Assembly: GCA_947503335.1 (NCBI GenBank)
Contig: CANNCY010000004.1
Coordinates: 258,305-322,304, forward strand
DNA from: an uncultured Pseudomonadales bacterium
Lineage (GTDB): Bacteria; Pseudomonadota; Gammaproteobacteria; Pseudomonadales; CANNCY01
Reading direction: 5' to 3'
DNA length: 64,000 bases
In this document: positions 1 to 64,000 of the stretch, piece by piece
Layout of the letters: each line of letters starts with the position of its first letter
Position numbering within the stretch: position 1 is the first letter of the stretch
Notes under the pieces: model-generated
What the model saw: the letters and a program-made list of their open reading frames with translations, nothing else
Database searches by the model: none
Told to the model about the DNA's origin: nothing
Translations under genes and position numbers: made by a program

Positions 1-1817
1 GCCCCACACGTCTCACTCAGCCTCTTAAGCGCGTAGGGCCTAAAGGCGATGGGCAATTTGAACCCATTAGCTGGGATCAGGCCTATCAGTTAATCAAAAA
101 GCGCTTTAATACAATCATCGACGAGCACGGCAGCGAAGCTATTATTCCATTCACCTATGGTGGCCCAATGGGTAAGTTGGCTGGCGGCTCGATGGCCGAG
201 CGATTTTTTAACAAGCTTGGCGCGTCGCATCTAAACGCGCTGCCATTGTGTACCGGTGCAACCGGCGAAGCTTGGGATTCGGTACTTGGCGATGTTGGTG
301 GTGTGTCACATACCGAAATGGAGCACGCCGATCTGATTGTTGTATGGGCAAACAACATAACGGCCACACACTTACACCTGATTAAAAAGATCAGAGCCGC
401 CAAGGCGCGAGGCGCAAAACTGGTGGTCATTGATGCTAAACGCATTCGCATTGCTGACGAGGCAGATCTTTTTGTGCAACCAAGACCCGGTACCGATGTG
501 GTTTTAGCGTTAGCGATCGCCAACTTACTTGCAGAGTCAGATGCGCTAAACGTTGAATTCTTAGACCAGCATGTTGATGGTTTAGACCTTTACTTACAAG
601 AAGCTGCAAAGTGGTCGCTGCAAAAAGCCGCAGAGACGACCGGTATTGCCGAAGATGATATCCGCACCTTGGCAAGCTGGTTTGCGACGTATTCTAAAAC
701 ACTTGTCAGCATGGGTGTGGGTTTAGAGCGTACACGAAACGGTGGCGCATCGGTGCGAGCCGTCATGGCGCTGCCTTTGTTGACGGGGGCTTTTGGCCCT
801 GTTGGATCAGGTATTTGCGACCCTGGTGGTTACTTTGATATTGATAGCGAGTATTTAGAACAGCCGTCTTTGCGAAAGACAGAGAATCGTACAATCAATG
901 TGCTCGATCTTGCTTCTGAGATGTTGCAGCCTACATCGGTGCCCATTGAAGCGGTATTTGTTTATAACCATAACCCGCTGGCGGTGGTGCCCAACCAAAA
1001 ACAACTAATCGAGGCCTTATCGCAAGACTCCGTATTCAGTGTGGGATTTGACATTCAAATGACCGATACGATGCGCTATATGGATCTGGTGCTACCAGCC
1101 TGTTCACCGCTTGAGTATGGTGATTTATATAAAGCATACGGGCACACCTATTTGCAACGGTCAGAGCCAGTTATTCGCCCAGTAGGGCAGGCTAAACCGA
1201 ATACGCAGGTGTTTCGCGAGTTAGCCCAGGTCTTCGAATTCAACGAGGCAGCATTTGCCGAGTCTGATGACGACATGATTGCAAATGCCTCAAAGGTCAA
1301 CATTGAGGCAGGTGATGTCATCGATACAAGTCTGCTCGAATCTGCTGAATCAGTGTTTAGAAATGGCTTAATGCCTGATACGCCTTCAAAGAGGGCAAGG
1401 CTTGCTGATAAACAGTTGGCTGATCTTGGTGAGTTGGTGCCAACTTACAAAGAAAGACCCAATAAATCACGCCAGTACACTTTAGTTACACCGGCTTCTG
1501 AAGCGCGCACAAACTCGACATTTGGGTCAGCACCCGCGCAGCCTAAGCAGGTGGTTGAGATTCATCCTAGTGACGCTGCCACTCAAGGGCTCAGCGCGGG
1601 TCAGCAGGTTTTGTTATTTAATGATCTGGCACAGGTGCAATTAGAAGTCTGCGTGTCAGAGCGCATGCAGCGAGGTGTTGTTTACGTCGACAAGGGTGCT
1701 TGGATGCATCAGTCGCAAAGTAACTTAAGCGCCAATGCGTTAATCGACGGGCGTAAGGCTGACTTAGGCGAAGGTGCCTGCTACTACGACACGCAGGTTG
1801 ATATTAGGCCGGTTTGA
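1..1817 (+). CDS. Molybdopterin-dependent oxidoreductase (MopB superfamily), 5' end cut by window edge
   Basis: Frame 3 is open from nt 3 (PTRLTQPLKRVGPKGDGQFEPISWDQAYQLIKKRF...). The ATG at 168 in the ORF track is therefore internal and the gene starts upstream of the window. The C-terminal part (VEIHPSDAATQGLSAGQQVLLFNDLAQVQLEVCVSERMQRGVVYVDKGAW) looks like the molybdopterin-dinucleotide-binding barrel. Family call by motif recall only. Confidence 0.75.
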   Translation, partial: PTRLTQPLKRVGPKGDGQFEPISWDQAYQLIKKRFNTIIDEHGSEAIIPFTYGGPMGKLAGGSMAERFFNKLGASHLNALPLCTGATGEAWDSVLGDVGGVSHTEMEHADLIVVWANNITATHLHLIKKIRAAKARGAKLVVIDAKRIRIADEADLFVQPRPGTDVVLALAIANLLAESDALNVEFLDQHVDGLDLYLQEAAKWSLQKAAETTGIAEDDIRTLASWFATYSKTLVSMGVGLERTRNGGASVRAVMALPLLTGAFGPVGSGICDPGGYFDIDSEYLEQPSLRKTENRTINVLDLASEMLQPTSVPIEAVFVYNHNPLAVVPNQKQLIEALSQDSVFSVGFDIQMTDTMRYMDLVLPACSPLEYGDLYKAYGHTYLQRSEPVIRPVGQAKPNTQVFRELAQVFEFNEAAFAESDDDMIANASKVNIEAGDVIDTSLLESAESVFRNGLMPDTPSKRARLADKQLADLGELVPTYKERPNKSRQYTLVTPASEARTNSTFGSAPAQPKQVVEIHPSDAATQGLSAGQQVLLFNDLAQVQLEVCVSERMQRGVVYVDKGAWMHQSQSNLSANALIDGRKADLGEGACYYDTQVDIRPV

Positions 1818-1831
1818 TCGGCCTTACTCGA

Positions 1832-3706
1832 TTAAGAGTCAACCGGTTGATCGATGGCCACCTGATTACGACCATTCTTTTTGGCGCTATATAGCGCTTT
1901 GTCGGCAATAGAAATGGCTTCTTCTAGGGTCATCGCATGGGTGGCATGGCATACACCAATCGAAGCAGTAAGCCTTAAATCAAAACGTGATAGTGTCTCA
2001 CGCTCTAACGCCGCTCTAATCTGTTCTGCACGAAGCAGCGAGTCGCGGTGGCTGATGCGATCAAAAATCACCAAGAACTCTTCGCCACCATAGCGACCTA
2101 CGTGGTCGCCGGTACGTAAGTTATCTTGCAGAATCTCGGCTACGGCCACTAGCAGTTCGTCGCCTGTTTGATGGCCAAACGAGTCGTTAACGGCTTTAAA
2201 GTGGTCGATGTCAATCAATACAACCGCTGCACCTTCGTCAAAAAACTCGCGATTAAAGGCCTTTTCACCTTGGGCGATGATCTGCCGGCGGTTGGCGATA
2301 TGTGTCAGGTTGTCGGTATTGGCGAGCTTTCTAAACTGATTACGCGAATACACAAAGTAGATCAAAATAGTCAGCGTAAGCAGTAGCAGCATGATGCTTA
2401 ACACCATGTAAATCTGAGCATTGGCAGCAACCCGTTTTTGATGCGCCATATTCAAGCGCTCAATCTCTAGCTCGCGCTGTCTAAGCTGACTTATATATTC
2501 TGTTGGGTCTACTAGCGTCTGATTTTGTAGATGCTGTACGGTTGCATAATTGTTTACATAAAACCGCTGCTGTTGCGCGAACTCTGCATCGCGAATACGT
2601 GCCCATGATGTTGCAATGTCACCCTCAACGAGTGATAGCATTGCGAGGTAATAGGGGTCTCTACTGCCTAGGCTCTCACTAGACCAGCCCATTTGTTGAT
2701 GGGTCTCGAGCAGCTCTGACACACGTTGAGGGTCGTTTTGGCGCAAGGCGATATCGATTAAAGCCCCAAGTGTTCGCTCTACAAACCCACGTTCTTGAGT
2801 CAAATGCTCAAGCGCAAGTGCTGATTCAAAATGACTGCGAGCATTGTCTAGATTCGGTTCGCTGGTATTGAGTGCATAAAAGCCTTCGGTATAGGCTGCA
2901 AAAAACTGATAATCAGTGCCTTCTGGTGCATTGGCCGCAATCGTATTGATAATGTTGATAAAGGGCTGTGCTTCGTGGGGCTGATGCAATACAACAGCAG
3001 TTTGCGCGGCACTAAAGGCAACATTAAAAACATCAGGAGTAGCGCCAATCGCTCGCCACAACGCAATGGCCTGTTGCGATGCGTTAAGTGATTCGTTGAG
3101 TAAACCAGAGCTACTATAGGTATGAGCAAGCGACGAAAGCAGCAATGCTTGACGGCGTTGAGGAAGGTTGTTTTCTTGCGCGATAGCCAAGGCATCGTTA
3201 AGTAGCGTATTTGCCAAAAGCGGCTGCTGTTGAGCAGCGGCTAGACAGTACGCATACTTACTGATCGCCCTAATCTTTGTTGTTGCATCGTTAATAGACG
3301 TACTTAGATCGTAGGCTTGCTTGTACTGAGGGCAGCTGTTGCTTTGCACCGAGCCGCGAATATGCTCAATAAAGCCCAAGTCGATTAAGGCATGTATCTG
3401 GGTGATCGAATCGCCGGTAGCTTCAAGCTGAGGGCCAATTGCATTTAGCAGTTGGTGTGCGCCGTCGTATTGGTTTGCTTCTGCTTGGGCCGTTGCAATA
3501 AGCATCTGATATTGAACCCAGCTAAGTAAATCACTTTGCGCAGGCGCACCGTCGTATCGCTTAAGCGCGACGACGCGATCGGTGGCTTCTATGTGCTTGG
3601 TGGCTTCATCAATTTGGGCAACCAGTGGCGTGTGCCATGATTCGCCAATTGCAGCAACGGGCAAGCATAGAGCAACAGTAGTGATACAGGCGCGAATTAT
3701 GTTCAT
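1832..3706 (-). CDS. Diguanylate cyclase (GGDEF domain) with N-terminal signal, about 400-aa helical TPR-like periplasmic region and one TM
   Basis: RYGGEEF active-site motif with RTGD (RxxD I-site) five residues upstream. TM segment MVLSIMLLLLTLTILIYFVY precedes the GGDEF domain. N-terminal signal-like MNIIRACITTVALCLPVAAIG. Confidence 0.85.
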   Translation of the reverse strand: MNIIRACITTVALCLPVAAIGESWHTPLVAQIDEATKHIEATDRVVALKRYDGAPAQSDLLSWVQYQMLIATAQAEANQYDGAHQLLNAIGPQLEATGDSITQIHALIDLGFIEHIRGSVQSNSCPQYKQAYDLSTSINDATTKIRAISKYAYCLAAAQQQPLLANTLLNDALAIAQENNLPQRRQALLLSSLAHTYSSSGLLNESLNASQQAIALWRAIGATPDVFNVAFSAAQTAVVLHQPHEAQPFINIINTIAANAPEGTDYQFFAAYTEGFYALNTSEPNLDNARSHFESALALEHLTQERGFVERTLGALIDIALRQNDPQRVSELLETHQQMGWSSESLGSRDPYYLAMLSLVEGDIATSWARIRDAEFAQQQRFYVNNYATVQHLQNQTLVDPTEYISQLRQRELEIERLNMAHQKRVAANAQIYMVLSIMLLLLTLTILIYFVYSRNQFRKLANTDNLTHIANRRQIIAQGEKAFNREFFDEGAAVVLIDIDHFKAVNDSFGHQTGDELLVAVAEILQDNLRTGDHVGRYGGEEFLVIFDRISHRDSLLRAEQIRAALERETLSRFDLRLTASIGVCHATHAMTLEEAISIADKALYSAKKNGRNQVAIDQPVDS

Positions 3707-3777
3707 TATGGGCGCTTTCTATTTACTTGCCTTCGATTGTAGCAAAGTGACTAGCCAGTCGCCTACCGTTTAGTCGT

Positions 3778-4962
3778 TCAATTTATCCTTTTGTATTGAA
3801 TAACTGCGCCAATGGGCAGCATCAGCATCACTAATGCGCAAAGCAATAACCACTGCCAACCTAATAAGCTAAGCAGCCAGCCTGCTGACAAGCTTGCCAG
3901 GGCTTGAAAACCAAATACGAAAAAATCGTTATACCCCTGAACCCGATAGGGCGAGTTATTAGCGTACGCTTCAGGTAGCGCTGCTGTGCCCGAAATAAAT
4001 AAGAAGTTCCAGGCAATGCCTAGCAAAATTAACGCAATGGTGAACGCTGTATGAGTTTGTGAGAACACTCCGACGCCGATCGCAGCGCCAAACAATGCAG
4101 TGCCTAATACAATCGTGCGATTGATACCGATCTTACCAATCAATAAAGGTGTGATCAGTGATGGTAAGAACATCGCCATGATATGCGCCTGAATGGTGGT
4201 CTTGGTGGCCTCTAGCGATAGGCCAAAGTGATGATGCATCGACAGCGGCGTGGCGGTCATGATGAAACTCATTAACCCGTAGCCGACAGCGCCAGCGATA
4301 ATGGCTCGCCACAATGCTGCCGAATGGTGCAATGGTTTCGAGCTGTTGCTCGTGTCGCTAGTGCTAGTGGGTTGAGGCATCTGTAGTGCCATTGTAATAA
4401 CGATAACAAACACAAAGCTGATCATGGCAAGATAAAACGAACCCTCAAAAGGGGTGTCAGTTAGATGCTGCCCCCATAGGCCAAGTTCGGGGCCGATAAA
4501 CGCTGCGATGATGCCACCCAATAATACAGTTGACGTTGCCATCGATGCTTTATCGGGGGCAACTGACTCCATGGCGATAAATCGAAAATGTTGAAACGAG
4601 GCACCACATAACCCGATAACCCCTACCCACAGGCAGAAGTTCCAAAACGATTGGTTAACAACTGCCAAAGAGACGAAATAGAGCGCGCCTATTACGCAAA
4701 GGCTTGCAGTGATGATGACGATGCGCCGACCAAAGCGTTGCATCAGTTTGGCAGTGGGTAGCGTGCCAAATGCGGTGCCTAACACCATTGCCGCCAAGGG
4801 CAAGGTTGCCCAGCGTTCTGAAGGTGCCATGGGCACAGCAATGATAGATGCAAGCAAAATGAGCATGGGAATTGCCGCAAATCCCAATGCATAGGCGCTA
4901 AACAGCAGCACTAAATTAAGATTCATGATTACGGGCTCTGTCGGCGGTGCCAGAGCGATCAA
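3778..4962 (-). CDS. MFS transporter
   Basis: About 12 hydrophobic helices and the MFS motif-A-like loop AKLMQRFGRR. The listed start overlaps hemH by 47 nt. The internal ATG at 4926 (MNLNLVLLFSAY...) is a more likely start. Confidence 0.75.
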   Translation of the reverse strand: MIALAPPTEPVIMNLNLVLLFSAYALGFAAIPMLILLASIIAVPMAPSERWATLPLAAMVLGTAFGTLPTAKLMQRFGRRIVIITASLCVIGALYFVSLAVVNQSFWNFCLWVGVIGLCGASFQHFRFIAMESVAPDKASMATSTVLLGGIIAAFIGPELGLWGQHLTDTPFEGSFYLAMISFVFVIVITMALQMPQPTSTSDTSNSSKPLHHSAALWRAIIAGAVGYGLMSFIMTATPLSMHHHFGLSLEATKTTIQAHIMAMFLPSLITPLLIGKIGINRTIVLGTALFGAAIGVGVFSQTHTAFTIALILLGIAWNFLFISGTAALPEAYANNSPYRVQGYNDFFVFGFQALASLSAGWLLSLLGWQWLLLCALVMLMLPIGAVIQYKRIN

Positions 4963-5977
4963 CGGTGATTGGCCAGCCCTGTGTATGCTGCTCGATTAGT
5001 TGAGTCATTAGTTCAACATGCGTATCACTACTGTTCAGACAGTCAATGTATTCAAATCGTTCGCCGCCCGCGGCTAAGAAATAATCTCTATTCTCAACCT
5101 TGATTTCTTCAAGGGTTTCTAGGCAGTCGGCAGAAAAACCAGGGCATACTACCTGTACGCTTTTTGTACCTAATGTGGGCAAACTCTTCAGTGTTGCATC
5201 GGTATAAGGCTGCAACCATTGCGCCTTACCAAAACGACTTTGAAAGGTCACCTTATACTCGTCTTTACTGAGACCAAGTTTTTCGGCTACTAAGCGAGCG
5301 GTTTTTTGGCACTGACAATGGTAGGGGTCGCCATCAAGTAAATAGCGCTGCGGCGTACCATGAAATGAAAACAGTAGTAGGTCAGCCGCCCCGTGTTGTT
5401 GACGGTAGTCGCTGATACTATCGGCAACGGCTTGAATATAATTTGGGTCGTCGTGATATTGATGAATGGTTCTTAGCTCAGGTAACCAACGACGTTGCCT
5501 AAAATCGTTGCCTACTGCATCGATGACTGAAGCGGTGGTCGAGCAAGAGTATTGTGGGTACAACGGTAAAACGAGTAGTCGCTCTGCGCCTTGATTAATA
5601 AGAGAATCGATTTGCGAACTGACCGACGGTGAACCGTAGCGCATTGCGAAATCGACAATCGCCTTGTCACCTAACTTGTCGCTGACTTTGCGAGTGAGCG
5701 CTTTGGTGTGTACTGCTAGCGGCGAGCCTTGCTCTGTCCAGATGCTTGCGTAGGCGTGGGCGCTGCGCTTGGGGCGAATACGAAGAATGACACCATGTAA
5801 GATAGCTAGCCACAACAGACGAGGAATCTCTACAACCCTTGGGTCAGACAAAAATTCGCGCAGGTACGGGCGCAGTTTCGCCGCCGTAGGCGCTTCAGGC
5901 GTACCTAGGTTAACCAGCAATACCCCAGTCTTAGAGCCAGTCGCATGGTCGTAATTGCGTCGATTAATAAAAGCCAT
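4916..5977 (-). CDS. hemH: Ferrochelatase
   Basis: Collinear with E. coli HemH from memory: GVLLVNLGTPEAPT, YLREFLSDPRVVE, LPLYPQYSCSTT, FSFHGTPQRY, FQSRFG, VVCPGFSADCLETLEEI. Confidence 0.92.
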   Translation of the reverse strand: MAFINRRNYDHATGSKTGVLLVNLGTPEAPTAAKLRPYLREFLSDPRVVEIPRLLWLAILHGVILRIRPKRSAHAYASIWTEQGSPLAVHTKALTRKVSDKLGDKAIVDFAMRYGSPSVSSQIDSLINQGAERLLVLPLYPQYSCSTTASVIDAVGNDFRQRRWLPELRTIHQYHDDPNYIQAVADSISDYRQQHGAADLLLFSFHGTPQRYLLDGDPYHCQCQKTARLVAEKLGLSKDEYKVTFQSRFGKAQWLQPYTDATLKSLPTLGTKSVQVVCPGFSADCLETLEEIKVENRDYFLAAGGERFEYIDCLNSSDTHVELMTQLIEQHTQGWPITVDRSGTADRARNHES

Positions 5978-6037
5978 TGTTCGCTCAACTTGGTTAAAGG
6001 CTAAATTGTAGAGCGAACTTTACGGTTGGCAACAAGT

Positions 6038-7441
6038 TTATTCGTTTGTGGCAAGAGTCGGCAGCTGGTCTAAAGACATTATTCGAGACGAGTGACCACC
6101 TACGATCTTGCTGGGCACAATGTTTAGCCTAGTTAACTGCTGTTGTAGCTGCGCGCCCGCTGTACTAATTGGGCCCAGCGGCCCGTCTTGAGGTGCTAAA
6201 AAATGATCCTCTTCAAACAGGGTTTGTGACCCTTCATGCCAAGCGACTAACACCGAATCACTGTGCGCAGTAGGGCCAACGTCGATTAAACGTATTCCGT
6301 GTTGCGAGCGACTACCGATGACCCATTCGAAGGGTCTGTTTTGATAAGACTCGCCCGTAAATAAATCGCGGTGGGCGGCCGACGCGACGATCGTTGCACC
6401 TAGTTCAAGCCATTCATCTACGCTAGCAATGTGGTCACTGTGATGATGGGTTACCACTGCTTTAATCAAAGGCTTATCGGCAACTTGATTGCGAGCCCAC
6501 TGATAGCGCTCTGCACCACCCGCCGAGCCACCGTAAGCGATCCAGCCTTCATCAGTTAATTGCATAAGACTATAGTGATACTGCTTGCCTACCAGCCATA
6601 GCCGGTCTGAAAGCTGTTTGCCAGTCATTGTATTAGACACAGTAGAGATTATCAGGCTGCTTTCGTCGAACATGGGCGCAAGTTGCCATGGCTGATCAAC
6701 GCTTACCTGCTGTAGTTGCCAGCCGAGACTGTGTTGGCCGGCCACGCTGATTGACACTGATTGGGCCGTAGATACGTCACCACCGCTAATTACGCCTTGG
6801 TAGTCGTAGCGAACAAGACCAACATTATCAATTAAACGAATGGCGTGATCGATACGCATGGTTTCATTGTTGATATAGAGGCTGAGTGTGGGCTGATCGG
6901 GGTAATACAGATCGACCATAATAAAGTCACTGTCATCTAGCTCGCGCCAGCCGATCAGTTTCGCTTTGGTTTCTTCGGTTAGTATCTGGCGTAATAGCAG
7001 CAACGGTTCAGAGCGGCTCACACGGGCAACACTAGCGTTATAGTTAAGTGTGGGTGCGTGATGATGTACTTTGCGAAAATGATCGTACTCATGTCGTTCA
7101 TCGTCGTTGATGACCCAACTTTGATGGCGTTCGTTGCCAGCACTTGGATTTAGTGTTGTTTGTAAAAAACGAGGCGATGAAAAATCAATTTTTGTAGTCA
7201 GTGTAGAGGTGCCGATGTCCCAAGGAGCATTAAGATGACGGCTTTGATTGATTAAGGGACGCTTAGTAGTAGATACGGCGTGATAATTTGAGATAGCGCC
7301 GATCGTCTGTTCGCCGCCATAGGTATCATAAACCTGCGCCAATAATGCACGTAACGCCTCAGAACGCATCATCAATGCGTCGCCACTTGCCTGTGCGTAA
7401 CTACTAAGTATCAACATCGCCATCAAAAGAGTGCGTGACAT
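6038..7441 (-). CDS. Secreted metallo-beta-lactamase-fold hydrolase with large N-terminal domain
   Basis: HxHxDH motif (VVTHHHSDH) near the C-terminal third and a signal peptide MSRTLLMAMLILSSYAQA. Start moved to the ATG at 7441 because a strong SD (GAGGAGGG) lies just upstream; the ORF track starts at 7465. Confidence 0.7.
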   Translation of the reverse strand: MSRTLLMAMLILSSYAQASGDALMMRSEALRALLAQVYDTYGGEQTIGAISNYHAVSTTKRPLINQSRHLNAPWDIGTSTLTTKIDFSSPRFLQTTLNPSAGNERHQSWVINDDERHEYDHFRKVHHHAPTLNYNASVARVSRSEPLLLLRQILTEETKAKLIGWRELDDSDFIMVDLYYPDQPTLSLYINNETMRIDHAIRLIDNVGLVRYDYQGVISGGDVSTAQSVSISVAGQHSLGWQLQQVSVDQPWQLAPMFDESSLIISTVSNTMTGKQLSDRLWLVGKQYHYSLMQLTDEGWIAYGGSAGGAERYQWARNQVADKPLIKAVVTHHHSDHIASVDEWLELGATIVASAAHRDLFTGESYQNRPFEWVIGSRSQHGIRLIDVGPTAHSDSVLVAWHEGSQTLFEEDHFLAPQDGPLGPISTAGAQLQQQLTRLNIVPSKIVGGHSSRIMSLDQLPTLATNE

Positions 7442-7548
7442 CTGATAACCCTCCTCTGGTATCATCCCTGATTAAAACGACCCTATGCGATGGCTGCAAT
7501 CAATACTGCGGTCAATAGAGCTAAACACAAGACGGATCGATAATAACA

Positions 7549-8541
7549 ATGAAACATCTAGTTTTCGGCGCAGGCCTCATCGGCTCCTACCTATCGGCAG
7601 TACTTAGTTTGCAAGGTATGCCGGTAAAGGCTATTGCACGAGGCCGGTACGCAACCCTGCTAAACGATGAACTATCGCTTAGTAGCTATGAGATGCCAAA
7701 AACGTCTGTTAGCTCAGTGTCAGCGCCAGAGTCTCACGAATTATTCGACGTTGTGTGGGTTACGCTCAAAGCAACACAGATCGATGCAGCGATGCAATCT
7801 ATCGTAAAGTGGCTTGCTCCTAATGGCATACTCATTACTTGTCAAAATGGGTTAGAAAACCCGAATAGTCAACATTGGCCCATACGCGCACAGCAAAAAA
7901 GGTTGAAAGCCATTTGGCAGAGCAACGTGAGTATCCATGGCAACTGCGTTCACAGGGGTTCTGAAGGCGCCTTGATGTTACAGTCGGATGAGGTGACCAA
8001 TACCTTTGTAAAGCAGCTAGACTCGCCCTATCTACCTGTCGAGATAGTCGACGATATAGACGCGATAACCTGGGCCAAGCTACAGCTAAATCTTGGCAAC
8101 GGCGTTAACGCCATCATCGACAGGCCGGTGCTACAGATGTTAGAGAAAAGCGATGCACGATGGGTGATTAGCCAGTTAATGAGCGAGTTGTTGGCGGTGG
8201 CCGATGCACAGGGTATACGCGTACCAAAACTGACTGCCTTACCCGCACCGTTGCTGCCCTATCTACTAAGGTTGCCAACGTTTATCTATCAGCGGCTGAT
8301 GAAAAAAGCGTTGACGATCGACCCGACGGTTCGCACATCGATGTGGCACGATATTGATCAAAACAAGCTAACTGAAAAAGACGTGATTTACGGTGTGACT
8401 ATTGCGTTGGCTGCGAAGGCGGGCATTGCTACGCCGGCACATAATACAGTTTTTGACTTAATTGCCCAGATTGAGTCGGGCGAGATAAGTAAGGGAATCT
8501 CGCCCAAACAGCTGCGCCAGAGGGTTGCCGCAGCATCTTAA
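7549..8541 (+). CDS. Ketopantoate reductase family (PanE/ApbA-like) oxidoreductase
   Basis: N-terminal Rossmann motif VFGAGLIGSYL. Size and C-terminal helical domain are typical of 2-dehydropantoate 2-reductase family members. Exact substrate unknown. Confidence 0.65.
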   Translation: MKHLVFGAGLIGSYLSAVLSLQGMPVKAIARGRYATLLNDELSLSSYEMPKTSVSSVSAPESHELFDVVWVTLKATQIDAAMQSIVKWLAPNGILITCQNGLENPNSQHWPIRAQQKRLKAIWQSNVSIHGNCVHRGSEGALMLQSDEVTNTFVKQLDSPYLPVEIVDDIDAITWAKLQLNLGNGVNAIIDRPVLQMLEKSDARWVISQLMSELLAVADAQGIRVPKLTALPAPLLPYLLRLPTFIYQRLMKKALTIDPTVRTSMWHDIDQNKLTEKDVIYGVTIALAAKAGIATPAHNTVFDLIAQIESGEISKGISPKQLRQRVAAAS

Positions 8542-8544
8542 ATA

Positions 8545-9708
8545 TTAGTCTTCGTCGTACTCGTCAATATCTTCGTCGTCGTCGGCAACCGCGATTAGGG
8601 TTTCGGCAATCGGGTACAGAACATCGGCACCAAGCTTGGCACAGCGATCAGGGCTCCAACCTTCAATCTCGTCAGGTAGGTCAAGATTGTCTTTGAATGG
8701 CATTTCGATGGTGAAAGACAGCGTCTTAAACTGTTCGCCCATCCAGTTAGCCGCAATTGCTAGATTCGCCTTACCTGGCTCGTCTTTGTCGTATCCGTGC
8801 ACGTCTTGAAAGTCGGGGCTGATTGCCATGTAGCTTTCTTTAAACACGTCTTCTAACATCGCGTGGCGAGCATCATAGCTTGGGTTGCCTTCGCAGCCTG
8901 CAACAAAGTTGTAGGGCAGCGCTTCGTCACCATGAATGTCTAAGAATACATCACCGCCTTCGGCCAGCATGCGCTCACGTACTAGGTACACTTCTGGGCT
9001 TGCTTCCATCGTTGGCTCGGCCCATTCGCGGTTGAGGTTAACACCCGCTGCATTGGTGCGAAGATGGCCGCGAACAGAACCGTCTGGATTCATGTTGGGA
9101 ACAATATAGAATGCAGTGTCTTCTAATAGCTTTCTAGCCATAGGATTACTGTAGTCAAGCAGCGCATCTAGCAACCCTTCGATATAGTATTCAGCCATCG
9201 ACTCGCCCGGGTGCTGGCGGCCAATAACCCATACCTTGTTTAGGGCTTCGGTTTCGTCGCCAATCACAAGTAGGCTCATGGGGCGGCCGTCAAGGGTGTT
9301 GCCCAACACTTCGTGACGTACGCGCTCATCTTGCTGACACATAGCGATTAGGTTTTGGTGACGCTCCCAACTATAAGGGGCAAAGTAGGCGAACCACACG
9401 GTGCTATGGTCTAGCTCGTGATCCCAGATAAGGCTTTTGCCGTCAAACTCGGTGTCTACACGAAACCAGGTATCGCGATCGTAGCTAGCACACAGACGAT
9501 AGTTTTCCCAACCGTCGGGATAGGCTGATTCGCCAGCATTAGTGATGCAAAATGTTGCAGCACTACCCACGTCGCCCGTAACACTGAAGTGAAACCACTG
9601 ATAAAAATCAGAGTTATTATCGCGACGAATTGCTAGCTCGATATTGTTAACGTCTGAAGCGTCGATTACGTCGATGTTGCCGCTATCAAATTGCGCGTTA
9701 ATGTACAT
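8545..9708 (-). CDS. M14 family zinc carboxypeptidase (cytosolic-carboxypeptidase-like subfamily)
   Basis: N-terminal beta-sandwich (FDSGNIDV) followed by the zinc-ligand motif RQHPGES and later LDIHGDE. Acidic C-terminal tail. Confidence 0.7.
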   Translation of the reverse strand: MYINAQFDSGNIDVIDASDVNNIELAIRRDNNSDFYQWFHFSVTGDVGSAATFCITNAGESAYPDGWENYRLCASYDRDTWFRVDTEFDGKSLIWDHELDHSTVWFAYFAPYSWERHQNLIAMCQQDERVRHEVLGNTLDGRPMSLLVIGDETEALNKVWVIGRQHPGESMAEYYIEGLLDALLDYSNPMARKLLEDTAFYIVPNMNPDGSVRGHLRTNAAGVNLNREWAEPTMEASPEVYLVRERMLAEGGDVFLDIHGDEALPYNFVAGCEGNPSYDARHAMLEDVFKESYMAISPDFQDVHGYDKDEPGKANLAIAANWMGEQFKTLSFTIEMPFKDNLDLPDEIEGWSPDRCAKLGADVLYPIAETLIAVADDDEDIDEYDED

Positions 9709-9843
9709 GGTGTTGCCTCTGGGATCTTATGTGTAACCTATTGTACGATACCTAGATTGATCTGCCACCCAAAAGCTTATTAGTTGCATACAATACGGGC
9801 GGTTCAAGCCATGTGTATTACCAACGCTATAGCCGAGATACTT

Positions 9844-10356
9844 ATGAAAAACCTAGTACTGATTATATTGGCGGCCTTGCTGTGGTCGCAAACAGCGAGT
9901 GCTGGCGTCAAATCGGTGTCTGAAGACCAGTTTACCCTTCAGTATCAATATGAATTACCGATTACGCCTACGATGGCCTATGCCCGGTTTGTAGCGGTAT
10001 CGCATTGGTGGTTAAGCAGTCACACCTTTAGTGGTGATGCTAAGAACTTGCGTATTAAGGTAGAGCCCAACGGTGGTTTATTTGAGCGTAGCGCAAACGG
10101 CCTGATGGTTGAACACCTTCGTCTGGTGTATGCGCAGCCTCATCAGCAGTTACGATTTAAAGGTGGCTTGGGGCCATTACAAAGCCAGCCAGTCTCTGGT
10201 GTTATGACGGTTACCTTTGAGGCGCTAGAGCAGGGTACAAAAATGAGTATCGATTACCAAGTGTACGGTAGTGCGCAGTTCGATTACGCCCAGTGGGCGC
10301 CGATTGTTGATGGCGTGCTTCAAGCACAGTGGCAGTCGTACCGTTCAAAGCTTTAA
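9844..10356 (+). CDS. Secreted SRPBCC/START-like (AHSA1-type) domain protein
   Basis: Signal peptide MKNLVLIILAALLWSQTASA begins at the internal ATG 9844; the ORF-track start at 9784 adds a non-signal extension. The fold call is weak and based only on size and pattern. Confidence 0.4.
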   Translation: MKNLVLIILAALLWSQTASAGVKSVSEDQFTLQYQYELPITPTMAYARFVAVSHWWLSSHTFSGDAKNLRIKVEPNGGLFERSANGLMVEHLRLVYAQPHQQLRFKGGLGPLQSQPVSGVMTVTFEALEQGTKMSIDYQVYGSAQFDYAQWAPIVDGVLQAQWQSYRSKL

Positions 10357-10589
10357 AGGCTGTGGCTTGGGGTCAGCGCAACGATTGCGATACTCGCTAA
10401 ACCCGCTGTCAGACCCAGCTGGGCAACAAGCTCTAGCTGCGTTGCCCACTGGGCTAAATCGCTCCAGGGTGTTAGCGTTGCAAGTAGCGCTCCAGCCGCG
10501 GCCACGGCCGTTGCATATAGCGTATCGTTGATCTTCTGATAACGCTTAATACGCCGCTCAAGCTTTTCTATAAATTGCTGATCGTTCAT
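10353..10589 (-). CDS. Small membrane protein, candidate anti-sigma factor
   Basis: 78 aa with hydrophobic stretches. Its start overlaps the stop of the ECF sigma gene by 4 nt (ATGA coupling). No zinc-binding anti-sigma motif seen. Confidence 0.35.
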   Translation of the reverse strand: MNDQQFIEKLERRIKRYQKINDTLYATAVAAAGALLATLTPWSDLAQWATQLELVAQLGLTAGLASIAIVALTPSHSL

Positions 10590-11122
10590 GGTGTTTTCCT
10601 AACAAGCTGGCTTCGAACAAAGGTGTTCTTTAGCGAGCCTAACGCGCGATATAGTTGTGATTTTACAGTACTTTCGGGTTGTCCCAATAGATTTGCTATC
10701 TCGCGATGACTAAATCCTGCCTCAAAATGCAATTCTACAAGCGCTCGTTGCTTAGCGTTTAGTCGTTGCAAAATGCGATCAAACTCTAATTGATCGTCGA
10801 TGTGATGGTGCAGCTCTAGTGTCACTTCGCTTACTTCGTCTAAATCGGCCAGTTCTGGTTTAAAGCCACGATGATGGCGAATTAACTTTTGGTGGGCAAT
10901 CGCCAGAAGCCAAGAAACAAACCGTTCATTGCCTTGATAGCTATCGATATATTTGTAGGCAGCAAAAAAGGTATCTTGGGCGAGCTCTTCTGCTAGCCCG
11001 TCATCGCCCTGACAAAGGCGCTTGAGATAATTTCGCACCGGTGTCTGGGTTTGCTTGACCAGCTGCATAAATGCAGCCTGGTCATGGGTTAGCTTAACGC
11101 GCTCAACAAGCTGGTCGATCAT
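10586..11122 (-). CDS. ECF-type RNA polymerase sigma-70 family factor
   Basis: Region 2 (LAQDTFFAAYKYIDSY...FVSWLLAIAHQKLIRHHR) and region 4 HTH (FSHREIANLLGQPESTVKSQLYRALGSL). Confidence 0.85.
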   Translation of the reverse strand: MIDQLVERVKLTHDQAAFMQLVKQTQTPVRNYLKRLCQGDDGLAEELAQDTFFAAYKYIDSYQGNERFVSWLLAIAHQKLIRHHRGFKPELADLDEVSEVTLELHHHIDDQLEFDRILQRLNAKQRALVELHFEAGFSHREIANLLGQPESTVKSQLYRALGSLKNTFVRSQLVRKTP

Positions 11123-11475
11123 TTAGCAGCACGTTTTGCGAAGATGATGTACATCACGCCAATCACCGCAGGTGTGAGCCCAAACACCGCGGCCTCACCG
11201 CCACCTAAAACAGCAATCGTTAAGGTGATCAATAGCCCGATGGCGAGTAAGAGTGCACCACGGCGAAAGTCATTTTCGGCACGGTTATTGGGCATTAGGG
11301 CCTGAATTACATCGGTTGAGATGTCAGAATTAGACTCAGCTAACGACTGTAGCGTGGCAAGCTGCTTTTGCTTGGTCGACTGGCTTCGAGTGATCCAGGT
11401 GTATACGCACAGCGTAATTGAACTAAACACAACGATAGGAATGATAATTTCTGGATCCATGATAAATACTCTCAT
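11119..11475 (-). CDS. Small integral membrane protein, first gene of the ECF module
   Basis: Three hydrophobic helices. Its stop overlaps the sigma gene start (ATGA). An alternative ATG at 11460 has a GAGAG SD-like element upstream. Confidence 0.45.
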   Translation of the reverse strand: MRVFIMDPEIIIPIVVFSSITLCVYTWITRSQSTKQKQLATLQSLAESNSDISTDVIQALMPNNRAENDFRRGALLLAIGLLITLTIAVLGGGEAAVFGLTPAVIGVMYIIFAKRAAK

Positions 11476-11537
11476 TTTGTTAGAAGGTTATCTAATAGAA
11501 TCCAACTCGCCCATAAATAGTTTCAATTTTTTTAACA

Positions 11538-11564
11538 AAATAAAAAAAGCCCCCATGTGGGGGC
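11538..11564 (-). terminator. Rho-independent terminator after the OMP operon
   Basis: Read on the minus strand: GCCCCCA-CA-TGGGGGC hairpin (11549-11564) followed by TTTTTTTATTTT, 22 nt downstream of the stop at 11586. Confidence 0.75.
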
Positions 11565-11585
11565 GAGAGTCTAGAGAGTAAGTGG

Positions 11586-12761
11586 CTAAAAATTGTAATT
11601 CAATCCAATGGTGGCAATACGTGCTTCGGTATCGTCTAGCTGCACCCACGTCACCTGGGGAGGGCCACCTGGGCCAAAGCTTAGTTCGGCTTTATAAGGG
11701 CTATACACAAACTGCCCTTTAGGCTGACTGCGCGCCATGGGGTCAAAGGGGTAAGTGGCGCGATAGTGGGTCCACTCAAGATTTAAACTGAGATTGGGTT
11801 GAATATTGTACCGCAAGCCTAGTGTCCATTCGTCGCCTGATGAGGTGGTTGTGTCATAGGTTTCGCCAAAGACTGCGTACGTTGAAAACTCATCACGGTT
11901 GTATACTCCACCAAGATAATAGGCCTTAGATTGTCGGTCATCGATAAACTCAGACCACAAGTCGAATCCATTTTCAAAGTTATAGATAAGGCCGACAGAG
12001 TGTACTTCGTACTTTCCTTTTCCGATAAACAGATTGGTTGTTTGATCGCCCTCGTACAGTTCAATATCGAGTGAGGTGTCTGAGCGCATATAAGAGGCGT
12101 GCAGCTTAAATTGCTCGCCAGAAAGGTCGACCGACAGGCCACCCATATAGTCAAAGCCAAAGATCAGCGACTGATCTACGCGATACACACTCTCGGTTTG
12201 TTCAAAGCCATAGAAGGGTTCTACGGTCAACGACAACGAGTCATTTAGCGTGATCGTAGCAACGGCTTCTAGCCCCTCAAATGCAGTGATGCCCAGTAAT
12301 CGGTTATAGACCTGACTATTAGGGCGCATCCAAGGGTATGCGTTGCCCACAAAGTAATAGGCGCTATTCAATAGTAGAGGTAGTCGCAGTTTACCTGCTC
12401 TGAACTCAATCTCAGTGCTATCAAAACTAGTCTCTGACAGGTCAGGAGCATAGGCTACATAGGCCCACTCGAGATTGGGCGAGTTGTAGTTGTCTTGGGG
12501 GCGTTTAACCACCTGCATTGAGGCGCGCCAGCTATCGCTGAAATAGGCGTCTAATTGCAGACCTAAAGTGGCATCACAGTCAAAGCACCAGTCTTTTGAT
12601 ATACCGCGATGCACATACCAAGGAACAACATTATCAGAGCGAGCAGCCGAATAGGTAGCAAAGCCGCTGAGTATATATTTGTCACTGCCTAATTCGATGC
12701 CGGCATATGCCTGGCTTGCAAGAACTACCGATGAGGCAAGAACATAGTTAGCAAATTTCAT
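11586..12761 (-). CDS. Outer-membrane beta-barrel (porin-like) protein
   Basis: Signal peptide MKFANYVLASSVVLASQAYA, alternating beta-strand pattern, and a C-terminal ...IGLNYNF ending in Phe as in OMP barrels. Confidence 0.6.
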   Translation of the reverse strand: MKFANYVLASSVVLASQAYAGIELGSDKYILSGFATYSAARSDNVVPWYVHRGISKDWCFDCDATLGLQLDAYFSDSWRASMQVVKRPQDNYNSPNLEWAYVAYAPDLSETSFDSTEIEFRAGKLRLPLLLNSAYYFVGNAYPWMRPNSQVYNRLLGITAFEGLEAVATITLNDSLSLTVEPFYGFEQTESVYRVDQSLIFGFDYMGGLSVDLSGEQFKLHASYMRSDTSLDIELYEGDQTTNLFIGKGKYEVHSVGLIYNFENGFDLWSEFIDDRQSKAYYLGGVYNRDEFSTYAVFGETYDTTTSSGDEWTLGLRYNIQPNLSLNLEWTHYRATYPFDPMARSQPKGQFVYSPYKAELSFGPGGPPQVTWVQLDDTEARIATIGLNYNF

Positions 12762-13204
12762 TAGTTCACCTCCAAAACGATTAACAGATCTTCTGGCACC
12801 TGACTGGCGGGCGCATAGGCCAATCCTGTGGGATTAGCCTGAAGCCATGCAGTCAGTTCGGCGACATTAGCGGTTTTAAGTTTTTCGGGAGGTTTGGCTT
12901 TGCCAGAGAACGCAAGGCTAGCCCATTGGCTGTTGATCTGTGCTGGTGATTTATTAACCAATATTTGATAAAACTCTGAGCGTTGGGCGCTATTGTCAGG
13001 CCAGTCAAGTAACTTAACCTTGCCGACATTCTTAATCGACTTACTCTTGCCCATGAAAATCATTTTGGCCTTAGCTTTGCTAAGTTGGGGCATGCTAGGA
13101 TTGGCCGAAACGATAACATAGGGTTCTGCTATACAGTCGGCCGCATAGGTCGAGCTGCAAAATACAAACCCTAGCATCCAGAGCCAACGCGTTATCTTTG
13201 TCAT
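12761..13204 (-). CDS. Small periplasmic protein, possibly substrate-binding-like, coupled to the OMP gene
   Basis: Signal peptide, 147 aa. Its stop overlaps the OMP start by 1 nt (TAATG). Function not recognised. Confidence 0.4.
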   Translation of the reverse strand: MTKITRWLWMLGFVFCSSTYAADCIAEPYVIVSANPSMPQLSKAKAKMIFMGKSKSIKNVGKVKLLDWPDNSAQRSEFYQILVNKSPAQINSQWASLAFSGKAKPPEKLKTANVAELTAWLQANPTGLAYAPASQVPEDLLIVLEVN

Positions 13205-13376
13205 CTACATTGCGCCTACATCAAAAATCCATTTTTGAGCTAGGTACAGCGTAAGCTCAAGCATAATTCTAGTAGCGGCGCGATGGCTGTCATGGCAAAT
13301 ACTTACTAAACGGCGTTAACATTGACCTATCAGCGTCTTTAAACCTACACTGCCTGCTGATTTATAGGAGACTCCG

Positions 13377-14735
13377 ATGAAGGCCTTAACAACATTTAAG
13401 GTGGCCTTGCTTGGCGCCGTTTTTACGGCAAGCGCCACCGCTCAAATTGACCTAGACACCGCAGCGTCTTTACGAGACGCCGCACTAGATGATGATACGG
13501 GCTATCATTTTGTGCGCGACCTAACAACTGAGGTAGGCCCACGGCTTGCAGGGTCAGAAGGTGACGCGCGTGGTGTCGCGTGGACAAAAGCCCGCTTTGA
13601 ATCAATGGGCTTTGACAAGGTATGGCTAGAGCCTGTTACGTTTCCTGCGTGGGAGCGCGGCGTAGAAAAAGCAGCCGTAGTAGGGGAATACTCGCAGCCA
13701 CTATTGATTACTACCCTAGGTGGTAGTGAAGGTACTCGTGGAGTGCTTGAAGCAGAAGTGGTTGAGTTTGCAGATTACCAAGCGTTGGTCGACGCCGACG
13801 CGTCTATGGTTAAAGGCAAAATCGCCTACATTAGCAAACGCATGTATCGTCATATTGATGGCAAAGGCTATGGCGAGGCAGTGATCTCGCGTGGCAAAGG
13901 CGCAAGTATGGCCGCAAGCAAAGGCGCTGTTGCATTGTTGATCAGATCAATCGGCACCGATTCACATCGTTTACCGCACACTGGCATCATGCAGTACGAC
14001 GAGAAGCACCCAAAGATTGCCGCTGCGGCATTAAGTAACCCCGATGCAGATCAATTGAGCCGATTGCTAACTAAAGGGGCTGTATCAGTTAGCTTAGAAA
14101 TCGAAGCGGGTTGGACGGGCGAGTACACCTCGCACAATGTTATCGCTGATATTACAGGTAGCAGTAAGCCCGAGGAGATTGTCTTAATTGGAGGCCATTT
14201 AGATAGCTGGGACCTAGGCACTGGTGCCGTTGACGATGGTGCAGGGGTTGGCATCACCGTGGCAGCCGCGCATCAGCTGATAGCGCAAGGTGTAAAGCCA
14301 GAGCGTACCATTCGGGTTGTAGCTTTTGCTAACGAAGAGCAGGGGCTATATGGGGCAAAAGCCTACGCTAAAGCGCACGAAGACGAATTACACAAACATG
14401 TGGTCGCATCTGAGTCAGATTTTGGTGCAGGGCGAGTGTTTGCACTAGTGACTAAACTAAACGACGAGTATCGCAAAACTGCAGAGATGGCTGAATCTCT
14501 ATTGGCACCCTTAGGTGTAGTGATGGGCGGTAATAACGCGACAGGCGGTGGCCCAGATATTATCCCAATGGCCCAAAAAGGAGTGCCAGTGTTTCGCCTA
14601 AAGCAAGACGGCACCGACTATTTTGACTTACACCATACCGCAGATGATACATTCGACAAAATTGACCGTGATGCGTTTAATCAAAACGTAGCCGCATGGG
14701 CAACCGTTATTTATTTATTTGCAAATCATGAATAA
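13377..14735 (+). CDS. M28 family metallo-aminopeptidase (secreted)
   Basis: Signal peptide. Motifs GGHLDSWDLGTGAVDDGAG and FANEEQGLYGA are typical of M28 zinc peptidases. Confidence 0.8.
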   Translation: MKALTTFKVALLGAVFTASATAQIDLDTAASLRDAALDDDTGYHFVRDLTTEVGPRLAGSEGDARGVAWTKARFESMGFDKVWLEPVTFPAWERGVEKAAVVGEYSQPLLITTLGGSEGTRGVLEAEVVEFADYQALVDADASMVKGKIAYISKRMYRHIDGKGYGEAVISRGKGASMAASKGAVALLIRSIGTDSHRLPHTGIMQYDEKHPKIAAAALSNPDADQLSRLLTKGAVSVSLEIEAGWTGEYTSHNVIADITGSSKPEEIVLIGGHLDSWDLGTGAVDDGAGVGITVAAAHQLIAQGVKPERTIRVVAFANEEQGLYGAKAYAKAHEDELHKHVVASESDFGAGRVFALVTKLNDEYRKTAEMAESLLAPLGVVMGGNNATGGGPDIIPMAQKGVPVFRLKQDGTDYFDLHHTADDTFDKIDRDAFNQNVAAWATVIYLFANHE

Positions 14736-14745
14736 GAGATCTGAG

Positions 14746-16923
14746 ATGAAAATCAAAATTTTATTGGCTGCAATGCTGGCGACGACGCTGGTTGGATGCA
14801 GTGACAAACCAAAGCAAAACGAAGTTGAAGAAAGCGCATCTGTTACCACAACAAAAACTGAGGCATCAGTAGTTAGCGAAACCGTTGCTAGTGATCAGAA
14901 TGCTGTAGTAACTGATGATGAGTTTATCTGGCTAGAAGAAGTAGAAGGCACAGATGCACTTAAGTGGGTTGAACAAAAAAACGCCTCGACATTAGAGTAT
15001 CTAAAAGCGATTCCAGAATACGAATCGATCAAATCAGACGCATTAGAAATTCTGAATGCAAAAGATCGTATTCAATGGCCTAGTCGCCGTGGTGATTATT
15101 TATATAACTTTTGGACCGACGCAACTCACGTAAAAGGCTTGTACCGTCGTACAACAAAAGAAAGTTATATGTCGGGTAATCCTGAGTGGACTACCGTTCT
15201 AGATATCGATGCTTTGGCGGCCAAAGATGGTGAGTCGTGGGTTTATAAGGGCATGAGCTGCCTGTATCCCGACTACGTGCACTGCGCTGTTAATCTAAGC
15301 CCAGGTGGCACCGATGCAACTGTAACACGCGAATTTAATTTAGAAACACTAGCCTTTGTTGAAGGTGGCTTCGAGTTGCCAGTAGCAAAAGGTGGCTATA
15401 GCTTTATTGATAAAGATACTGTCTTTGTTGCCACAGATTTTGGAGAAGGGTCACTAACTGATTCTGGTTATCCACGCGTTGTAAAAAAATGGCAGCGCGG
15501 CACAGACTTAAGTGAAGCAAAAACAATTTTTGAAGCTAGTAAGCAATCTGTGTCGGCATCAGGTTTTGCGATGTTTGATGGAGATAAACGATATGAATTG
15601 GTGTACGACAGTACGTCTTTTTATACCTCAGATATTTACGTTTTGCATAACGATCAACCCGTTAAATTAGATTTACCTGATGGCGCAATATTGCAAGCAA
15701 TCTTTAAAGGGCAGTTGCTAATTGAACTGCGTAACGATTGGCAGTTGGCAAATCAGAGTTTTGTAAAGGGTAGTTTAGTTGCCGCCAACTTTGAAGCGCT
15801 GTTAGCCGGTGAGGCACAGTGGTATGGCGTGTTTGAACCAACCGATAGCACTAGTTTGGCGAGCGTTACAACCACCGCTGATTACTTATTCGTAAACATG
15901 AATCAAGATGTATCTAGTATGGTAGAACGTTATGAATTTAGTGAAGAAGGTTTTGTCTCAACACCTCTACAACTAGGCAACAACGGATCAATATCGATCT
16001 TTAACACCAGCGATACTGATAACGAGTTTTATGCTTCGTTTACAAACTTTGTAACTCCAACAAAACTATATCACGGTGATGCCGAGTTTTTAGAGCCCAA
16101 GGTAATTCGCGAATCGCCAGAACGTTTTGATGCGACCGGTATGCAAGTTGAACAGCACTTCGCTACCTCAAAAGATGGTACTAAGGTTCCATATTATTTG
16201 GTGAAGCCAAAAGGTTTTGAAGCAGATGGCAAAAATCCAACGTTACTGTACGGCTATGGTGGTTTTGAAATTAGCCTGCGCCCACGTTACTCGTCGATGG
16301 TGGGCAAAGAGTGGTTAGAACGCGGTGGCGTTTATGTGCTGTCAAATATTCGTGGTGGCGGTGAGTACGGCCCTCGTTGGCACCAAGCCGCGCTCCTTAA
16401 AAATCGTATGAAAGCGTACGATGATTTTATCGCTATCGCAGAAGATCTAGTTGCTAAGAAAGTGACCTCGCCCGAACACTTAGGTATTCAAGGTGGTTCT
16501 AACGGTGGCTTACTAGTGGGTGCGGTAACCATGTTACGCCCAGACTTATTCAACGCAGTTGTTTGTCAGGTACCATTGTTAGATATGAAACGCTTCCATA
16601 AGCTACTAGCGGGTGCGTCTTGGATGGGCGAGTACGGCAATCCAGATGACGAAGCGATGTGGTCAGTGATTCAAACCTACAGCCCCTATCAGAATGTAAA
16701 GCCTGATGTTGAATACCCAGAAATATTCTTTACTACGTCAACTAAAGATGACCGTGTGCACCCTGGTCATGCTCGTAAAATGGTTGCCCGAATGGAAGCG
16801 ATGGGCCACAAGGTTTACTACTACGAAAATATGGAAGGCGGTCATGCTGGCGCTGCCGATAATAACCAGCGTGCAGATGTTTATGCCCGCGTGTACGCCT
16901 ACCTATGGGACAAGCTGAAATAA
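14746..16923 (+). CDS. Prolyl oligopeptidase family (S9A) serine peptidase, lipoprotein
   Basis: Lipobox LVGC after MKIKILLAAMLATT (start at ATG 14746 rather than 14719). Catalytic Ser motif GGSNGGLL, later DDRV and GGHAG, with an N-terminal beta-propeller-sized region. Confidence 0.85.
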   Translation: MKIKILLAAMLATTLVGCSDKPKQNEVEESASVTTTKTEASVVSETVASDQNAVVTDDEFIWLEEVEGTDALKWVEQKNASTLEYLKAIPEYESIKSDALEILNAKDRIQWPSRRGDYLYNFWTDATHVKGLYRRTTKESYMSGNPEWTTVLDIDALAAKDGESWVYKGMSCLYPDYVHCAVNLSPGGTDATVTREFNLETLAFVEGGFELPVAKGGYSFIDKDTVFVATDFGEGSLTDSGYPRVVKKWQRGTDLSEAKTIFEASKQSVSASGFAMFDGDKRYELVYDSTSFYTSDIYVLHNDQPVKLDLPDGAILQAIFKGQLLIELRNDWQLANQSFVKGSLVAANFEALLAGEAQWYGVFEPTDSTSLASVTTTADYLFVNMNQDVSSMVERYEFSEEGFVSTPLQLGNNGSISIFNTSDTDNEFYASFTNFVTPTKLYHGDAEFLEPKVIRESPERFDATGMQVEQHFATSKDGTKVPYYLVKPKGFEADGKNPTLLYGYGGFEISLRPRYSSMVGKEWLERGGVYVLSNIRGGGEYGPRWHQAALLKNRMKAYDDFIAIAEDLVAKKVTSPEHLGIQGGSNGGLLVGAVTMLRPDLFNAVVCQVPLLDMKRFHKLLAGASWMGEYGNPDDEAMWSVIQTYSPYQNVKPDVEYPEIFFTTSTKDDRVHPGHARKMVARMEAMGHKVYYYENMEGGHAGAADNNQRADVYARVYAYLWDKLK

Positions 16924-16924
16924 C

Positions 16925-17791
16925 ATGCCAAAGATTATTAGCGGGCTAGTTGTTTGGGCGAGCAGTTTGCTCGCCCATGCAAATCCGGTCGAAGTGGCGT
17001 TGTACGAAGGTGATATCCCGTTATCTAAGCCGCATCAAGTGCAAGAACATATCGCAGATTGTTTTGGTGTGCTCTGTGCCTATAACGTTGTTACCCCTAC
17101 AGTAACCGTTTACAAGGCGAACACCGATCAACCCGCGCCAATGGTCTTAATCTTTGCGGGTGGTGGATACAGCGTTCAGGCTATTTTTCATGAAGGCGCC
17201 GACGTTGCTAAGGTGTTTGTTGAACAAGGTGTTCATGCTGCTGTAGTGAAATACCGATTACCAAACAAGGCCATATCTGATGTTCCTGAAAAGCTGCCTA
17301 TCACCGATGCGATCAGCGCAGCAGAGAGCATTGAAAAAATGGCTAAAGACATAGAAATTTCTAAGCTAGGCGTGATGGGTTTTTCGGCAGGCAGTCACCT
17401 AGCTACCGACATTAGTTTAGCTCGCCCAGATCTAATTGATTTTTCACTATTGGTGTACGGGGTTACTGTGCCCTCAGAATCAAACCTCACTTGGTTAAAG
17501 AACGATCTGTTCAAACGTGAGCTAACCAGTGATGAAAAAGCTTACTATGATTTTGTAGGGCGAGTGTCTAACAAAACACCCGCTACATTTTTAGTACATT
17601 CGATTGATGACGATGTTTGTCACTATCACGAAACTACAAAGTACTACGAAGCATTATTGCAAAACGATGTGCATGCCGAAATGCATCTATTCGCAACGGG
17701 CGGTCATGGATTTGGATTAGGGCGAGCAAAGGATGGCACCGACCAGTGGCCAACACTTGCCGCTAACTTTATCAAACGCCTAGATCACTGA
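16925..17791 (+). CDS. Alpha/beta hydrolase (esterase/lipase-like)
   Basis: GxSxG nucleophile elbow (GFSAGSH), oxyanion-type FAGGGY, C-terminal HGF. Confidence 0.7.
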   Translation: MPKIISGLVVWASSLLAHANPVEVALYEGDIPLSKPHQVQEHIADCFGVLCAYNVVTPTVTVYKANTDQPAPMVLIFAGGGYSVQAIFHEGADVAKVFVEQGVHAAVVKYRLPNKAISDVPEKLPITDAISAAESIEKMAKDIEISKLGVMGFSAGSHLATDISLARPDLIDFSLLVYGVTVPSESNLTWLKNDLFKRELTSDEKAYYDFVGRVSNKTPATFLVHSIDDDVCHYHETTKYYEALLQNDVHAEMHLFATGGHGFGLGRAKDGTDQWPTLAANFIKRLDH

Positions 17792-18261
17792 ATTTTTTCG
17801 TGAAAGTGATCTTCTGACGGGGCCATGCTTGCGCGCATTGAGCGCGCAGCAACCCATATTTCGCTTAAAAAGAATCCTAGTGCAATAGCCAGTAGTGACA
17901 TTGCAACGATAAACAGGCCGCCAACGACCACTGCAAACGCGTGACCAAGCCCATTACCTATGAACAGTGAAATGATCACTAGGCAGATGGCTAACGCGCC
18001 ACCTGTGGCAGCGCCAATTGCCCAATTAATACGGTTACTTCTAATTTGCAGCGCGCGCTTTTCAGCGGCGATAATGGCTAATTCTTCACTTGATGTAAGA
18101 CGACCCTCAGAGCGCGACAATACGCGCACTCGGTCGATGATGCGGCCTAATCGGTTAGTGAGCACACCTAGCATGCCGGCGATACCTGCGATTAAAAATA
18201 CAGGAGCAATCGCAATCTGAATAATTTCAGAAACGTCATCGAGGGTCATCAAATCAAACAT
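17785..18261 (-). CDS. Integral membrane protein (DUF2721-like)
   Basis: Three long hydrophobic helices. Converges on the esterase gene and overlaps it by 7 nt. Confidence 0.45.
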   Translation of the reverse strand: MFDLMTLDDVSEIIQIAIAPVFLIAGIAGMLGVLTNRLGRIIDRVRVLSRSEGRLTSSEELAIIAAEKRALQIRSNRINWAIGAATGGALAICLVIISLFIGNGLGHAFAVVVGGLFIVAMSLLAIALGFFLSEIWVAARSMRASMAPSEDHFHEKIQ

Positions 18262-18331
18262 GCTAGGCCTTTGTGTTGAGTGATCAATAGTGTTTAATCT
18301 AACGTAGCTATATGACAGAAAAAAGGTAAGT

Positions 18332-18961
18332 ATGTCGGTTAATGTTTTATATACGTTCAGACGTTGCCCCTATGCGATGCGAGCGCGCGTTACCCTAAGG
18401 GCGGCGCAAGCAACGGTGGGTTGGCGTGAAATCCTGTTAAAAGATAAGCCATCGGCGATGCTTGAGGCATCACCAAAGGGCACAGTACCGGTACTAGTGC
18501 TAGCAGATGGTACCGTGATAGACGAAAGCCGTGATGTCATGAAGTGGGCAATAGATAACAGTACGAGCCTGCCATTTGACGCACAATGGCAGCAAAGCCG
18601 AGACTGGTTAGATCGTAATGACGATCATTTTAAATATTGGCTAGATCGCTATAAGTATTCGGTAGGCTATCCCGAGCATACTGAGGGCTATTACCGAGAA
18701 CAGGCCGAGCAGTTTATTCAGTTACTAGAAGACAAGTTGGCCAATTCGCCCTATCTGCTAGGCGACGAAATAACCGCTGCTGATTTGGGGGTGTTCCCAT
18801 TTGTGCGGCAGTTCGCCATGGTTGACCAAGGTTGGTTCTTTAGTTCGCACTATACAAACGTACAAACTTGGTTAAGCCAATGGTTAGAACACCCATGGTT
18901 CACGTCAGTGATGCACAAACGCGACCCCTGGCAAGAGGGCGACGAAGAGGTTTACCTATGA
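18332..18961 (+). CDS. Glutathione S-transferase family protein (Cys-type N-terminal thioredoxin fold)
   Basis: N-terminal FRRCPYAMRAR and GTVPVL motifs. C-terminal helical domain. Confidence 0.65.
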   Translation: MSVNVLYTFRRCPYAMRARVTLRAAQATVGWREILLKDKPSAMLEASPKGTVPVLVLADGTVIDESRDVMKWAIDNSTSLPFDAQWQQSRDWLDRNDDHFKYWLDRYKYSVGYPEHTEGYYREQAEQFIQLLEDKLANSPYLLGDEITAADLGVFPFVRQFAMVDQGWFFSSHYTNVQTWLSQWLEHPWFTSVMHKRDPWQEGDEEVYL

Positions 18962-19773
18962 CAGACCAAAATCAACATCAGGCACCTAACAATCAGCCGC
19001 GACAGACCGCACGGCAGAGTATTTGGGGGCTATTGGGCCTAGCATTTAAATTATTGAAAAGTGGCGGTGCCATTAAGGTAGCGCTTGCAGGGGCAAGCTT
19101 TGCGGCCTATTCATATGTGTTCAATTGGCAGTTTGCGGTATTGTTGATCGCTTGCCTCGTATTCCATGAATATGGCCATCTACGAGCCATGAAGAAAATG
19201 GGCATCAAGACTAAGGGTATCTATCTCATTCCATTCTTTGGTGGCGCAGCCGTTCAAGAAGAGTGGTGCAAAACCCGTTGGGAAGAGGTGTATATCGCTA
19301 TGATGGGGCCGGTCTACGGCTTGATTATGACGTTAGCGTTTTACGCTATTTACTTAGCGACCGATAGCCACACCATGGCAGCTGCCGCCTCGTTTAGCGC
19401 GTTATTAAACCTGTTTAATCTATTGCCCATATACCCAATGGATGGCGGGCGAGTAATCAAGGGTATCGCCTTTTCTATAGGCTCACGCATTGGTATCGCC
19501 GTTTTGGCGCTATCAATAGCCTTTGGCGTATATCTGATGTTCACCTTTCACCTCGCCCTGTTAGGCTTGCTAACTATTTTGGGCGCGGTCGAGCTATTTG
19601 CGAGCTTTAAAGAGCGTCATTTTACGCAATTGGCGCCGTTGTCAGCGTTCGGTAATGTCGTTTCAATCGCCTGGTACTTGGGTACTGCCGCGGCACTAGT
19701 GGCGATCATTTGGGCCGTTGCAACCAGTGATGTTGTCGGTGCACAGATTCCTGCGGTAATTCTGAATACCTAA
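18958..19773 (+). CDS. M50 (site-2 protease family) membrane metalloprotease
   Basis: HExxH in a TM helix (FHEYGHLRAM) and several TM helices. The ATG at 18958 overlaps the GST stop (ATGA). The longer ORF-track start at 18868 would overlap GST by 94 nt. Confidence 0.7.
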   Translation: MTDQNQHQAPNNQPRQTARQSIWGLLGLAFKLLKSGGAIKVALAGASFAAYSYVFNWQFAVLLIACLVFHEYGHLRAMKKMGIKTKGIYLIPFFGGAAVQEEWCKTRWEEVYIAMMGPVYGLIMTLAFYAIYLATDSHTMAAAASFSALLNLFNLLPIYPMDGGRVIKGIAFSIGSRIGIAVLALSIAFGVYLMFTFHLALLGLLTILGAVELFASFKERHFTQLAPLSAFGNVVSIAWYLGTAAALVAIIWAVATSDVVGAQIPAVILNT

Positions 19774-19818
19774 CCCATAAATCACTCAGTTTAGTTGTAG
19801 GCGGTCTATGCTAAAGAA

Positions 19819-21951
19819 ATGCAAAACTCGCCTACAGAAATCTCAACAGACACTAGCAAGCACATTCCTATGGTGGCTGCGGGTGTTATTTTTGGGATTG
19901 TCTGTATCGTCGCAGCATTCTTTGCGTTGCAATGGGTTGCGTCGTCGGCAACAAAAACATACCAGGTTCTGAGTGATCGAGTACTAGTACACGAGCAGCT
20001 GCGCCGTACCTTATCGATGGTTAGAGTAGGCGACACTCGGCTATTCGAAAATCTTCACGACATAAAAAAATTTGAAGATCAGGTTGTTTACTTAGAACAG
20101 TTGCAAGATCAATTAAAAGCTGAACTGAACGCGCCCGAGTTAGAAGAACAAGCACGGCAAAAAATACAAACGTATCTAAATGAATATGATGCAGCTTGGT
20201 CGCAGGTAAATGATCTTACTCATGAAATTGGCATTGGACATGAGACAGGTTACCGTGCATCGCTTGCTGCGTCGGGCAAAGTGCTAGAGCGCTATGCGCG
20301 CTCACGTCAAATAAAAGAATCAGAAATTAATATCGTCAGAATGCGCGCGCAAGAGAATAGTGCGGGCGATGGCTTTGCAGGCGACCCTGTTGAACAAACA
20401 GAACTATCTTATTTGGCGGTGCAGGAAGAACTATTGGCGCTAGAGCAGCATGCGATCATAGAGACGCTAAAATCCTATATTAGAACCTATCTGGCTTTAG
20501 TTAGAACCGACGAAGTTGTGTCAATGCAGCGATCAGCAATGTATGCAGCCATTGACAACGCTATTGAGGTTATTGATGAAGAAGTAATAGCTGCACAGTT
20601 GAATGCTAGCGACGCGCGTACAGTATTAGAGAAAAACCAACAGTTGATTGGGTTTCTATTTGTTGCTGTCATTTTGGGAGTGCTAGTGGCAACTATCTAT
20701 GCGTTCAGTACGTTAATGAAGCAGATGAAGGCTGCACACATAGCAAACACGCAGCAAAAATTGATGATTGTTGAAGCAAAAAACCGTGCTGAAGATGCAC
20801 TTAAATCTAGGTCAGCATTCTTGGCTACCATCAGTCATGAAATCAGAACGCCGATGAATGGTGTACTGGGTATGGCTCAATTATTGAAGCGAACGCAACT
20901 AGACCATGATCAACATGAACGTCTAGATCGCTTGATGCGATCGGGTAAAACCATGATGGGCCTCCTAAACGATTTATTAGATTTGTCTAAAATCGAGGCC
21001 GGAAAGCTAGATCTAGAGCCCGTCTCTATAAATGTGCGCGAAATGCTCTACGACTTAGAGTCAATCTTTGGGGCCGTAGCGAACGAAAAAGACGTACACC
21101 TTAATTTGGTTATTGATGAGCATTTGCCCGCGCGAGTGATGGGCGATGAAGTACGTATTCGTCAAATCGTTACTAATTTATTGTCTAACGCTATCAAGTT
21201 TACTAAACAGGGTGCCGTAACATTGTCAGCGTCTGATAATGAAGCATTCGCGGTTGCTAAGGGCCACGTAGCGTTATCGTTAGTGGTACAGGATTCGGGC
21301 ATAGGTATGACTGATGAGGCCTTAGAAAAGATTTTCGACCCGTTCTCACAAGCTGAACAATCGACGACAAGAAAATTTGGTGGCACTGGGTTAGGTCTTG
21401 CGATTGTTAAAGAGTTAATTCATATGATGGGGGGCGAAGTTGAAGTTTTCAGTAAGGTGGGCGAAGGCTCTACCTTCGTGGTGATCTTACCTTTACCGAT
21501 CAGTCATGTAGAACCAGAAGCCGCGAATGATCTAGTTGATGGACAACTAGAAAGCCATACGCATTCACTGAACATTTTAGTAGCAGAAGACAATACCACC
21601 AATGCGCAGTTAATAACCTGGATGCTAGAAGACTGGGGGCATAAAGTGCATGTTGCAGACAATGGTAAGTTGGCGATCGATGCACTAGAACAGGATAATT
21701 ATGACCTGATATTGATGGACCATCACATGCCCGAAATGGATGGAATGGAAGCTACAAGACGTATAAGATCAATGGCAGGGCCCAAAGGGTCTATTCCAAT
21801 TATCGGTTGCACAGCAGATGCCTATGCCGACAATAAAGCTGCACTTATCGAGGTTGGCCAAAATGATATCGTCACTAAGCCAATCGAAGAAAAGCAATTG
21901 CACCTAGTATTACTGAAATGTATTAGGGGCGAGTTTAAACGGTCTGCTTAA
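19819..21951 (+). CDS. Hybrid sensor histidine kinase / response regulator
   Basis: Two TM helices flank a sensor region of about 250 aa. H-box SHEIRTPMNGVLG, N-box NLLSNAIKFT, G-boxes DSGIGM and GGTGLGLAI. C-terminal receiver (ILVAEDN...LILMDHHMPEMDG...TKP). Confidence 0.88.
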   Translation: MQNSPTEISTDTSKHIPMVAAGVIFGIVCIVAAFFALQWVASSATKTYQVLSDRVLVHEQLRRTLSMVRVGDTRLFENLHDIKKFEDQVVYLEQLQDQLKAELNAPELEEQARQKIQTYLNEYDAAWSQVNDLTHEIGIGHETGYRASLAASGKVLERYARSRQIKESEINIVRMRAQENSAGDGFAGDPVEQTELSYLAVQEELLALEQHAIIETLKSYIRTYLALVRTDEVVSMQRSAMYAAIDNAIEVIDEEVIAAQLNASDARTVLEKNQQLIGFLFVAVILGVLVATIYAFSTLMKQMKAAHIANTQQKLMIVEAKNRAEDALKSRSAFLATISHEIRTPMNGVLGMAQLLKRTQLDHDQHERLDRLMRSGKTMMGLLNDLLDLSKIEAGKLDLEPVSINVREMLYDLESIFGAVANEKDVHLNLVIDEHLPARVMGDEVRIRQIVTNLLSNAIKFTKQGAVTLSASDNEAFAVAKGHVALSLVVQDSGIGMTDEALEKIFDPFSQAEQSTTRKFGGTGLGLAIVKELIHMMGGEVEVFSKVGEGSTFVVILPLPISHVEPEAANDLVDGQLESHTHSLNILVAEDNTTNAQLITWMLEDWGHKVHVADNGKLAIDALEQDNYDLILMDHHMPEMDGMEATRRIRSMAGPKGSIPIIGCTADAYADNKAALIEVGQNDIVTKPIEEKQLHLVLLKCIRGEFKRSA

Positions 21952-21956
21952 GAAAC

Positions 21957-21980
21957 TATGGCGGCTGAATAGCCGCCATA
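21957..21980. terminator. Stem-loop between convergent genes (possible bidirectional terminator)
   Basis: TATGGCGGCT-GAAT-AGCCGCCATA is a perfect 10-bp stem. The flanking U-tract is weak (GTTTCT on the minus strand, A-run on the plus strand). Confidence 0.4.
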
Positions 21981-21991
21981 AAAACTGAATT

Positions 21992-22315
21992 TTATAGCTC
22001 GGTAGATAACTTATAGATCATGCCAGAGCGGTTGCCAGTACGGCAAAACGCTAGCGTCTTACCTGACATCATCTCAGCAAATTGAGCTGCCATCTCTAGA
22101 TTAATAGTCGCTGGCGTAGAAGGCAGGTCGTGATAAGTTAACCCTAGAGACTCGGCCTTGGCACGAAGAACACTGGTAAGCACCTGCCCCTCTTGCTCGT
22201 TGTCTGGGCGGTTGTTGATGATCGTTTCAAAGCCTTCGTTGGCAAACTGTTCTAGATCACTTTCGCTGATTTGGCCTGCAACGAATAAATTGTCGGCTAG
22301 TTGAATGGTATCCAT
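21992..22315 (-). CDS. DUF442/TIGR01244-type sulfur-transferase or phosphatase-like protein
   Basis: 107 aa with the C-terminal active-site-like loop FCRTGNRS. Sits directly downstream of the MBL persulfide-dioxygenase-like gene. Confidence 0.65.
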   Translation of the reverse strand: MDTIQLADNLFVAGQISESDLEQFANEGFETIINNRPDNEQEGQVLTSVLRAKAESLGLTYHDLPSTPATINLEMAAQFAEMMSGKTLAFCRTGNRSGMIYKLSTEL

Positions 22316-22345
22316 AGCTACTCCAGTTTTCTTTTTTCGAGGCCA

Positions 22346-23206
22346 TTAAAGCAGGTTTAACGGCACTTTCAAATAACTTACGCCGTTACTTTCTGCAGCA
22401 GGCAATTCACCGGCCGCCATGTTGACCTGCACAGACGGTACGATTAAGCGCGGCATCGATAATGTGGCATCTCGCGATTCACGCATCTCTACAAAGGCAG
22501 CTTTAGTTGTACCGGCCTTTAGATGAATATTATTGGCTTTTTGTTCACCAACGGTGGTTCGCCAAACAAATTCATTTCTTGTCGCAGACTTATAGTCATG
22601 GCAAAGCATCATGTTGGTATCATCAGGGTAGCTAAATAAACGCATCACTGAGTCATACAGAGTGCCTGCATCACCACCAGGAAAGTCGCAACGCGCCGAA
22701 CCATAGTCTGGCATAAAGATGGTGTCACCAACGAACAAAAAGTTGTCGATATGATAGCTCATGCACGCGGGAGTGTGCCCGGGTGTATGAAGTGCGGTAA
22801 ATTCAAACTCGCCCAAAGTGATGGTGTCGCCGTCGGCCATTAGTTTGCCAAATTGCGTGCCATCAGCGGCGAATTCTGGCAGGTTGAATAGCTCGCTGAA
22901 GGTCTTTTGTACCTGGCAAATGTGCTCGCCTATTACAATGGTACCACCTAGCTGTTGTTCGATATGAGGTGCAGCAGACAGGTGATCGGCATGCACGTGT
23001 GTTTCGATGATCCACTTAAGCAAGGCGCCCTTGTCTTTTATTAGCTCAATTATTTGATCGGCCGATCTTGTGTGCGTGCGGCCAGAGGCATAGTCAAAGT
23101 CGAGCACTGAGTCAACGATGGCGGCTTCGTTCGCGACATTATCAATTACTAGATAGGTCACAGTGAACGTGGGTTCGTCAAAAAAATCGTATATCTCTAG
23201 GCTCAT
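22346..23206 (-). CDS. MBL-fold persulfide dioxygenase-like hydrolase (ETHE1/Blh type)
   Basis: THVHADH metal motif, HTPGHTP, and a size and C-terminal extension typical of type-II/III persulfide dioxygenases. Confidence 0.7.
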   Translation of the reverse strand: MSLEIYDFFDEPTFTVTYLVIDNVANEAAIVDSVLDFDYASGRTHTRSADQIIELIKDKGALLKWIIETHVHADHLSAAPHIEQQLGGTIVIGEHICQVQKTFSELFNLPEFAADGTQFGKLMADGDTITLGEFEFTALHTPGHTPACMSYHIDNFLFVGDTIFMPDYGSARCDFPGGDAGTLYDSVMRLFSYPDDTNMMLCHDYKSATRNEFVWRTTVGEQKANNIHLKAGTTKAAFVEMRESRDATLSMPRLIVPSVQVNMAAGELPAAESNGVSYLKVPLNLL

Positions 23207-23260
23207 TTAGGGTCCTCAATTGGGCGCAATGCAGCTATCTTAAAGAAGAGTGTACATTCG

Positions 23261-23281
23261 CTTATATAACTTGGTTATAAG
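23261..23281. promoter_or_regulatory. Imperfect palindrome in the divergent sulfur-cluster intergenic region (candidate operator)
   Basis: CTTATATAAC-TTG-GTTATAAG; the arms are complementary except for one extra TA. Lies between the divergent starts at 23206 and 23350. No regulator gene is adjacent. Confidence 0.25.
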
Positions 23282-23349
23282 TATATAGCCATATTGCATA
23301 AGAGGCTAGTAGCGCCTATAGTGGCTGATATTCGAGTATAGGTGACAGT

Positions 23350-24099
23350 ATGATTTTAGGCTTGTGTGGCGCAATGTTTATTGGGGTCAGCTTAGGGCTT
23401 TTTGGCTCGGGCGGCTCAATCATCACGCTGCCGGTACTAATTTATCTTTTCGGTTTTGATCCTAAAACAGCGATCGCCGCGTCACTAGGTGTTGTATCAA
23501 TTATCTCCTTGTTTGGAGCCAGCCGCGCGTATTTAGCCAAGCAGGTAGATTTAAGGGTGGTGGCAAGTTTGGCGATACCCGGCGCTATAGGCGCATGGGT
23601 AGGGGCCTATATCGCGCAGTATCTGCATAGCGATGTACAGCTTGGCGGTTTTGTTGTGATGGTGTTGATTGCAGCCTATCGCATGTATCGCAGTGGTCAA
23701 AAGCCACCAAAGGCTAGAAAGACGCGCGCGATGTGGCTAGTGACACTGGTGGGCTTTTTGATGGGTATGGTCACTGGCATCATTGGCGTTGGTGGTGGCT
23801 TTATTGTTGTGCCTGTATTGGTGCTACTGATCAGATTGCCTATGGTTCAAGCGGTGGGAACAAGCTTATCTATCGTATTTATTAATTCTCTGGTGGGCTT
23901 TTTAGGTCACCTATTACACGAGCAACATGCAGAACTCGCCCAAAATTACCCCTTAATTTTGTTGATAGCGGGTATGGGCGTGATAGGCTCGCTGCTAGGT
24001 AGCAAGATGCTCAAACGTTTTAAACCCAGTCATTTACGAAAAGGGTTTGCCGTATTTTTAGTAGTAATGGCTGCGGTCATTGTGAGAAACATTGTTTAA
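23350..24099 (+). CDS. TauE/SafE family sulfite exporter-like membrane protein
   Basis: About 8 TM helices with the duplicated G-rich pattern (GSGGSIITLPVL / GVGGGFIVVPVL). Confidence 0.8.
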   Translation: MILGLCGAMFIGVSLGLFGSGGSIITLPVLIYLFGFDPKTAIAASLGVVSIISLFGASRAYLAKQVDLRVVASLAIPGAIGAWVGAYIAQYLHSDVQLGGFVVMVLIAAYRMYRSGQKPPKARKTRAMWLVTLVGFLMGMVTGIIGVGGGFIVVPVLVLLIRLPMVQAVGTSLSIVFINSLVGFLGHLLHEQHAELAQNYPLILLIAGMGVIGSLLGSKMLKRFKPSHLRKGFAVFLVVMAAVIVRNIV

Positions 24100-24125
24100 T
24101 TAGGTAGTGCTTAGGAGTCTTTAGG

Positions 24126-24539
24126 ATGCCAGATTGGTTTAACTTAACTGCCCTATATGGTGGTTTGATGATCGGAGCTGCGGCGATGATCCTTTGGTTT
24201 GGTATTGGTCGTATCGCAGGTGTTAGCGGTATTGTTGGTCGCTTGATGAGTGGGCCACGCGACGGCTGGGCTTGGGCCTTTGTTGTGGGTATGTTGATTG
24301 GCGGGGCTGGTTACTTATTTGCCGGTATTGGCGAGACACCAGTACGTGAAGGTATGTCACCAGTATTGTTGGCAGTAGCTGGGCTTATTGTGGGCGTGGG
24401 TACAGGTATTGGGTCAGGGTGCACCAGTGGCCATGGAGTTTGTGGCATTGGGCGATTGTCAGCGCGTTCTATCGTGGCAACCTGTATTTTTATGGCGGTC
24501 GCTGCAGCCACCGTTTTTGTAACTAACCACATAATTTAA
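24126..24539 (+). CDS. YeeE/YedE family sulfur-transport membrane protein (half-size)
   Basis: Four TM helices and a GCTSGHGVCG motif typical of YeeE/YedE. Confidence 0.7.
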   Translation: MPDWFNLTALYGGLMIGAAAMILWFGIGRIAGVSGIVGRLMSGPRDGWAWAFVVGMLIGGAGYLFAGIGETPVREGMSPVLLAVAGLIVGVGTGIGSGCTSGHGVCGIGRLSARSIVATCIFMAVAAATVFVTNHII

Positions 24540-24540
24540 G

Positions 24541-24960
24541 GTGATAAAAATGAATTTCGTATTTGCACTAATCGCCGGCGTGATGTTTGGCTTTGGATTG
24601 GCTTTGTCGCAAATGATCGACCCTGCAAAGGTGATTGGTTTTCTAGATGTGGCAGGTAATTGGGACCCAAGCTTAGCCTTTGTAATGGGCGGCGCGTTGT
24701 TAATTACAATACCTGGGTTCTTTATCTCTAAGCGCTTGGGTAAGTCGATTACTGGTCAAAAATTTCAGTGGCCGACAAAAAGTGATATTGATCGCCCATT
24801 AGTGGTTGGCGCCGTCTTGTTTGGCTTAGGCTGGGGGTTGGTAGGTTACTGCCCAGGGCCTGCAATGCTATTGCCAATCTTTAATCCGGCCGAAGCAATG
24901 TGGTTTGTGATTCCGATGTTGGTAGGTCTTTGGTTTGCGAATAAGCTGAAGCAAGCTTAA
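24541..24960 (+). CDS. YeeE/YedE-related membrane protein (partner half)
   Basis: Four TM helices with GWGLVGYCPGP. GTG start at 24541; alternative ATG at 24550. Confidence 0.65.
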   Translation: MIKMNFVFALIAGVMFGFGLALSQMIDPAKVIGFLDVAGNWDPSLAFVMGGALLITIPGFFISKRLGKSITGQKFQWPTKSDIDRPLVVGAVLFGLGWGLVGYCPGPAMLLPIFNPAEAMWFVIPMLVGLWFANKLKQA

Positions 24961-24984
24961 GTTAAGCGTTATCGCTTAACTGAA

Positions 24985-25017
24985 AAGGGCTAACTTAACC
25001 GTTAGCCCTTTTTTATT
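24985..25017 (+). terminator. Rho-independent terminator (between convergent genes)
   Basis: AAGGGCTAAC-TTAACC-GTTAGCCCTT followed by TTTTTATTT. Confidence 0.8.
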
Positions 25018-25026
25018 TGGTGTTTT

Positions 25027-26667
25027 TTAGACGGGCTCTAAGCTTGTTGGTGTAGGAAACTCGCCCTTAATCCAGTCTTTGCTCTTAGATATACCCACTA
25101 TCGACATGGCGGTTAACATACCGGCCATAACGCCACCCATAAAGCCACAGGTTAGAATGTCTTGGCCTGTTAGATACAAACCAGGAATCTCGGTTTTTGG
25201 GCGAAGCCAATCTTGCTTAAAGCGATTGGGATCATGATTTAGACCGTAGATTTCGCCTTTCTCATACTTACAATAAAACTCGGTGCTAAGGGTTGTGGCT
25301 AGCTCTGCAAAGGCTACCTTGCCTTCAAGTTGCGGCATGTAACGGTATAAAACCTCTAGCAAACGCTGTAACCAATAGGCTTTCTTTTCTTCGTAGTCAT
25401 CGCCTCGATCGTTCCAGGTAGTACCAGCCCATTCTTGCCACCAACTATGCTCGGTGGCTGCAACAATTTCGATCGTGGCTTTATCGGGGAACCGCTGGCT
25501 GAATAACGGATCTTTTGCCGACGGAAACGAGATATAAACCAGCGGAATCTCGTTGTTCTCAGGGTCGGCATTAAACTGGTCGATATCGGTTTCAAAGCGA
25601 CCACTTGGATAAATCCAGAAGTTGGTTTTAGGGAGTTCAAGCGCAGCAGGCGATTCATTAAAACCAATAAATGCACCCATGCTAGCCATTGAGCGATCTA
25701 CCTTGGTGAGTTTGTCGCGATAGTACTGTGCCTTGGGCGCGCTATCGGGTAGCAACTTAGAAAAGGTGTTAAAGACACCTGCATTACTGACTACGTGTTT
25801 GGCTCTAATTTCTTTGCCATCGGCCATCACGACGCCGGTTACTTTGTTTGACTCTACTAGTACCTTAGCTACCTCTGCGTAGGTCATTACTGCACCGCCA
25901 GCGCGCTCTATAGGCTTAACCATTGCTTTTGCAATGGTTTGTGCGCCGCCGGCCGGATAATACGCTCCATCAATGTAATGTTGCGCAATCATGGCATGCA
26001 TGACAAAACTCGCTTTGGTCGGCGGTAAACCCATGTCGCCCCATTGGCCTGTTAGCGCAGACTTGAGCTCGTCGTTATCGGTAAGATCTGACAGTACTTC
26101 CCAGGTGGTACGATTTAAATGATCGGGGATCTTAGTCTTACCGACGTACTCCATGGTCTTTGACAACCATTTGGGCATTACTTTACCAGCGCTCCAGTCG
26201 CTGACAGCTCTTGTGCCCTCTTTAATTAGGTCAACGTACTTAACAATGGCGTCGCGTTCAGTCGGAAAATACTCAGTCATTTGATCAACAAATGCCTTGC
26301 GCCCAGCAATAAAATCGTAACGCTTTTCGCCGATGTAAAAGCGATCGTAGTTATCGCTCATAGGCGCCCAGTCAAGTTCACCCTCGGTGAGGTAATCAAG
26401 TACGTATCCGGTGCGGCTTTCTTTGTTGCCAACTCCGCCGATATAGTGAATGCCTACGTCCCACTCAAACCCTTCACGGTAATAAGCATGACTGAAACCA
26501 CCGGCGGTATAGTGCTGCTCTAACACTAAGACACGTTGCCCCGTATTGGCGAGAAATATGGCGGTAGATAGGCCTCCTGGGCCAGAGCCTATAACGATGG
26601 TGTCGTAGCTGTCTTCAACACGATTTGGGCGGTACCGCTTACCAATGCGTACGTCTTTTGCACTCAT
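25027..26667 (-). CDS. FAD/NAD(P)-dependent oxidoreductase, phytoene-desaturase (CrtI)-like family
   Basis: N-terminal dinucleotide fold DTIVIGSGPGGLSTAIFLANTGQRVLVLEQ. Length of about 545 aa. Confidence 0.7.
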   Translation of the reverse strand: MSAKDVRIGKRYRPNRVEDSYDTIVIGSGPGGLSTAIFLANTGQRVLVLEQHYTAGGFSHAYYREGFEWDVGIHYIGGVGNKESRTGYVLDYLTEGELDWAPMSDNYDRFYIGEKRYDFIAGRKAFVDQMTEYFPTERDAIVKYVDLIKEGTRAVSDWSAGKVMPKWLSKTMEYVGKTKIPDHLNRTTWEVLSDLTDNDELKSALTGQWGDMGLPPTKASFVMHAMIAQHYIDGAYYPAGGAQTIAKAMVKPIERAGGAVMTYAEVAKVLVESNKVTGVVMADGKEIRAKHVVSNAGVFNTFSKLLPDSAPKAQYYRDKLTKVDRSMASMGAFIGFNESPAALELPKTNFWIYPSGRFETDIDQFNADPENNEIPLVYISFPSAKDPLFSQRFPDKATIEIVAATEHSWWQEWAGTTWNDRGDDYEEKKAYWLQRLLEVLYRYMPQLEGKVAFAELATTLSTEFYCKYEKGEIYGLNHDPNRFKQDWLRPKTEIPGLYLTGQDILTCGFMGGVMAGMLTAMSIVGISKSKDWIKGEFPTPTSLEPV

Positions 26668-26746
26668 GTGCTAGATCCTTGTTATAAAATTTTATCTGAC
26701 TAAAGATTACACTAGAATGAATCTATATAAACTAAAAAGGTGCCTC

Positions 26747-27418
26747 ATGAAGCGAATAATAGGCGTAATGATCGCGGTGCTAATAGCCGGCTGTTCGACG
26801 ACCCCAAGGGTCACAACCGAGATAGATGCATTGTCGGCCAGCTATGACACAAGTAGTGATGTCGTATACATCATGCCAGACAAAGACATAAGCGATGGGC
26901 TGCAGTTTGAAGAGTTTAAGCGCTACGTTGAGCATGCATTCAAACGTACAAATATGAGTCTCGCTAAGGATATTACAGAAGCAGATACTGTCGTGTACTT
27001 AAGCTATGCCGCCGAGTCAGGTCAGCGGCATCAATATACCTACTCGCAGCCGGTCTACGGTGATACCGGAATCGAATCAAGTCGTACCGTTAAAGAAAAA
27101 GTAAAAGACGAAGATGGCAATACAGTTGTGCGAGAAAAGACGGTATATGATCGCGGTTACGGCATAATCGGCCATACTACGCACATTGGCTCTTATACGA
27201 CATGGCCTATGCGCCTTAGGCTTAGGGCGATTAAAGATGATAAAGAAGTCTGGGTAGTTGTTGCGGTAAGTAACGACACAACGAATGATCTAAGACAGGT
27301 GTTTCCGGCGATGCTCTATTTAGCAACTCCCTATATTGGTAACTCAACCGGTCAAAAAATAGAAAGGGTCATCAAGCTAGATGACCCTCAACTACAAAGT
27401 TTTAAGCAAGGCCTTTGA
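26747..27418 (+). CDS. Lipoprotein of unknown function
   Basis: Lipobox LIAGC after MKRIIGVMIAV (ATG 26747; the ORF track starts at 26717). Confidence 0.5.
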   Translation: MKRIIGVMIAVLIAGCSTTPRVTTEIDALSASYDTSSDVVYIMPDKDISDGLQFEEFKRYVEHAFKRTNMSLAKDITEADTVVYLSYAAESGQRHQYTYSQPVYGDTGIESSRTVKEKVKDEDGNTVVREKTVYDRGYGIIGHTTHIGSYTTWPMRLRLRAIKDDKEVWVVVAVSNDTTNDLRQVFPAMLYLATPYIGNSTGQKIERVIKLDDPQLQSFKQGL

Positions 27419-27421
27419 TAG

Positions 27422-28363
27422 TTAGTCGGTTTCGTATAACTCTTGAGTCGAATCGATAAAGGTGTCGATCGACTCGGTGGCCCCAAACTGCATCGCTGGG
27501 GGCAACAGCAAACTGCGATATTGCGGCGGCGTAACCTGGTTTTCAGGTGCAGGAGCCCAGTAATCGAGAGCCCAAAAAGCAAACATCACTACCACAGCGA
27601 TACTCGCAAACGTATAGCGACGGCGATTAGACTGCTCTAAAGCCACTTTCAATGTGATTGCGACTAGTACAAACATCGACACATAATTCACTAGTTGGCG
27701 CACGGCAACTAGTGACCAGTTTACAGGCAGGTTAAACTGAATTAATTCTCGCCCAATCGCACCAATAACGATTAACGAAAAGAGCGAAAACGTGGTCGTG
27801 GTTAACGCGATAAAGCGCGATTCACGCTTGTGTAATCGATTGAGTAAGCCGGCACCCATCAACCACAGTGTAGGTAAGATCATCTCTTCTAATAATCTAG
27901 AACCCATGCGGGTATAAATTAGTTTTCCAGTCGTTTGCAGATAGATTGCAAACAGTTGCACAGCCGCATATAAAGCGATGGCACCTATCGCAAAGGGCAG
28001 TGTACTAGCACGCTCTAATACCTGTTCGTAGGTGCTCACAATGCGCGCAGGCGCAACCTGGTGAGACGCTAAATAAACACGAACCTGTGTGCGGCCCAGC
28101 CAAAAGCTATCACCAGAACTGATGTGAAGCAGCGGCTCGCTTTTGCCACGCTTTTTATGAGAGATGCCGTTAAGTGAGTGTTGATCTTCAATTTTGATCA
28201 AGCCTTGATCTACCGAAACAGAACAATGAATCGGCGATACAAGAGGGTCATCAATAATCAAATCACTGTCAAAACTTCTGCCTACCGTTGCAGAGTCGGT
28301 CACTACTTTTGTACGGTGTTCAACGCGGTCATTACGACCAATTATTTCAAGTACTATGGCCAT
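27422..28363 (-). CDS. FHA-domain protein with C-terminal polytopic membrane domain
   Basis: N-terminal FHA pattern (ATVGRSFDSDLIIDDPLVSPIHCSV...HSLNGIS...SGDSFWLGRTQVRV) followed by about 5-6 hydrophobic helices. The start overlaps the protease gene stop by 10 nt. Confidence 0.7.
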   Translation of the reverse strand: MAIVLEIIGRNDRVEHRTKVVTDSATVGRSFDSDLIIDDPLVSPIHCSVSVDQGLIKIEDQHSLNGISHKKRGKSEPLLHISSGDSFWLGRTQVRVYLASHQVAPARIVSTYEQVLERASTLPFAIGAIALYAAVQLFAIYLQTTGKLIYTRMGSRLLEEMILPTLWLMGAGLLNRLHKRESRFIALTTTTFSLFSLIVIGAIGRELIQFNLPVNWSLVAVRQLVNYVSMFVLVAITLKVALEQSNRRRYTFASIAVVVMFAFWALDYWAPAPENQVTPPQYRSLLLPPAMQFGATESIDTFIDSTQELYETD

Positions 28364-29601
28364 AGAATACTCTCTGTAAACTGGCGCAAAAATAGATCAG
28401 CATTATTTTGATTGACCCCAGAAAGGGTGTAGTGGCTTATTAGGGCGCGGTCGTTGTGACCAATGTGTGCCGCATTGTAGATCACATCATATAGACCCTT
28501 AAATTTCTTGTACGACCTAACGCAATAAACAGTTTCTATATTTTTATCTTGTGCGCCTTCTACGCGCGCTTGCTCGCATTTGAAGTTGTTAACTTGATTA
28601 GCGTTTGCGCGATTACCTGGGCGCGCATTCTGAAAGTTTCTGCGCACTTGATTATAAAAATGTCTAGGCGATAACGTATCGGTCTGCATCCAATGAAATT
28701 GAATTTCGATAGAGCCAGTCTGAAATTTATTCTCAATATAGATGTTATCGTTGAGATAACAGTTAAACTTCGTCGATAGATAAATAGTGTCTTTCGTGCT
28801 CTTGTTAGATTTGCCCCAGCACGACAAAAAGTCGGCAAATTTTGATGGAACCTGAGCGTCACCTAGCGAAAGAGAAGGCCAGTCTTCATTTAAAATTAGA
28901 TTGTAGAGGCGCGATTGATTATCTGTTAGTTGCGCAGTGATCATTTCATTGATCGGCGAGTGATCGTTAGTCGCAGAATCTACTAAATGACTCAGCGGTT
29001 TTAGTGGCACTAAAAAGCCTAAAGCATTACCGCCTGTAGCAACATTGACGCCAACGACCTTGCCTGACTCATTTAATACTGGGCCGCCGCTCATTCCGGG
29101 GTTAACAGAACCTGTAAAATGAATACGTGGGTAGAAGCTGTGCTCTTTTAAGCCGTTGTATGTTCCTGGGCTCACGATCATACCTAGGTCGCGCGGATTA
29201 CCCAGTGAGTAAATAGTGTCACCCTGATTTGGATTGTTATCACTTAGTTCAATAAAGTGTTCTAACTCGCCTTCTAGTTTAACGATGGCTAAATCGTTGA
29301 CGACATCGACAGAGATAATCGATAACGAGCCAACATCACCCATATTATTGACGTACTGTAATTTGTAATCGTCAGGCGACAGTGCTTTTTGGCTGATGAC
29401 ATGATAGTTAGTGGCGATGAGACCGTCGGCACTAATCGCGAATCCAGTACCGTAACTTGATTTGGTGTCTGACGATATGTCTAGTACTTTAATTTGATAT
29501 AGCGATTGTTTGTGGGTTTTAAACAGCTCGCTAGCATCTTCGTCACCGACAGCGATAACCGTGGTGAACGACAATAAGATGCCCAATATTAGGCGTCGCA
29601 T
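28354..29601 (-). CDS. Secreted trypsin-like (S1, DegP/Trypsin_2-type) serine protease with unknown C-terminal domain of about 200 aa, no PDZ
   Basis: Signal peptide MRRLILGILLSFTTVIAVG. Catalytic triad contexts ATNYHVI (His), NDLAIVK (Asp) and NPGMSGGPV (Ser). Confidence 0.8.
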   Translation of the reverse strand: MRRLILGILLSFTTVIAVGDEDASELFKTHKQSLYQIKVLDISSDTKSSYGTGFAISADGLIATNYHVISQKALSPDDYKLQYVNNMGDVGSLSIISVDVVNDLAIVKLEGELEHFIELSDNNPNQGDTIYSLGNPRDLGMIVSPGTYNGLKEHSFYPRIHFTGSVNPGMSGGPVLNESGKVVGVNVATGGNALGFLVPLKPLSHLVDSATNDHSPINEMITAQLTDNQSRLYNLILNEDWPSLSLGDAQVPSKFADFLSCWGKSNKSTKDTIYLSTKFNCYLNDNIYIENKFQTGSIEIQFHWMQTDTLSPRHFYNQVRRNFQNARPGNRANANQVNNFKCEQARVEGAQDKNIETVYCVRSYKKFKGLYDVIYNAAHIGHNDRALISHYTLSGVNQNNADLFLRQFTESILWP

Positions 29602-29664
29602 AACGATCCTTTGTTGTTTTTATGACAATTTAGCATGGGCTAAGGGGTTTTAGCGAATTTTAGC

Positions 29665-30132
29665 CTACCAATGAGCCTGTTCAAACAGCTGCATAAACAT
29701 TTGTTTAATTCGAATTACTCCTGCTTGGGGTAGATCCATAGCAATACCAGTGCCGTTTTCTTGAATCAGCGATAGACGAGTCATCTCTGAGGACTGCACT
29801 TCTAACACGTGCTTGATTGCTAGAGGATAGGTGTCGACTTGCGAGATGCATTCGTTATTGCGACTTAATCTTGTCTGAGAGTTCTCTACCGCTCTCTTTT
29901 CAGCATCGTTAACGGCTTCGCTGACACCCACATCTTGACTGTCGTCTGCATGAGTGAGTCGCTCAATGAGTTGCTGTGTCTCAATTTGTGCCTGCACCGA
30001 TGCACCTAATTGAACTAGTATCGACTTTGCAATGCGCCGCGTAATCCACCAGTCAGGTTGCGTTACATCAAGCCCAGTCTTAAGCAATACACGATCTTGT
30101 CTAGAGTCGTAGGTAATTTCTAGTGCACTCAT
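29665..30132 (-). CDS. Hypothetical cytoplasmic protein (155 aa), no recognised domain
   Basis: The ORF starts 1 nt after the stop of the 389-aa gene. No signal peptide or TM. Confidence 0.4.
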   Translation of the reverse strand: MSALEITYDSRQDRVLLKTGLDVTQPDWWITRRIAKSILVQLGASVQAQIETQQLIERLTHADDSQDVGVSEAVNDAEKRAVENSQTRLSRNNECISQVDTYPLAIKHVLEVQSSEMTRLSLIQENGTGIAMDLPQAGVIRIKQMFMQLFEQAHW

Positions 30133-30133
30133 A

Positions 30134-31303
30134 TTAAATCAAGTCGTCAAGACCACCTTGTTGGGGATCAGGGCGATCAAGGTTGGTATGCTCATGATCA
30201 GGCGTGTCGGCGAATACATCGGGTTCAGCTGAAATAGCAGCTTCTGCACTCGTCCAGTCGCTAATAGCTGCGTCGTCTTCAATCGCTTGTGTCGATATGG
30301 ATGCTTGAGGCGCTGAGTATTCAGACGAGATATCTAGCGTCAGCTCTGCTTTGGCACCTTCGACCGGTTGTCCTAACGCCGATAAACCTTCAAATTTGAT
30401 CGATTGAGGCCCCGATGCATCAGGGCCTAGCGACAAGTTAATGCTTGCGTCTAAATTGCCAGACACATGAAACTCGCCAGGATTTACTTCAATGCCTGCG
30501 CTTACTTTGGCGCCAACAGGTAGATCGTAAATAGAGACCTGATCTACTTGTTCAAGTGACGTAATGTCAGAAGGTATAGAAATAGCGAATTCTGAGTCGG
30601 GCGGCGCGGTAAGATCAAATGACGATTCTGGTTCAGCAGTGTTCACAATAGCTGGTTCGTTAACATCGATACTATCGCTCGGTTCTTTAGCCTCTGTATA
30701 GCGTGGCGACACCATAAAGCGCTCGGCAAAGCCAATGGGTTCACCGCTATTTTCTTCAGCTCTGGCAAGCGAGAATTGATGGTTAAAAACAGATCCTTGG
30801 TCAACGATTTCGATGTCTACAATAGGCTTGTCAGGCGCGTCATCGCCTTGTTCTGATAGCTCAAACTGAAACACATCATCGTCTATTCGATTGATCGTTG
30901 CAGCATCACTGTGAACATTGTGAATCTCGGCCACGCTCGATAGTTCGTCAGCTACTGTGCTAAGAATATCCGCAGTTGATAGCGTAAGTGGTGCATCGAA
31001 CGGCATGGTTGCGATGGGCAGGTCGAGTAATTCAACGACCGGGGCAACGTCAAAATCCAGACGAGCGGTGATCACCGACGAGTCTTGTTCTGCCTCGATC
31101 GATAAACCCACCTCACCGCCAAAATCAGGGTCAGAGAAGTAAACCCAACTATCAGGCCCTTCACTGATCAACGTGCCCGACTCGCCAATCTGTTCAATAT
31201 TGCGAATCTGAGCATGTAACTCTAGCTGTGCAATCGACGCGATAATGTCTTTACTTGTAAAAGCCAACTCGCCTGATTCATCAACTCGCCATCTAGCCAT
31301 CAT
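30134..31303 (-). CDS. Acidic 389-aa protein sharing the C-terminal domain of the giant adhesin (candidate second T1SS substrate)
   Basis: Good SD (AGGTGA) upstream of ATGATG. No signal peptide. Its last 151 aa or so align without gaps to the last 151 aa of the 6,990-aa protein (see findings). Confidence 0.6.
   Translation of the reverse strand: MMARWRVDESGELAFTSKDIIASIAQLELHAQIRNIEQIGESGTLISEGPDSWVYFSDPDFGGEVGLSIEAEQDSSVITARLDFDVAPVVELLDLPIATMPFDAPLTLSTADILSTVADELSSVAEIHNVHSDAATINRIDDDVFQFELSEQGDDAPDKPIVDIEIVDQGSVFNHQFSLARAEENSGEPIGFAERFMVSPRYTEAKEPSDSIDVNEPAIVNTAEPESSFDLTAPPDSEFAISIPSDITSLEQVDQVSIYDLPVGAKVSAGIEVNPGEFHVSGNLDASINLSLGPDASGPQSIKFEGLSALGQPVEGAKAELTLDISSEYSAPQASISTQAIEDDAAISDWTSAEAAISAEPDVFADTPDHEHTNLDRPDPQQGGLDDLI
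30137..30589 (-). other. Homologous C-terminal domain in the 389-aa protein
   Basis: ...ISIPSDITSLEQVDQVSIYDLPVGAKVSAGI...ISSEYSAPQ...AIEDDAAISDWTSAEAAISA...QQGGLDDLI. Positional matches to the giant protein tail over the full length. Confidence 0.55.
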
Positions 31304-31347
31304 CTATCACCTATGCAAGCGCAGCGCAAAACGTGCCGTACTGATCT

Positions 31348-34300
31348 TTAAATGTAGTCGTTCGGATCGTTATCGCCTCCATTGTTTTGATCAGGGGTAT
31401 TGTCTTCTGCACCACCGGTATCAGCGAGTGGGTCAACACCGCCTGCGTCAGCAGCGGCAGTAGTCCAGTCGTCTGCAGCAACGGTATCGTCAATCGCCTC
31501 TGCGTTGTCTGCGCTGCTACCATCAAGCGCGTAGTCGCTGCTTACTTCAACACTGGTCGTTGCCTCTGCGCCATCAACAGGGTTGTTTAACTGATCCATG
31601 CCCTGAATATCTAGAACCGCAGTACCTTCAAAGTTGTCTCCAAGGGTCATCGAAACCGGCTGGCTTAGATCGCCACTTAACGTGTAGCTACCATCGCCGT
31701 TGTCTATGCCGCTTGATAGAGTGGCTCCCTCTGGTAGACCTCCAATTACAACCGAATCAACAGAAGCATCACCCGAGATATCGGTCGGAATCGATACAGA
31801 CACCGAGCCGCCAGGAGCTGCTTGGGCGTCAATGCCATCGGCAACGGCATCAGGGCGAGTATCCCCTGATAGTGATGCCTGAACCGTCTCGGTGCCGTCA
31901 CTAACATCAAAGGTCATATCCACTTCGCCCTCATGGTTTTCATCAGCGACTAACGTATAGGTGCCGTCGCCATTGTCGGTCATGGTGGCGTGATCAGACT
32001 GGAAGTTACTAACGGTGAGGTTATCGCCATCAACATCGCTAACATTCGCTAATAGCTCTTCTAGCGTGAATGTTTGCGTGCCCGTTTCGACGAGATCAGC
32101 CTCTACAGCACCACTTACCTCAGGTGCATCGTTCTCTGCTGTGATCGTGAGATTGATGTTACCCGTGCCACTGTTATTGGCGTCACTAGCGCTTACTTGA
32201 AGCTGTACCGTGCCGTTATAGTCAGGGTCACTCCAGAAGGTGTAGGTGCCGTCGCCATTATCGATGACCGTACCGGCATCAGGGTCAACGGTTACATCGT
32301 CGATGCTGCCGGTACTATCTACTGCACCCACTTGATCAAGTAGTTCGGCGGTGGTCAACGTAAGCGAGCCGTCTTCTGCCATGGTGTATTCGGCTGGGTC
32401 AGGGTCGGCGATCGCTACATTCAATTGGCTTTGTATCGTGCTGGTACCATCGGTTGCACTAAAGCCAATGGCCACGTCACCGGTAACCCCTTCATCTGGG
32501 GTAAAGGTATAGGTACCGTCGCCATGATCAAGAACAACGCCTTCGCCGCCAATTACTTCGACGCCGCTAATACTGAGGTCATCACCATCGGCATCGTTAA
32601 CCGTGCTCAATAGGTCTGCATCAGTAAAGTTGAGGCTGTTACCAGCATCAATGTTTGTTGTGATTTCGGTGTCGGCGGTAGGTGCACTGTTGCCGCCACC
32701 GGCATTATCAAACACTGCAATCGAGCTTTGCGCATCTGTGCTGTTGCCGTTTTCGTCGACCACTAAGAACGCCATACCCACTTCGCCCGAGAATCCATCA
32801 GCCGGAGTAAAGGTGTAGGTGCCGTCGCCGTTATCAACCAAGTCACCCTGCGAACGATCTGCAAGATGGGCGAGTTGAACACTATCGGTTTCGCTGGTCT
32901 CAAGGCCTGACATTTCGAGTAGATCGGCCTCGGTAAAGGTAACCGGCTCGCCTGCATTGGTCTCAAAGTCACCGACAGGAACAGTACTACCATCGAGATC
33001 GGTTACTTGTTCGTCACCGTAGTCAATGGTGGTTGCACTTACCGTTACCTCAAAGGTGCCTGCCCAGTTTTCGGGTGGCGTCATCGCAATGTTTTCGGTA
33101 TCCCAACCGGTCACGTCGACATACTGATTCTCTTCAGTAATAGTAATCGTGTTGGTGCCATCGCTTAGTACGAAACCAACAGGGAAGCCGGTAATTGCTA
33201 CGTTACTAATTGATTCACTGTCATCAATTAAGCCGACACTGAAGCTAAAGATGCCGGTTTCATCTTCGGTCATCACAATCGGCCCATCTTGGGTGCGAGT
33301 AATTACCGCGCCATCGGCTACTGGGCGAATATAAACCGGTAGGTCTAGCGTGGTCTCTTCAGTACCATCGGTGACCACAAGCTCTAACTGAGGAATACCG
33401 GCAAAGTCTTCAGCACCCACGTAGGTGTATGTGCCGTCGCCGTTATCGGTAAGTGAACCCTCTTCATCGTCGGGTAAGATCACCCGCGAAATAGCAACCG
33501 TGTCACCATCGACATCGCTAAATAGATCAAGCATGTCATCGGCGTTGAAGGTGATCGCGCCGTCTTCTTCAATCGCTAGATGAGCATTACCCGACGCAAA
33601 GGCAGCATCGTTGACCGGCTGAAAGTCAGTATTTAAAGTACCATCGGTCGTGGTGGTGCCATCACTGATTTGGTAATCGAGTTCGATTACCCCGTTAAAG
33701 TCTTGTGATGCCACTAGTTGATAGGTGCCATCCTGCTGTTGGTTTAACTGCGCGTTTTGGGGCTGACGTACACTCAGATTAGTAAGTGTTAGATCATCGC
33801 CATCAAGATCAGTCGCCTGAGCTAGAATAAACGCAGGGTCGATGGTGAGTACCTGATCTTCGGTGCCGACCAGTTCTACGGTAGGCGCGTCAGGGGCATC
33901 GTTAACACCTTCGACGTTTACGTTATAGGTTGCACTGGTGGTAGCTTCGCCATCGGTCACGTCATAGCTAATTGCGATCTCACCGTTAAAGTTTTCGGTG
34001 GGCGTAAAGCTAAAGGTACCGTCGCCGTTATCAACCAACGTTCCTTGCGAGTCATCCTCCATGGCAAGATTTAGAGCTGTTAGCGCATCGCCATCGATAT
34101 CACTCGCATTCTCCAACAAATCTTCTTGAGTGATCGTGATAGTGCCGTCTTCTTGCATGCTAGTAGACGAGCCAGCGCCACCGGCTGCAAAGATAGAAAT
34201 ATCATCAACAAAGTGTTCTGCAGTTGAGCCACCTGTACCGCCGGCGAAGGCGGCTTTTACAGAGTCGGGTAGGTTAATACCGTTGTCTGGCAGAGAATAG

Positions 34301-37300
34301 TTTTCGATCTCGGTAACAAAGGTTGTGCCGCCATCGTAACTTAGCTGAACATTAAGCACACCTTCGGGTGAGATATCGATGTTAACCGGAATAGTCTGGT
34401 TATCGATAACGTCGTTACCTAAGTCGAACGTTTCAACTACACCGTTTGGCCCAATCAGCTGTATCGAATCGCCCCACCATTCTTCAAAGGCAATACCGAA
34501 TTCCATGCCGTCCATGCCCTGAATACCCATGCTGCCGCCAGGGTTGCCAGCTTCAAAGTTATTGCCATCAATTTGATCGCCGTTAACTAACACAAAGCCC
34601 ATGCCGTCGCCGTTATCGGTGGCCGACTGGTTACCCATGGTAAAGCTAACCTGAATACCCTGGTCAGAGGGCATCTCTTCATCATAAAGAATCGCGCCAG
34701 CCTGCTGACTTGTATCTTCAGTTAGCGTTACTTCGCCGTCAGCGATAGTTGCGTCGCCCGCTGCAACCCATCCTTCAGCGTTGCCGCTAAAGTCTTCGCT
34801 CATGTCGATGCCACCAGCGACAACTGGGCCATCGTTCACCGCATTGACGGTGATATCGACGCCGCTTTGTACCGTAGAGCCATTACCGTCAGAAATGTCG
34901 TAGGTAACATCAAGCGCACCATTAAAGTTGGCATCGGGCGCGATCGTAAAGCTGCCGTTGCCATTGTCGGTTACTGTCGCATTAGCAACCTGCAAATTAC
35001 TTGCGGTTAGATCGTCACCATCAGCATCGGTCGCGTTGGCGAGTAGTTGCTCTTGGGTAAGGGTTAGCGAACCATCTTCGTCGATCGTGGCGGTGACATT
35101 ATCGCCTACCACAACAGCATCGTTTACTGACTCAACTGTGGTTACATGCATTGCTTGCACTGTTTCAGTGCCGTCAGTTGCATCAAAGGTGAATGCAAGG
35201 CTGCCATTAAAGTCGGCATCGGGGGCAACAGTAAAGGTACCATCGCCGTTATCTTGAATTGTTGCTTCGGTTGACCCCGGTGCTAGCTGCAAGTTACTCG
35301 CCGTAATGTCATCACCGTCGATGTCGGTAGCGTTGGCTAACAGATCATCTTGGGTGATGATTAGAGTACCATCTTCGTTAACGGTGCTACTTGATACGTC
35401 GACACTTGGACCATCGTTGACCGCTTCAACAGTAACATCCAAAGTATTACTAACAGGGTCGCCGTTTCCATCACTAATGGTGTAGTCGATCTGTATGTCG
35501 CCATTGAAGTTAGCACTAGGTTCATAGGTAAAGCTGCCGTCGCCGTTATCGGTTAGGGTACCGTCGGCACCATCTGCCAACGATACCGATGAAACGCTGA
35601 TAACATCACCATCAACATCGTTTGCGTTGACCAATAGATCAGCGTTGGTGAATGTATAGCTGCCGTCTTCTTGCATGGTAGCCGACAGTGGGTCACCAGC
35701 TGTTGGCAGGTCGTTGACATTGGTTACTTCAACATTGATTGTGCCCTGAGCTTGACCACCGTTACCATCATCAATGGTATAGGTCACTGGCATCGTGCCA
35801 ACAAAATCATCATTACCTGTGATCGTGTAGGTGCCATCGCCATTATCCACGAAGGTACCGTCATCGCCATCGTAGCTCATATTGGTAATGGTTAGGGTGT
35901 CACCATCAACGTCAGATACGGGTAAGATGTTAATAAGTTGCGCAGGGTCAACCACAACAGACGCTTCTTCGGCTTGGCTAACTGCAACGGCGTTGGCGAC
36001 TTCAGGTATATCATTTACAGGGTTAACGGTGACATCAATACCTGATTGCACGGTTGAGCCATTACCATCACTAACATCAAAACTAACGTTAAGTGAGCCG
36101 TTGTAATCGGCATCAGGTGCAACCGTGAATGAGCCGTCACCATTATCAGTAACGGTTGCATTTTGTACCTGCAAGTTACCGGCAGCAAGATCATCGCCAT
36201 CAACATCAGTTGCATTAGCGAGTAGATCATCTTGAGTCATGGTGAACGAGCCGTCTTCGTCAATCACCATGGTGAGCTCGGCGCCAACTTCTACAGCGTC
36301 GTTTACTGCAACGATATCCACACTGATGGTCTCAGAATTAGTTGCTGTACTGTCACCGTCGGTTGTAGCTGCAGTCGCAGTGATAGAGATTTCACCGCTA
36401 AAGTTTTCGGGTGGCATCAAGGTAAGATCTGCAAGATTCCAACCGTCGACATTAATCGAGCCACCATCGCTTTCTGGCGTATAGCTATTAGTGCCATCAG
36501 ATAGCGTTACACCAGCTGGGATATCACTTAATTCTAAACTTAAGGTTTCAGATCCGTCGGTATCAACAAGAGTTGCCGATAGATCAACGTTGACCGCAGT
36601 GTCTTCGTAATGGGTGTCATCAGTTTTCTGGGCGACAACACGAATGTTGTCCATGATGCCACCGGCACCATCATCGCTGTGTGAATTAAAGATGATGGTT
36701 GGATTGTCGACCGTAGCAGTGAAGGTAAATTCATACGAACCCCAACCCGCGCCATCAACTGGCTCAACATCAAAGGCTTCGAAACCGTTCTCAGTTTGAA
36801 CGCGAATATGGATGCCATCATCGCCCGTTGCGCCAGCACGTGCGGCTGCATCAAAGCTAAGGGTGAAGGTGTCACCTACCTCAACACCATCAGCATCTCT
36901 CATGATGCCTGCCCAACTTGAATTGCCGTACGTCTCTAGCTCAACTACCTGACCGTGATCACCGGTAGCAAATGCGCCTAAGTATGCAGACTCATCATTT
37001 ACTTCAATGTGATTTGATGGGGTAGCAGTTGCCCATCCCCATTGATCAATGTCGGTTAAGCCAGCGGTGATGTCTTCAAAATCTTCATTAAATATTTCAG
37101 TCTCAATAATATTCGCAGCAGGTTCTATGGCAAATGCCAACTGTGCAGCATCTGCAACTTCAACCACATTTAATGTGGATGCAAATTCTGCAGTAGTCGT
37201 GCCATCAGATAGTGTGATGGTTAGATCAGCAGCACCTGCGAAATGTTCATCGGGTGTGATAGTAAAGGTACCGTCGCCGTTATCGACAACCGAGCTATTT

Positions 37301-40300
37301 CCATCAGAAGAGCTGATTGATGCCACTGACAAAACATCTCCGTCGACATCAGAGGCGTTAGCTAAAATATCAGCAGCGTTAACGGTAATCGCGCCATCTT
37401 CTGATGTATTAAAGTCAACACGTGTCATTACAGGCGCATCGTTAACTGGGTTAACTTCTAAGAATGCATTGCCGGCTGTTGCGTCGGTGCCGTTACTTAC
37501 ATCGTAATCAAACTGCACCTGTCCATTGAAATCAGCATCAGGTATAAATGCATAGGTGCCGTCACCGTTATCCACAAGGGTACCGGCGTCTTCACTGGTG
37601 AGTGTGAAGTTTTCAATCGATAGCGAGTGGTCAGCATCACTCGCGTTCGCAAGTAGCTGCTCGTCAGTAATGGTAATTGAATTGTCTTCATCAACACTTA
37701 GGTTTGTATCGTTGACGATTGTTTCATCATCAACTGACGTAACGTTAAAGCTTAGAGTGGCCGACTCGCCCGCTAAACCATTTTCGTCAACTGCATGGAA
37801 CCCAATGTCTACTAAACCATCTCCATGGGCGTTTTCGTCTGGTACGAAGGTAAGTTGGTCAAGTTGTGATTGGGTAAGATTGTCGCCAGGCTGCACTTCT
37901 TGATTGCCATTTACTAATCCGTCGATTTGTTCGGCTGTAAGAGCATCGTCAAAGACTTCAAAGTTTGCCAACGAACCAGCGAACGGTTGATGGTTACCGA
38001 GGCCATCATCGTCATGATCAAAGTTGCCCACTTCACTGATAGAATTCGTTACTTGGTGTGCCGATGAACCAACGAACTCGCCATCAATATAGAAGTGCGT
38101 CTCGCCACCTTCACCCACGGCGGTCAGATTGTGGAATTGACCGTCGTTGTGATCTGAATTCAGAAAGAAACCAGAACCAAAAAACTGTGAATGATCATTG
38201 CTGTAAACACCAATTTCATTCGTGGTGCCGTGTAGTAAGATATGATGATTACCGCCGTCAGAGACGTCGCCGCGTGTCAACGTACTCCATTGACCATCAT
38301 TAAGTTTGGGGTTTTGGAAGTCAACCGAGACAGTCCATGACTCGCCCATCTCTACGTTGGTGTCTAGATCGATAACGTCTGTATCAGGAGAGTCGAAGGT
38401 ATAAACCTGACCTAGCTCAGCATCATTTGTAACTACTACTCCATCTGCGCTGCTGTTTGTCGTAGTATCAAGAGTAAAGTTTGCTTCGGGTAGACTAGTG
38501 TCATAACCCAAGATCAGGCTACCCTCACCATCAATACTGTCAATGGTTACGGTGTAATCATCGCCATCAGCATCGGTTACTGGGAAGTCAGCAGAACTTA
38601 GTTGATAAGCGGTGTCTTCTGTGGCGGTGATCGTGTTATCACTCGCCTGAGCGGCATCGTTGACGGCGGTAACTTGAGTCACATGCATTGCTTGCACGGT
38701 CTCGGTGCCATCCGTTGCATCAAAGGTAAAGGCTAGTTCGCCATTAAAGTCAGCTTCGGGAGTGACGGTAAAGGAGCCATCGCCGTTATCCTGAATCGTT
38801 GCCTCAGTTGACCCTGGAGCAAGTTGCAGATTGCTCGCGGTAATATCATCGCCATCGATATCAACGGCATTCGCAAGTAGGTCATCTTGAGTGATAGTTA
38901 TGATGCCATCTTCGGCAACATTACTAAGCGACGTGTCAACAGTAGGGCCGTCATTTACTGCCGTTACGGTGACATCGATATTACTTTGAATTGTAGAGCC
39001 GTTGTTGTCGGTTACATCAAAGGTTACATCTAAATCACCATTAAAGTTCGCATCTGGTGACACAGTGAATGTGCCATCACCGTTATCGGTGATAGACGCG
39101 TTGCTCGACTGCAAGTTCTGAGCGGTTAAGTCATCACCATCAAGATCACTCGCGTTGGCCAGCAGTTGTTCCTGCGTCATAGTGAACGAGCCGTCTTCAT
39201 CAATGGTTACGGCAAGGTTGTCACCGACCTGAACAGCATCGTTCACTGCATTGATAGTAATTGGAATATCCATGGTGCTAGTAGCTGTGTCACCACCGGC
39301 ATCGGTTGCGGTCGCAGTTGCTGTTAAGCTTGCATCGCCATTAAAGTTTTCAGGCGGTGTCATGCTTAGATTCGACAGATCCCAGCCTGACACATCGACG
39401 CTATCTTCATCAGCCGTTGCCGTGAAGCTATTAACACCATCAGTTAGCACCGCGTTTTCAAGAAGGCCGCTGATTTCTACTTCGAGTGATTCTGAACCAT
39501 CGTTATCGGCAAGGGCTGCCGAAATATCAATCGCTACCGCGTTGTCTTCGTCAGCAGACAGATCGGCTTTAGTTACTGTAACGCGATCGAGTAGGGCGCC
39601 TGCGCCATCATTGAATGCCGCTTGAAACTCGAAGCGAGGATTATCTTCGGTAGCGGTGAGCGTGTAACTAAAGGTTTCAAAACCGATCTCAGGAATCATC
39701 TGATCGATCTCTTCGCCTTCGAAGAAAAGCTTCACATGGTTTGACTGCGGGTCAAGATTATTACGACCCGACATATCAAACTCGATGGTAAAGGTTTCAC
39801 CGGCTTGTATGTCTAGATCCTTCCATAGGTTACCTGCGTCGTTACCATAGCCTTCTAGTTCAAGAACGGTACCTTCGGTTGAACCGGTGACTCCATAGGT
39901 TCCCGAGGCCTGGTTTACTTCAACGAGGTTATTAAAGCCAGCTCCACCGTCGCCACCCGTATTATCAGTAGACCACCCCCAAACAGCAGGGTTCTGCCAT
40001 CCAGATTCAGTAACGGTAAACGAGTGCAATGGTGTTGTATCTAAGTTCAGCGCCAAGAACGGCTCATCAGCAGTTCCTGCCACCTCGACACTTGAGCTAA
40101 AGGTAGCGGTGTCGGTGCCATCTGAAATAGTAATTTCTAAGTTATCGGTACCGGCAAAGTTATCATCGCCATACAGCGTGAAGGTGCCGTCACCGTTATT
40201 CAAAATAGTGGTGTTACCATCGGTTGAGCTGATGTCAGTAACTGACAACGCATCGCCGTCTACGTCTGATGCATTCGCCAAAATGTCGGCCGCGTTGATG

Positions 40301-43300
40301 ACTAAGCCTTCATCTTCTGTCGCGCTAAAGGTGACTGCCGAATCAAGCGTAGGTAAGTCGTTAACAGCACCTACATTGACGTTACCGTTGGCAGCCGTAA
40401 GTTCGGTGCCGTCATCAATTTGGAACGTAAACGGTACTTGGCCATTAAAGTCGTCGGCTGGCTCAAAGTTCCAAGAGCCATCACCATTGTCGGTTAACGA
40501 ACCAAAGCTTTCGTCAATTGAAAGGTTAACTGCAGTTAGTGCATCGCCATCAATATCAGACGCATTTGTTAGTAGATCAGCTTGAGTAATAGTGAGGCTA
40601 GTATCTTCGGTACCATTTAAACCAACAGCAGTGCTGGTAGCCGCATCGTTAACCGCAGTTACATTAATGTTTAGCGAGCCGTCGACTGTACCTGTGCCAT
40701 CATTGATGTCGTAGCTAAGGTTTAACTCGCCATTAAAGTTTGGATCAGGATTAATAGTAAATGAACCATCACCATTGTCTGTGACCATGGCTGGCCCATC
40801 GATCGTCAGGTTCTCTGCCGTTAGGGGGCCGCCATCAATGTCTGCGGCGTTAGCTAATAGGTCATCTTGTGTAACTGTAATACTGTTATCTTCTAATGTG
40901 TTGGCAGTAACCGGTGTTGTGGTCGGTAGGTCATTAACTGCATTTACAGTGAGATCTAAACCAGCCGATACCGTTTCAGTACCATCGGTTACATCAAAGC
41001 TAACATCGATCTGGCCGTTCCAATCGGTATCGGGTGTGATTGTAAAGGTGCCGTCGCCGTTGTTGACAACTGATGCGTTGCCATCGATTGAGAGATTCTC
41101 AGCAACCAAAGTATCGCCATCAACATCTGATGCATTAACCAGCAAGTCAGCTTGAGTAAGAGTAATAGATCCATCTTCATCGACAGAAGCAGCCGCATTT
41201 TGGCTAACCACTGGCGTATCATTGGTACCCTCAAAGTTAAAGCTAACATTAGCGGTAGCTTTCGCACCCTCGTTATCAATGATTTCATAGGTAAACTGCC
41301 CAAGTACTTGCTCACCTTCAGCCAATTGAAGAACCGTAGCGTTAGGGCTAAATTGAACCTGTTCTTGGCCGTCTATTTCAACAACCGAGACTGCGCCAAT
41401 AACATTGCCATCAGCGTCTACTACGTCAGATAGTGTGATAATCGAAACATCACCTTCGACGTCTGAATCGTTTGCCAGCACATCAAAGTTAGTGATCACA
41501 TCATCAGCAGCGATAACTCCATCGATTAAATATTCTGCTTCGACGGTAGGGGATCCCCAAACAGTAGACGTAATTTCGCCATCGGGGCCCTCGGCATTAA
41601 ATGGATTGTCTCCATTAAACTGGTGATGGAATAAAGCATCTTGACCATCAATCGTATCACCACCCATCATTTGCTGAGCATCGTCAGCTGATGCGCCGTA
41701 CCCATCATAAACCTGAACGTCTTTGATTTCGCCAACCATTGGGTTGTGCGTCCAATCATCACCTATTACAACAACATCGCTCCAGTCAAATCCTGAAGTA
41801 CCCATGCTGCCCTGTGCAGCAAGTTCACCATCGATAAATAGGTTTTGATTATCGCCATCAAGCGAATAGGTAATGTGGTGCCACTCGCCATCAGCGAGGC
41901 TGCCAACATTTGACTCTATATGTTGCGCTCCTACACCTGATTGCCATGCATAGGCTTCAATGTTGCCATCAGCATCCATAGAGATCTGTCGATCAGCACC
42001 ACTTGAATTATAAGTACCTACCGAGAATAGGCCCTGTTCGCCTTGGTTTTCAGGGTCGACCTTGACCCACATAGAAACCGTAAACTCGCCATTGTCGGCG
42101 TTAGCGCCACCAGGAACGCCAATTGAGCCGCCGCCAGGTAGTTGCAGTGCTCCGCCTGCTTCACCATCGTCGACTGCAACCGGCCCATCGTTTACAGCAT
42201 TAACCGTGATATCTACACCAGATTGCACCACCTCGGTGCCATCTGAGATATCCATGCTGAAGTTAAGCTCGCCATTGAAATTCTCATCTGGCGTAATGGT
42301 GTACGAACCGTCACCATTGTCTGCAAGCGTAGCGTTCGCAACACTGGTTAAAGTAGCAGTAAGATTATCGCCATCGACATCTGATGCATTGGCGAGTAGG
42401 TCGTCTTGAGTTAATGTAATCGAACCATCTTCATCGATGGTGTAACCGACATTACCACTGACATCAGCTGCATCATTTACTGCAGCTACTGTTAGGCTAG
42501 CGCCTGATTCAACCACACTGCCTTCTTGGTCAGAAACACTGAAGCTTATGTCTACATCGCCATTGAAGTTAGCGTCTGGCGTAACAGCAAATGATTTATC
42601 ACCGGTATCAGGATCGATTACGGTGTTAAAGGTAGCGTTAGGAATCTGTAAGTTAGTAACGATTAGATCTTCAGAATCAAGGTCACTTGCGTTGCTAAGC
42701 AGGGCAGCTTCAGTAATTGTAAACTGAGTATCTTCAGTTGCGTTAAAGCTAGGTTCGTTGCCCGCATCAATCACTACCGCATCATTCACTTCTTCTACCG
42801 TGAAATTAAGTTGTGCAGTTGATGTTTCGGTATCACCGTTTTCGTTTTCAATTGATGTCGCGCTGATATCTAAGGTGACATCGCCACTAAAGTTTTCAGC
42901 GGTGGTAATGGTCAGTGATGATAAATCCCAATCACCAACTTCAACACTGTCGGCCTCAGCGGTTGCTGTAAATGTGTTGCTGCCATCGGTTAGCACCGCG
43001 CCTTCAGGAATAGCCGCAACCTCAATTGACTGCATCGACTCTGAACCATCGGTATCCACAAGGGCGGCATCAATATCCAAAGTAATCGCAGTATCTTCAT
43101 CGGTCGAAGAAGGTTCAGATATACGAATAACATCAAGTACTGCACCGCCGCCGTTGTGTGAAGGCGAATCTAGTTCAAGCCGCGGATTGTCGGTTGTTGC
43201 GGTTAAGGTATAGGTGTGTGACTCCCAACCTACTTCTGGCAAGATTGAATCGATCAGTTGTCCTTCAAAATAGACATCGACCTGAGAATCTGCGCCGGCA

Positions 43301-46300
43301 GAGCCAACGCGCGCAGAGATGTCAAAGCTAAGCTCAATCGTATCACCGGCTTCAATATCAAGATTTTGATAAACGTTAGCTTCATCACCAACAGCCGCTT
43401 CAAGCTCCATTACCAAGCCACGATCGTCACCAACACCATAGACCCAGTCTTGGTTAACTTCGATACCACCGCTTTGGTTATCGGTTTGCCAGCCTTGCAG
43501 TACACCACCTTGAATATTGGCATCACCAAATTCGGCAACTGACATTTCGCCCAGCGCAACGGTTAACGAAGGCGCATCTGCGTCTGGTGTAATGGTGACG
43601 GCCGAATCGAAATCAGCAGTTACCGTGCCATCGTTGAGGCTAATCGTTAGATTTGCATCGCCACTGTAGTTTTCGGCAGGGGTGTATACCCAATCGCCGT
43701 CTTCATTTTGAGTAACAGAGCCATTGCCATCGGTTGCGGTGATATTGGTAACACTCAGTGCATCACCGTCAATATCAGAAGCATTAGCTAAAAGCTCGGC
43801 TTCAGTAATGACAATACTGTTGTCTTCAGTCAGTGCGAAGCTAGTTTCTGCAAGCACTGGTGTGTCATTTGCAGCAGCGACATCGATGTTGCCATGAACA
43901 TTGGTGGTAGCTGTGCCATCAGATAACGTAAAGCTGAATGGAACATCACCGTTGTAATCGCCTGTAGGGGCAAAATCAAAAGTACCATCGCCATTATCGG
44001 TAACCGCACCAAAGCTCGGGTCAATCGTTAGATTAGATGCGGTTAACTCATCGCCATCAATATCAGACGCATTTGCTAACAGATCGGCCTGGGTGATAGT
44101 GATCGTTGTGTCTTCAGTACCAACTAGATCAACGTCATCGCTAGTGGCCGCATCGTTCACTGCTTCGACGGTTGTAACATGCATCGCTTGCACTGTTTCA
44201 GTGCCGTCGGTTGCATCAAAGGTAAAGGCGAGGCTGCCATTAAAGTCGGCATCGGGGGTAACAGTAAAGGTACCATCGCCGTTATCTTGAATCGTTGCTT
44301 CGGTTGACCCCGGTGCTAGCTGCAAGTTACTCGCCGTAATGTCATCACCGTCGATGTCAGTAGCGTTGGCTAACAGATCATCTTGGGTGATGATTAGAGT
44401 GCCATCTTCGTTAACGGTGCTACCTGACACATCAACACTTGGGCCATCGTTAACTGCTTCAACGGTAACATCTAAAGTGTTGCTAACAGGGTCGCCGTTA
44501 CCATCACTAATGGTGTAGTCGATTTGAATATCGCCATTAAAGTTAGTACTAGGTTGATAGGTAAAGCTGCCGTCGCCGTTATCGATTAGGGTACCGTCGG
44601 CGCCATCTGCCAACGCTACAGATGAAACGCTGATAACATCGCCATCAATATCGTTTGCGTTGACCAACAGGTCGGTATTGGTGAATGTATAGCTGCCGTC
44701 TTCTTGCATGGTAGCTGACAATGGGTCGCCAGCTGTCGGCAAGTCATTGACGTTGGTTACTTCAACATTGATCGTGCCTTGCGCTGTGCCGCCATTACCG
44801 TCGTCAATGGTATAGGTCACAGGCATCGTGCCAACAAAGTCGTCGTTACCTGTAATCGTATAGGTGCCGTCGCCATTGTCGACGAAGGTACCATCGTCAC
44901 CCTCGTAGGTCATGTTGGTAATGGTTAGGGTGTCGCCATCAATGTCGGATACAGGCAAAATATTAATAAGCTGTGCAGGGTCTACCACAACCGATGCTTC
45001 TTCGGCTTGACTAACGGCAACCACGTTAGCGATTTCAGGAATGTCATTGACGGGCGTTACCGAAATATCGACAGCGCTTTCAACGACCGAACCATTGCCA
45101 TCGCTAATATCGAATGTTAGATCAAGATCGCCATTAAAGTTGGCGTCAGGTGTAACAGTAAAGGTACCATCTCCATTATCGGTAACCGTAGCATTATCCC
45201 CTGCATTTAGGTTCGATGCAGTAAGATCATCGCCGTCAACATCACTCGCATTAGCCAATAGGTCTTCTTGAGAGAGTGTGATCGAACCGTCTTCATCGAT
45301 GCTGGCGGTAACTGGTGCGCCAGCATCAACTTCAGAGTTTACGCCGCTAACAGTGATAGTTGCAGTCGCTGAATCAGTAGCTCCATCTTCATCCACGATC
45401 ACGTAATCAATAGTGACATCGGCCTGTTCATCGACCGATAGCATGGTGAAGTTTTCGTTTGGCGTGAATTGAATTTGTTGATCGGTTTCGCCAGTAGGGG
45501 CAGTGAATTCAGGATTTGCCCAAACTAAATGATCGTTATCTTTAGTGCCATTTGAGTGCACTAGCAACGTAAGCGTAGAGCCTCCTGTAACATCAATATC
45601 GACAATACCTCCATCACTATTAGCCGTTACATTGGCCTGATCGAATACGCCGACTCCATCAACACGCACTGAAACATTCACCAACCCAGAGCTAGTCATT
45701 CCAAGAATGGAGCTAAAGTTTGTAGCACCCTCAGGGATTTCAAAGGTAGCTGTTGATAGCCCATCGCCAGGATGCATACCTATGCCACTATCATAGTTTT
45801 CACCATTGATAATGATGTTGTGGCCTGCCGACCAGCTATCGTCTTCAAGCAGCGTGCCGCCATATAGATTGCTGGTTGAGGTTGCATCAGAAGCGTTCAG
45901 CTCAACCTGACCCATCACCGGAATGTCAACGATTTCTGCGGTACCGACTTCAACACCATTGAGCATTACCGTCTCATCGACCGATTGTATCGATACATCA
46001 GACTCAATATCTGAATCATTGGCGAGTACATCGATTAAGATCGTTTCGCCTTCATTAGCTGTAGCAGAATCATCAACCGCTACAGGGCCATCATTTACCG
46101 CGGCAACCGTTAAGCTCGCCCCAGATTCAACCACGCTGCCTTCTTGGTCAGACACACTGAAGCTAATGTCTACGTCGCCATTGAAGTTTTCATCGGGTGT
46201 AACAACAAATGATTTATCACCAGTGTCAGGATCAATCACTGTATTGAAGCTAGCGTTAGGAATTTGTAGGTTAGTAACGATCAAATCGTCTGAATCGATG

Positions 46301-49300
46301 TCGCTCGCATTACTAAGTAACGCCGCCTCAGTAATGGTAAATTGGGTGTCTTCGGTTGCGTTAAACGTTGGTTCATTGTCTACATCAATCACAACTGCAT
46401 CGTTAACATCTTCAACCGTAAAGGTAAGATCTGAGGAAGCTGATGCGGTATCACCATTCGCCCCTTCTTCTGAAGTGGCGGTAACTTGCAGCGTAACATC
46501 TCCTGCAAAGTTTTCAGGTGTAGTGATAGTAATTGACGACATGTTCCAATCAATCACGTCGACACTGTCACTATCAGCAGTTGCGGTAAAGGTGTTGGTA
46601 CCATCAGTAAGAACTGCACCTTCAGGAATCGATTCTACTTCAATTGATTGCATCGATTCTGAGCCATCGGTATCGACCAGTGCGGCATCAATGTCCAAGC
46701 CAATTGCCGTTTCTTCTTGCGTAGCTGTCGGCGCAGAGATACGAATAACATCAAGTACTGCACCGCCGCCGTTGTGTGATGGCGAGTCTAGCTCAAGTCG
46801 CGGATTGTCAGTGGTCGCTGTCAGTGTGTAGGTGTGGGATTCCCAACCGACTTCTGGCAAGATTGAATCGATCAGTTGCCCTTCAAAATAGACATCGACC
46901 TGAGAATCTGCGCCGGCAGAGCCAACGCGCGCAGAGATGTCAAAGCTAAGCTCAATCGTATCACCGGCTTCAATATCAAGATTTTGATAAACGTTAGCTT
47001 CATCACCAACAGCCGCTTCAAGCTCCATTACCAAGCCACGATCATCACCGACACCATAGACCCAGTCTTGGTTAACTTCGATACCACCGCTTTGGTTATC
47101 GGTTTGCCAGCCTTGCAGTACACCACCTTGAATATTGGCGTCGCCAAACTCTGCTACTGACATCTGTTGTAACGATACAGTTAACGACGGAGCGTCGGCG
47201 TCAGCATCGATTGTCACTGGCGAATTAAAATCGGCTGTGGTGGTGCCGTCACTCAGAGTGATAGTTAAGCTGGCATCGCCGCTGTAGTTTTCAGTAGGGG
47301 TGTAGACCCAGTCCCCATCACCGTTTTGCGTAACACTGCCATCTTGGGTTGAGATATTGGTAACGCTAAGCGCGTCACCGTCAATATCAGAAGCATTAGC
47401 TAAAAGCTCGGCTTCAGTAATGACAATACTGTTGTCTTCAGTCAGTGCGAAGCTAGTTTCTGCAAGCACTGGAGTGTCATTAGCAGCCGCGACATCAATG
47501 TTGCCATGAACATTGGTGGTAGCTGTGCCATCAGATAACGTAAAGCTGAATGGAACATCACCGTTGTAATCGCCTGTAGGGGAAAAATCAAAAGTACCAT
47601 CGCCATTATCGGTAACCGCACCAAAGCTCGGGTCAATCGTTAGATTAGATGCGGTTAACTCATCGCCATCAATATCAGACGCATTTGCTAACAGATCGGC
47701 CTGGGTGATAGTGATCGTTGTGTCTTCAGTACCAACTAGATCAACGTCATCGCTAGTGGCCGCATCGTTCACCGCGTCTACCTGCAGATGAACTGTCGCA
47801 TCTACCGAAGCAGAACCATCATTGACAGTTGCGGTTAAATCAATATCACCGTTAAAATTTTCACTAGGCGTAAAGCTATAGGTACCATCACCGTTATCAA
47901 CAAGGGTACCGTCGTCACCTACGTACGAAACCGCTTCAAGGGTTAAGTCATCGCCATCAATATCGGTAGCTTGAGAGATGATATCGTCAGCGGTTAATAC
48001 GATAGTGGTATCTTCATCCATCGTATAGGTTGGGTCAGGAAACGAAGGTAAATCATTTACAGCAGCAACATCAATCGCAGCCGTCGTAGTTGAAATATCT
48101 ATACCATCACTAACAGAAACATTGAGGGAAATTTCACCGTTAAAGTTAGCGTTTGGTGTGAAGGTAAAGGTGCCGTCATCATTATCTACTAATGTGCCAT
48201 CGTCACCCGTATATTCAACATTATCGATAGATAAATCATCACCATCGATGTCAGAACTGTTGGCAAGAAGTTGCGCATCACTGAGCGTAATGACACCGTC
48301 TTCATTCATGCTAAACGATGTCGATCCAGCAATCGGTGCATCATTAACTGCAGTAACATCTACGTTGATTGTCGATGCTGTAGTCTCGGTACCATCGTCT
48401 ACAACAAAATCGAGAACGACGTCGCCATTAAAATGTTCGTTCGGCGCAAAACTGTAGGTGCCATCGCCATTGTCTGCAAATACACCGTCTTCACCTGAGT
48501 AACTTACCGAGTCGATACTGTGCGTATCTTCATCATCAAAGTCTTCAACATTGGCAAGTAGGTGTTCATCGGTAAAGGTAAGTGTGCCATCTTCGTTGAC
48601 AACTACATCATGGGTGTCAACAATCGCCGCATCGTTTACTGCCGTAACGCTTAGGTTTAATGTGCCAGCGATTGTTCCAGTGCCGTCATTAATGTCATAG
48701 CTAACCGTTAGCTCGCCGTTAAAATGCGGATCAGGTAAAATACTAAAGCTGCCATCACCGTTGTCAGTGACCATCGCATTGGCCACAACTAAGTTGTCAG
48801 CCGTTAGGTTGTCACCGTCTATATCAGATGCATTGGCGAGTAGGTCGTCTTGGCTAAGGGTAATGCTAGTATCTTCTGCAGTGGTCGCGCTTACATCATT
48901 AGTGACAGGTAAGTCATTTACTGCATTAACTGTAAGATCTGCATTACCTTCAATAACACGATCACCATCAGTAATATCAAAGGTAATACCGATTTCGCCA
49001 TTGAAGTCAGCATCTGGAGTGATCGTAAAGGTGCCATCGCCATTGTTGGTTAGCGTAGCGTCACCTGTAATGGCAAGATTACTCGCCGCTAAACTGTCGC
49101 CATCGGCATCGGTAGCGTGGGTTAATAGGTCAGCTTGAGTTAGTGTTATTGCGCTGTCTTCGTCTACAGACACAGCCAAGTTTTGATTAACTTCTGGCGT
49201 CGAGTTTGTGCCTTGCATCTTAAATACAACATTGGCTGTATCGGTAGCGCCATGTTCATCGGTGATCGTGTAGGTAAACTGTGCGGTTTCAAACTCGCCA

Positions 49301-52300
49301 AATTCCAATGCGGCGGCATCAGAGTCAGGCATAAATTGAACCTGTTCAACACCGTCGATTTCAACAACGTTTAACGTACCCAGAACGGTTCCGTCAGCAT
49401 TCACCACATCAGACAGGCCGGTAATGCTGAAACTGTCACCGTCGATATCAAAATCGTTAGACAATACATCAAAATTGGTAATCACATCATCGGCAGCAAT
49501 AGTACTGCCTTCTAATGATTGGCTAACTTCAGGGTTGCCAGTGATTACTGGCGACTCGCCAATAATATGCGCGTTGCTGCCCTCGACAACAAACTCTGAA
49601 CCCTCTTCAAACTGCATTCTAAACTGCGGCTCAACGCCTTGGGTTGTCTCTAAGGTATCGCCCCGCATTAGTGCATCAACATCATCTTGGGTTGCGCTGA
49701 TGTTGGTGTAGGTTTGAAAGTCGCGAATTTCACCGGTCATGTCGCCGGCCATGTGAGAGGTACCTAGGGTCATCGCTGAAGACCAGTCAAAGTCTGATTG
49801 CGATAGATCGCCTGACGCAGCGAGCTCGCCGTCGATATAAATCTGGTTGCCACCATCGCCTAAGCTATAAACGACATGGTGCCACTCGCCATCGGCAAGA
49901 TCGCCAACGTTGGTAGTGGTGTAATCGTTCTGGCCAGATGAGTCCCACGTGTAAGCAACCATATCGCCGTCTTCATTTAAATAAAGATCGCGGTCGTTAC
50001 CGTTGCCTGGGTCAATGATACCGAACAAACCTTGCGGGCCCTCAGCGTCTGGCTCAATTTTGAACCACATTGAGGTGACCTGACCATGAATGTCATTGTT
50101 GCCAACATTCAACTGCAGCGAGTCATCACCATCAAGCACCAAGCTGCCGACGTTGCCATCGTTAGAGGCAACAGGATTATCGTTTACAGCATTAACAGTT
50201 ACGTCTAGGCCTGATTGAACTAAGTCTGTACCATCAGAAACGTTCATGGTGAAGTTCAGTTCACCATTAAAGTTTTCATCTGGAGTAATCGTATAGCTAC
50301 CATCACCATTGTCAGTTAGGGTAGCGTTCTCTACACCGGTTAGTGACGCGGTTAAACTATCACCTTCTATATCACTCGCGTTCGCTAGTAGATCAGCCTG
50401 AGTAAGCGTGATGGAGCCGTCTTCATCAAGCGTTACGGTGACGTTACCAGAAACATCGGCAGCGTCGTTGGTTGCTGCTATATCGAGGGTCGCACTTGTG
50501 CTAGTAACATCAGTACCATCGTTTATTTCATAATCTAACGTAACTTCACCGTTGAAGTTTTCATTAGGGTCAAAACGATAGGCGAGTGTTGTATCGACGT
50601 CACCGTTGGTAGTAACACCTGATTGGCCAGTTGCATCGATGATCTCGCCGTTTTCAACGCGCAGGTCAAAGGCCATGTTCGCTGCCACTGTTGATAGGTC
50701 GGCTTCTGCTTCAAGCGATGCATCATCGACCCTTTCATAGGCCATTGAAAAGTTTAAAAGCTCGGCGTTCGATGTAGCCTGTGTTGAATCAAAGCCACCA
50801 CCATAGGTGTCTTGCTCTTGACCAAGAATAACTAAGCCATTCGCAGGTATGGTAATGCCTTGTTGCAGTGTGTCGGTGCCTACAAGCTCGCCATTATCGA
50901 AGACTTTCATAACGCCATCTTCGGCTGACCAGCTAATTGAAATATGGTGGGGCTGGCCGTCGTTAAGATCGAGTGATCCAAACATCGCCGAATCAGTGTT
51001 GCCTACATCTAACCCTAAGCCACCATCAGAATTGCGAACGTATACATTGAGCATATTATTGCCCGCATCTGAGGTCGCTGCACCAAACAGGTTTTCAATA
51101 CCACCGCTATGAGCACCGGTCGAGGTATAGGTGAAATCAAGCGTGAACTCATCATAGCTCTCTAAGGTTTCATCAAGACGAACCTGGCCATCGGTACCAC
51201 CGCCAAAGGCAATGCTACCTGATTCGGTAAGGGTGCCGTCGTCGCCGGCATAGCTGACATTTTGTACGCTGAGATCATCACCCTCAACATCGGTAGCGTT
51301 CGCCAAAAGGTCGGAGTCGGTGAAATATACAGCGCTATCTTCGCTACCAGCGATAGTTGGCTCGCCGCCAACGGCTGCGTCATTGACTGCTGCTACATCA
51401 ATAGTTAGGTTGGTACTAGTAGAATCAATGCCATCAGACACATCGTAGCTAAAGCTAACCTCTCCATTAAAGTCTTGTGCGGGAGTAAAACTGAAGGTGC
51501 CATCGCCATTATCAACGATCGTGCCCATATCAGGATCATCGAGTGTTAAGTTCTCGGCGACAAGATCATCAGGATTATCTACATCAGATGCATAGGCAAG
51601 TAATTCATCTTGAGTAATGATGCGTGTTGAATCTTCGGTGCCTGTTAGTGACTGATCTTGAGATACTTCAGGCCCGTCGTTCACCGCCTGTACGCCAAAG
51701 GTGTAGGTTTCCTCTACGGTAGTGGTATCAAAGTCCTCTACAGGTGCTGCGTCTTCTACAACATCGACAGAGAATGTTTCCTCAGTTGTTTCAGAATCGA
51801 AGCTCTCTTTGGCGTCACTTAATGATTCCTCTGCCCCCTGTGCAACCCCGCTATCTGCGGCTTTTGGGTCAACTACGTCGGTGCCTGACTTGCTACTGGT
51901 TTCGCCTGATTCTGCATCACCACCAACGGCCTGAGCGCCTACATCGTCGCCACCGCCGTCTTCAGCACTAGCCTGGTCGCCCGCGTCAGAAACGCCGCCC
52001 TCTACAACACCAGATTGAGATTCTGACGATCCGCTAGAGTCACCGCCACTAGACCCACCGCTCGATCCCTCAGAGGAGTCACCCTCACCAGACTCATCTC
52101 CAGCAGATCCAGACTCTCCGTCATCTGATGATGCTTGAACAGAATCATCCATTCCTACATCGCCCGAAGCAGCGGTATTGGCAACAGTGCTCGTCGTATT
52201 CTTATTCTGCTCTTCCGCTTCAGAGCTCGATTCGGCACTACCGTCGTTTACTGATTGCTCTACCGCGTCGTTGAGAGGGTTTTCATTGTTTGGATCTTGC

Positions 52301-52320
52301 GCATCACTCATCGCTAGCAT
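31348..52320 (-). CDS. Giant (6,990 aa) repeat-rich surface adhesin, probable type I secretion substrate
   Basis: Single uninterrupted 20,973-nt ORF with no N-terminal signal peptide and strongly acidic composition. Dozens of repeats of about 95-100 aa carry the signature ...EDxxxxxxxxDLLANAxDxDGDxLTxxNL...DNGDG[ST][FY]x[FIV]xPxxxFNGxxxxx[FY]x[IV]xDG. Lectin-like inserts are present. Divergent from ABC exporter genes. A possible alternative start is the ATG at 52311. Confidence 0.9.
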   Translation of the reverse strand: MLAMSDAQDPNNENPLNDAVEQSVNDGSAESSSEAEEQNKNTTSTVANTAASGDVGMDDSVQASSDDGESGSAGDESGEGDSSEGSSGGSSGGDSSGSSESQSGVVEGGVSDAGDQASAEDGGGDDVGAQAVGGDAESGETSSKSGTDVVDPKAADSGVAQGAEESLSDAKESFDSETTEETFSVDVVEDAAPVEDFDTTTVEETYTFGVQAVNDGPEVSQDQSLTGTEDSTRIITQDELLAYASDVDNPDDLVAENLTLDDPDMGTIVDNGDGTFSFTPAQDFNGEVSFSYDVSDGIDSTSTNLTIDVAAVNDAAVGGEPTIAGSEDSAVYFTDSDLLANATDVEGDDLSVQNVSYAGDDGTLTESGSIAFGGGTDGQVRLDETLESYDEFTLDFTYTSTGAHSGGIENLFGAATSDAGNNMLNVYVRNSDGGLGLDVGNTDSAMFGSLDLNDGQPHHISISWSAEDGVMKVFDNGELVGTDTLQQGITIPANGLVILGQEQDTYGGGFDSTQATSNAELLNFSMAYERVDDASLEAEADLSTVAANMAFDLRVENGEIIDATGQSGVTTNGDVDTTLAYRFDPNENFNGEVTLDYEINDGTDVTSTSATLDIAATNDAADVSGNVTVTLDEDGSITLTQADLLANASDIEGDSLTASLTGVENATLTDNGDGSYTITPDENFNGELNFTMNVSDGTDLVQSGLDVTVNAVNDNPVASNDGNVGSLVLDGDDSLQLNVGNNDIHGQVTSMWFKIEPDAEGPQGLFGIIDPGNGNDRDLYLNEDGDMVAYTWDSSGQNDYTTTNVGDLADGEWHHVVYSLGDGGNQIYIDGELAASGDLSQSDFDWSSAMTLGTSHMAGDMTGEIRDFQTYTNISATQDDVDALMRGDTLETTQGVEPQFRMQFEEGSEFVVEGSNAHIIGESPVITGNPEVSQSLEGSTIAADDVITNFDVLSNDFDIDGDSFSITGLSDVVNADGTVLGTLNVVEIDGVEQVQFMPDSDAAALEFGEFETAQFTYTITDEHGATDTANVVFKMQGTNSTPEVNQNLAVSVDEDSAITLTQADLLTHATDADGDSLAASNLAITGDATLTNNGDGTFTITPDADFNGEIGITFDITDGDRVIEGNADLTVNAVNDLPVTNDVSATTAEDTSITLSQDDLLANASDIDGDNLTADNLVVANAMVTDNGDGSFSILPDPHFNGELTVSYDINDGTGTIAGTLNLSVTAVNDAAIVDTHDVVVNEDGTLTFTDEHLLANVEDFDDEDTHSIDSVSYSGEDGVFADNGDGTYSFAPNEHFNGDVVLDFVVDDGTETTASTINVDVTAVNDAPIAGSTSFSMNEDGVITLSDAQLLANSSDIDGDDLSIDNVEYTGDDGTLVDNDDGTFTFTPNANFNGEISLNVSVSDGIDISTTTAAIDVAAVNDLPSFPDPTYTMDEDTTIVLTADDIISQATDIDGDDLTLEAVSYVGDDGTLVDNGDGTYSFTPSENFNGDIDLTATVNDGSASVDATVHLQVDAVNDAATSDDVDLVGTEDTTITITQADLLANASDIDGDELTASNLTIDPSFGAVTDNGDGTFDFSPTGDYNGDVPFSFTLSDGTATTNVHGNIDVAAANDTPVLAETSFALTEDNSIVITEAELLANASDIDGDALSVTNISTQDGSVTQNGDGDWVYTPTENYSGDASLTITLSDGTTTADFNSPVTIDADADAPSLTVSLQQMSVAEFGDANIQGGVLQGWQTDNQSGGIEVNQDWVYGVGDDRGLVMELEAAVGDEANVYQNLDIEAGDTIELSFDISARVGSAGADSQVDVYFEGQLIDSILPEVGWESHTYTLTATTDNPRLELDSPSHNGGGAVLDVIRISAPTATQEETAIGLDIDAALVDTDGSESMQSIEVESIPEGAVLTDGTNTFTATADSDSVDVIDWNMSSITITTPENFAGDVTLQVTATSEEGANGDTASASSDLTFTVEDVNDAVVIDVDNEPTFNATEDTQFTITEAALLSNASDIDSDDLIVTNLQIPNASFNTVIDPDTGDKSFVVTPDENFNGDVDISFSVSDQEGSVVESGASLTVAAVNDGPVAVDDSATANEGETILIDVLANDSDIESDVSIQSVDETVMLNGVEVGTAEIVDIPVMGQVELNASDATSTSNLYGGTLLEDDSWSAGHNIIINGENYDSGIGMHPGDGLSTATFEIPEGATNFSSILGMTSSGLVNVSVRVDGVGVFDQANVTANSDGGIVDIDVTGGSTLTLLVHSNGTKDNDHLVWANPEFTAPTGETDQQIQFTPNENFTMLSVDEQADVTIDYVIVDEDGATDSATATITVSGVNSEVDAGAPVTASIDEDGSITLSQEDLLANASDVDGDDLTASNLNAGDNATVTDNGDGTFTVTPDANFNGDLDLTFDISDGNGSVVESAVDISVTPVNDIPEIANVVAVSQAEEASVVVDPAQLINILPVSDIDGDTLTITNMTYEGDDGTFVDNGDGTYTITGNDDFVGTMPVTYTIDDGNGGTAQGTINVEVTNVNDLPTAGDPLSATMQEDGSYTFTNTDLLVNANDIDGDVISVSSVALADGADGTLIDNGDGSFTYQPSTNFNGDIQIDYTISDGNGDPVSNTLDVTVEAVNDGPSVDVSGSTVNEDGTLIITQDDLLANATDIDGDDITASNLQLAPGSTEATIQDNGDGTFTVTPDADFNGSLAFTFDATDGTETVQAMHVTTVEAVNDAATSDDVDLVGTEDTTITITQADLLANASDIDGDELTASNLTIDPSFGAVTDNGDGTFDFAPTGDYNGDVPFSFTLSDGTATTNVHGNIDVAAANDTPVLAETSFALTEDNSIVITEAELLANASDIDGDALSVTNITATDGNGSVTQNEDGDWVYTPAENYSGDANLTISLNDGTVTADFDSAVTITPDADAPSLTVALGEMSVAEFGDANIQGGVLQGWQTDNQSGGIEVNQDWVYGVGDDRGLVMELEAAVGDEANVYQNLDIEAGDTIELSFDISARVGSAGADSQVDVYFEGQLIDSILPEVGWESHTYTLTATTDNPRLELDSPSHNGGGAVLDVIRISEPSSTDEDTAITLDIDAALVDTDGSESMQSIEVAAIPEGAVLTDGSNTFTATAEADSVEVGDWDLSSLTITTAENFSGDVTLDISATSIENENGDTETSTAQLNFTVEEVNDAVVIDAGNEPSFNATEDTQFTITEAALLSNASDLDSEDLIVTNLQIPNATFNTVIDPDTGDKSFAVTPDANFNGDVDISFSVSDQEGSVVESGASLTVAAVNDAADVSGNVGYTIDEDGSITLTQDDLLANASDVDGDNLTATLTSVANATLADNGDGSYTITPDENFNGELNFSMDISDGTEVVQSGVDITVNAVNDGPVAVDDGEAGGALQLPGGGSIGVPGGANADNGEFTVSMWVKVDPENQGEQGLFSVGTYNSSGADRQISMDADGNIEAYAWQSGVGAQHIESNVGSLADGEWHHITYSLDGDNQNLFIDGELAAQGSMGTSGFDWSDVVVIGDDWTHNPMVGEIKDVQVYDGYGASADDAQQMMGGDTIDGQDALFHHQFNGDNPFNAEGPDGEITSTVWGSPTVEAEYLIDGVIAADDVITNFDVLANDSDVEGDVSIITLSDVVDADGNVIGAVSVVEIDGQEQVQFSPNATVLQLAEGEQVLGQFTYEIIDNEGAKATANVSFNFEGTNDTPVVSQNAAASVDEDGSITLTQADLLVNASDVDGDTLVAENLSIDGNASVVNNGDGTFTITPDTDWNGQIDVSFDVTDGTETVSAGLDLTVNAVNDLPTTTPVTANTLEDNSITVTQDDLLANAADIDGGPLTAENLTIDGPAMVTDNGDGSFTINPDPNFNGELNLSYDINDGTGTVDGSLNINVTAVNDAATSTAVGLNGTEDTSLTITQADLLTNASDIDGDALTAVNLSIDESFGSLTDNGDGSWNFEPADDFNGQVPFTFQIDDGTELTAANGNVNVGAVNDLPTLDSAVTFSATEDEGLVINAADILANASDVDGDALSVTDISSTDGNTTILNNGDGTFTLYGDDNFAGTDNLEITISDGTDTATFSSSVEVAGTADEPFLALNLDTTPLHSFTVTESGWQNPAVWGWSTDNTGGDGGAGFNNLVEVNQASGTYGVTGSTEGTVLELEGYGNDAGNLWKDLDIQAGETFTIEFDMSGRNNLDPQSNHVKLFFEGEEIDQMIPEIGFETFSYTLTATEDNPRFEFQAAFNDGAGALLDRVTVTKADLSADEDNAVAIDISAALADNDGSESLEVEISGLLENAVLTDGVNSFTATADEDSVDVSGWDLSNLSMTPPENFNGDASLTATATATDAGGDTATSTMDIPITINAVNDAVQVGDNLAVTIDEDGSFTMTQEQLLANASDLDGDDLTAQNLQSSNASITDNGDGTFTVSPDANFNGDLDVTFDVTDNNGSTIQSNIDVTVTAVNDGPTVDTSLSNVAEDGIITITQDDLLANAVDIDGDDITASNLQLAPGSTEATIQDNGDGSFTVTPEADFNGELAFTFDATDGTETVQAMHVTQVTAVNDAAQASDNTITATEDTAYQLSSADFPVTDADGDDYTVTIDSIDGEGSLILGYDTSLPEANFTLDTTTNSSADGVVVTNDAELGQVYTFDSPDTDVIDLDTNVEMGESWTVSVDFQNPKLNDGQWSTLTRGDVSDGGNHHILLHGTTNEIGVYSNDHSQFFGSGFFLNSDHNDGQFHNLTAVGEGGETHFYIDGEFVGSSAHQVTNSISEVGNFDHDDDGLGNHQPFAGSLANFEVFDDALTAEQIDGLVNGNQEVQPGDNLTQSQLDQLTFVPDENAHGDGLVDIGFHAVDENGLAGESATLSFNVTSVDDETIVNDTNLSVDEDNSITITDEQLLANASDADHSLSIENFTLTSEDAGTLVDNGDGTYAFIPDADFNGQVQFDYDVSNGTDATAGNAFLEVNPVNDAPVMTRVDFNTSEDGAITVNAADILANASDVDGDVLSVASISSSDGNSSVVDNGDGTFTITPDEHFAGAADLTITLSDGTTTAEFASTLNVVEVADAAQLAFAIEPAANIIETEIFNEDFEDITAGLTDIDQWGWATATPSNHIEVNDESAYLGAFATGDHGQVVELETYGNSSWAGIMRDADGVEVGDTFTLSFDAAARAGATGDDGIHIRVQTENGFEAFDVEPVDGAGWGSYEFTFTATVDNPTIIFNSHSDDGAGGIMDNIRVVAQKTDDTHYEDTAVNVDLSATLVDTDGSETLSLELSDIPAGVTLSDGTNSYTPESDGGSINVDGWNLADLTLMPPENFSGEISITATAATTDGDSTATNSETISVDIVAVNDAVEVGAELTMVIDEDGSFTMTQDDLLANATDVDGDDLAAGNLQVQNATVTDNGDGSFTVAPDADYNGSLNVSFDVSDGNGSTVQSGIDVTVNPVNDIPEVANAVAVSQAEEASVVVDPAQLINILPVSDVDGDTLTITNMSYDGDDGTFVDNGDGTYTITGNDDFVGTMPVTYTIDDGNGGQAQGTINVEVTNVNDLPTAGDPLSATMQEDGSYTFTNADLLVNANDVDGDVISVSSVSLADGADGTLTDNGDGSFTYEPSANFNGDIQIDYTISDGNGDPVSNTLDVTVEAVNDGPSVDVSSSTVNEDGTLIITQDDLLANATDIDGDDITASNLQLAPGSTEATIQDNGDGTFTVAPDADFNGSLAFTFDATDGTETVQAMHVTTVESVNDAVVVGDNVTATIDEDGSLTLTQEQLLANATDADGDDLTASNLQVANATVTDNGNGSFTIAPDANFNGALDVTYDISDGNGSTVQSGVDITVNAVNDGPVVAGGIDMSEDFSGNAEGWVAAGDATIADGEVTLTEDTSQQAGAILYDEEMPSDQGIQVSFTMGNQSATDNGDGMGFVLVNGDQIDGNNFEAGNPGGSMGIQGMDGMEFGIAFEEWWGDSIQLIGPNGVVETFDLGNDVIDNQTIPVNIDISPEGVLNVQLSYDGGTTFVTEIENYSLPDNGINLPDSVKAAFAGGTGGSTAEHFVDDISIFAAGGAGSSTSMQEDGTITITQEDLLENASDIDGDALTALNLAMEDDSQGTLVDNGDGTFSFTPTENFNGEIAISYDVTDGEATTSATYNVNVEGVNDAPDAPTVELVGTEDQVLTIDPAFILAQATDLDGDDLTLTNLSVRQPQNAQLNQQQDGTYQLVASQDFNGVIELDYQISDGTTTTDGTLNTDFQPVNDAAFASGNAHLAIEEDGAITFNADDMLDLFSDVDGDTVAISRVILPDDEEGSLTDNGDGTYTYVGAEDFAGIPQLELVVTDGTEETTLDLPVYIRPVADGAVITRTQDGPIVMTEDETGIFSFSVGLIDDSESISNVAITGFPVGFVLSDGTNTITITEENQYVDVTGWDTENIAMTPPENWAGTFEVTVSATTIDYGDEQVTDLDGSTVPVGDFETNAGEPVTFTEADLLEMSGLETSETDSVQLAHLADRSQGDLVDNGDGTYTFTPADGFSGEVGMAFLVVDENGNSTDAQSSIAVFDNAGGGNSAPTADTEITTNIDAGNSLNFTDADLLSTVNDADGDDLSISGVEVIGGEGVVLDHGDGTYTFTPDEGVTGDVAIGFSATDGTSTIQSQLNVAIADPDPAEYTMAEDGSLTLTTAELLDQVGAVDSTGSIDDVTVDPDAGTVIDNGDGTYTFWSDPDYNGTVQLQVSASDANNSGTGNINLTITAENDAPEVSGAVEADLVETGTQTFTLEELLANVSDVDGDNLTVSNFQSDHATMTDNGDGTYTLVADENHEGEVDMTFDVSDGTETVQASLSGDTRPDAVADGIDAQAAPGGSVSVSIPTDISGDASVDSVVIGGLPEGATLSSGIDNGDGSYTLSGDLSQPVSMTLGDNFEGTAVLDIQGMDQLNNPVDGAEATTSVEVSSDYALDGSSADNAEAIDDTVAADDWTTAAADAGGVDPLADTGGAEDNTPDQNNGGDNDPNDYI
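31351..31803 (-). other. C-terminal domain of the giant protein (about 151 aa), putative secretion/targeting domain, non-RTX
   Basis: ...VSIPTDISGDASVDSVVIGGLPEGATLSSGI...VSSDYALDG...AIDDTVAADDWTTAAADAGG...GGDNDPNDYI. No GGxGxD nonapeptide run seen anywhere near it. Confidence 0.55.
34189..34800 (-). other. L-type (legume-like) lectin-like module, single copy
   Basis: SEDFSGNAEGW...QQAGAILYDEEMP...GIQVSFTMG...GDGMGFVLV...GNPGGSMGIQG...FGIAFEEWW...VNIDISPEGVLNVQLSYDGG...AAFAGGTGGSTAEHFVDDISIF follows the L-type lectin strand pattern. Confidence 0.55.
35116..36027 (-). repeat. Intragenic duplication, copy D (912 nt)
   Basis: Partner of 44149-45060, about 9 kb away. A third, more diverged partial copy of its first unit lies at about 38655-38965. 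Confidence 0.8.
36634..37092 (-). other. DUF642/CBM-like beta-sandwich module, copy D
   Basis: FNEDFED...DQWGWATATPSNHIEVN...GQVVELETYGNSSWAGIMRDADGVEVGDTFTLSFDAAAR...GWGSYEFTFTATVDNPTIIFNSHSDDGAGGIMDNIRVV. Confidence 0.5.
37942..38412 (-). other. LamG/concanavalin-A-like module 4
   Basis: ...ESWTVSVDFQNPKL...NHHILLHGTTNEIGVYSN...DGQFHNLTAVGEGGETHFYIDGEFVGS...AGSLANFEVFDDAL. Confidence 0.55.
39571..40020 (-). other. DUF642/CBM-like beta-sandwich module, copy C
   Basis: FTVTESGWQNPAVWGWSTDN...VEVNQ...GTVLELEGYGNDAGNLWKDLDIQAGETFTIEFDMSGR...GFETFSYTLTATEDNPRFEFQAAFNDGAGALLDRVTVT. Confidence 0.5.
41701..42156 (-). other. LamG/concanavalin-A-like module 3
   Basis: ...GEFTVSMWVKVDPENQGEQGLFSVG...DGEWHHITYSLDGDNQNLFIDGELAAQG...VGEIKDVQVYDG. 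Confidence 0.6.
42472..44160 (-). repeat. Intragenic duplication, copy B (1,689 nt)
   Basis: Partner of 46090-47772. Boundaries were placed at the shared ...SLTVAAVND and VNDAATSDD codons by reading both DNA copies. Confidence 0.85.
43117..43530 (-). other. DUF642/CBM-like beta-sandwich module, copy B
   Basis: FGDANIQGGVLQGWQTDNQSGGIEVNQDWVYGVGDDRGLVMELEAAVGDEANVYQNLDIEAGDTIELSFDISAR...GWESHTYTLTATTDNPRLELDSPSHNGGGAVLDVIRIS. Confidence 0.5.
44149..45060 (-). repeat. Intragenic duplication, copy C (912 nt, three repeat units)
   Basis: Aligns without indels to 35116-36027. About 88-92 percent identity in the stretches I compared by eye. Confidence 0.8.
45505..45870 (-). other. NPCBM-like carbohydrate-binding module, single copy
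   Basis: NLYGGTLLEDDSW...INGENYDSGIGMHPGDGLSTATFEIPEGATNFSSILGM...VNVSVRVDGVGVFD...IVDIDVTGGSTLTLLVHSNGTKDNDHLVWANPEF matches the remembered NPCBM pattern (G-[IL]-G-x-H ... F ... V-x-V-x-x-D-G ... L-x-L-x-V ... D-H-x-x-W-A-x-[AP]). Confidence 0.6.
46090..47772 (-). repeat. Intragenic duplication, copy A (1,683 nt)
   Basis: Aligns with 42472-44160 (offset 3,618 then 3,612 nt, with one 6-nt indel). Identity is mosaic; see findings. Confidence 0.85.
46735..47148 (-). other. DUF642/CBM-like beta-sandwich module, copy A
   Basis: Same protein sequence as copy B over the module. The DNA is about 99 percent identical over about 270 nt of it. Confidence 0.5.
49702..50148 (-). other. LamG/concanavalin-A-like module 2
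   Basis: GSLVLDGDDSLQL...VTSMWFKIEPDAEGPQGLFGI...DGEWHHVVYSLGDGGNQIYIDGELAASG...TGEIRDFQTYTN. Confidence 0.6.
50728..51219 (-). other. LamG/concanavalin-A-like module 1
   Basis: GSIAFGGGTDGQVRLD...FTLDFTYTS...NMLNVYVRN...DGQPHHISISWSAEDGVMKVFDNGELVG...LILGQEQDTYGGGFD...LLNFSMAYERV. Confidence 0.55.
51736..52320 (-). other. N-terminal acidic Ser/Gly/Asp/Glu-rich low-complexity region of about 195 aa
   Basis: ...SSDDGESGSAGDESGEGDSSEGSSGGSSGGDSSGSSESQSG... No hydrophobic segment and no folded retention-module-like region before the first repeat (AVNDGPEV at aa 212). Confidence 0.7.
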
Positions 52321-52429
52321 CTCACTAAATACATCTATGACCTTTTTAGTGTAGGCAAATAATTTTGGATCAACGGCGTATTGACCTGACTCAGCTACAG
52401 TATTAAGACAACTTTATTTTGTACGAAAG

Positions 52430-52451
52430 AGTGCTAATACAAATTAGTACT
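52430..52451. promoter_or_regulatory. Inverted repeat in the divergent adhesin/ABC control region (candidate operator)
   Basis: AGTGCTAAT-ACA-AATTAGTACT; the arms are complementary except for one mismatch. Lies in the AT-rich 166-nt region between the starts at 52320 (-) and 52487 (+). Confidence 0.3.
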
Positions 52452-52486
52452 AAGAAAGAATACTTGGTTATATAAAGAAAATTTTT

Positions 52487-54100
52487 ATGCTCAATAAAAA
52501 CGAGGCGAGTCTATCGCCTAAAAGTTATATTGAATCGATTAAAGTATTCGACACTATCGGCATAACTTACCTATGCACGTCGACCGTAATATCGACTCTG
52601 CTCTCCCTCGTTTTACCATTCTCGATACTCATAATTTTTGACCGAGTTGTGCCCAATCAGGCCACAAGTACATTGATGCTACTCTTCGCGATTATCTTGA
52701 TATCTGTTTGGTTAGACAATTATGTTAAGCGTGCAGAACAAGGCTTTACTAATCGCATTACTGAAACCTTTGAGCGACGCGTAAATGAGAAAGTATTTGG
52801 CGCAATAGCAAATACTGATATGGCAAAATTTGAAATGATTGAGCCGTCAGATATCGTTAACCGAGTAGCAACAGTTGGGCTAGTTAAAACACATAACAGC
52901 ACTGACATTATTACAGGTCTGGTGAACGCAATAACCTGTCTGATAGTTTGGTTAACAATACTTGTTATCAATACAGGGGCCGGCACAATCATACTCATAG
53001 CATCTATTGTACTGTTCTTTCTAGCTAAAAAGCTCGGGCAAAATAAACTCGCACAACTATCAAATAAAGAGTCAAAAGAATCAGAAAGTAATGCCAAAAT
53101 AGTAGAGGTGATATCAAGGCCGATAAATGTAAAAAGCGCCTCGATGGAGTACCGACTAGAAAACATGATGAGCGCTATCGCCGAGGATCGAGAAAACTAT
53201 AACGCAAAATTTGAACAGTTAGAAGCTGACTTCTCATTGCGGCTACAAACAATTGGTGCGCTATCGGTTGCGCTCGTCGTGGCGTTTTGTGCTTCATCAG
53301 TAATAGCAGGCGTGACGGGGCAAGGTGCAATGGCTGCGGTGATAATGCTCACTAATAGATACTTCTCACCATACCAACAAGTGATGAGTGCAATTAGTCG
53401 TCGAAAAACAAACCAATGGCATATCGATCGACTTACAGAGTTAGTGGAGTTAGAGCCCAGTTTAAAAGGCGAGCGCCTTGATCAAATCAATAGTATTTGC
53501 GTAGGTGACGAAGAAAAAGGTATTCGATTAAATCGAGGTAACGTTATCTGTGTGTTAGGGAAATCGGCAAGCGGTAAGTCGCTGTTATTAAAAGCGCTGT
53601 CGAGAGAATACGTCAGCGACAAGTCACCGATAACGGTTAACGATACCGAAATGAAAGATATAGACTACGGCTGGTGGCGCGATAACGTTGTGCGAGTACA
53701 TTCGGGCTCTGCGTTTATTGACGGAACGATTGTCGATAACATCACATCATTTCAACCATCTCTAAACAAATCAGCGTTCGCGTTGTGCGAAAGTATGGGC
53801 ATTCGCCATTATATTGATGGGTTAAGACAGGGATTTTATACCCAAATAAAATCATCTTCGCCATTGCCTTTTCCTAGGCAAGTCAAGTATGGCCTGTTAG
53901 CTGTCAGGGCGATGTTAACATACAAACAGGTTTATCTATTCGATGACATTGATCAGGTGGCGGATGCATTATTCCTGGATAGATTTGCGACAACACTGAC
54001 TAGGATAAAAGACCGAACTATTGTCGTAATTGTCGCGAGTGATCTTGACTACGAACACTATGCATTTGATTGTCTCGACTCCAAGAAGATTAGTCTATGA
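52487..54100 (+). CDS. ABC exporter (TMD-NBD half transporter) with degenerate nucleotide-binding motifs, no N-terminal accessory domain
   Basis: The TMD resembles T1SS/bacteriocin exporters (LLSLVLPFSILIIFDRVVPNQ). Walker A is intact (GKSASGKS). The other positions, aligned by eye to HlyB, are degenerate: Q-loop reads VHS, signature LPFPR instead of LSGGQ, Walker B VYLFDD (Asp in place of the catalytic Glu), H-loop VASD (no His). Confidence 0.75.
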   Translation: MLNKNEASLSPKSYIESIKVFDTIGITYLCTSTVISTLLSLVLPFSILIIFDRVVPNQATSTLMLLFAIILISVWLDNYVKRAEQGFTNRITETFERRVNEKVFGAIANTDMAKFEMIEPSDIVNRVATVGLVKTHNSTDIITGLVNAITCLIVWLTILVINTGAGTIILIASIVLFFLAKKLGQNKLAQLSNKESKESESNAKIVEVISRPINVKSASMEYRLENMMSAIAEDRENYNAKFEQLEADFSLRLQTIGALSVALVVAFCASSVIAGVTGQGAMAAVIMLTNRYFSPYQQVMSAISRRKTNQWHIDRLTELVELEPSLKGERLDQINSICVGDEEKGIRLNRGNVICVLGKSASGKSLLLKALSREYVSDKSPITVNDTEMKDIDYGWWRDNVVRVHSGSAFIDGTIVDNITSFQPSLNKSAFALCESMGIRHYIDGLRQGFYTQIKSSSPLPFPRQVKYGLLAVRAMLTYKQVYLFDDIDQVADALFLDRFATTLTRIKDRTIVVIVASDLDYEHYAFDCLDSKKISL

Positions 54101-61985: not shown

Positions 61986-64000
61986 CAGCTTACCTTACTC
62001 ACCGCCATAAACTTTTTAAGAATCTTGACGATCTCTTCGTCTTTATATGGCTTAGATATGACGTAGTCCATACCACCGTCAATGCACTGCTTATGTTCCG
62101 CAGCACTCGTAAGGGCGGTAGCACCAATTATGGTCGGCTTTGGTTCATGATTTAGTTGTCTTATCTTACCAGTTGCCGCAATACCTCCCATGCCTGGCAT
62201 GATGCAGTCCATAAAGATCAGGGGAGTTTGATTAGTAACATAATGTTCAATTGCGTCTTCTCCAGAACCAACCGTATCTACAGTAAGCCCTTGTGAGCTT
62301 AGCATATCGCTAAGAATAAATTGCTGAACAGGATCGTCATCTACTACAAGTGCACGAGTGCTTTCGACGGCCGTATCTTCAGCGTCCGAGTTAATAATCT
62401 CTTCTAATTTAAGGGCGAACTGACGATTGTCATTAGGGCGATAAAATGTGTGGTCTACGTGTTCATAAACGCCAGCAGCAACATCTGGGCTACTAACACT
62501 GAGTATCAGTTTGCACGGCGATGTTAGTTTCTTCATTCTTGTTCGAAGCGTTTTACAAAACGATCCTAGCTCAATCCCCTGTACCGTGTCAGTAAGCATA
62601 ACTGCGTCGTATTCTTCGACGATCTTGATATTTCTAAATAGCTCGCTTGGCTTTTCAATGGCCTCTACCTGCCCATAGTAGTCATTCAAAATATTCGATA
62701 AAACCGATACTTGCAAAGAGCTAGACCCACATACCAAAAATTTTCTTCCATCGAGAATCTTCTTTGGAGCATCAAACAAATCAGGAGAAATATCGATATT
62801 CATGACAAACCGGTGAAACTGATCTCCATGGCTAAACTGATGGGTCTCAAAGGTTGTACTGTCGTCTACTAAGCTACGTGCAATGTGACGGTTATCTGTC
62901 TCGTTGTCGGCTTCTTGCCAGTCGATGGCTGAGATTTCGTTAAATGGAGATTCAATGTCTTTGAAGTTCACAATTTCAAGCGTAAGTCCCACGTGATCGA
63001 TGGTGCTAGAGGATGTGGTATAGCATTTCAAAAATACGCAGTCATGCTTTAGCGAACTAATGACGTTTGATATATGAAGCAGAAGTAACCAATAAAAATT
63101 AACCGGGCTACCGTGAATTGTTAAGGGCAGCGTGCGATCAACATAGCATTCAAAAATCTTATCGTTACGCCGACATTTTGATGACACTGATAACGCAATT
63201 TCATTGATCATTTTAATTAACTGAATCGTATCTTGCTTTGTCGAAGCATTAGTAACGCTAAATATTTGATCAAAGTTCTCAGCAAGGCTCTCTAGCGTGT
63301 CGGTGGCGGTATTTATCTCGGTGCCCAATAGTGCAACTTCTTCAGATGCTTCGCTAACTAATACTTTGAGGCCACCTTTGATGGTATTCGATAGTGCCCT
63401 TATCTCGAATCCAATTACTTTGTACAAAGATGCATACAAATCAATATGCATCTGCGTGTCTTCAATTGACTGATAGAGTCGCTGGATACTCGAGTAGATT
63501 GTTCTCGCGTCGGTATGCATCGATGTGTCGTTAAGTGCTTCGGCGATGACAGATGAATTACCTGCACTCAGATCGTCTTTAATCTTGATAGAAAGCTCTT
63601 TTTCTTTTGCTATTCGATCATAGTAATGTGACCGCCTAGATGACTGATATTGATAGTCGATTAAAGATAAAATTACTGCTATCAAAATACATATAAGGCC
63701 CATAACAAAAATGTTATAGAGAGACTGAAGTTCAGTATCTCTATGCCTGACTACCGATGAAATGCGCCATTCTCTAAGCGAGTTGCGAAACTTGGCGATC
63801 GCTACTAAATCTTTAAGATTACGATTATTTTTGTACAGTTCTATGTGGAGATCTAAGTTGTGAATATCAAAGCTGCCAGCGGTTTGTATATAGTCTCGCT
63901 CATTGGCTGCAGCGTTCTTGAAGTGGCTTAAGGTGACATCAAGCGTCTCAAAATAATCAGATAAGCTTTCAGGGCTACACCGAGCTGGACAACTAAGTGC
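61985..64000 (-). CDS. Degenerate hybrid sensor (HK-like core lacking the phospho-acceptor His) with C-terminal receiver; 5' end beyond window
   Basis: My translation of the minus strand shows the frame stays open from the listed ATG (63703) up to nt 64000 (...ALSCPARCSPESLSDYFETLDVTLSHFKNAAANERDYIQTAGSFDIHNLDLHIELYKNNRNLKDLVAIAKFRNSLREWRISSVVRHRDTELQSLYNIFVMGLICIL...). The true start is therefore probably upstream and the listed Met sits in a TM helix. The H-box position reads GFEIRALSNTIKGG. The genuine receiver lies at the C-terminus (ALVVDDDP...IFMDCIMPGMGG...SKPY). Confidence 0.7.
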   Translation of the reverse strand, partial: ALSCPARCSPESLSDYFETLDVTLSHFKNAAANERDYIQTAGSFDIHNLDLHIELYKNNRNLKDLVAIAKFRNSLREWRISSVVRHRDTELQSLYNIFVMGLICILIAVILSLIDYQYQSSRRSHYYDRIAKEKELSIKIKDDLSAGNSSVIAEALNDTSMHTDARTIYSSIQRLYQSIEDTQMHIDLYASLYKVIGFEIRALSNTIKGGLKVLVSEASEEVALLGTEINTATDTLESLAENFDQIFSVTNASTKQDTIQLIKMINEIALSVSSKCRRNDKIFECYVDRTLPLTIHGSPVNFYWLLLLHISNVISSLKHDCVFLKCYTTSSSTIDHVGLTLEIVNFKDIESPFNEISAIDWQEADNETDNRHIARSLVDDSTTFETHQFSHGDQFHRFVMNIDISPDLFDAPKKILDGRKFLVCGSSSLQVSVLSNILNDYYGQVEAIEKPSELFRNIKIVEEYDAVMLTDTVQGIELGSFCKTLRTRMKKLTSPCKLILSVSSPDVAAGVYEHVDHTFYRPNDNRQFALKLEEIINSDAEDTAVESTRALVVDDDPVQQFILSDMLSSQGLTVDTVGSGEDAIEHYVTNQTPLIFMDCIMPGMGGIAATGKIRQLNHEPKPTIIGATALTSAAEHKQCIDGGMDYVISKPYKDEEIVKILKKFMAVSKVS

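Follow-up and report, generated by a model that had tools for sequence, protein, structure and literature searches.

Background

The Lap system (LapA/LapBCE/LapD-LapG of Pseudomonas fluorescens; FrhA and CraA in Vibrio cholerae, PMC6890996) sets the gene of a giant repetitive adhesin, of the Ca-type beta-sandwich kind, next to those of a dedicated type I secretion system (T1SS) of ABC, MFP and TolC-like proteins. MARTX loci of Vibrio combine RtxB-RtxD-RtxE with TolC, and the second ATPase is described as RtxB-related (PMC3034196, citing Boardman & Satchell 2004). Relays of H-NOX and hybrid histidine kinases (HKs) are represented by HqsK-LuxU in V. harveyi and V. parahaemolyticus (PMC3759921, PMC6759604), HahK-SypF in V. 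fischeri (PMC12369376) and the H-NOX/HK/Hpt system of Silicibacter (PMC4436077); these published pairs signal through Hpt proteins. Paracoccus denitrificans offers a precedent in which NO and H-NOX influence a biofilm that relies on BapA, an adhesin exported by a T1SS (PMC5588039, PMC11536421). The link there is understood to run through c-di-GMP enzymes and not through gene clustering with the exporter.

The locus described here was found in a window of 64,000 nucleotides (the whole stretch of DNA analysed) from an uncultured Pseudomonadales bacterium. Like Lap, it places a giant repetitive adhesin beside its own ABC and TolC-like genes and a predicted MFP gene, and control could plausibly be exerted through an inner-membrane protein that has a periplasmic domain and degenerate signalling domains in the cytoplasm. 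Unlike Lap, it contains no LapD, LapG, GGDEF or EAL gene; the cassette has two ABC genes, and its control parts are Hpt, a pseudo-kinase/receiver protein and hybrid kinases. With MARTX, the cassette shares two ABC genes, one MFP and a very large, divergently encoded substrate. It differs in an ABC1 that is missing the N-terminal domain and whose NBD shows conserved degeneration, in a substrate other than an RTX toxin, in a TolC-like gene within the operon, and in the embedded receiver protein. Judged from sequence comparison, we lean slightly towards the view that a conserved cassette links a giant surface protein of non-RTX cadherin repeats with a T1SS of its own and with a phosphorelay. No published description of this cassette was found, and it is apparently undescribed.

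Organization and conservation of the locus

The genes of the block are as follows:

27422..29601, minus strand: FHA/multi-TM and S1 protease genes, with a 10-nt overlap between both
29665..30132, minus strand: 155-aa ORF, 1 nt from the 389-aa gene
30134..31303, minus strand: gene of the 389-aa acidic protein
31348..52320, minus strand: giant protein gene, 6,990 aa
52321..52486, no strand: 166-nt intergenic stretch separating the divergent giant and ABC1 genes
52487..54100, plus strand: ABC1, 537 aa
54097..56223, plus strand: ABC2, 708 aa
56220..58769, plus strand: HK1, 849 aa
58785..60137, minus strand: HK2, 450 aa (about 441 aa if started at the first ATG)
60118..60654, minus strand: H-NOX haem NO/O2-binding sensor, 178 aa
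60651..61985, minus strand: TolC-like outer-membrane channel, 444 aa
61985..64000, minus strand: pseudo-HK/REC gene (its 3' 2,016 nt), running off the window end

The eleven ORFs of the original prediction were all confirmed at their coordinates, and its domain calls (FHA, protease, ABCs, HKs, HNOB, OEP, REC and the giant) were upheld by the domain search. Spacings across the first minus-strand run are -10, 63, 1 and 44 nt, followed by the 166-nt divergent gap, which is presumed to be the control region of both the giant and the ABC1 units; the subsequent spacings are -4, -4, 15 (convergent), -20, -4 and -1 nt.

Related loci were compared in 66 species-level genomes of Vibrio, Aliivibrio, Photobacterium, Thaumasiovibrio, Shewanella, Psychromonas, Paraferrimonas, Aliagarivorans and Oleiphilaceae. 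In the canonical cassette the giant gene adjoins genes for Hpt, MFP, pseudo-HK/REC, the TolC-like protein, ABC1 and ABC2, often with a hybrid HK after them. The order MFP, REC, TolC, ABC1, ABC2 is kept in 64 of the 66 genomes, with the TolC-like orthologue between the REC gene and ABC1 in the same number of loci and ABC1 directly upstream of ABC2 in every one (66/66); metagenome contigs have an identical gene order. A cadherin giant adjoins the T1SS genes at 63 of the 66 loci, and their linkage is thus recurrent. The block is a rearranged copy of this marine gammaproteobacterial cassette, in which the ABC pair and HK1 have been split from the (Hpt-MFP)-REC-TolC part, the two parts now converging, and hnoX with its hybrid kinase has been added after the TolC-like gene.

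The giant protein and its short paralogue

About 46 Cadherin_5/Big_9 repeats, with inserts of LamG_3, Pentaxin, NPCBM and DUF642, were detected by domain search in the giant protein. Its repeats match NF012211 tand_rpt_95 and are thus "tandem-95" or cadherin-like, non-RTX repeats; no RTX repeats were found in the protein, which contains a single chance GGxGxD. The composition is extreme (19.4% D+E, 0.8% K+R and zero Cys), and the gene carries internal duplications at the kb scale. The N-terminus is acidic and disordered, with family-conserved motifs kept across 19 genomes: NPLNDAVE, QNQQNT.A.T.ATG, AQ.VGG and two copies of DFDTETVSETFEV. In contrast to Lap adhesins, there is neither a folded N-terminal retention module nor RTX repeats, and no di-alanine site of the form (T/A/P)AA(G/V) occurs in the first 400 residues.

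The C-terminal 170 aa or so of the giant form a family-specific domain, and alignment of C-termini showed that this module is kept in the giants of Shewanella. The 389-aa protein aligns with the last 300 residues of the giant (27% identity over 343 aa, E 3.5e-26), both C-termini ending in an acidic tail, and has only a single weak cadherin/tandem-95 repeat. These alignments make it a short paralogue that has the C-terminal module of the giant, a domain conserved across genera. The domain is presumed to be the T1SS signal of the giant, and the exporter probably takes the 389-aa protein as its second substrate.

Genes adjoining the adhesin system

The S1 protease is a secreted, trypsin-like protein (Trypsin_2, signal-peptide-like N-terminus), and its neighbour consists of an FHA domain and several TM segments. 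More than 2,500 homologues of the protease were detected, mostly in Alteromonadales. Paraglaciecola mesophila (locus L073) carries the pair but no adhesin, and so does L072, the closest relative, where the identities are 64% and 55%. Because the same pair is conserved without an adhesin, it is judged to be a widespread housekeeping pair that adjoins the adhesin system and is not part of it. The five-gene adhesin operon proposed at first therefore mixed two evolutionary units. Membership of the 155-aa ORF in the system is uncertain; it has no Pfam or NCBIfam family, gave no tblastn match in 87 related loci and is missing from L072.

The exporter and its components beyond the window

Each of the two ABC proteins contains ABC_membrane and ABC_tran domains. 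ABC1 is a half transporter of the T1SS type that has no N-terminal domain; it matches the LssB-type model at 134 bits, far under the cut-off. An alignment of 21 genomes shows that its NBD is degenerate family-wide: Walker A is retained, the Q-loop Gln is gone, the signature has become PF(S/P)RQ, Walker B reads DD and not DE, and the H-loop reads SNK. ABC2 is an HlyB/LssB-like T1SS protein with a non-catalytic C39-like N-terminal domain; its best family model, the LssB-type TIGR03375, scores 304 bits against a cut-off of 693. It retains Walker A and the Walker B Glu and has substitutions in the Q-loop, signature and H-loop. The signature and H-loop are thus altered in both NBDs, which counts against the export proposal where ATP hydrolysis is taken as the driver.

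The homologues of ABC2 form a tight clade at 41-50% identity, with the next drop to 24% or less. Its profile alignment covers HlyB residues 57-678, and a structure model (pLDDT 74.7) matched full-length HlyB best (8dck_A, E 9e-32), followed by PCAT1; in the model ABC2 has the HlyB/PCAT fold, N-terminal domain included. The likeness to HlyB/HlyD/TolC and to Legionella LssB/LssD lies in this fold and in an MFP above its family cut-off; the difference is that both ABC proteins fall far under theirs and carry substituted Q-loop, signature and H-loop. The two are presumably an obligate heterodimer. The TolC-like protein matches OEP at 157 bits with two repeats, and TIGR01844 at 156 bits, under the cut-off of 225.

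No MFP, Hpt, LapD, LapG, EAL or HD-GYP gene is encoded within 27422-64000. The last ORF, however, called at 572 aa and taken for a complete sensor-REC protein, is cut by the window end: its frame is open to nt 64000, it aligns to residues 69-748 of a P. profundum homologue, and a protein 100% identical to it (P0347) is 724 aa long, which puts 54 codons outside the window. An MFP of the HlyD family, P0222 (421 aa; TIGR01843 327.8 bits, cut-off 208.65), is not encoded inside the window; it is recorded on a 329,445-bp contig, the contig size also given for P0001 and P0227, two proteins that match the ABC2 and the protease of the window at 100% identity. In the relatives the MFP gene stands directly upstream of the REC gene in 64/66 loci, and the only locus without one is truncated by its contig. 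From synteny and the matching contig size, the MFP (P0222) almost certainly lies immediately past nt 64000. An Hpt-like ORF is found directly upstream of the MFP in 49/57 loci, and Hpt probably lies there too.

The absence of both genes is thus an edge effect of the window, and with it falls the view that a missing MFP makes this T1SS atypical; the two-ABC pair with degenerate NBDs and the embedded pseudo-kinase/receiver do make it so. The conventional outcome, an MFP with Lap-like regulators past nt 64000, is expected for the MFP but not for the regulators. In an alternative reading, the block would be an atypical T1SS complete in itself, lacking both MFP and Hpt, with protease and FHA in its operon and responding to NO through the genes at 27422-64000 alone, as close packing of the ORFs and failure to find either gene in the window would suggest. 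We regard this as very improbable: it is largely refuted by the truncated last gene, by P0222 and the MFP synteny, by the two kinases, both hybrids that require Hpt, and by the S1/FHA pair conserved without adhesins.

Signalling genes

HK1 is a membrane hybrid HK with a periplasmic NIT-like sensor, HAMP, HisKA, HATPase and REC; the NIT match (24.9 bits) lies exactly at the Pfam cut-off, a borderline assignment. Its H-box, SHEMRTPLN, and REC Asp are present. Hybrid kinases are cassette neighbours in many relatives, and full-length HKs homologous to HK1 follow ABC2 in 15/66 loci. HK2 is a cytoplasmic hybrid HK of the HqsK/HahK/LuxQ type (LuxQ-type 345 bits, NahK-type domain 190 bits, both under the cut-offs), translationally coupled to hnoX. 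Its homologues adjoin H-NOX at L042, L049 and L062. The H-NOX protein (HNOB, 135 bits; His102/104; Y132-S-S-S-R136, that is, YxSxR at 132-136) is 39-51% identical to the cassette-linked H-NOX of these three loci. As hybrid kinases, both HK1 and HK2 need an Hpt partner. The Pfam Hpt score is over the cut-off in L049 and L062, and the Hpt-like protein of the V. splendidus/harveyi clade carries Tyr instead of the phospho-His; phosphotransfer through Hpt is therefore not universal.

H-NOX, a hybrid HK and Hpt stand beside the cassette in Psychromonas, Paraferrimonas and an Oleiphilaceae MAG, in three different arrangements; by a rough estimate, about 0.3 such adjacencies are expected by chance (P ~0.004). 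H-NOX occurs at only 3/66 loci of the relatives, and the NO input is therefore accessory and not a defining feature. The flanking kinases and the H-NOX/kinase pairs in three other genera make NO-linked, Lap-independent control of the adhesin plausible. Of the NO-responsive system apart from Lap that had been proposed, the linkage of the giant to T1SS, two-component and H-NOX genes stands, and "self-contained" does not.

RcsD of the Rcs phosphorelay is a pseudo-histidine kinase with an Hpt domain that feeds RcsB. Similarly, the last protein of the window appears as an inner-membrane relay component that combines a periplasmic domain with a kinase-like core devoid of the His; it differs from RcsD in having a receiver and no known downstream partner. 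It consists of TM1, a periplasmic domain of about 125 aa, TM2, a DHp-like helix, a degenerate ATPase-like region and an intact REC at the C-terminus, the REC alone being found by domain search. Phe stands in its DHp-like helix where the phospho-His is expected; across 21/21 genomes the H-box His is replaced by Tyr or Phe, and the D, D, T and K of the REC are invariant. The receiver Asp is D651 in the numbering of the 724-aa protein. The pseudo-kinase part was found in only 37 representative clusters among 1.84 billion proteins, and the gene lies between the MFP and TolC-like genes in 64/66 loci. Being almost exclusive to the cassette, and in this position, it argues for a function tied to the exporter.

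In a different reading, the signalling genes are tied to the exporter by neighbourhood only, or control is transcriptional through an unlinked response regulator. The pseudo-kinase would be a phosphate sink or relay scaffold, and H-NOX/HK2 would supply a pathway of general scope, either quorum-sensing-like or based on c-di-GMP, as happens in Vibrio and Shewanella. Known H-NOX/hybrid-HK pairs do work through LuxU/LuxO, SypF or c-di-GMP enzymes. L072 keeps Hpt adjoining an HK1 orthologue (64% identical) without any T1SS, and these genes can therefore exist, and perhaps function, independently. A REC-GGDEF gene lies near L042, the scarcity of H-NOX at the relatives' loci fits, and the pseudo-Hpt of many Vibrio speaks against a simple relay. 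The position of the pseudo-kinase gene, its virtual absence elsewhere and its invariant receiver residues weigh on the other side, and we hold this reading to be rather unlikely, though the strongest of the alternatives.

Proposed mechanism

Under the cassette model that we favour, the giant and the 389-aa paralogue would be exported C-terminus first through the ABC1/ABC2 heterodimer, the MFP and the TolC-like channel, with the shared domain of about 170 aa as export signal. HK1, through its NIT sensor (possibly for nitrate/nitrite), and HK2, under control of NO-bound H-NOX, would each pass phosphate through Hpt to the receiver of the pseudo-kinase. As in the known H-NOX phosphorelays, translational coupling joins hnoX to a cytoplasmic hybrid HK in need of an Hpt, and the output would likewise be biofilm-related; in contrast to them, the nearest receiver is in a membrane pseudo-kinase of a T1SS operon and not in LuxO, SypG/E or a c-di-GMP enzyme.

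The signal might instead run from outside to inside, the periplasmic domain of the pseudo-kinase sensing whether the adhesin or channel is engaged, stalled or cleaved, and its DHp-like helix and receiver modulating the hybrid kinases and Hpt, so as to report surface attachment. The domain of about 125 aa between two TM helices is consistent with this, the DHp-like helix could heterodimerise with a kinase, and the short conserved motifs of the disordered adhesin N-terminus are a possible ligand. A canonical receiver with invariant phospho-acceptor, however, suggests a protein that receives a signal rather than originates it, and this direction of flow seems improbable to us.

In the favoured cassette model, the pseudo-kinase may act directly on the secretion machine or on adhesin retention, because it lacks any DNA-binding or enzymatic output and its gene lies within the secretion operon. 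If this is true, the cassette would be a phosphorylation-driven counterpart of c-di-GMP/LapD control.

Organization of the block

The genes of the block under study (27422-64000) are the following:

27422-29601 (-), secreted trypsin-like S1 protease and FHA multi-TM protein
29665-30132 (-), 155-aa ORF
30134-31303 (-), 389-aa protein
31348-52320 (-), giant protein of 6,990 aa
52487-54100 (+), ABC1
54097-56223 (+), ABC2
56220-58769 (+), hybrid kinase HK1
58785-60137 (-), hybrid kinase HK2
60118-60654 (-), hnoX
60651-61985 (-), TolC-like protein
61985-64000 (-), pseudo-kinase/receiver gene (REC protein), open at the window edge

All ORFs listed in the original prediction were present at these coordinates, and its spacings were exact: an overlap of 10 nt between the S1 protease and FHA genes, followed by gaps of 63, 1, and 44 nt. 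The divergent gap between the giant gene and ABC1 is 166 nt, ABC1/ABC2 and ABC2/HK1 overlap by 4 nt each, HK1 and HK2 converge with their ends 15 nt apart, and 20, 4, and 1 nt are shared at the later junctions. The earlier domain calls were confirmed by scanning, namely FHA with hydrophobic segments, a Trypsin_2 protease, two ABC_membrane and ABC_tran proteins, OEP, a NIT/HAMP hybrid kinase, a cytoplasmic hybrid kinase, and an HNOB protein. The last ORF, which had been read as a complete gene of 572 aa, is instead open to nt 64000. An identical full-length REC protein of 724 aa was found in the protein library (P0347); thus, the first 54 codons are missing from the window. In scans for promoters and terminators, the counts did not exceed the shuffled expectation, and they were set aside.

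The G+C content is about 41% in the T1SS/signalling segment (52000-64000), about 48% in the upstream housekeeping region (1-27000), and about 50% in parts of the giant gene. HK1 is low in G+C despite having an orthologue in the metagenome contig L072, so that composition is no clean island marker. Neither the TolC-like protein nor the ABC2 profile detected the source species among the 185,579 species-representative genomes, and the best matches of the window proteins, to Alteromonadales and metagenome proteins, are 44-64% identical, which suggests that the source is a poorly sampled lineage. A 624-aa GGDEF protein (1832-3706) and a 710-aa hybrid histidine kinase (19819-21951) are encoded upstream in the window, with unrelated genes for metabolism and peptidases lying between them and the block.

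A conserved adhesin-secretion cassette

ABC2 belongs to a sharply bounded clade, in which members are 41-50% identical to the window protein and beyond which the next matches reach at most 24%. Three neighbourhoods of this clade, in Photobacterium profundum SS9, Shewanella youngdeokensis, and Vibrio sp. SCSIO 43135, are alike, each with, in this order, a giant cadherin protein, an MFP, a receiver protein of ~740 aa, an OEP protein, and ABC proteins of ~530 and ~712 aa. When an ABC2 profile was scanned against one genome per species (185,579 species-representative genomes), 66 true loci were obtained and mapped by tblastn. The gene order MFP<REC<TolC-like<ABC1<ABC2 was found in 64 of the 66. 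One exception is cut off by a contig end, and the other, in a Pseudomonadales MAG, reads ABC1-ABC2-MFP-REC. Metagenome contigs showed the majority order as well. ABC1 lies directly beside ABC2 in every locus (66/66), with a single MFP, giving two ABC ATPase genes and one MFP per substrate locus.

Co-occurrence of these genes had been proposed as a check in the original prediction. The cadherin giant adjoins the T1SS genes in 63 of 66 loci (60 divergent, 3 co-directional), and H-NOX was found at the locus in three relatives.

The canonical order in relatives implies that the window copy is rearranged. Here, ABC1-ABC2-HK1 occupy the plus strand and diverge from the giant gene, and REC-TolC-like, with hnoX and HK2 appended, lie on the minus strand and converge on HK1. 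Profile-based rescans of genomes and metagenomes returned no close relative with this order. Searches with the TolC-like protein alone against the genome collection, and with P0222 (the MFP discussed below) alone against metagenomes, gave no match.

Predicted MFP and Hpt beyond the window edge

No HlyD-family MFP is encoded in the window by domain and sequence comparison, and the 452-aa and 734-aa ORFs of the upstream 27 kb, considered as a hidden MFP, are M28 and S9 peptidases. The headline claim of a system lacking an MFP is nevertheless most probably an artefact of the window edge. A profile of cassette MFPs detected P0222 (421 aa, E 5e-170), which is 51% identical to a Vibrio MFP and passes the curated HlyD-T1SS model TIGR01843 (327.8 bits; cut-off 208.65). 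P0222 is not encoded within the window; it is recorded on a single contig of 329,445 bp, a length also given for the contig of P0001 and P0227 (100% identity to the window ABC2 and protease, respectively). Together with the MFP-REC adjacency in 64 of 66 relatives, this record makes it probable that the MFP is encoded just past the window. Only a few bases most probably separate the start of its gene from that of the REC protein, itself predicted ~159 nt past nt 64000.

No Hpt is encoded in the window either. In relatives, the MFP gene is immediately preceded by a small ORF, which is Hpt-like in 49 of 57 loci; about half of these keep HxxKG. Pfam Hpt scores were above the threshold in two of the H-NOX-bearing loci (L049 and L062) and just below it in L002. 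An Hpt gene is predicted beyond nt 64000.

In the Vibrio splendidus/harveyi clade, the small ORF is Hpt-like (HMM E ~1e-12) with Tyr at the position of the phospho-accepting His, so that a pseudo-Hpt stands beside the pseudo-kinase in these cassettes. Such ORFs, directly upstream of the MFP, are located in the following loci:

L016, L019-L026, L028-L032, L035, L037, L048, L053, L061, L063, L067 (for example, L020:3080-3442)

Exporter

The best NCBIfam models of ABC1 and ABC2 are T1SS permease/ATPases, both with scores far under the cut-offs. In ABC2, Walker A and the Walker B-Glu are kept, the Q-loop Gln is replaced by Met/Phe, LSGGQ by LPxxVxx, and the H-loop His by Thr; its N-terminal 150 residues contain no conserved Cys or His. 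The ABC2 family profile extends to HlyB residue 57. The AlphaFold model has a mean pLDDT of 74.7, with values of 67-85 across the N-terminal domain, and both HlyB and PCAT1 are matched along their whole length. By profile reach and modelled fold, ABC2 can thus be classed as an HlyB-type ABC protein with a C39-like domain. ABC1 has no C39-like N-terminal domain; in 21/21 aligned genomes it has Walker A and no Q-loop Gln, with the signature changed to PF(S/P)RQ, DE to DD, and the H-loop to SNK. The two proteins presumably form an obligate heterodimer with unusual ATP sites. The TolC-like protein has two OEP repeats (157 bits) and scores 156 bits against TIGR01844, under the 225 cut-off.

Putative substrates

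In the giant, ~46 Cadherin_5/Big_9 repeats ('tandem-95', NF012211) are accompanied by inserts of the LamG_3, Pentaxin, NPCBM, and DUF642-like types. It is strongly acidic (Asp+Glu 19.4%, Lys+Arg 0.8%) and without Cys. No HemolysinCabind match was found by Pfam over the whole protein, one isolated GGxGxD occurs in its 6,990 aa, and its N-terminus is not signal-peptide-like. Internal duplications on the kilobase scale, at 82-94% nucleotide identity, occur at 35117-47633 (for example, 43722/47334, 42471/46089, and 35117/44150). They imply that the repeats expanded recently and that the assembly may be collapsed here.

The C-terminus of the giant has a paralogue in the 389-aa protein (E 3.5e-26, with 27% identity across 343 aa). 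In both proteins, the final ~170 residues align with the C-termini of Shewanella giants in the pattern AAPGGSV.VSIPT.IS ... GLPEG ... SGDLSQP ... P.DGA ... SSYE.DGSSAD ... DWT, after which the sequence ends in an acidic tail. This family-specific domain is presumably the secretion signal. At the other end, the giants have in common short motifs, NPLNDAVE, QNQQNT.A.T.ATG, AQ.VGG, and a doubled DFDTETVSETFEV, located in an acidic, low-complexity region of ~200 aa. The 155-aa ORF, 1 nt downstream of the 389-aa gene, matched no known family, and a homologue was found in none of 87 related loci.

The embedded pseudo-kinase/receiver

The only Pfam domain of the REC protein is its C-terminal receiver. 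The window fragment corresponds in alignment to residues 69-748 of a protein of 749 aa from Photobacterium profundum, and the 724-aa protein consists of TM1, a periplasmic domain of ~125 aa, TM2, a DHp-like segment, a degenerate ATPase-like region, and the receiver. In the DHp-like segment, (I/L)G(Y/F)E(I/M/V/F)R....T(I/L).GG, the phospho-His is replaced by Tyr/Phe in all 21 genomes aligned, and the receiver Asp-Asp, Asp, Thr, and Lys are invariant in the same 21. Among 1.84 billion proteins, the pseudo-kinase part was found in 37 representative clusters only, all of ~710-760 aa; by this distribution it is essentially restricted to the cassette.

Signalling inputs

HK1 and HK2 each contain HisKA, HATPase_c, and Response_reg, both with the H-box SHE(M/I)RTPLN. 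Full-length kinases similar to HK1 follow ABC2 in 15 of 66 loci, and elsewhere the same position is occupied by other hybrid kinases, a PAS-kinase, or a receiver protein. The H-NOX protein (HNOB, 135 bits) has a proximal His (His102/104) and the YxSxR haem-propionate motif, Y132-S-S-S-R136. HK2 is co-operonic with hnoX, overlapping its stop codon by up to 20 nt, and this pairing is also found in the three H-NOX-bearing relatives' loci (L042, L049, and L062), which belong to different genera and have different arrangements:

Psychromonas marina, H-NOX/kinase after ABC2
Paraferrimonas sp., H-NOX/kinase after ABC2, then Hpt
Oleiphilaceae MAG, H-NOX/kinase divergent from Hpt-MFP

For a single-copy gene within a 22-kb window, chance alone would give ~0.3 cases among 66 genomes, and the Poisson probability of three or more is ~0.004, as a rough estimate. 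In published systems, H-NOX/hybrid-kinase pairs signal via Hpt proteins or domains, as in HqsK-LuxU (PMC3759921, PMC6759604), HahK-SypF (PMC12369376), and Silicibacter (PMC4436077). In Psychromonas marina, a REC-GGDEF response regulator (L042:15608-16588) is convergent to the cassette H-NOX/kinase genes; in this genome the relay may thus have a branch leading to c-di-GMP.

A separate protease-FHA unit

The closest relative of the genes flanking the window cassette is L072, with the protease 64%, the FHA protein 55%, and HK1 64% identical. At L072:6969-12204, Hpt, a NIT-hybrid kinase (the HK1 orthologue), and protease-FHA are contiguous, with no adhesin or T1SS genes between; the Hpt, a protein of 108 aa, adjoins the HK1 orthologue and is a homologue of the Hpt found in the cassette (E 4e-16). 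Compared with L072, the window has two extra blocks: 155-aa ORF-389-aa gene-giant/ABC1-ABC2 between the protease and HK1, and HK2-hnoX-TolC-REC-(MFP) between HK1 and the expected Hpt. Either the relative may have lost these blocks or the lineage of the window may have gained them.

The secreted trypsin-like S1 protease and the FHA multi-TM protein are a translationally coupled pair conserved across Alteromonadales-like bacteria. More than 2,500 proteins, chiefly of Alteromonadales, are homologous to the protease. The pair, with the same short overlap, is located at:

window 27422-29601
metagenome contig, L072:10001-12204
Paraglaciecola mesophila, L073:8001-10243

In both L072 and Paraglaciecola mesophila it occurs without an adhesin, and the earlier assignment of the two genes to the adhesin operon is not supported; gene context identifies them as a separate conserved unit, independent of any adhesin. 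A LapG/LapD-like role of the pair for the adhesin was likewise rejected, because it is conserved in thousands of genomes that have no adhesin beside it.

Comparison with known systems

The cassette would work like a Lap adhesin/T1SS locus but does not belong to the Lap or RTX groups on membership tests. Unlike the LapA retention module, the giant's N-terminus is acidic and of low complexity with other conserved motifs, and no di-alanine LapG site, (T/A/P)AA(G/V), was found in its first 400 residues. As stated in the original prediction, LapD and LapG are absent from the annotated window ORFs; they were also not found at the locus in the Pfam-annotated neighbourhoods of L001-L003. The two-ABC layout is common to the MARTX exporters (PMC3034196), but the ABC types and the substrate differ: the MARTX toxin contains RTX repeats and effector domains, whereas the giant has cadherin/tandem-95 repeats and lectin-like inserts only. 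BapP of Pseudoalteromonas tunicata was excluded from the family, its exporter being MacAB/LolD-like. No description of a cassette with two ABC genes, Hpt, receiver, and cadherin giant was found in the open-access literature.

A proposed relay and its meaning

At present, nearly all explanations of how giant T1SS adhesins are retained at the surface invoke the circuit of c-di-GMP, LapD, and LapG. The original proposal, that adhesin and T1SS are placed under two-component and NO sensing in place of Lap parts, gains comparative support from the present work and becomes testable. Gene content, gene order, motif states, and conservation are established here, and the following scheme is inferred from them. 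ABC1/ABC2, together with the MFP and the TolC-like channel, would export the giant and the 389-aa protein. HK1, which may respond to nitrate or nitrite via a borderline NIT domain, and HK2, which would be controlled by H-NOX and NO, would phosphorylate Hpt, and Hpt in turn the receiver of the pseudo-kinase at Asp651. Since neither a DNA-binding nor an enzymatic output is present in the pseudo-kinase, and since its gene is always located between MFP and TolC-like, it would act on the exporter or on adhesin retention.

In its most specific form, which we consider improbable as it stands, the pseudo-kinase/receiver would be a LapD-like inside-out switch with phosphorylation replacing c-di-GMP. 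Signals from the NO- and nitrate/nitrite-responsive hybrid kinases would pass through Hpt to the receiver and change the periplasmic domain, holding or releasing the giant's N-terminal motifs at the MFP/TolC-like channel; tethered or released adhesin, or open or closed secretion, would follow without a transcriptional step. Several findings count against a simple relay: Tyr replaces the phospho-His in the Hpt-like protein of the V. splendidus/harveyi clade, L072 has Hpt and HK1 without an exporter, and H-NOX is an accessory input, not part of the core. A less probable rival explanation is that the pseudo-kinase serves as a sink or scaffold, with the transcriptional output elsewhere; the constant gene position, which points to the exporter, and the invariant receiver residues argue against it. 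The same membrane topology could also be read, with still less probability, as outside-in sensing of the adhesin state.

The cassette occurs in at least 66 species, including Vibrio, Aliivibrio, Photobacterium, Shewanella, Psychromonas, and others. It lacks the Lap circuit, and its constant feature instead is a membrane pseudo-kinase with an intact receiver inside a secretion operon, usually accompanied by Hpt and at least one hybrid kinase. ABC1/ABC2 would be a natural T1SS ABC heterodimer with conserved substitutions in both nucleotide-binding domains, which bears on the need for ATP hydrolysis in type I secretion. If the relay with the pseudo-kinase receiver acts on the exporter, there would be a second, phosphorylation-based control of adhesin deployment, and NO sensing would gain a direct route to attachment in some lineages.

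Follow-up and report, generated by a model that had tools for sequence, protein, structure and literature searches.

A giant cadherin-like adhesin and its small neighbour share a C-terminal cassette that may direct both to an atypical type I exporter

Type I secretion signals are notoriously ill-defined beyond the RTX family. SiiE of Salmonella is not known to carry a classical RTX nonapeptide run, and its transporter SiiCDF contains one ABC protein only, with MotAB-like SiiAB as accessory proteins. SiiE is a giant non-fimbrial adhesin encoded on SPI-4 and type I secreted by a nearby dedicated system (PMC5466336, PMC8277102). Going by an abstract on this system, SiiE is 'the only known substrate' that the transporter exports, and no small paralogous co-substrate is described for it. 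LapA and the RTX adhesins (LapBCE, MpIBP, FrhA) are repetitive proteins with beta-sandwich extenders and an uncleaved C-terminal signal, whose export is linked to signalling; RTX blocks lie ahead of the signal, and an N-terminal retention module is cleaved by LapG. The MARTX system RtxB/RtxD/RtxE of Vibrio is reportedly a type I system with two different ABC proteins instead of a homodimer. The two ABC proteins of MARTX have full length and a canonical make-up, and the toxins carry RTX-type repeats. In Rhizobium leguminosarum, PrsDE exports several paralogous Rap proteins sharing cadherin-like (Ra/CHDL) domains, which, as far as the accessible part of the source goes, sets a precedent for multiple paralogous substrates on one exporter (PMC9298526). 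The protease and lipase substrates AprA, PrtG and TliA carry acidic then hydrophobic residues at the extreme C-terminus (PMC2642768), with GGxGxD repeats upstream.

We compared these systems with a locus in a 64-kb stretch of DNA, here called the window. It encodes a giant adhesin of 6,990 aa (31348..52320, minus strand) and a small paralogue of 389 aa (30134..31303, minus strand), both open reading frames being as originally described. Like SiiE, the window giant has tens of Ig-like repeats, no Sec signal, and ABC and channel genes nearby, an adaptor gene being predicted from gene order in related loci. Its repeats are of the tandem-95/Cadherin_5 type, whereas those of SiiE are BIg, and no solved chain resembles its tail detectably in sequence. 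With LapA and the RTX adhesins it shares the repetitive build, beta-sandwich extenders, a C-terminal uncleaved signal and signalling-linked export, the last two as predictions, but it has no RTX and an acidic low-complexity N-terminus of ~200 aa, and the window ORFs scanned include no LapG- or LapD-like gene. The Rap proteins differ in being all small, in belonging to a domain family apparently unrelated by sequence, and in not lying beside a giant parent gene. The ends of the window pair, NDYI in the giant and DDLI in the small protein, recall the C-terminal motif of AprA, PrtG and TliA; the upstream GGxGxD repeats of these substrates have no counterpart in the pair.

The giant comprises about 45 tandem-95/Cadherin_5 repeats together with LamG, pentaxin, NPCBM and DUF642-like domains. 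Forty-five stretches scored above the cut-off of the repeat models (NF012211/PF17892; 1,536 and 1,474 bits); matches of the small protein stayed sub-threshold (24 bits vs 90 and 20.5 vs 26.5). The first ~200 aa of the giant matched no family, and its N-terminus is 40% identical to that of P0154, a short full-length family member. Judged by eye, the N-termini of the two proteins, MLAMSDAQDPNNENPLND... and MMARWRVDESGELAF..., contain no hydrophobic signal-peptide core, in agreement with the original prediction that neither carries a signal peptide. Its statement that a GGxGxD nonapeptide run is missing also holds: the small protein contains no match and the giant a single isolated one (residue 433), and RTX models (PF00353 nonapeptides etc.) matched neither protein in the Pfam/NCBIfam scans. 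TIGR03661, the model of the type I secretion C-terminal target domain (VC_A0849 subclass), gave no match at E <= 0.01 in the small protein, the halves of the giant or its last 599 aa.

Two ABC exporter halves are encoded beside the giant. The short one (ABC537, 537 aa; 52487..54100, plus strand) has no N-terminal extension; it possesses a Walker A motif and a Walker B reading LFDD, and the catalytic glutamate is absent. The long one (ABC708, 708 aa; 54097..56223, plus strand) is LssB/PrtD/HlyB-like with an N-terminal extension of ~165 aa, of which residues 45-120 matched PF03412 (C39) at 13.5 bits (E 0.064, cut-off 22 bits); the orthologues of ABC708 in L006 and L008 gave no match to this family. 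The LSGGQ signature is missing from both proteins. The pair departs from the MARTX ABC proteins in that one member is without N-terminal extension and catalytic glutamate, and LSGGQ occurs in neither. Both fall far under the curated type I cut-offs (LssB: 304 vs 693 bits), and among bacterial proteins of solved structure HlyB and the Aquifex PrtD-like exporter 5l22 are counted with their closest relatives. A TolC-family outer-membrane channel of 444 aa lies at 60651..61985 (minus strand; PF02321 157 bits; TIGR01844 156 bits, under its 225-bit cut-off). It is adjoined by the gene for a membrane protein with a C-terminal receiver domain (61985..64000, minus strand, the frame running off the window end), an orthologue of the ~740-aa protein whose gene in L006 and L008 stands between those of adaptor and channel.

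The synteny argument is based on the three other loci with enough context, L006, L007 and L008. At L006 and L008 a set of adaptor, receiver protein, channel and two ABC genes adjoins a giant bearing the same tail, and at L007 the same set stands beside such a giant in IS-disrupted form. All members of the set except the adaptor are present in the window, with 27-47% identity to the L006/L008 proteins: ABC537 corresponds to ABC526 of L006 (38%) and ABC547 of L008 (41%), ABC708 to ABC717 (45%) and ABC712 (47%), and the channel is 27-28% identical to its counterparts. No HlyD-type adaptor (MFP) gene was found within the 64-kb window; going by the L006/L008 gene order, it probably lies just upstream of the receiver-protein gene, past base 64000. 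The L006 adaptor scored 276 bits against TIGR01843 (cut-off 209). That the 572-aa receiver protein might be an adaptor in disguise was ruled out, since it is a membrane protein resembling a degenerate kinase and bears a receiver domain. Taken as a reading of gene content and sequence, type I secretion of the giant is well supported, and we argue that for a protein of 6,990 aa without visible signal peptide there is no other suitable route.

The original prediction that the giant and the next gene share C-terminal sequence proved to be real. An ungapped alignment of the last 151 aa contains 47 identities (31%) with a BLOSUM62 score of 203, compared with -107 +/- 26 in shuffles (n=5,000; z = 12). 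BLASTP with compositional adjustment aligned the whole 389-aa protein to the last ~345 aa of the giant (E = 7e-26), so composition alone does not account for the similarity; the z-score and the conservation of the family exclude a purely compositional origin as well. The homology therefore extends well past the ~150 aa to which it had been confined. Alignment without gaps, as initially described, is correct over the first ~100 aa of the tail, but not over the last 60 aa, where the listed AIxD and DWT motifs are present but align only with 1-residue indels. Giant and small protein are true relatives by sequence with a common C-terminal module. By alignment and structure models, the small protein, with three beta-sandwich domains, is paralogous to the entire C-terminal cassette (~350 aa) of the giant.

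AlphaFold2 (AF2) models divide the tail of both proteins into a confident beta-sandwich (tail residues 1-100) and a disordered part (101-160). The single ~150-aa secretion domain first proposed is accordingly a composite of a folded part of ~100 aa and a disordered stretch of ~60 aa. In the giant the terminal beta-sandwich covers aa 6831-6930 (31531..31830, minus strand; pLDDT 92-97) and the disordered acidic stretch aa 6931-6990 (31351..31530, minus strand; pLDDT about 50), the latter with net charge -16, no K or R, the motifs DWT and VDPLADTG and the end NDYI. In the small protein the corresponding parts are aa 230-329 (30317..30616, minus strand; pLDDT 90-96) and aa 330-389 (30137..30316, minus strand), the latter with net charge -13, DWT, PDVFADTP and the end DDLI. 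The last 60 aa contain 0-1 basic residues in the two proteins. Ahead of this tail the small protein has two further beta-sandwiches, D1 (aa 1-88) and D2 (aa 95-195; together 30719..31303, minus strand; pLDDT about 85-94), with weak Cadherin_5/tandem-95 matches. The D1 sequence SWVYFSDPDF is the counterpart of a family-specific WTFWxDPDF repeat, which in the giants occurs one or two domains ahead of the terminal beta-sandwich.

The terminal beta-sandwich of the giant is a sixth, divergent copy of an internal module, DTDGSE..IPEGAxLxDG. Against the five internal modules hhalign gave Prob 93.9% and E 1.5e-7, and the HMM score was 12 bits with a shuffle maximum of 9.4. Since it is homologous to internal modules, the beta-sandwich fold itself cannot be the terminal signal. 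The tail as a known domain was ruled out: it gave no match in Pfam at E <= 1 or in NCBIfam at E <= 0.01, no relative among PDB sequences (best E 0.15), and Foldseek matched the terminal beta-sandwich to generic Ig, cadherin and PKD folds only (E >= 0.007).

An exhaustive profile search for the tail in other proteomes, the check originally suggested, detected it in at least 15 other cluster representatives, strictly C-terminal; apart from one small-protein orthologue these are cadherin-like giants or giant fragments. Matches fell into two classes: single matches of ~95-115 bits, which always end no more than 17 aa before the C-terminus (16 library representatives), and internal repeats of 12-30 bits in unrelated giants. 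In all 17 full-length high-scoring matches, the window small protein included, as well as in the giant, the tail ends at most 17 residues from the C-terminus. DWT followed by D-x-[LFM]-x-D-[ST] is conserved across the eighteen tails compared. About half of these end in an acidic and then a hydrophobic residue (NDYI, DDLI, DHLF, DDNL, DDDF, DENI, DNLV), a feature that is not universal, as further members finish with GGIG, SGLG or MTP. Word-index searches with the small protein or alignment A4 yielded little besides the query proteins themselves or noise from cadherin repeats. Some other tail proteins also appeared small: P0096 is a fragment cut off by the start of its contig, and P0116, P0122, P0127 and P0148 are probable fragments judging from their sequences. 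All five were rejected as true small members.

We consider it somewhat probable that the giant is a non-RTX type I adhesin targeted by its C-terminal cassette, with the small protein as a likely second substrate. The tail had been proposed to be the recognition module for the adjacent ABC system; its conservation, its strictly C-terminal position and its synteny with type I genes speak for this, but not for all of the 150 aa. Only the last ~60 disordered acidic residues are signal-like, the ~100 aa before them being Ig-like and homologous to internal modules. By position, disorder and acidity, the last ~60 aa of the giant are thus a candidate type I signal. The giant would leave the cell C-terminus first through a dedicated system made up of ABC537 and ABC708, which probably form a heterodimer whose ATP sites are degenerate, a HlyD-type adaptor with its gene beyond the window and the TolC-like channel. 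Targeting information would reside in the conserved cassette, with the ABC/adaptor complex presumably reading the acidic stretch with its DWT and D-x-[LFM]-x-D-[ST] motifs. The ~100-aa beta-sandwich would emerge first and its extracellular folding could block back-sliding, the role taken by the RTX block in classical substrates. The small protein, built of two cadherin-like domains, a linker, the terminal beta-sandwich and the acidic tail and presumably co-transcribed with the giant, would most likely be a second, small substrate of this exporter, given that the cassette is retained in full and a signal peptide is missing. Its export by the same exporter is plausible from sequence features.

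The adhesin pair is a variation on a known type I theme and not a new kind of system. A bolder proposal is a distinct, undescribed type I class, in which a beta-sandwich and DWT/acidic cassette replaces RTX block and signal, an atypical heterodimeric ABC pair (no LSGGQ, one dead Walker B) always occurs with a receiver-domain protein, export is gated by a phosphorelay (here with a NIT/HAMP kinase and H-NOX), and the cassette has been copied onto a co-exported mini-adhesin as dedicated partner; this we regard as doubtful. The family offers giant marine adhesins with a recognisable, alignable C-terminal cassette that is uncovered by Pfam/NCBIfam and linked by synteny to one atypical exporter. With cassette and exporter in hand, the appearance of a non-RTX type I signal, and the part of the transporter that reads it, become tractable questions, and the small paralogue is a natural 389-aa test substrate that could replace the 6,990-aa giant.

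Conservation is unevenly distributed along the tail: the first 95 ungapped positions show 35% identity (z = 11.4) and the last 56 positions 14 identities (z = 4.1). The better conserved beta-sandwich, together with its homology to non-terminal modules of the giant, would suit a cassette that is mainly an extracellular functional domain at the distal end, binding a ligand, matrix or itself, or a partner common to both proteins, with the signal confined to the last few dozen residues or located elsewhere. Ligand-binding domains are also common near the C-terminus of RTX adhesins (PMC12153261). Ligand binding alone, however, explains poorly why high-scoring copies occur only at the extreme C-terminus and always with the DWT/acidic stretch, and we hold this explanation to be unlikely; it would in any case be compatible with type I export.

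For the small protein as second substrate, its distribution and divergence have to be weighed. An orthologue, P0108 (393 aa, 40% identity), is present in the syntenic metagenome contigs L002/L003, where the gene order around the small gene is the same as in the window. Occurrence of the small protein was limited to the window lineage and L002/L003; both it and an adjacent 155-aa protein are absent from the other tail-family loci examined (L004-L009), so a second substrate is not general to the system. Between window and L002 the small tail is 39% and the giant tail 70% identical, and dN is 0.60 for the small gene and 0.24 for the giant tail in the same two genomes (about 2.5x). dS of the small gene is saturated, which makes dN/dS uninformative; we read dN 0.60 against saturated dS as purifying selection. 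The small protein is thus a lineage-restricted, fast-evolving mini-paralogue. In a tree its tail does not group with the giant tail of its own lineage (bootstrap 13%), which gives no support to a recent lineage-specific tail duplication.

Restricted occurrence, fast divergence and the position in the tree would all fit a drifting remnant of a partial duplication of the giant 3' end, maybe expressed but with no dedicated role and no meaningful second substrate, as would the 3.6-kb super-repeats of the giant (82-94% nucleotide identity), which make it highly recombinogenic. Such a remnant appears decidedly improbable given an intact frame and a length kept (389 vs 393 aa) despite 40% identity and saturated dS, three confidently folded AF2 domains, and retention of LPxGA, DWT and the acid-then-hydrophobic terminal motifs. 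The small gene also has a Shine-Dalgarno sequence (AGGTGA, 31307-31312) and meets the following gene at a 1-nt junction, an arrangement kept in L002. Should the small protein turn out to stay unexported, no more than a common partial duplication of a gene would be left.

The small gene follows the giant gene at a spacing of 44 nt, with no terminator predicted in between. Downstream, the gene for the 155-aa orphan protein (29665..30132, minus strand) starts 1 nt past the small gene stop, and the two are therefore probably translationally coupled. The 155-aa protein is conserved at 43% in L002; it matched no family in the Pfam/NCBIfam scans, and a word-index search with it returned essentially only query proteins or cadherin-repeat noise. 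This tight coupling to a cytoplasmic-looking protein conserved together with it, a neighbourhood of regulators and a divergence from the giant tail lying mainly within the disordered stretch could point to an intracellular small protein, perhaps acting with the 155-aa protein, whose tail copy occupies or primes the exporter as competitor, gatekeeper or assembly factor and so regulates giant export, but the literature consulted gave no precedent, its sequence holds nothing to keep it in the cytoplasm and other family loci function without it, which leaves this the least credible account and a very improbable one.

The cluster is surrounded by signalling genes (receiver-domain protein, hybrid kinases, H-NOX). 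The presence of a receiver-domain protein within the secretion operon suggests that signals may control export of the adhesin directly. The downstream protease and FHA genes were rejected as a LapG-like part of the system, as the pair also occurs without a giant, beside hemCDXY, in an Alteromonadaceae MAG (L001).

In the final 151 residues, the 6,990-aa tandem-95/Cadherin_5 repeat adhesin (the giant) and the neighbouring 389-aa protein align without gaps at 31% identity. This pairing scores 203 under BLOSUM62 compared to -107 ± 26 for shuffles (z = 12), confirming the shared C-terminal similarity of the original prediction. BLASTP with compositional adjustment gave E = 7e-26, so the similarity is not compositional and acidic low complexity could be ruled out as its cause. 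The BLASTP alignment covers the whole small protein and the last ~345 residues of the giant, and the homology is therefore wider than predicted. The tail had been described as aligning without gaps over its entire length. This holds for the first ~100 positions, which are in gap-free register, but the last 60 need small indels for AIxD and DWT to match up. As had been noted from the sequence, neither N-terminus resembles a signal peptide and neither protein contains an RTX nonapeptide run; scanning both with RTX models and the TIGR03661 model also gave no match.

We searched 1.84 billion library representatives exhaustively with a HMMER profile of the two tails and obtained 502 matches, which among those listed split into two sharply separate classes. 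The first comprises 16 representatives besides the small protein of the window, each with a single full-profile match of ~95–115 bits ending at most 17 residues from the C-terminus. In all of these representatives the tail is strictly C-terminal. The remaining matches listed belong to giant proteins with 4–45 internal matches each, scoring only 12–30 bits apiece, and correspond to ordinary Big_9 or Cadherin-type repeats. Except for P0108 (393 aa), an orthologue of the small protein with 40% identity, all single-match representatives are giants or giant fragments. P0154, a full-length member of only 1,181 aa, shares the acidic N-terminus of the window giant (40% identity). It adjoins a serine recombinase (L004, 479–1756), and the adhesin/secretion locus L007 is full of transposases (4991–9843, 20964–25537), a hint that such loci move or recombine readily.

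No model in Pfam or NCBIfam covers the tail and no solved structure is related to it in sequence. An AlphaFold2 model built on an alignment of 17 tails predicts a confident beta-sandwich for residues 1–100 (pLDDT 92–97) and disorder for residues 101–160 (pLDDT about 50). Structural matches of the beta-sandwich were limited to generic Ig, cadherin and PKD domains. It is homologous to a 'DTDGSE..IPEGAxLxDG' module present in five copies within the giant (hhalign probability 93.9%, E 1.5e-7; HMM match 12 bits compared to a shuffle maximum of 9.4), and is only weakly related to ordinary tandem-95 repeats (profile-profile probability 46%). The giant gene (31348–52320, minus strand) contains super-repeats of ~3.6 kb with 82–94% nucleotide identity, and its translation shows DUF642-like 'EVNQDWVYG...' regions followed by this module. 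The disordered stretch carries a net charge of -16 in the giant and -13 in the small protein with only 0–1 basic residues. Its motifs follow the order D-W-T (almost invariant), [GV]-D-x-[MLF]-x-D-[ST] and an acidic run, after which the chain often ends in a hydrophobic residue or two (giant NDYI, small protein DDLI). Such acid-then-hydrophobic endings recall protease and lipase type I substrates (PMC2642768).

The tail had been proposed as a single secretion module. Its terminal placement and synteny with secretion genes speak for a role in secretion, but the 150 residues consist of a beta-sandwich and a disordered stretch. The disordered acidic ~60 residues are the probable signal that the complex of ABC proteins and adaptor recognises. 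The preceding beta-sandwich would emerge first, fold outside the cell and stand in for the RTX block. That the giant is a type I substrate using its tail-bearing C-terminal region is very probable. The earlier interpretation is partly supported, and the picture is one of a probable non-RTX type I adhesin family whose conserved C-terminal cassette lacks a model.

The small protein (30134–31303, minus strand) begins 44 nt after the giant ORF (31348–52320, minus strand) and is preceded by an AGGTGA ribosome-binding site; no terminator-like site was found in the interval. It could be a different protein with a borrowed tail. However, its predicted model contains beta-sandwiches at residues 1–88, 95–195 and 230–328, with a disordered linker at 196–226 and a disordered tail at the end. 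Its first domain carries 'SWVYFSDPDF', the counterpart of the family-specific 'WTFWxDPDF' repeat found one or two domains ahead of the terminal beta-sandwich in giants. These features mark the small protein as a mini-copy of the ~350-aa cassette conserved at the C-terminus of the giant. A dead fragment of the giant would fit the faster divergence: between the window and the syntenic contig L002 the giant tails are 70% identical and the small-protein tails only 39%; dN is 0.24 for the giant tail and 0.60 for the small gene, at saturated dS. An intact frame, conserved length at 40% identity, retained motifs and three confidently predicted domains argue against this. As a further ground for caution, in a tree the small-protein tails form their own clade apart from the giant tails of their lineage, at 13% bootstrap. 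Since the mini-copy has retained the cassette in full and is transcribed together with the giant gene, it may be a second substrate of the same exporter; such a co-substrate is plausible for the window lineage. For the combined claim, type I export of the giant including that of the small protein, the balance is only slightly favorable. Rhizobium PrsDE/Rap offers a precedent for several paralogous cadherin-like substrates of one exporter (PMC9298526).

The 155-aa ORF (29665–30132, minus strand) starts 1 nt after the stop of the small-protein ORF and is probably coupled to it in translation. It had no match in a family scan and its sole detectable relative is a 161-aa ORF of L002 (43% identity). 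Outside the window, the small protein and the 155-aa protein have counterparts in just two closely syntenic metagenome contigs: L002, with the order giant tail, small protein, 161-aa protein, protease, and the near-identical L003. Neither occurs in loci L004–L009, which likewise calls for caution about the small protein. Farther downstream lie a periplasmic trypsin-like protease with signal peptide and an FHA/transmembrane protein (27422–29601, minus strand). This pair is kept together beside hemCDXY in an Alteromonadaceae MAG (L001, 9959–12228) without a giant adhesin and is thus probably an independent module.

The surroundings of a tail-bearing giant could be read in three loci. On the complete chromosome CP136522.1 (L006) the order is giant, 124-aa ORF, adaptor, ~740-aa receiver-domain protein, TolC-like channel and the ABC proteins ABC526 and ABC717; here the adaptor scores 276 bits with the curated HlyD type I model, above the cut-off of 209 bits. 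L008 keeps the order of the five secretion genes but has them divergent from the giant, and in L007 the set is IS-disrupted. In the window the genes for two ABC exporter proteins of 537 and 708 aa (52487–56223, plus strand) lie divergently upstream of the giant together with a hybrid histidine kinase gene. Beyond them a second hybrid kinase, an H-NOX protein, a TolC-family gene and a receiver-domain membrane protein follow on the minus strand. Both ABC proteins, the TolC-like protein and the receiver-domain protein are orthologues of the L006/L008 set (27–47% identity). There is no adaptor gene within the 64-kb window, and the frame of the receiver-domain protein (61985–64000, minus strand) runs past its edge; from the conserved gene order, the adaptor would lie immediately upstream of this gene, just past base 64000.

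The two ABC proteins are atypical: neither has a recognisable LSGGQ signature, and in ABC537 LFDD replaces the Walker B D-E and the catalytic glutamate is missing. These two features suggest a heterodimer with degenerate ATP sites. ABC537 also has no N-terminal extension. Type I systems with two ABC proteins are known from MARTX. The solved bacterial structures closest to the window ABC proteins include those of HlyB and a PrtD-like exporter. ABC708 gave only a sub-threshold C39-like match; a published generalisation assigns RTX substrates to exporters with C39-like domains (PMC8277102), and a genuine domain of this kind in ABC708 would make the system an exception. The system resembles SiiE/SiiCDF, in which type I secretion exports a giant adhesin of Ig repeats. 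The mode of working is also like that of LapA-type adhesins, although the window giant lacks their RTX and retention-module features.

The ~740-aa membrane protein, whose middle part is kinase-like but degenerate and whose C-terminus is a receiver domain, stands between adaptor and channel genes in independent genomes (L006, 21156–23381; L008, 5948–8158). A phosphorelay is embedded within the type I secretion operon, with an additional Hpt protein in the L008 cluster. Another conserved neighbour is a NIT/HAMP hybrid kinase (HK849 in the window, HK933 in L008; 37% identity). The H-NOX (haem-NO-binding) protein and hybrid histidine kinase (58785–60654, minus strand) share a gene run with the channel and receiver-domain protein, suggesting nitric-oxide sensing wired beside adhesin export. 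By eye, a 147-aa periplasmic-looking and a porin-like 391-aa protein of the window (11586–13204, minus strand) resemble the 162-aa/353-aa pair downstream of the L008 hybrid kinase (19770–21321).

Follow-up and report, generated by a model that had tools for sequence, protein, structure and literature searches.

A 6,990-residue tandem-95 protein lacking RTX repeats and a LapA-type retention module, encoded in a putative two-ABC type I secretion cluster

The window analysed in this study is a 64,000-nucleotide stretch of contig CANNCY010000004.1 from an uncultured Pseudomonadales bacterium, and all positions given below refer to it. Its largest gene, for a putative giant adhesin, was located at 31348..52320 on the minus strand. 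The open reading frame begins with an ATG (the in-frame Met at codon 4 could equally well be the start), extends over 20,973 nt and contains its sole stop codon at the end. The encoded protein is 6,990 aa long (723 kDa, pI 4.05; D 13.6%, K+R 0.8%, 0 Cys) and is made up of about 50 tandem-95/Cadherin_5 Ig-like repeats with 10 inserted lectin/CBM-like modules. No TM or hydrophobic segment was detected in it, the highest 19-residue Kyte-Doolittle mean being 1.23. Both the uninterrupted frame and the lack of a hydrophobic segment had been reported in the initial annotation and were borne out. The gene is highly repetitive, with two large internal duplications of 1.1-1.7 kb, as might be expected of an assembly artefact or a decaying pseudogene. 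However, the duplications are just 85% identical, exact internal DNA repeats reach at most 189 nt, and no sign of a collapsed or chimeric assembly was found in the internal repeat comparison. In addition, 6,990 stop-free codons would arise by chance with a probability of about e^-336, and homologues of 5,269-7,068 aa are present in complete Vibrio and Aliagarivorans assemblies. An artefactual or decaying frame is therefore hardly credible, and the ORF is a real gene.

Fifty Ig-like units were identified in the protein with a self-built HMM (36 at or above 70 bits, 4 intermediate and 10 degenerate), and about 40 of these are canonical tandem-95/Cadherin_5 repeats. In tiled profile scans, every 900-aa tile scored far over the cut-offs for NCBIfam tandem-95 (NF012211; 230-582 bits per tile against 90) and Pfam Cadherin_5 (PF17892; 208-510 bits against 26.5), and Big_9 was also matched. 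Each repeat carries Asp-rich motifs (VNDAP, DVDGDD and DNGDGT), which we take to resemble known Ca2+-binding motifs. The tandem-95/Cadherin_5 name is probably the one under which databases label this gene and its homologues, an example being 'rtx1' of V. alginolyticus, with its function listed as 'unknown' (PMC8521149). The label covers the repeat alone and is silent on secretion, anchoring and the inserted modules.

The inserted modules, all on the minus strand, are given here from the N-terminus. A LamG/pentaxin-like module (aa 381-515; 50776..51180; Pentaxin 61 bits, Laminin_G_2/3) and a Laminin_G_3 module (aa 702-926; 49543..50217), both over the Pfam cut-offs, are followed by DUF642/CBM-like module 1 (aa 1697-1856; 46753..47232), an NPCBM module (aa 2128-2326; 45343..45939; 66.8 bits against a cut-off of 23.9) and DUF642/CBM-like module 2 (aa 2903-3062; 43135..43614), which is 96% identical to module 1. 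Next come a Laminin_G_3 module (aa 3366-3591; 41548..42225; 75.9 bits, over the Pfam cut-off), DUF642/CBM-like module 3 (aa 4073-4243; 39592..40104), assigned as a paralogue by alignment only, and a further Laminin_G_3 module (aa 4642-4862; 37735..38397; 39.2 bits, over the cut-off). DUF642/CBM-like module 4 (aa 5045-5222; 36655..37188) and an L-type (legume) lectin-like module (aa 5817-6045; 34186..34872) complete the series. This agrees with the inventory given previously (about 40 repeats, 4 LamG, 4 DUF642/CBM-like, 1 NPCBM and 1 L-lectin-like module), with the qualification that the DUF642/CBM-like and L-lectin-like types are named under Pfam thresholds. Three of the four DUF642-like copies in the window scored 17-21 bits against a Pfam cut-off of 27, and the lectin-like module matched Lectin_legB at E 3e-4 and a PDB legume lectin at E 0.006. 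When eight DUF642-like modules were scanned (three from the window and five from other loci), DUF642 was matched by five and CBM_4_9 by one, a homologue from another locus (8.9e-6); sequence and profile searches of the PDB gave no meaningful match to these modules. As also stated before, the lectin-like modules are dispersed along the entire stalk.

The repeats are preceded by an N-terminal region of 212 aa (51685..52320, minus strand) that is acidic, of low complexity (82% D/E/S/G/A/T/N/Q, net charge -48) and predicted to be unfolded. In a single-sequence AF2 model, weak evidence for disorder, pLDDT was below 50 for aa 1-230 and 57-80 for the first repeat. Residues 1-900 matched no NCBIfam or Pfam family besides the repeat and LamG models, and aa 1-215 had no PDB sequence match. 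The proposals that the N-terminus is acidic and disordered, with no folded domain before repeat 1, and that a LapA-type retention module is lacking are consistent with these results. The region is not featureless, and five short motif islands are conserved in it across 55 homologues: PLNDAVE (aa 15-21), QNxNTxSTxAxTA (aa 38-52), AQxVGG (aa 128-134), FDSETxxETFxVxV (aa 173-186) and DFDTxTVxETY (aa 195-207). LNDAVE, QxVGG and FDxETxxETF show at least 90% conservation over the 55 sequences.

[quoted passage not shown] Tiled Pfam and NCBIfam scans detected neither tandem RTX nonapeptides nor HemolysinCabind, in keeping with the earlier report of no GGxGxD blocks, and a single isolated GGxGxD is present at aa 433. 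Nor did it occur in the C-terminal regions (1,062-2,525 aa) of four sampled homologues. A LapA-like adhesin under c-di-GMP/LapG control, with a retention module and RTX repeats too divergent to detect, would fit the overall architecture (T1SS, Ig-like extender and ligand-binding modules), and one 'TAAS' (aa 49-52) in the N-terminus presumably resembles the LapG site TAAG. At that position, however, homologues read TVATGAE or TTATGA, without di-alanine, and no retention-module or RTX family was matched. No LapD/LapG (BTLCP) gene was found, whether among the scanned ORFs of the window or among homologous clusters with annotation, and no LapD/LapG-like gene in the 66 homologous loci (described below), the accessory genes being for Hpt-like and receiver proteins. 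LapA-type control is thus very unlikely.

The lack of RTX repeats had been read as a sign of a different folding logic, on the premise that SiiE carries such repeats. SiiE is a non-RTX T1SS giant (PMC6272769), and no new folding logic is needed, since the Asp-rich motifs of the repeats could supply an extracellular ratchet of the kind proposed for SiiE. As SiiE is non-RTX and its N-terminus controls retention, a precedent for such logic already exists.

At its other end the protein carries a C-terminal module (aa 6830-6990; 31351..31833, minus strand), consisting of a degenerate Ig-like unit and an acidic tail ending in NDYI, which is presumed to be the T1SS signal region. The module (about 160 aa) is conserved in the giants of Shewanella and of loci L043 and L077 (E-values 1e-22 to 5e-32 against Shewanella and L043; 45% identity to L077), and the extreme C-terminus differs among homologues. 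PDB sequence and profile searches returned nothing meaningful for the N-terminus or the C-tail. The same module, as had been noticed, is shared with a neighbouring 389-aa protein (BLASTP E 5e-26). This acidic mini-paralogue (30134..31303, minus strand), encoded 44 nt downstream of the giant gene, has two degenerate repeats and the C-terminal module, ends in DDLI, is soluble and is as acidic as the giant (pI 4.05). The proximity of the two genes, the common module and the preservation of the small gene, still intact and of similar length, in a related contig (a 393-aa neighbour in locus L007) would suit the suggestion, made previously, that the giant is tethered to the cell through the 389-aa protein. 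Against this, no signal peptide, TM segment, lipobox, Cys or OM- or peptidoglycan-binding domain was detected in the latter. Its gene is also missing from about 60 other clusters, as well as from the Shewanella, L043 and L077 loci in which the 3' end of the giant gene is visible. Beyond L007 no homologue was recovered by a search of 5.8 billion proteins (which returned the protein itself only), contig look-up or a metagenome scan. It cannot be the anchoring solution of the family. Tethering of this kind is highly improbable, and the 389-aa protein is more likely a second T1SS substrate.

Two ABC genes adjoin the giant gene, are divergent from it and match the T1SS LssB, PrtD and HlyB families. 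The first, ABC537 (52487..54100, plus strand), encodes a 537-aa half-transporter whose NBD is degenerate (Walker B VYLFDD, no catalytic Glu and no LSGGQ) and served as the cluster marker. The second, ABC708 (54097..56223, plus strand), encodes an LssB-type T1SS permease/ATPase of 708 aa that is extended N-terminally by about 170 aa and has the canonical Walker B-Glu; the Walker B motif ends in 'DE' here and in 'DD' in ABC537. The operon is split in the window, two further genes lying 8 kb off. These encode a TolC-family OMP of 444 aa (60651..61985, minus strand; 27-28% identity to the OEP of homologous clusters) and a membrane protein (61985..64000, minus strand; 36% identical to 'RR743' of Vibrio) that combines a kinase core, apparently degenerate, with a receiver domain at its C-terminus. 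The ORF of this membrane protein is open at the window edge, with the gene start beyond 64000. Between the two halves lie three signalling genes (56220..60654), for a NIT-domain hybrid HK (56220..58769, plus strand), a hybrid HK (58785..60137, minus strand) and an H-NOX protein (60118..60654, minus strand), which we infer to be candidate inputs to the secretion cluster. An MFP gene was not found within the 64-kb window; judged from synteny with more than 60 clusters, the MFP (and Hpt) genes are probably just beyond position 64000. The giant itself has the properties of a T1SS substrate, being acidic and Cys-free with no hydrophobic N-terminus that could act as a Sec signal, and its C-terminal module is a putative secretion signal.

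The cluster marked by ABC537 was found in at least 66 species-level genomes of marine Gammaproteobacteria, from Vibrio, Photobacterium, Aliivibrio, Shewanella, Psychromonas, Oleiphilaceae and others. The order in contigs with annotation, from Vibrio and Aliagarivorans, is giant <-> [Hpt-like][MFP][RR743][OEP][ABC528][ABC712], an arrangement present in about 60 of the 66 species loci, and the Hpt-like and pseudo-kinase/receiver genes sit between the giant and OMP genes, flanking the MFP gene. Homologues of the ABC528/ABC712 pair, RR743 and OEP occur beside the giant gene in the window, in a rearranged order: ABC537 and ABC708 are 44% and 45% identical to the Vibrio proteins, the receiver protein 36% (E 3e-121) and the OMP 28%, and E-values for the OMP and receiver protein against the Vibrio and Aliagarivorans cluster genes ranged from 1e-41 to 3e-121. 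The giant also has the N-terminal motifs and C-terminal module of the family. Sampled members are alike in having an unfolded acidic N-terminus with short motifs and a C-terminal module, and four C-terminal regions were free of RTX motifs. This secretion context (two divergent ABC genes, an OMP, a receiver protein and a cluster in 66 genomes) had gone unmentioned when the giant was first described. No description of the cluster was found in the literature, and the family appears to be widespread and unstudied.

Taken together, these observations make it reasonably probable that the giant is an acidic, Cys-free fibrillar protein, exported by a T1SS, with Ca2+-binding repeats, glycan-binding modules and, if it is retained at all, SiiE-like retention. 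Export by a T1SS, dependence on Ca2+, a role as an adhesin and the mode of retention are inferred from sequence and gene context. Export would most likely proceed C-terminus first through a dedicated type I secretion system, comprising a heterodimeric ABC pair (ABC537, with its degenerate ATP site, and the LssB-type ABC708, predicted to be catalytically competent), the TolC-family OMP, the MFP and a family-specific accessory pair consisting of a small Hpt-like protein and a receiver-domain pseudo-kinase with two TM segments. Once exported, the approximately 50 tandem-95 repeats would bind Ca2+ at their Asp-rich motifs, as the motifs suggest; binding would drive folding, block back-sliding in place of an RTX beta-roll and stiffen the stalk. 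The ten lectin/CBM-like modules along the stalk could then provide multivalent glycan binding. Any retention would not involve a LapA-type plug and would most likely be SiiE-like, with the N-terminal motifs engaged with the secretion apparatus or the accessory proteins.

By analogy, SiiE of the SPI-4 T1SS of Salmonella enterica is the closest functional counterpart of the giant. The Ig repeats of SiiE bind Ca2+, a process proposed to draw SiiE through its channel to the outside, and its non-Ig N-terminus, together with accessory proteins, governs retention and release (PMC6272769). Both would be giant T1SS substrates (export of the present protein being predicted) without RTX nonapeptides, with about 50 Asp-rich Ig-like repeats, a lectin-like appearance, a non-Ig N-terminus instead of a plug and an operon that encodes additional accessory proteins of the inner membrane (PMC6272769). 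They differ in that SiiE has SiiE-type BIg repeats, a coiled-coil and beta-sheet N-terminus, MotAB-like SiiAB accessories and one ABC protein, whereas tandem-95/Cadherin_5 repeats, an acidic low-complexity N-terminus with short motifs, Hpt-like and pseudo-kinase/receiver accessories and two ABC proteins are found here; only the giant has separate LamG, CBM and lectin modules set along its stalk. No SiiE-type Big or MotAB-like family was matched by the giant or its neighbours, and the resemblance is one of function, not of family membership.

It is also conceivable, though distinctly less probable than SiiE-like retention, that the protein is fully released and acts, with no anchor on the producing cell, as matrix material or 'glue' by which exopolysaccharide, algal glycans or particles are cross-linked. 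The absence of a plug domain, TM segment, lipobox and Cys would be in accord with release, lectin modules over the full length rather than at a distal tip would suit a cross-linker, and SiiE is likewise released late in growth (PMC6272769). Conservation of the N-terminal motif islands from Vibrio to Alteromonadales is, however, hard to explain if they have no post-export role, and the conserved accessory membrane and signalling proteins encoded with the T1SS suggest that retention or release is under control. A bolder version of retention, which we regard as speculative and rather unlikely, would be a third way of anchoring and regulating T1SS giants, apart from LapA/LapG/LapD and SiiE/SiiAB. 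The N-terminal motifs would hold the fibre in the channel or on the accessory proteins and a His-Asp phosphorelay would switch between retention and release, the Hpt-like protein and the two-TM pseudo-kinase/receiver forming an inside-out receptor analogous to LapD that would be wired, in this bacterium, to NO (H-NOX) and nitrate/nitrite (NIT) kinases.

Under the favoured SiiE-like reading, the giant would share T1SS export, a long Ca2+-stiffened Ig-like extender and carbohydrate-binding modules with the LapA/MpIBP/FrhA RTX adhesins, but it lacks the C-terminal RTX beta-roll, the N-terminal retention module and a neighbouring LapG/LapD, and its ligand modules are dispersed over the full length instead of lying near the C-terminus. 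A published RTX-adhesin pipeline explicitly drops proteins without a retention module or beta-roll (bioRxiv 10.1101/2025.09.30.679566). Current models of Gram-negative giant adhesins, and the pipelines that search for them, demand both an N-terminal retention module and a C-terminal RTX beta-roll, and the family, having neither, is invisible to those pipelines. The MARTX T1SS (RtxB/RtxD/RtxE) of Vibrio is atypical in having two ABC proteins, divergent from the giant substrate gene (PMC3034196), an arrangement also seen here. The MARTX substrate is, however, an RTX toxin, whereas the present cluster includes the OMP gene, has Hpt-like and receiver genes interspersed, and encodes one ABC protein with a degenerate ATP site and no N-terminal domain.

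Pseudoalteromonas tunicata, a marine gammaproteobacterium that we take to belong to the same order as the source bacterium, encodes BapP, which resembles the giant in its cadherin-like repeats and lack of a LapA-type retention module. BapP is a Ca2+-dependent biofilm adhesin with cadherin-like/Big_9 repeats, but its length is 1,600 aa, a Sec signal is predicted for it, a beta-propeller lies at its N-terminus, and its gene sits beside a MacAB-like transporter (PMC12153261). V. harveyi and V. splendidus, both pathogens in aquaculture, are among the species whose genomes carry the present family, and proteins of V. alginolyticus and V. parahaemolyticus were also matched. With a two-ABC T1SS, Hpt-like and receiver proteins in the operon and conserved N-terminal motifs, the family is a tractable one in which to study how a 700-kDa fibre can stay on a cell or leave it without a plug. 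The glycan-binding modules of the window's member, an unusually rich and dispersed set, are relevant to the colonisation of particles and algal surfaces by marine heterotrophs.

The gene following that of the 389-aa protein (29665..30132, minus strand) encodes a soluble 155-aa protein of a rare family, which recurs directly 3' of giant tandem-95 genes. An exhaustive protein search yielded only about 10 cluster representatives, and genome and metagenome scans gave no homologues. Its AF2 model was decent (pLDDT 77), with two beta-beta-beta-alpha halves, and had no significant Foldseek match in the PDB (best, the PUR repeats of PURA, E 0.03). Further along, an S1C trypsin-like protease (28354..29601) and an FHA/YscD-like protein (27422..28363) were considered as a LapG/LapD-like processing pair and rejected, since Paraglaciecola and a metagenomic relative that is closer both conserve the pair without an adhesin nearby. 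Proteases of 45-64% identity suggested an Alteromonadaceae-like affiliation. In the closest metagenomic relative, the flanking genes are the same and the segment comprising the 155-aa, 389-aa, giant and two ABC genes is missing from between them; another relative has the segment.

The giant tandem-95 protein was encoded by a single uninterrupted ORF of 6,990 codons with an ATG start (window 31348..52320, minus strand), and the computed chance of a stop-free run of this length was about e^-336. The DNA-level repeat analysis gave no sign of a collapsed or chimeric assembly at the gene, in which the longest exact internal repeat was 189 nt. Two internal duplications were detected, of 1.7 kb (42471..44160 and 46089..47772) and 1.15 kb (35117..36258 and 44150..45294), each with 85% identity between the copies; both copy repeat blocks together with a DUF642-like module, and show that the gene grew by internal copying of multi-domain cassettes. 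The product (723 kDa, pI 4.05) contained 13.6% Asp, 0.8% Lys plus Arg and no Cys. It lacked TM-like segments (the highest Kyte-Doolittle mean over 19 residues was 1.23), and GGxGxD occurred once, in isolation. The 20,973-nt open frame and the lack of hydrophobic segments and of GGxGxD blocks, all reported in the initial annotation, were thus borne out.

Tiled Pfam and NCBIfam scans, together with an HMM built on the giant's own repeats, identified 50 Ig-like units of the tandem-95/Cadherin_5/Big_9 type (36 strong, 4 intermediate and 10 degenerate) and 10 non-repeat modules interspersed among them, in agreement with the domain inventory first drawn up. The repeat consensus was VNDAPEVSQEVTLSVDEDGSITITQADLLANASDVDGDDLTVSNLSVTGEGTVTDNGDGTFTLTPDEDFNGEVSLTFDVSDGTETV; each repeat carried a cadherin-like xNDxP linker and two DxDxDG-like loops, which we take to be Ca2+-binding motifs. 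A LamG/pentaxin module (aa 381-515), three Laminin_G_3 modules (aa 702-926, 3366-3591 and 4642-4862) and an NPCBM module (aa 2128-2326) scored above the Pfam cut-offs. Four paralogous DUF642-like modules reached just 17-21 bits (cut-off 27); a homologue of these modules at another locus matched CBM_4_9. A legume-lectin-like module (aa 5817-6045) also stayed below threshold, but two lectin families in Pfam and one legume lectin in the PDB matched it consistently. We treat the L-lectin and DUF642-like labels as tentative. Among the homologues, within the first ~1,400-1,500 aa covered at each locus, DUF642-like modules were found in seven other giants and NPCBM in one, from an Oleiphilaceae locus (L016); the sampled parts of the giants from Vibrio, Aliagarivorans, Shewanella and locus L043 contained tandem-95 repeats only, and none of the homologues sampled showed a LamG or L-lectin module. 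The giant of the window is therefore an unusually module-rich member of its family.

The 212 aa that precede the first Ig-like repeat were 82% D/E/S/G/A/T/N/Q, with a net charge of -48, and had no sequence match in Pfam, NCBIfam or the PDB. In a single-sequence AF2 run this segment had a pLDDT below 50 except for a short helix (aa 15-24), with the first repeat (pLDDT 57-80) serving as internal control. LapA-like proteins are labelled 'retention module-containing protein' by PGAP, so NCBIfam presumably holds a model of that module; no match of the giant to such a model was obtained in the NCBIfam scan. Across 55 homologues, however, the N-terminal segment contained five conserved islands (PLNDAVE, QNxNTxSTxAxTA, AQxVGG, FDSETxxETFxVxV and DFDTxTVxETY), several of them at 90% or above. 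The earlier view that no folded domain precedes the repeats was supported by the low pLDDT and the absence of family matches, although the islands show that the segment has features of its own.

In the C-terminal ~160 aa, a degenerate Ig-like unit leads into an acidic tail that ends in NDYI. This module was conserved in the giants of Shewanella, L043 and L077, the last 1,062-2,525 residues of which contained no GGxGxD; the absence of RTX is thus common to all four homologous C-terminal regions sampled. The unfolded acidic N-terminus likewise recurred across the 55 aligned homologues, and neither feature is peculiar to the gene of the window. The endings (NDYI, NDFI, DDLI) place an acidic residue before hydrophobic residues, and in this they appear to resemble the motif at the very C-terminus of T1SS substrates of the protease and lipase type. 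A small ORF was observed near a homologous giant gene of another organism, in L078 (6110..6709, 199 aa) and L077 (6384..6707, truncated to 107 aa); it showed a weak Cadherin_5 match followed by the RTX-like GGxGxD-type sequence LVGGKGADILTGGGGVD, and a weak Peptidase_M10_C match, and is possibly a small RTX-bearing substrate beside a non-RTX giant.

Two ABC exporter genes were divergent from the giant gene. ABC537 (52487..54100) had a degenerate nucleotide-binding site, with a VYLFDD Walker B lacking the catalytic Glu and without the LSGGQ signature; the LssB-type ABC708 (54097..56223) had a ~170-aa N-terminal extension and a canonical Walker B-Glu. Homologues of ABC537 with ~44% identity were found all across Vibrio, Photobacterium, Shewanella and their relatives. 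The annotated contigs of Vibrio and Aliagarivorans showed the gene for a giant Cadherin_5 protein (5,269-7,068 aa) divergent from an operon encoding, in order, an Hpt-like protein (~110 aa), a membrane-fusion protein (MFP, ~449 aa), a receiver-domain membrane protein (~743 aa), an outer-membrane protein (~470 aa), ABC528 and ABC712. A scan of species-representative genomes returned 66 loci, about 60 of them with exactly this order, in genera including Vibrio, Photobacterium, Aliivibrio, Thaumasiovibrio, Shewanella, Psychromonas, Colwellia, Oleiphilaceae, Aliagarivorans and Paraferrimonas. The window's receiver-domain membrane protein (61985..64000, minus strand, frame open at the window edge), its TolC-family OMP (60651..61985) and both ABC proteins were homologous to the cluster genes (E 1e-41 to 0). 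Here the operon is split: the receiver and OMP genes occupy the other strand at a distance of 8 kb from the ABC pair, with three signalling genes intervening. No MFP gene was found in the window; by synteny, the MFP and Hpt-like genes are inferred to lie just past position 64000. The giant is a member of a widespread, uncharacterised family with a distinctive two-ABC, phosphorelay-associated secretion cluster, of which a literature search found no description. The most recent RTX-adhesin census leaves out proteins without a retention module or beta-roll (bioRxiv 10.1101/2025.09.30.679566). The V. alginolyticus 'rtx1' gene, mutated in phage-resistant strains (PMC8521149), may be a homologue.

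We regard the giant as a non-RTX, plug-less T1SS giant adhesin, with high confidence in T1SS export and family membership and moderate confidence in adhesin function. ABC537 and ABC708 probably work as a heterodimer in which one site is degenerate and the other catalytic; the use of two ABC proteins in one T1SS has a precedent in RtxB/RtxE of MARTX (PMC3034196). The closest functional analogue is SiiE, for which it was proposed that Ca2+, bound at conserved Asp residues, draws the chain out of the T1SS and causes it to fold (PMC6272769). Ca2+-driven folding of ~50 repeats could likewise act as a directional ratchet, the role of RTX blocks elsewhere, so that the different folding logic initially proposed is not required. 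For retention, a SiiE-like arrangement is favoured, in which the N-terminal motifs would stay engaged with the secretion apparatus; full release, which the initial annotation had also raised, is the alternative, and confidence in any specific mechanism is low. The observation of a giant lacking RTX and plug was confirmed, and its interpretation supported in part.

Downstream of the giant gene lie genes for a 389-aa protein, a 155-aa protein, a trypsin-like S1C protease and an FHA/YscD-like protein. The 389-aa protein (pI 4.05) aligned to the last ~470 residues of the giant (25% identity, E 5e-26), starting within a degenerate repeat and ending in the same kind of tail. Its only detectable homologue was a 393-aa protein of similar length in L007, a second related contig (40-42% identity), with strongly conserved blocks such as GPDSWVYFSDPDF. 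The suggested tethering of the giant through this protein found no support: it lacks a signal peptide, TM segments and Cys, and its gene was missing from every other cluster with a visible giant 3' end. The best reading is that of a small, lineage-specific substrate which arose from the 3' end of the giant gene. The gene order in L007 was that of the window: giant C-terminus (72% identity), 393-aa gene (40%), 161-aa gene (44%) and protease (76%).

The 155-aa protein (29665..30132, minus strand) belongs to a rare family (~10 cluster representatives among 1.8 billion proteins) with invariant Y8, D13, R14, P26, W28, W29, R32 and C-terminal Trp. Genes of this family recurred directly 3' of giant tandem-95 genes in L007 and L077/L078, where the C-terminal 388 aa of the giant were 45% identical to the window's, and in one case, from another organism (L075), such a gene stood immediately 5' of a pair encoding an H-NOX protein and a hybrid kinase. 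The AF2 model (pLDDT 77) comprised two beta-beta-beta-alpha halves and had no significant match in the PDB, being weakly PUR-like (E 0.03). The protease (415 aa) and FHA/YscD-like (313 aa) genes (27422..29601, minus strand) overlap by a few bases and form a two-gene unit across Alteromonadaceae (Paraglaciecola, Bowmanella, Thalassotalea), independent of the adhesin; the pair was rejected as part of the system, being kept in Paraglaciecola with no adhesin nearby. The closest metagenomic relative (64% identity) has its protease and NIT-kinase genes directly divergent from each other, so that window 29665..56223, with the 155-aa, 389-aa, giant, ABC537 and ABC708 genes, fills what is there a simple intergenic junction; the segment behaves as a variable cassette. 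Three consecutive peptidase/hydrolase genes elsewhere in the window (13377..17791, plus strand; M28 aminopeptidase-like, S9 prolyl oligopeptidase and S9/alpha-beta hydrolase) are unrelated to the giant.

The receiver protein, whose gene lies in the cluster between those for the MFP and the OMP, was kept in ~60 species loci (in L004 at 6381..8612). Two TM segments surround a ~130-aa periplasmic loop, and the receiver domain is C-terminal. No HisKA domain was detected by Pfam and, by eye, Tyr/Phe appeared to occupy the position expected for the H-box His in the kinase-like core (GYEIRG in Vibrio, GFEIRA here); from its sequence the protein looks like a pseudo-histidine-kinase. Together with the Hpt-like protein it might, speculatively, regulate secretion or retention under phosphorelay control. 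The genes that separate the two parts of the split T1SS cluster encode a NIT-domain hybrid kinase (56220..58769, plus strand) and an H-NOX protein with its adjoining hybrid histidine kinase (58785..60654, minus strand). Their position, together with the 155-aa-family gene beside the H-NOX pair of L075, is a hint that the adhesin system may be controlled in response to NO or nitrate through the Hpt-like and receiver proteins of the operon. A single c-di-GMP gene was seen in the window (1832..3706, minus strand); it encodes a 624-aa GGDEF diguanylate cyclase with TPR-like repeats and lies 28 kb from the adhesin gene.
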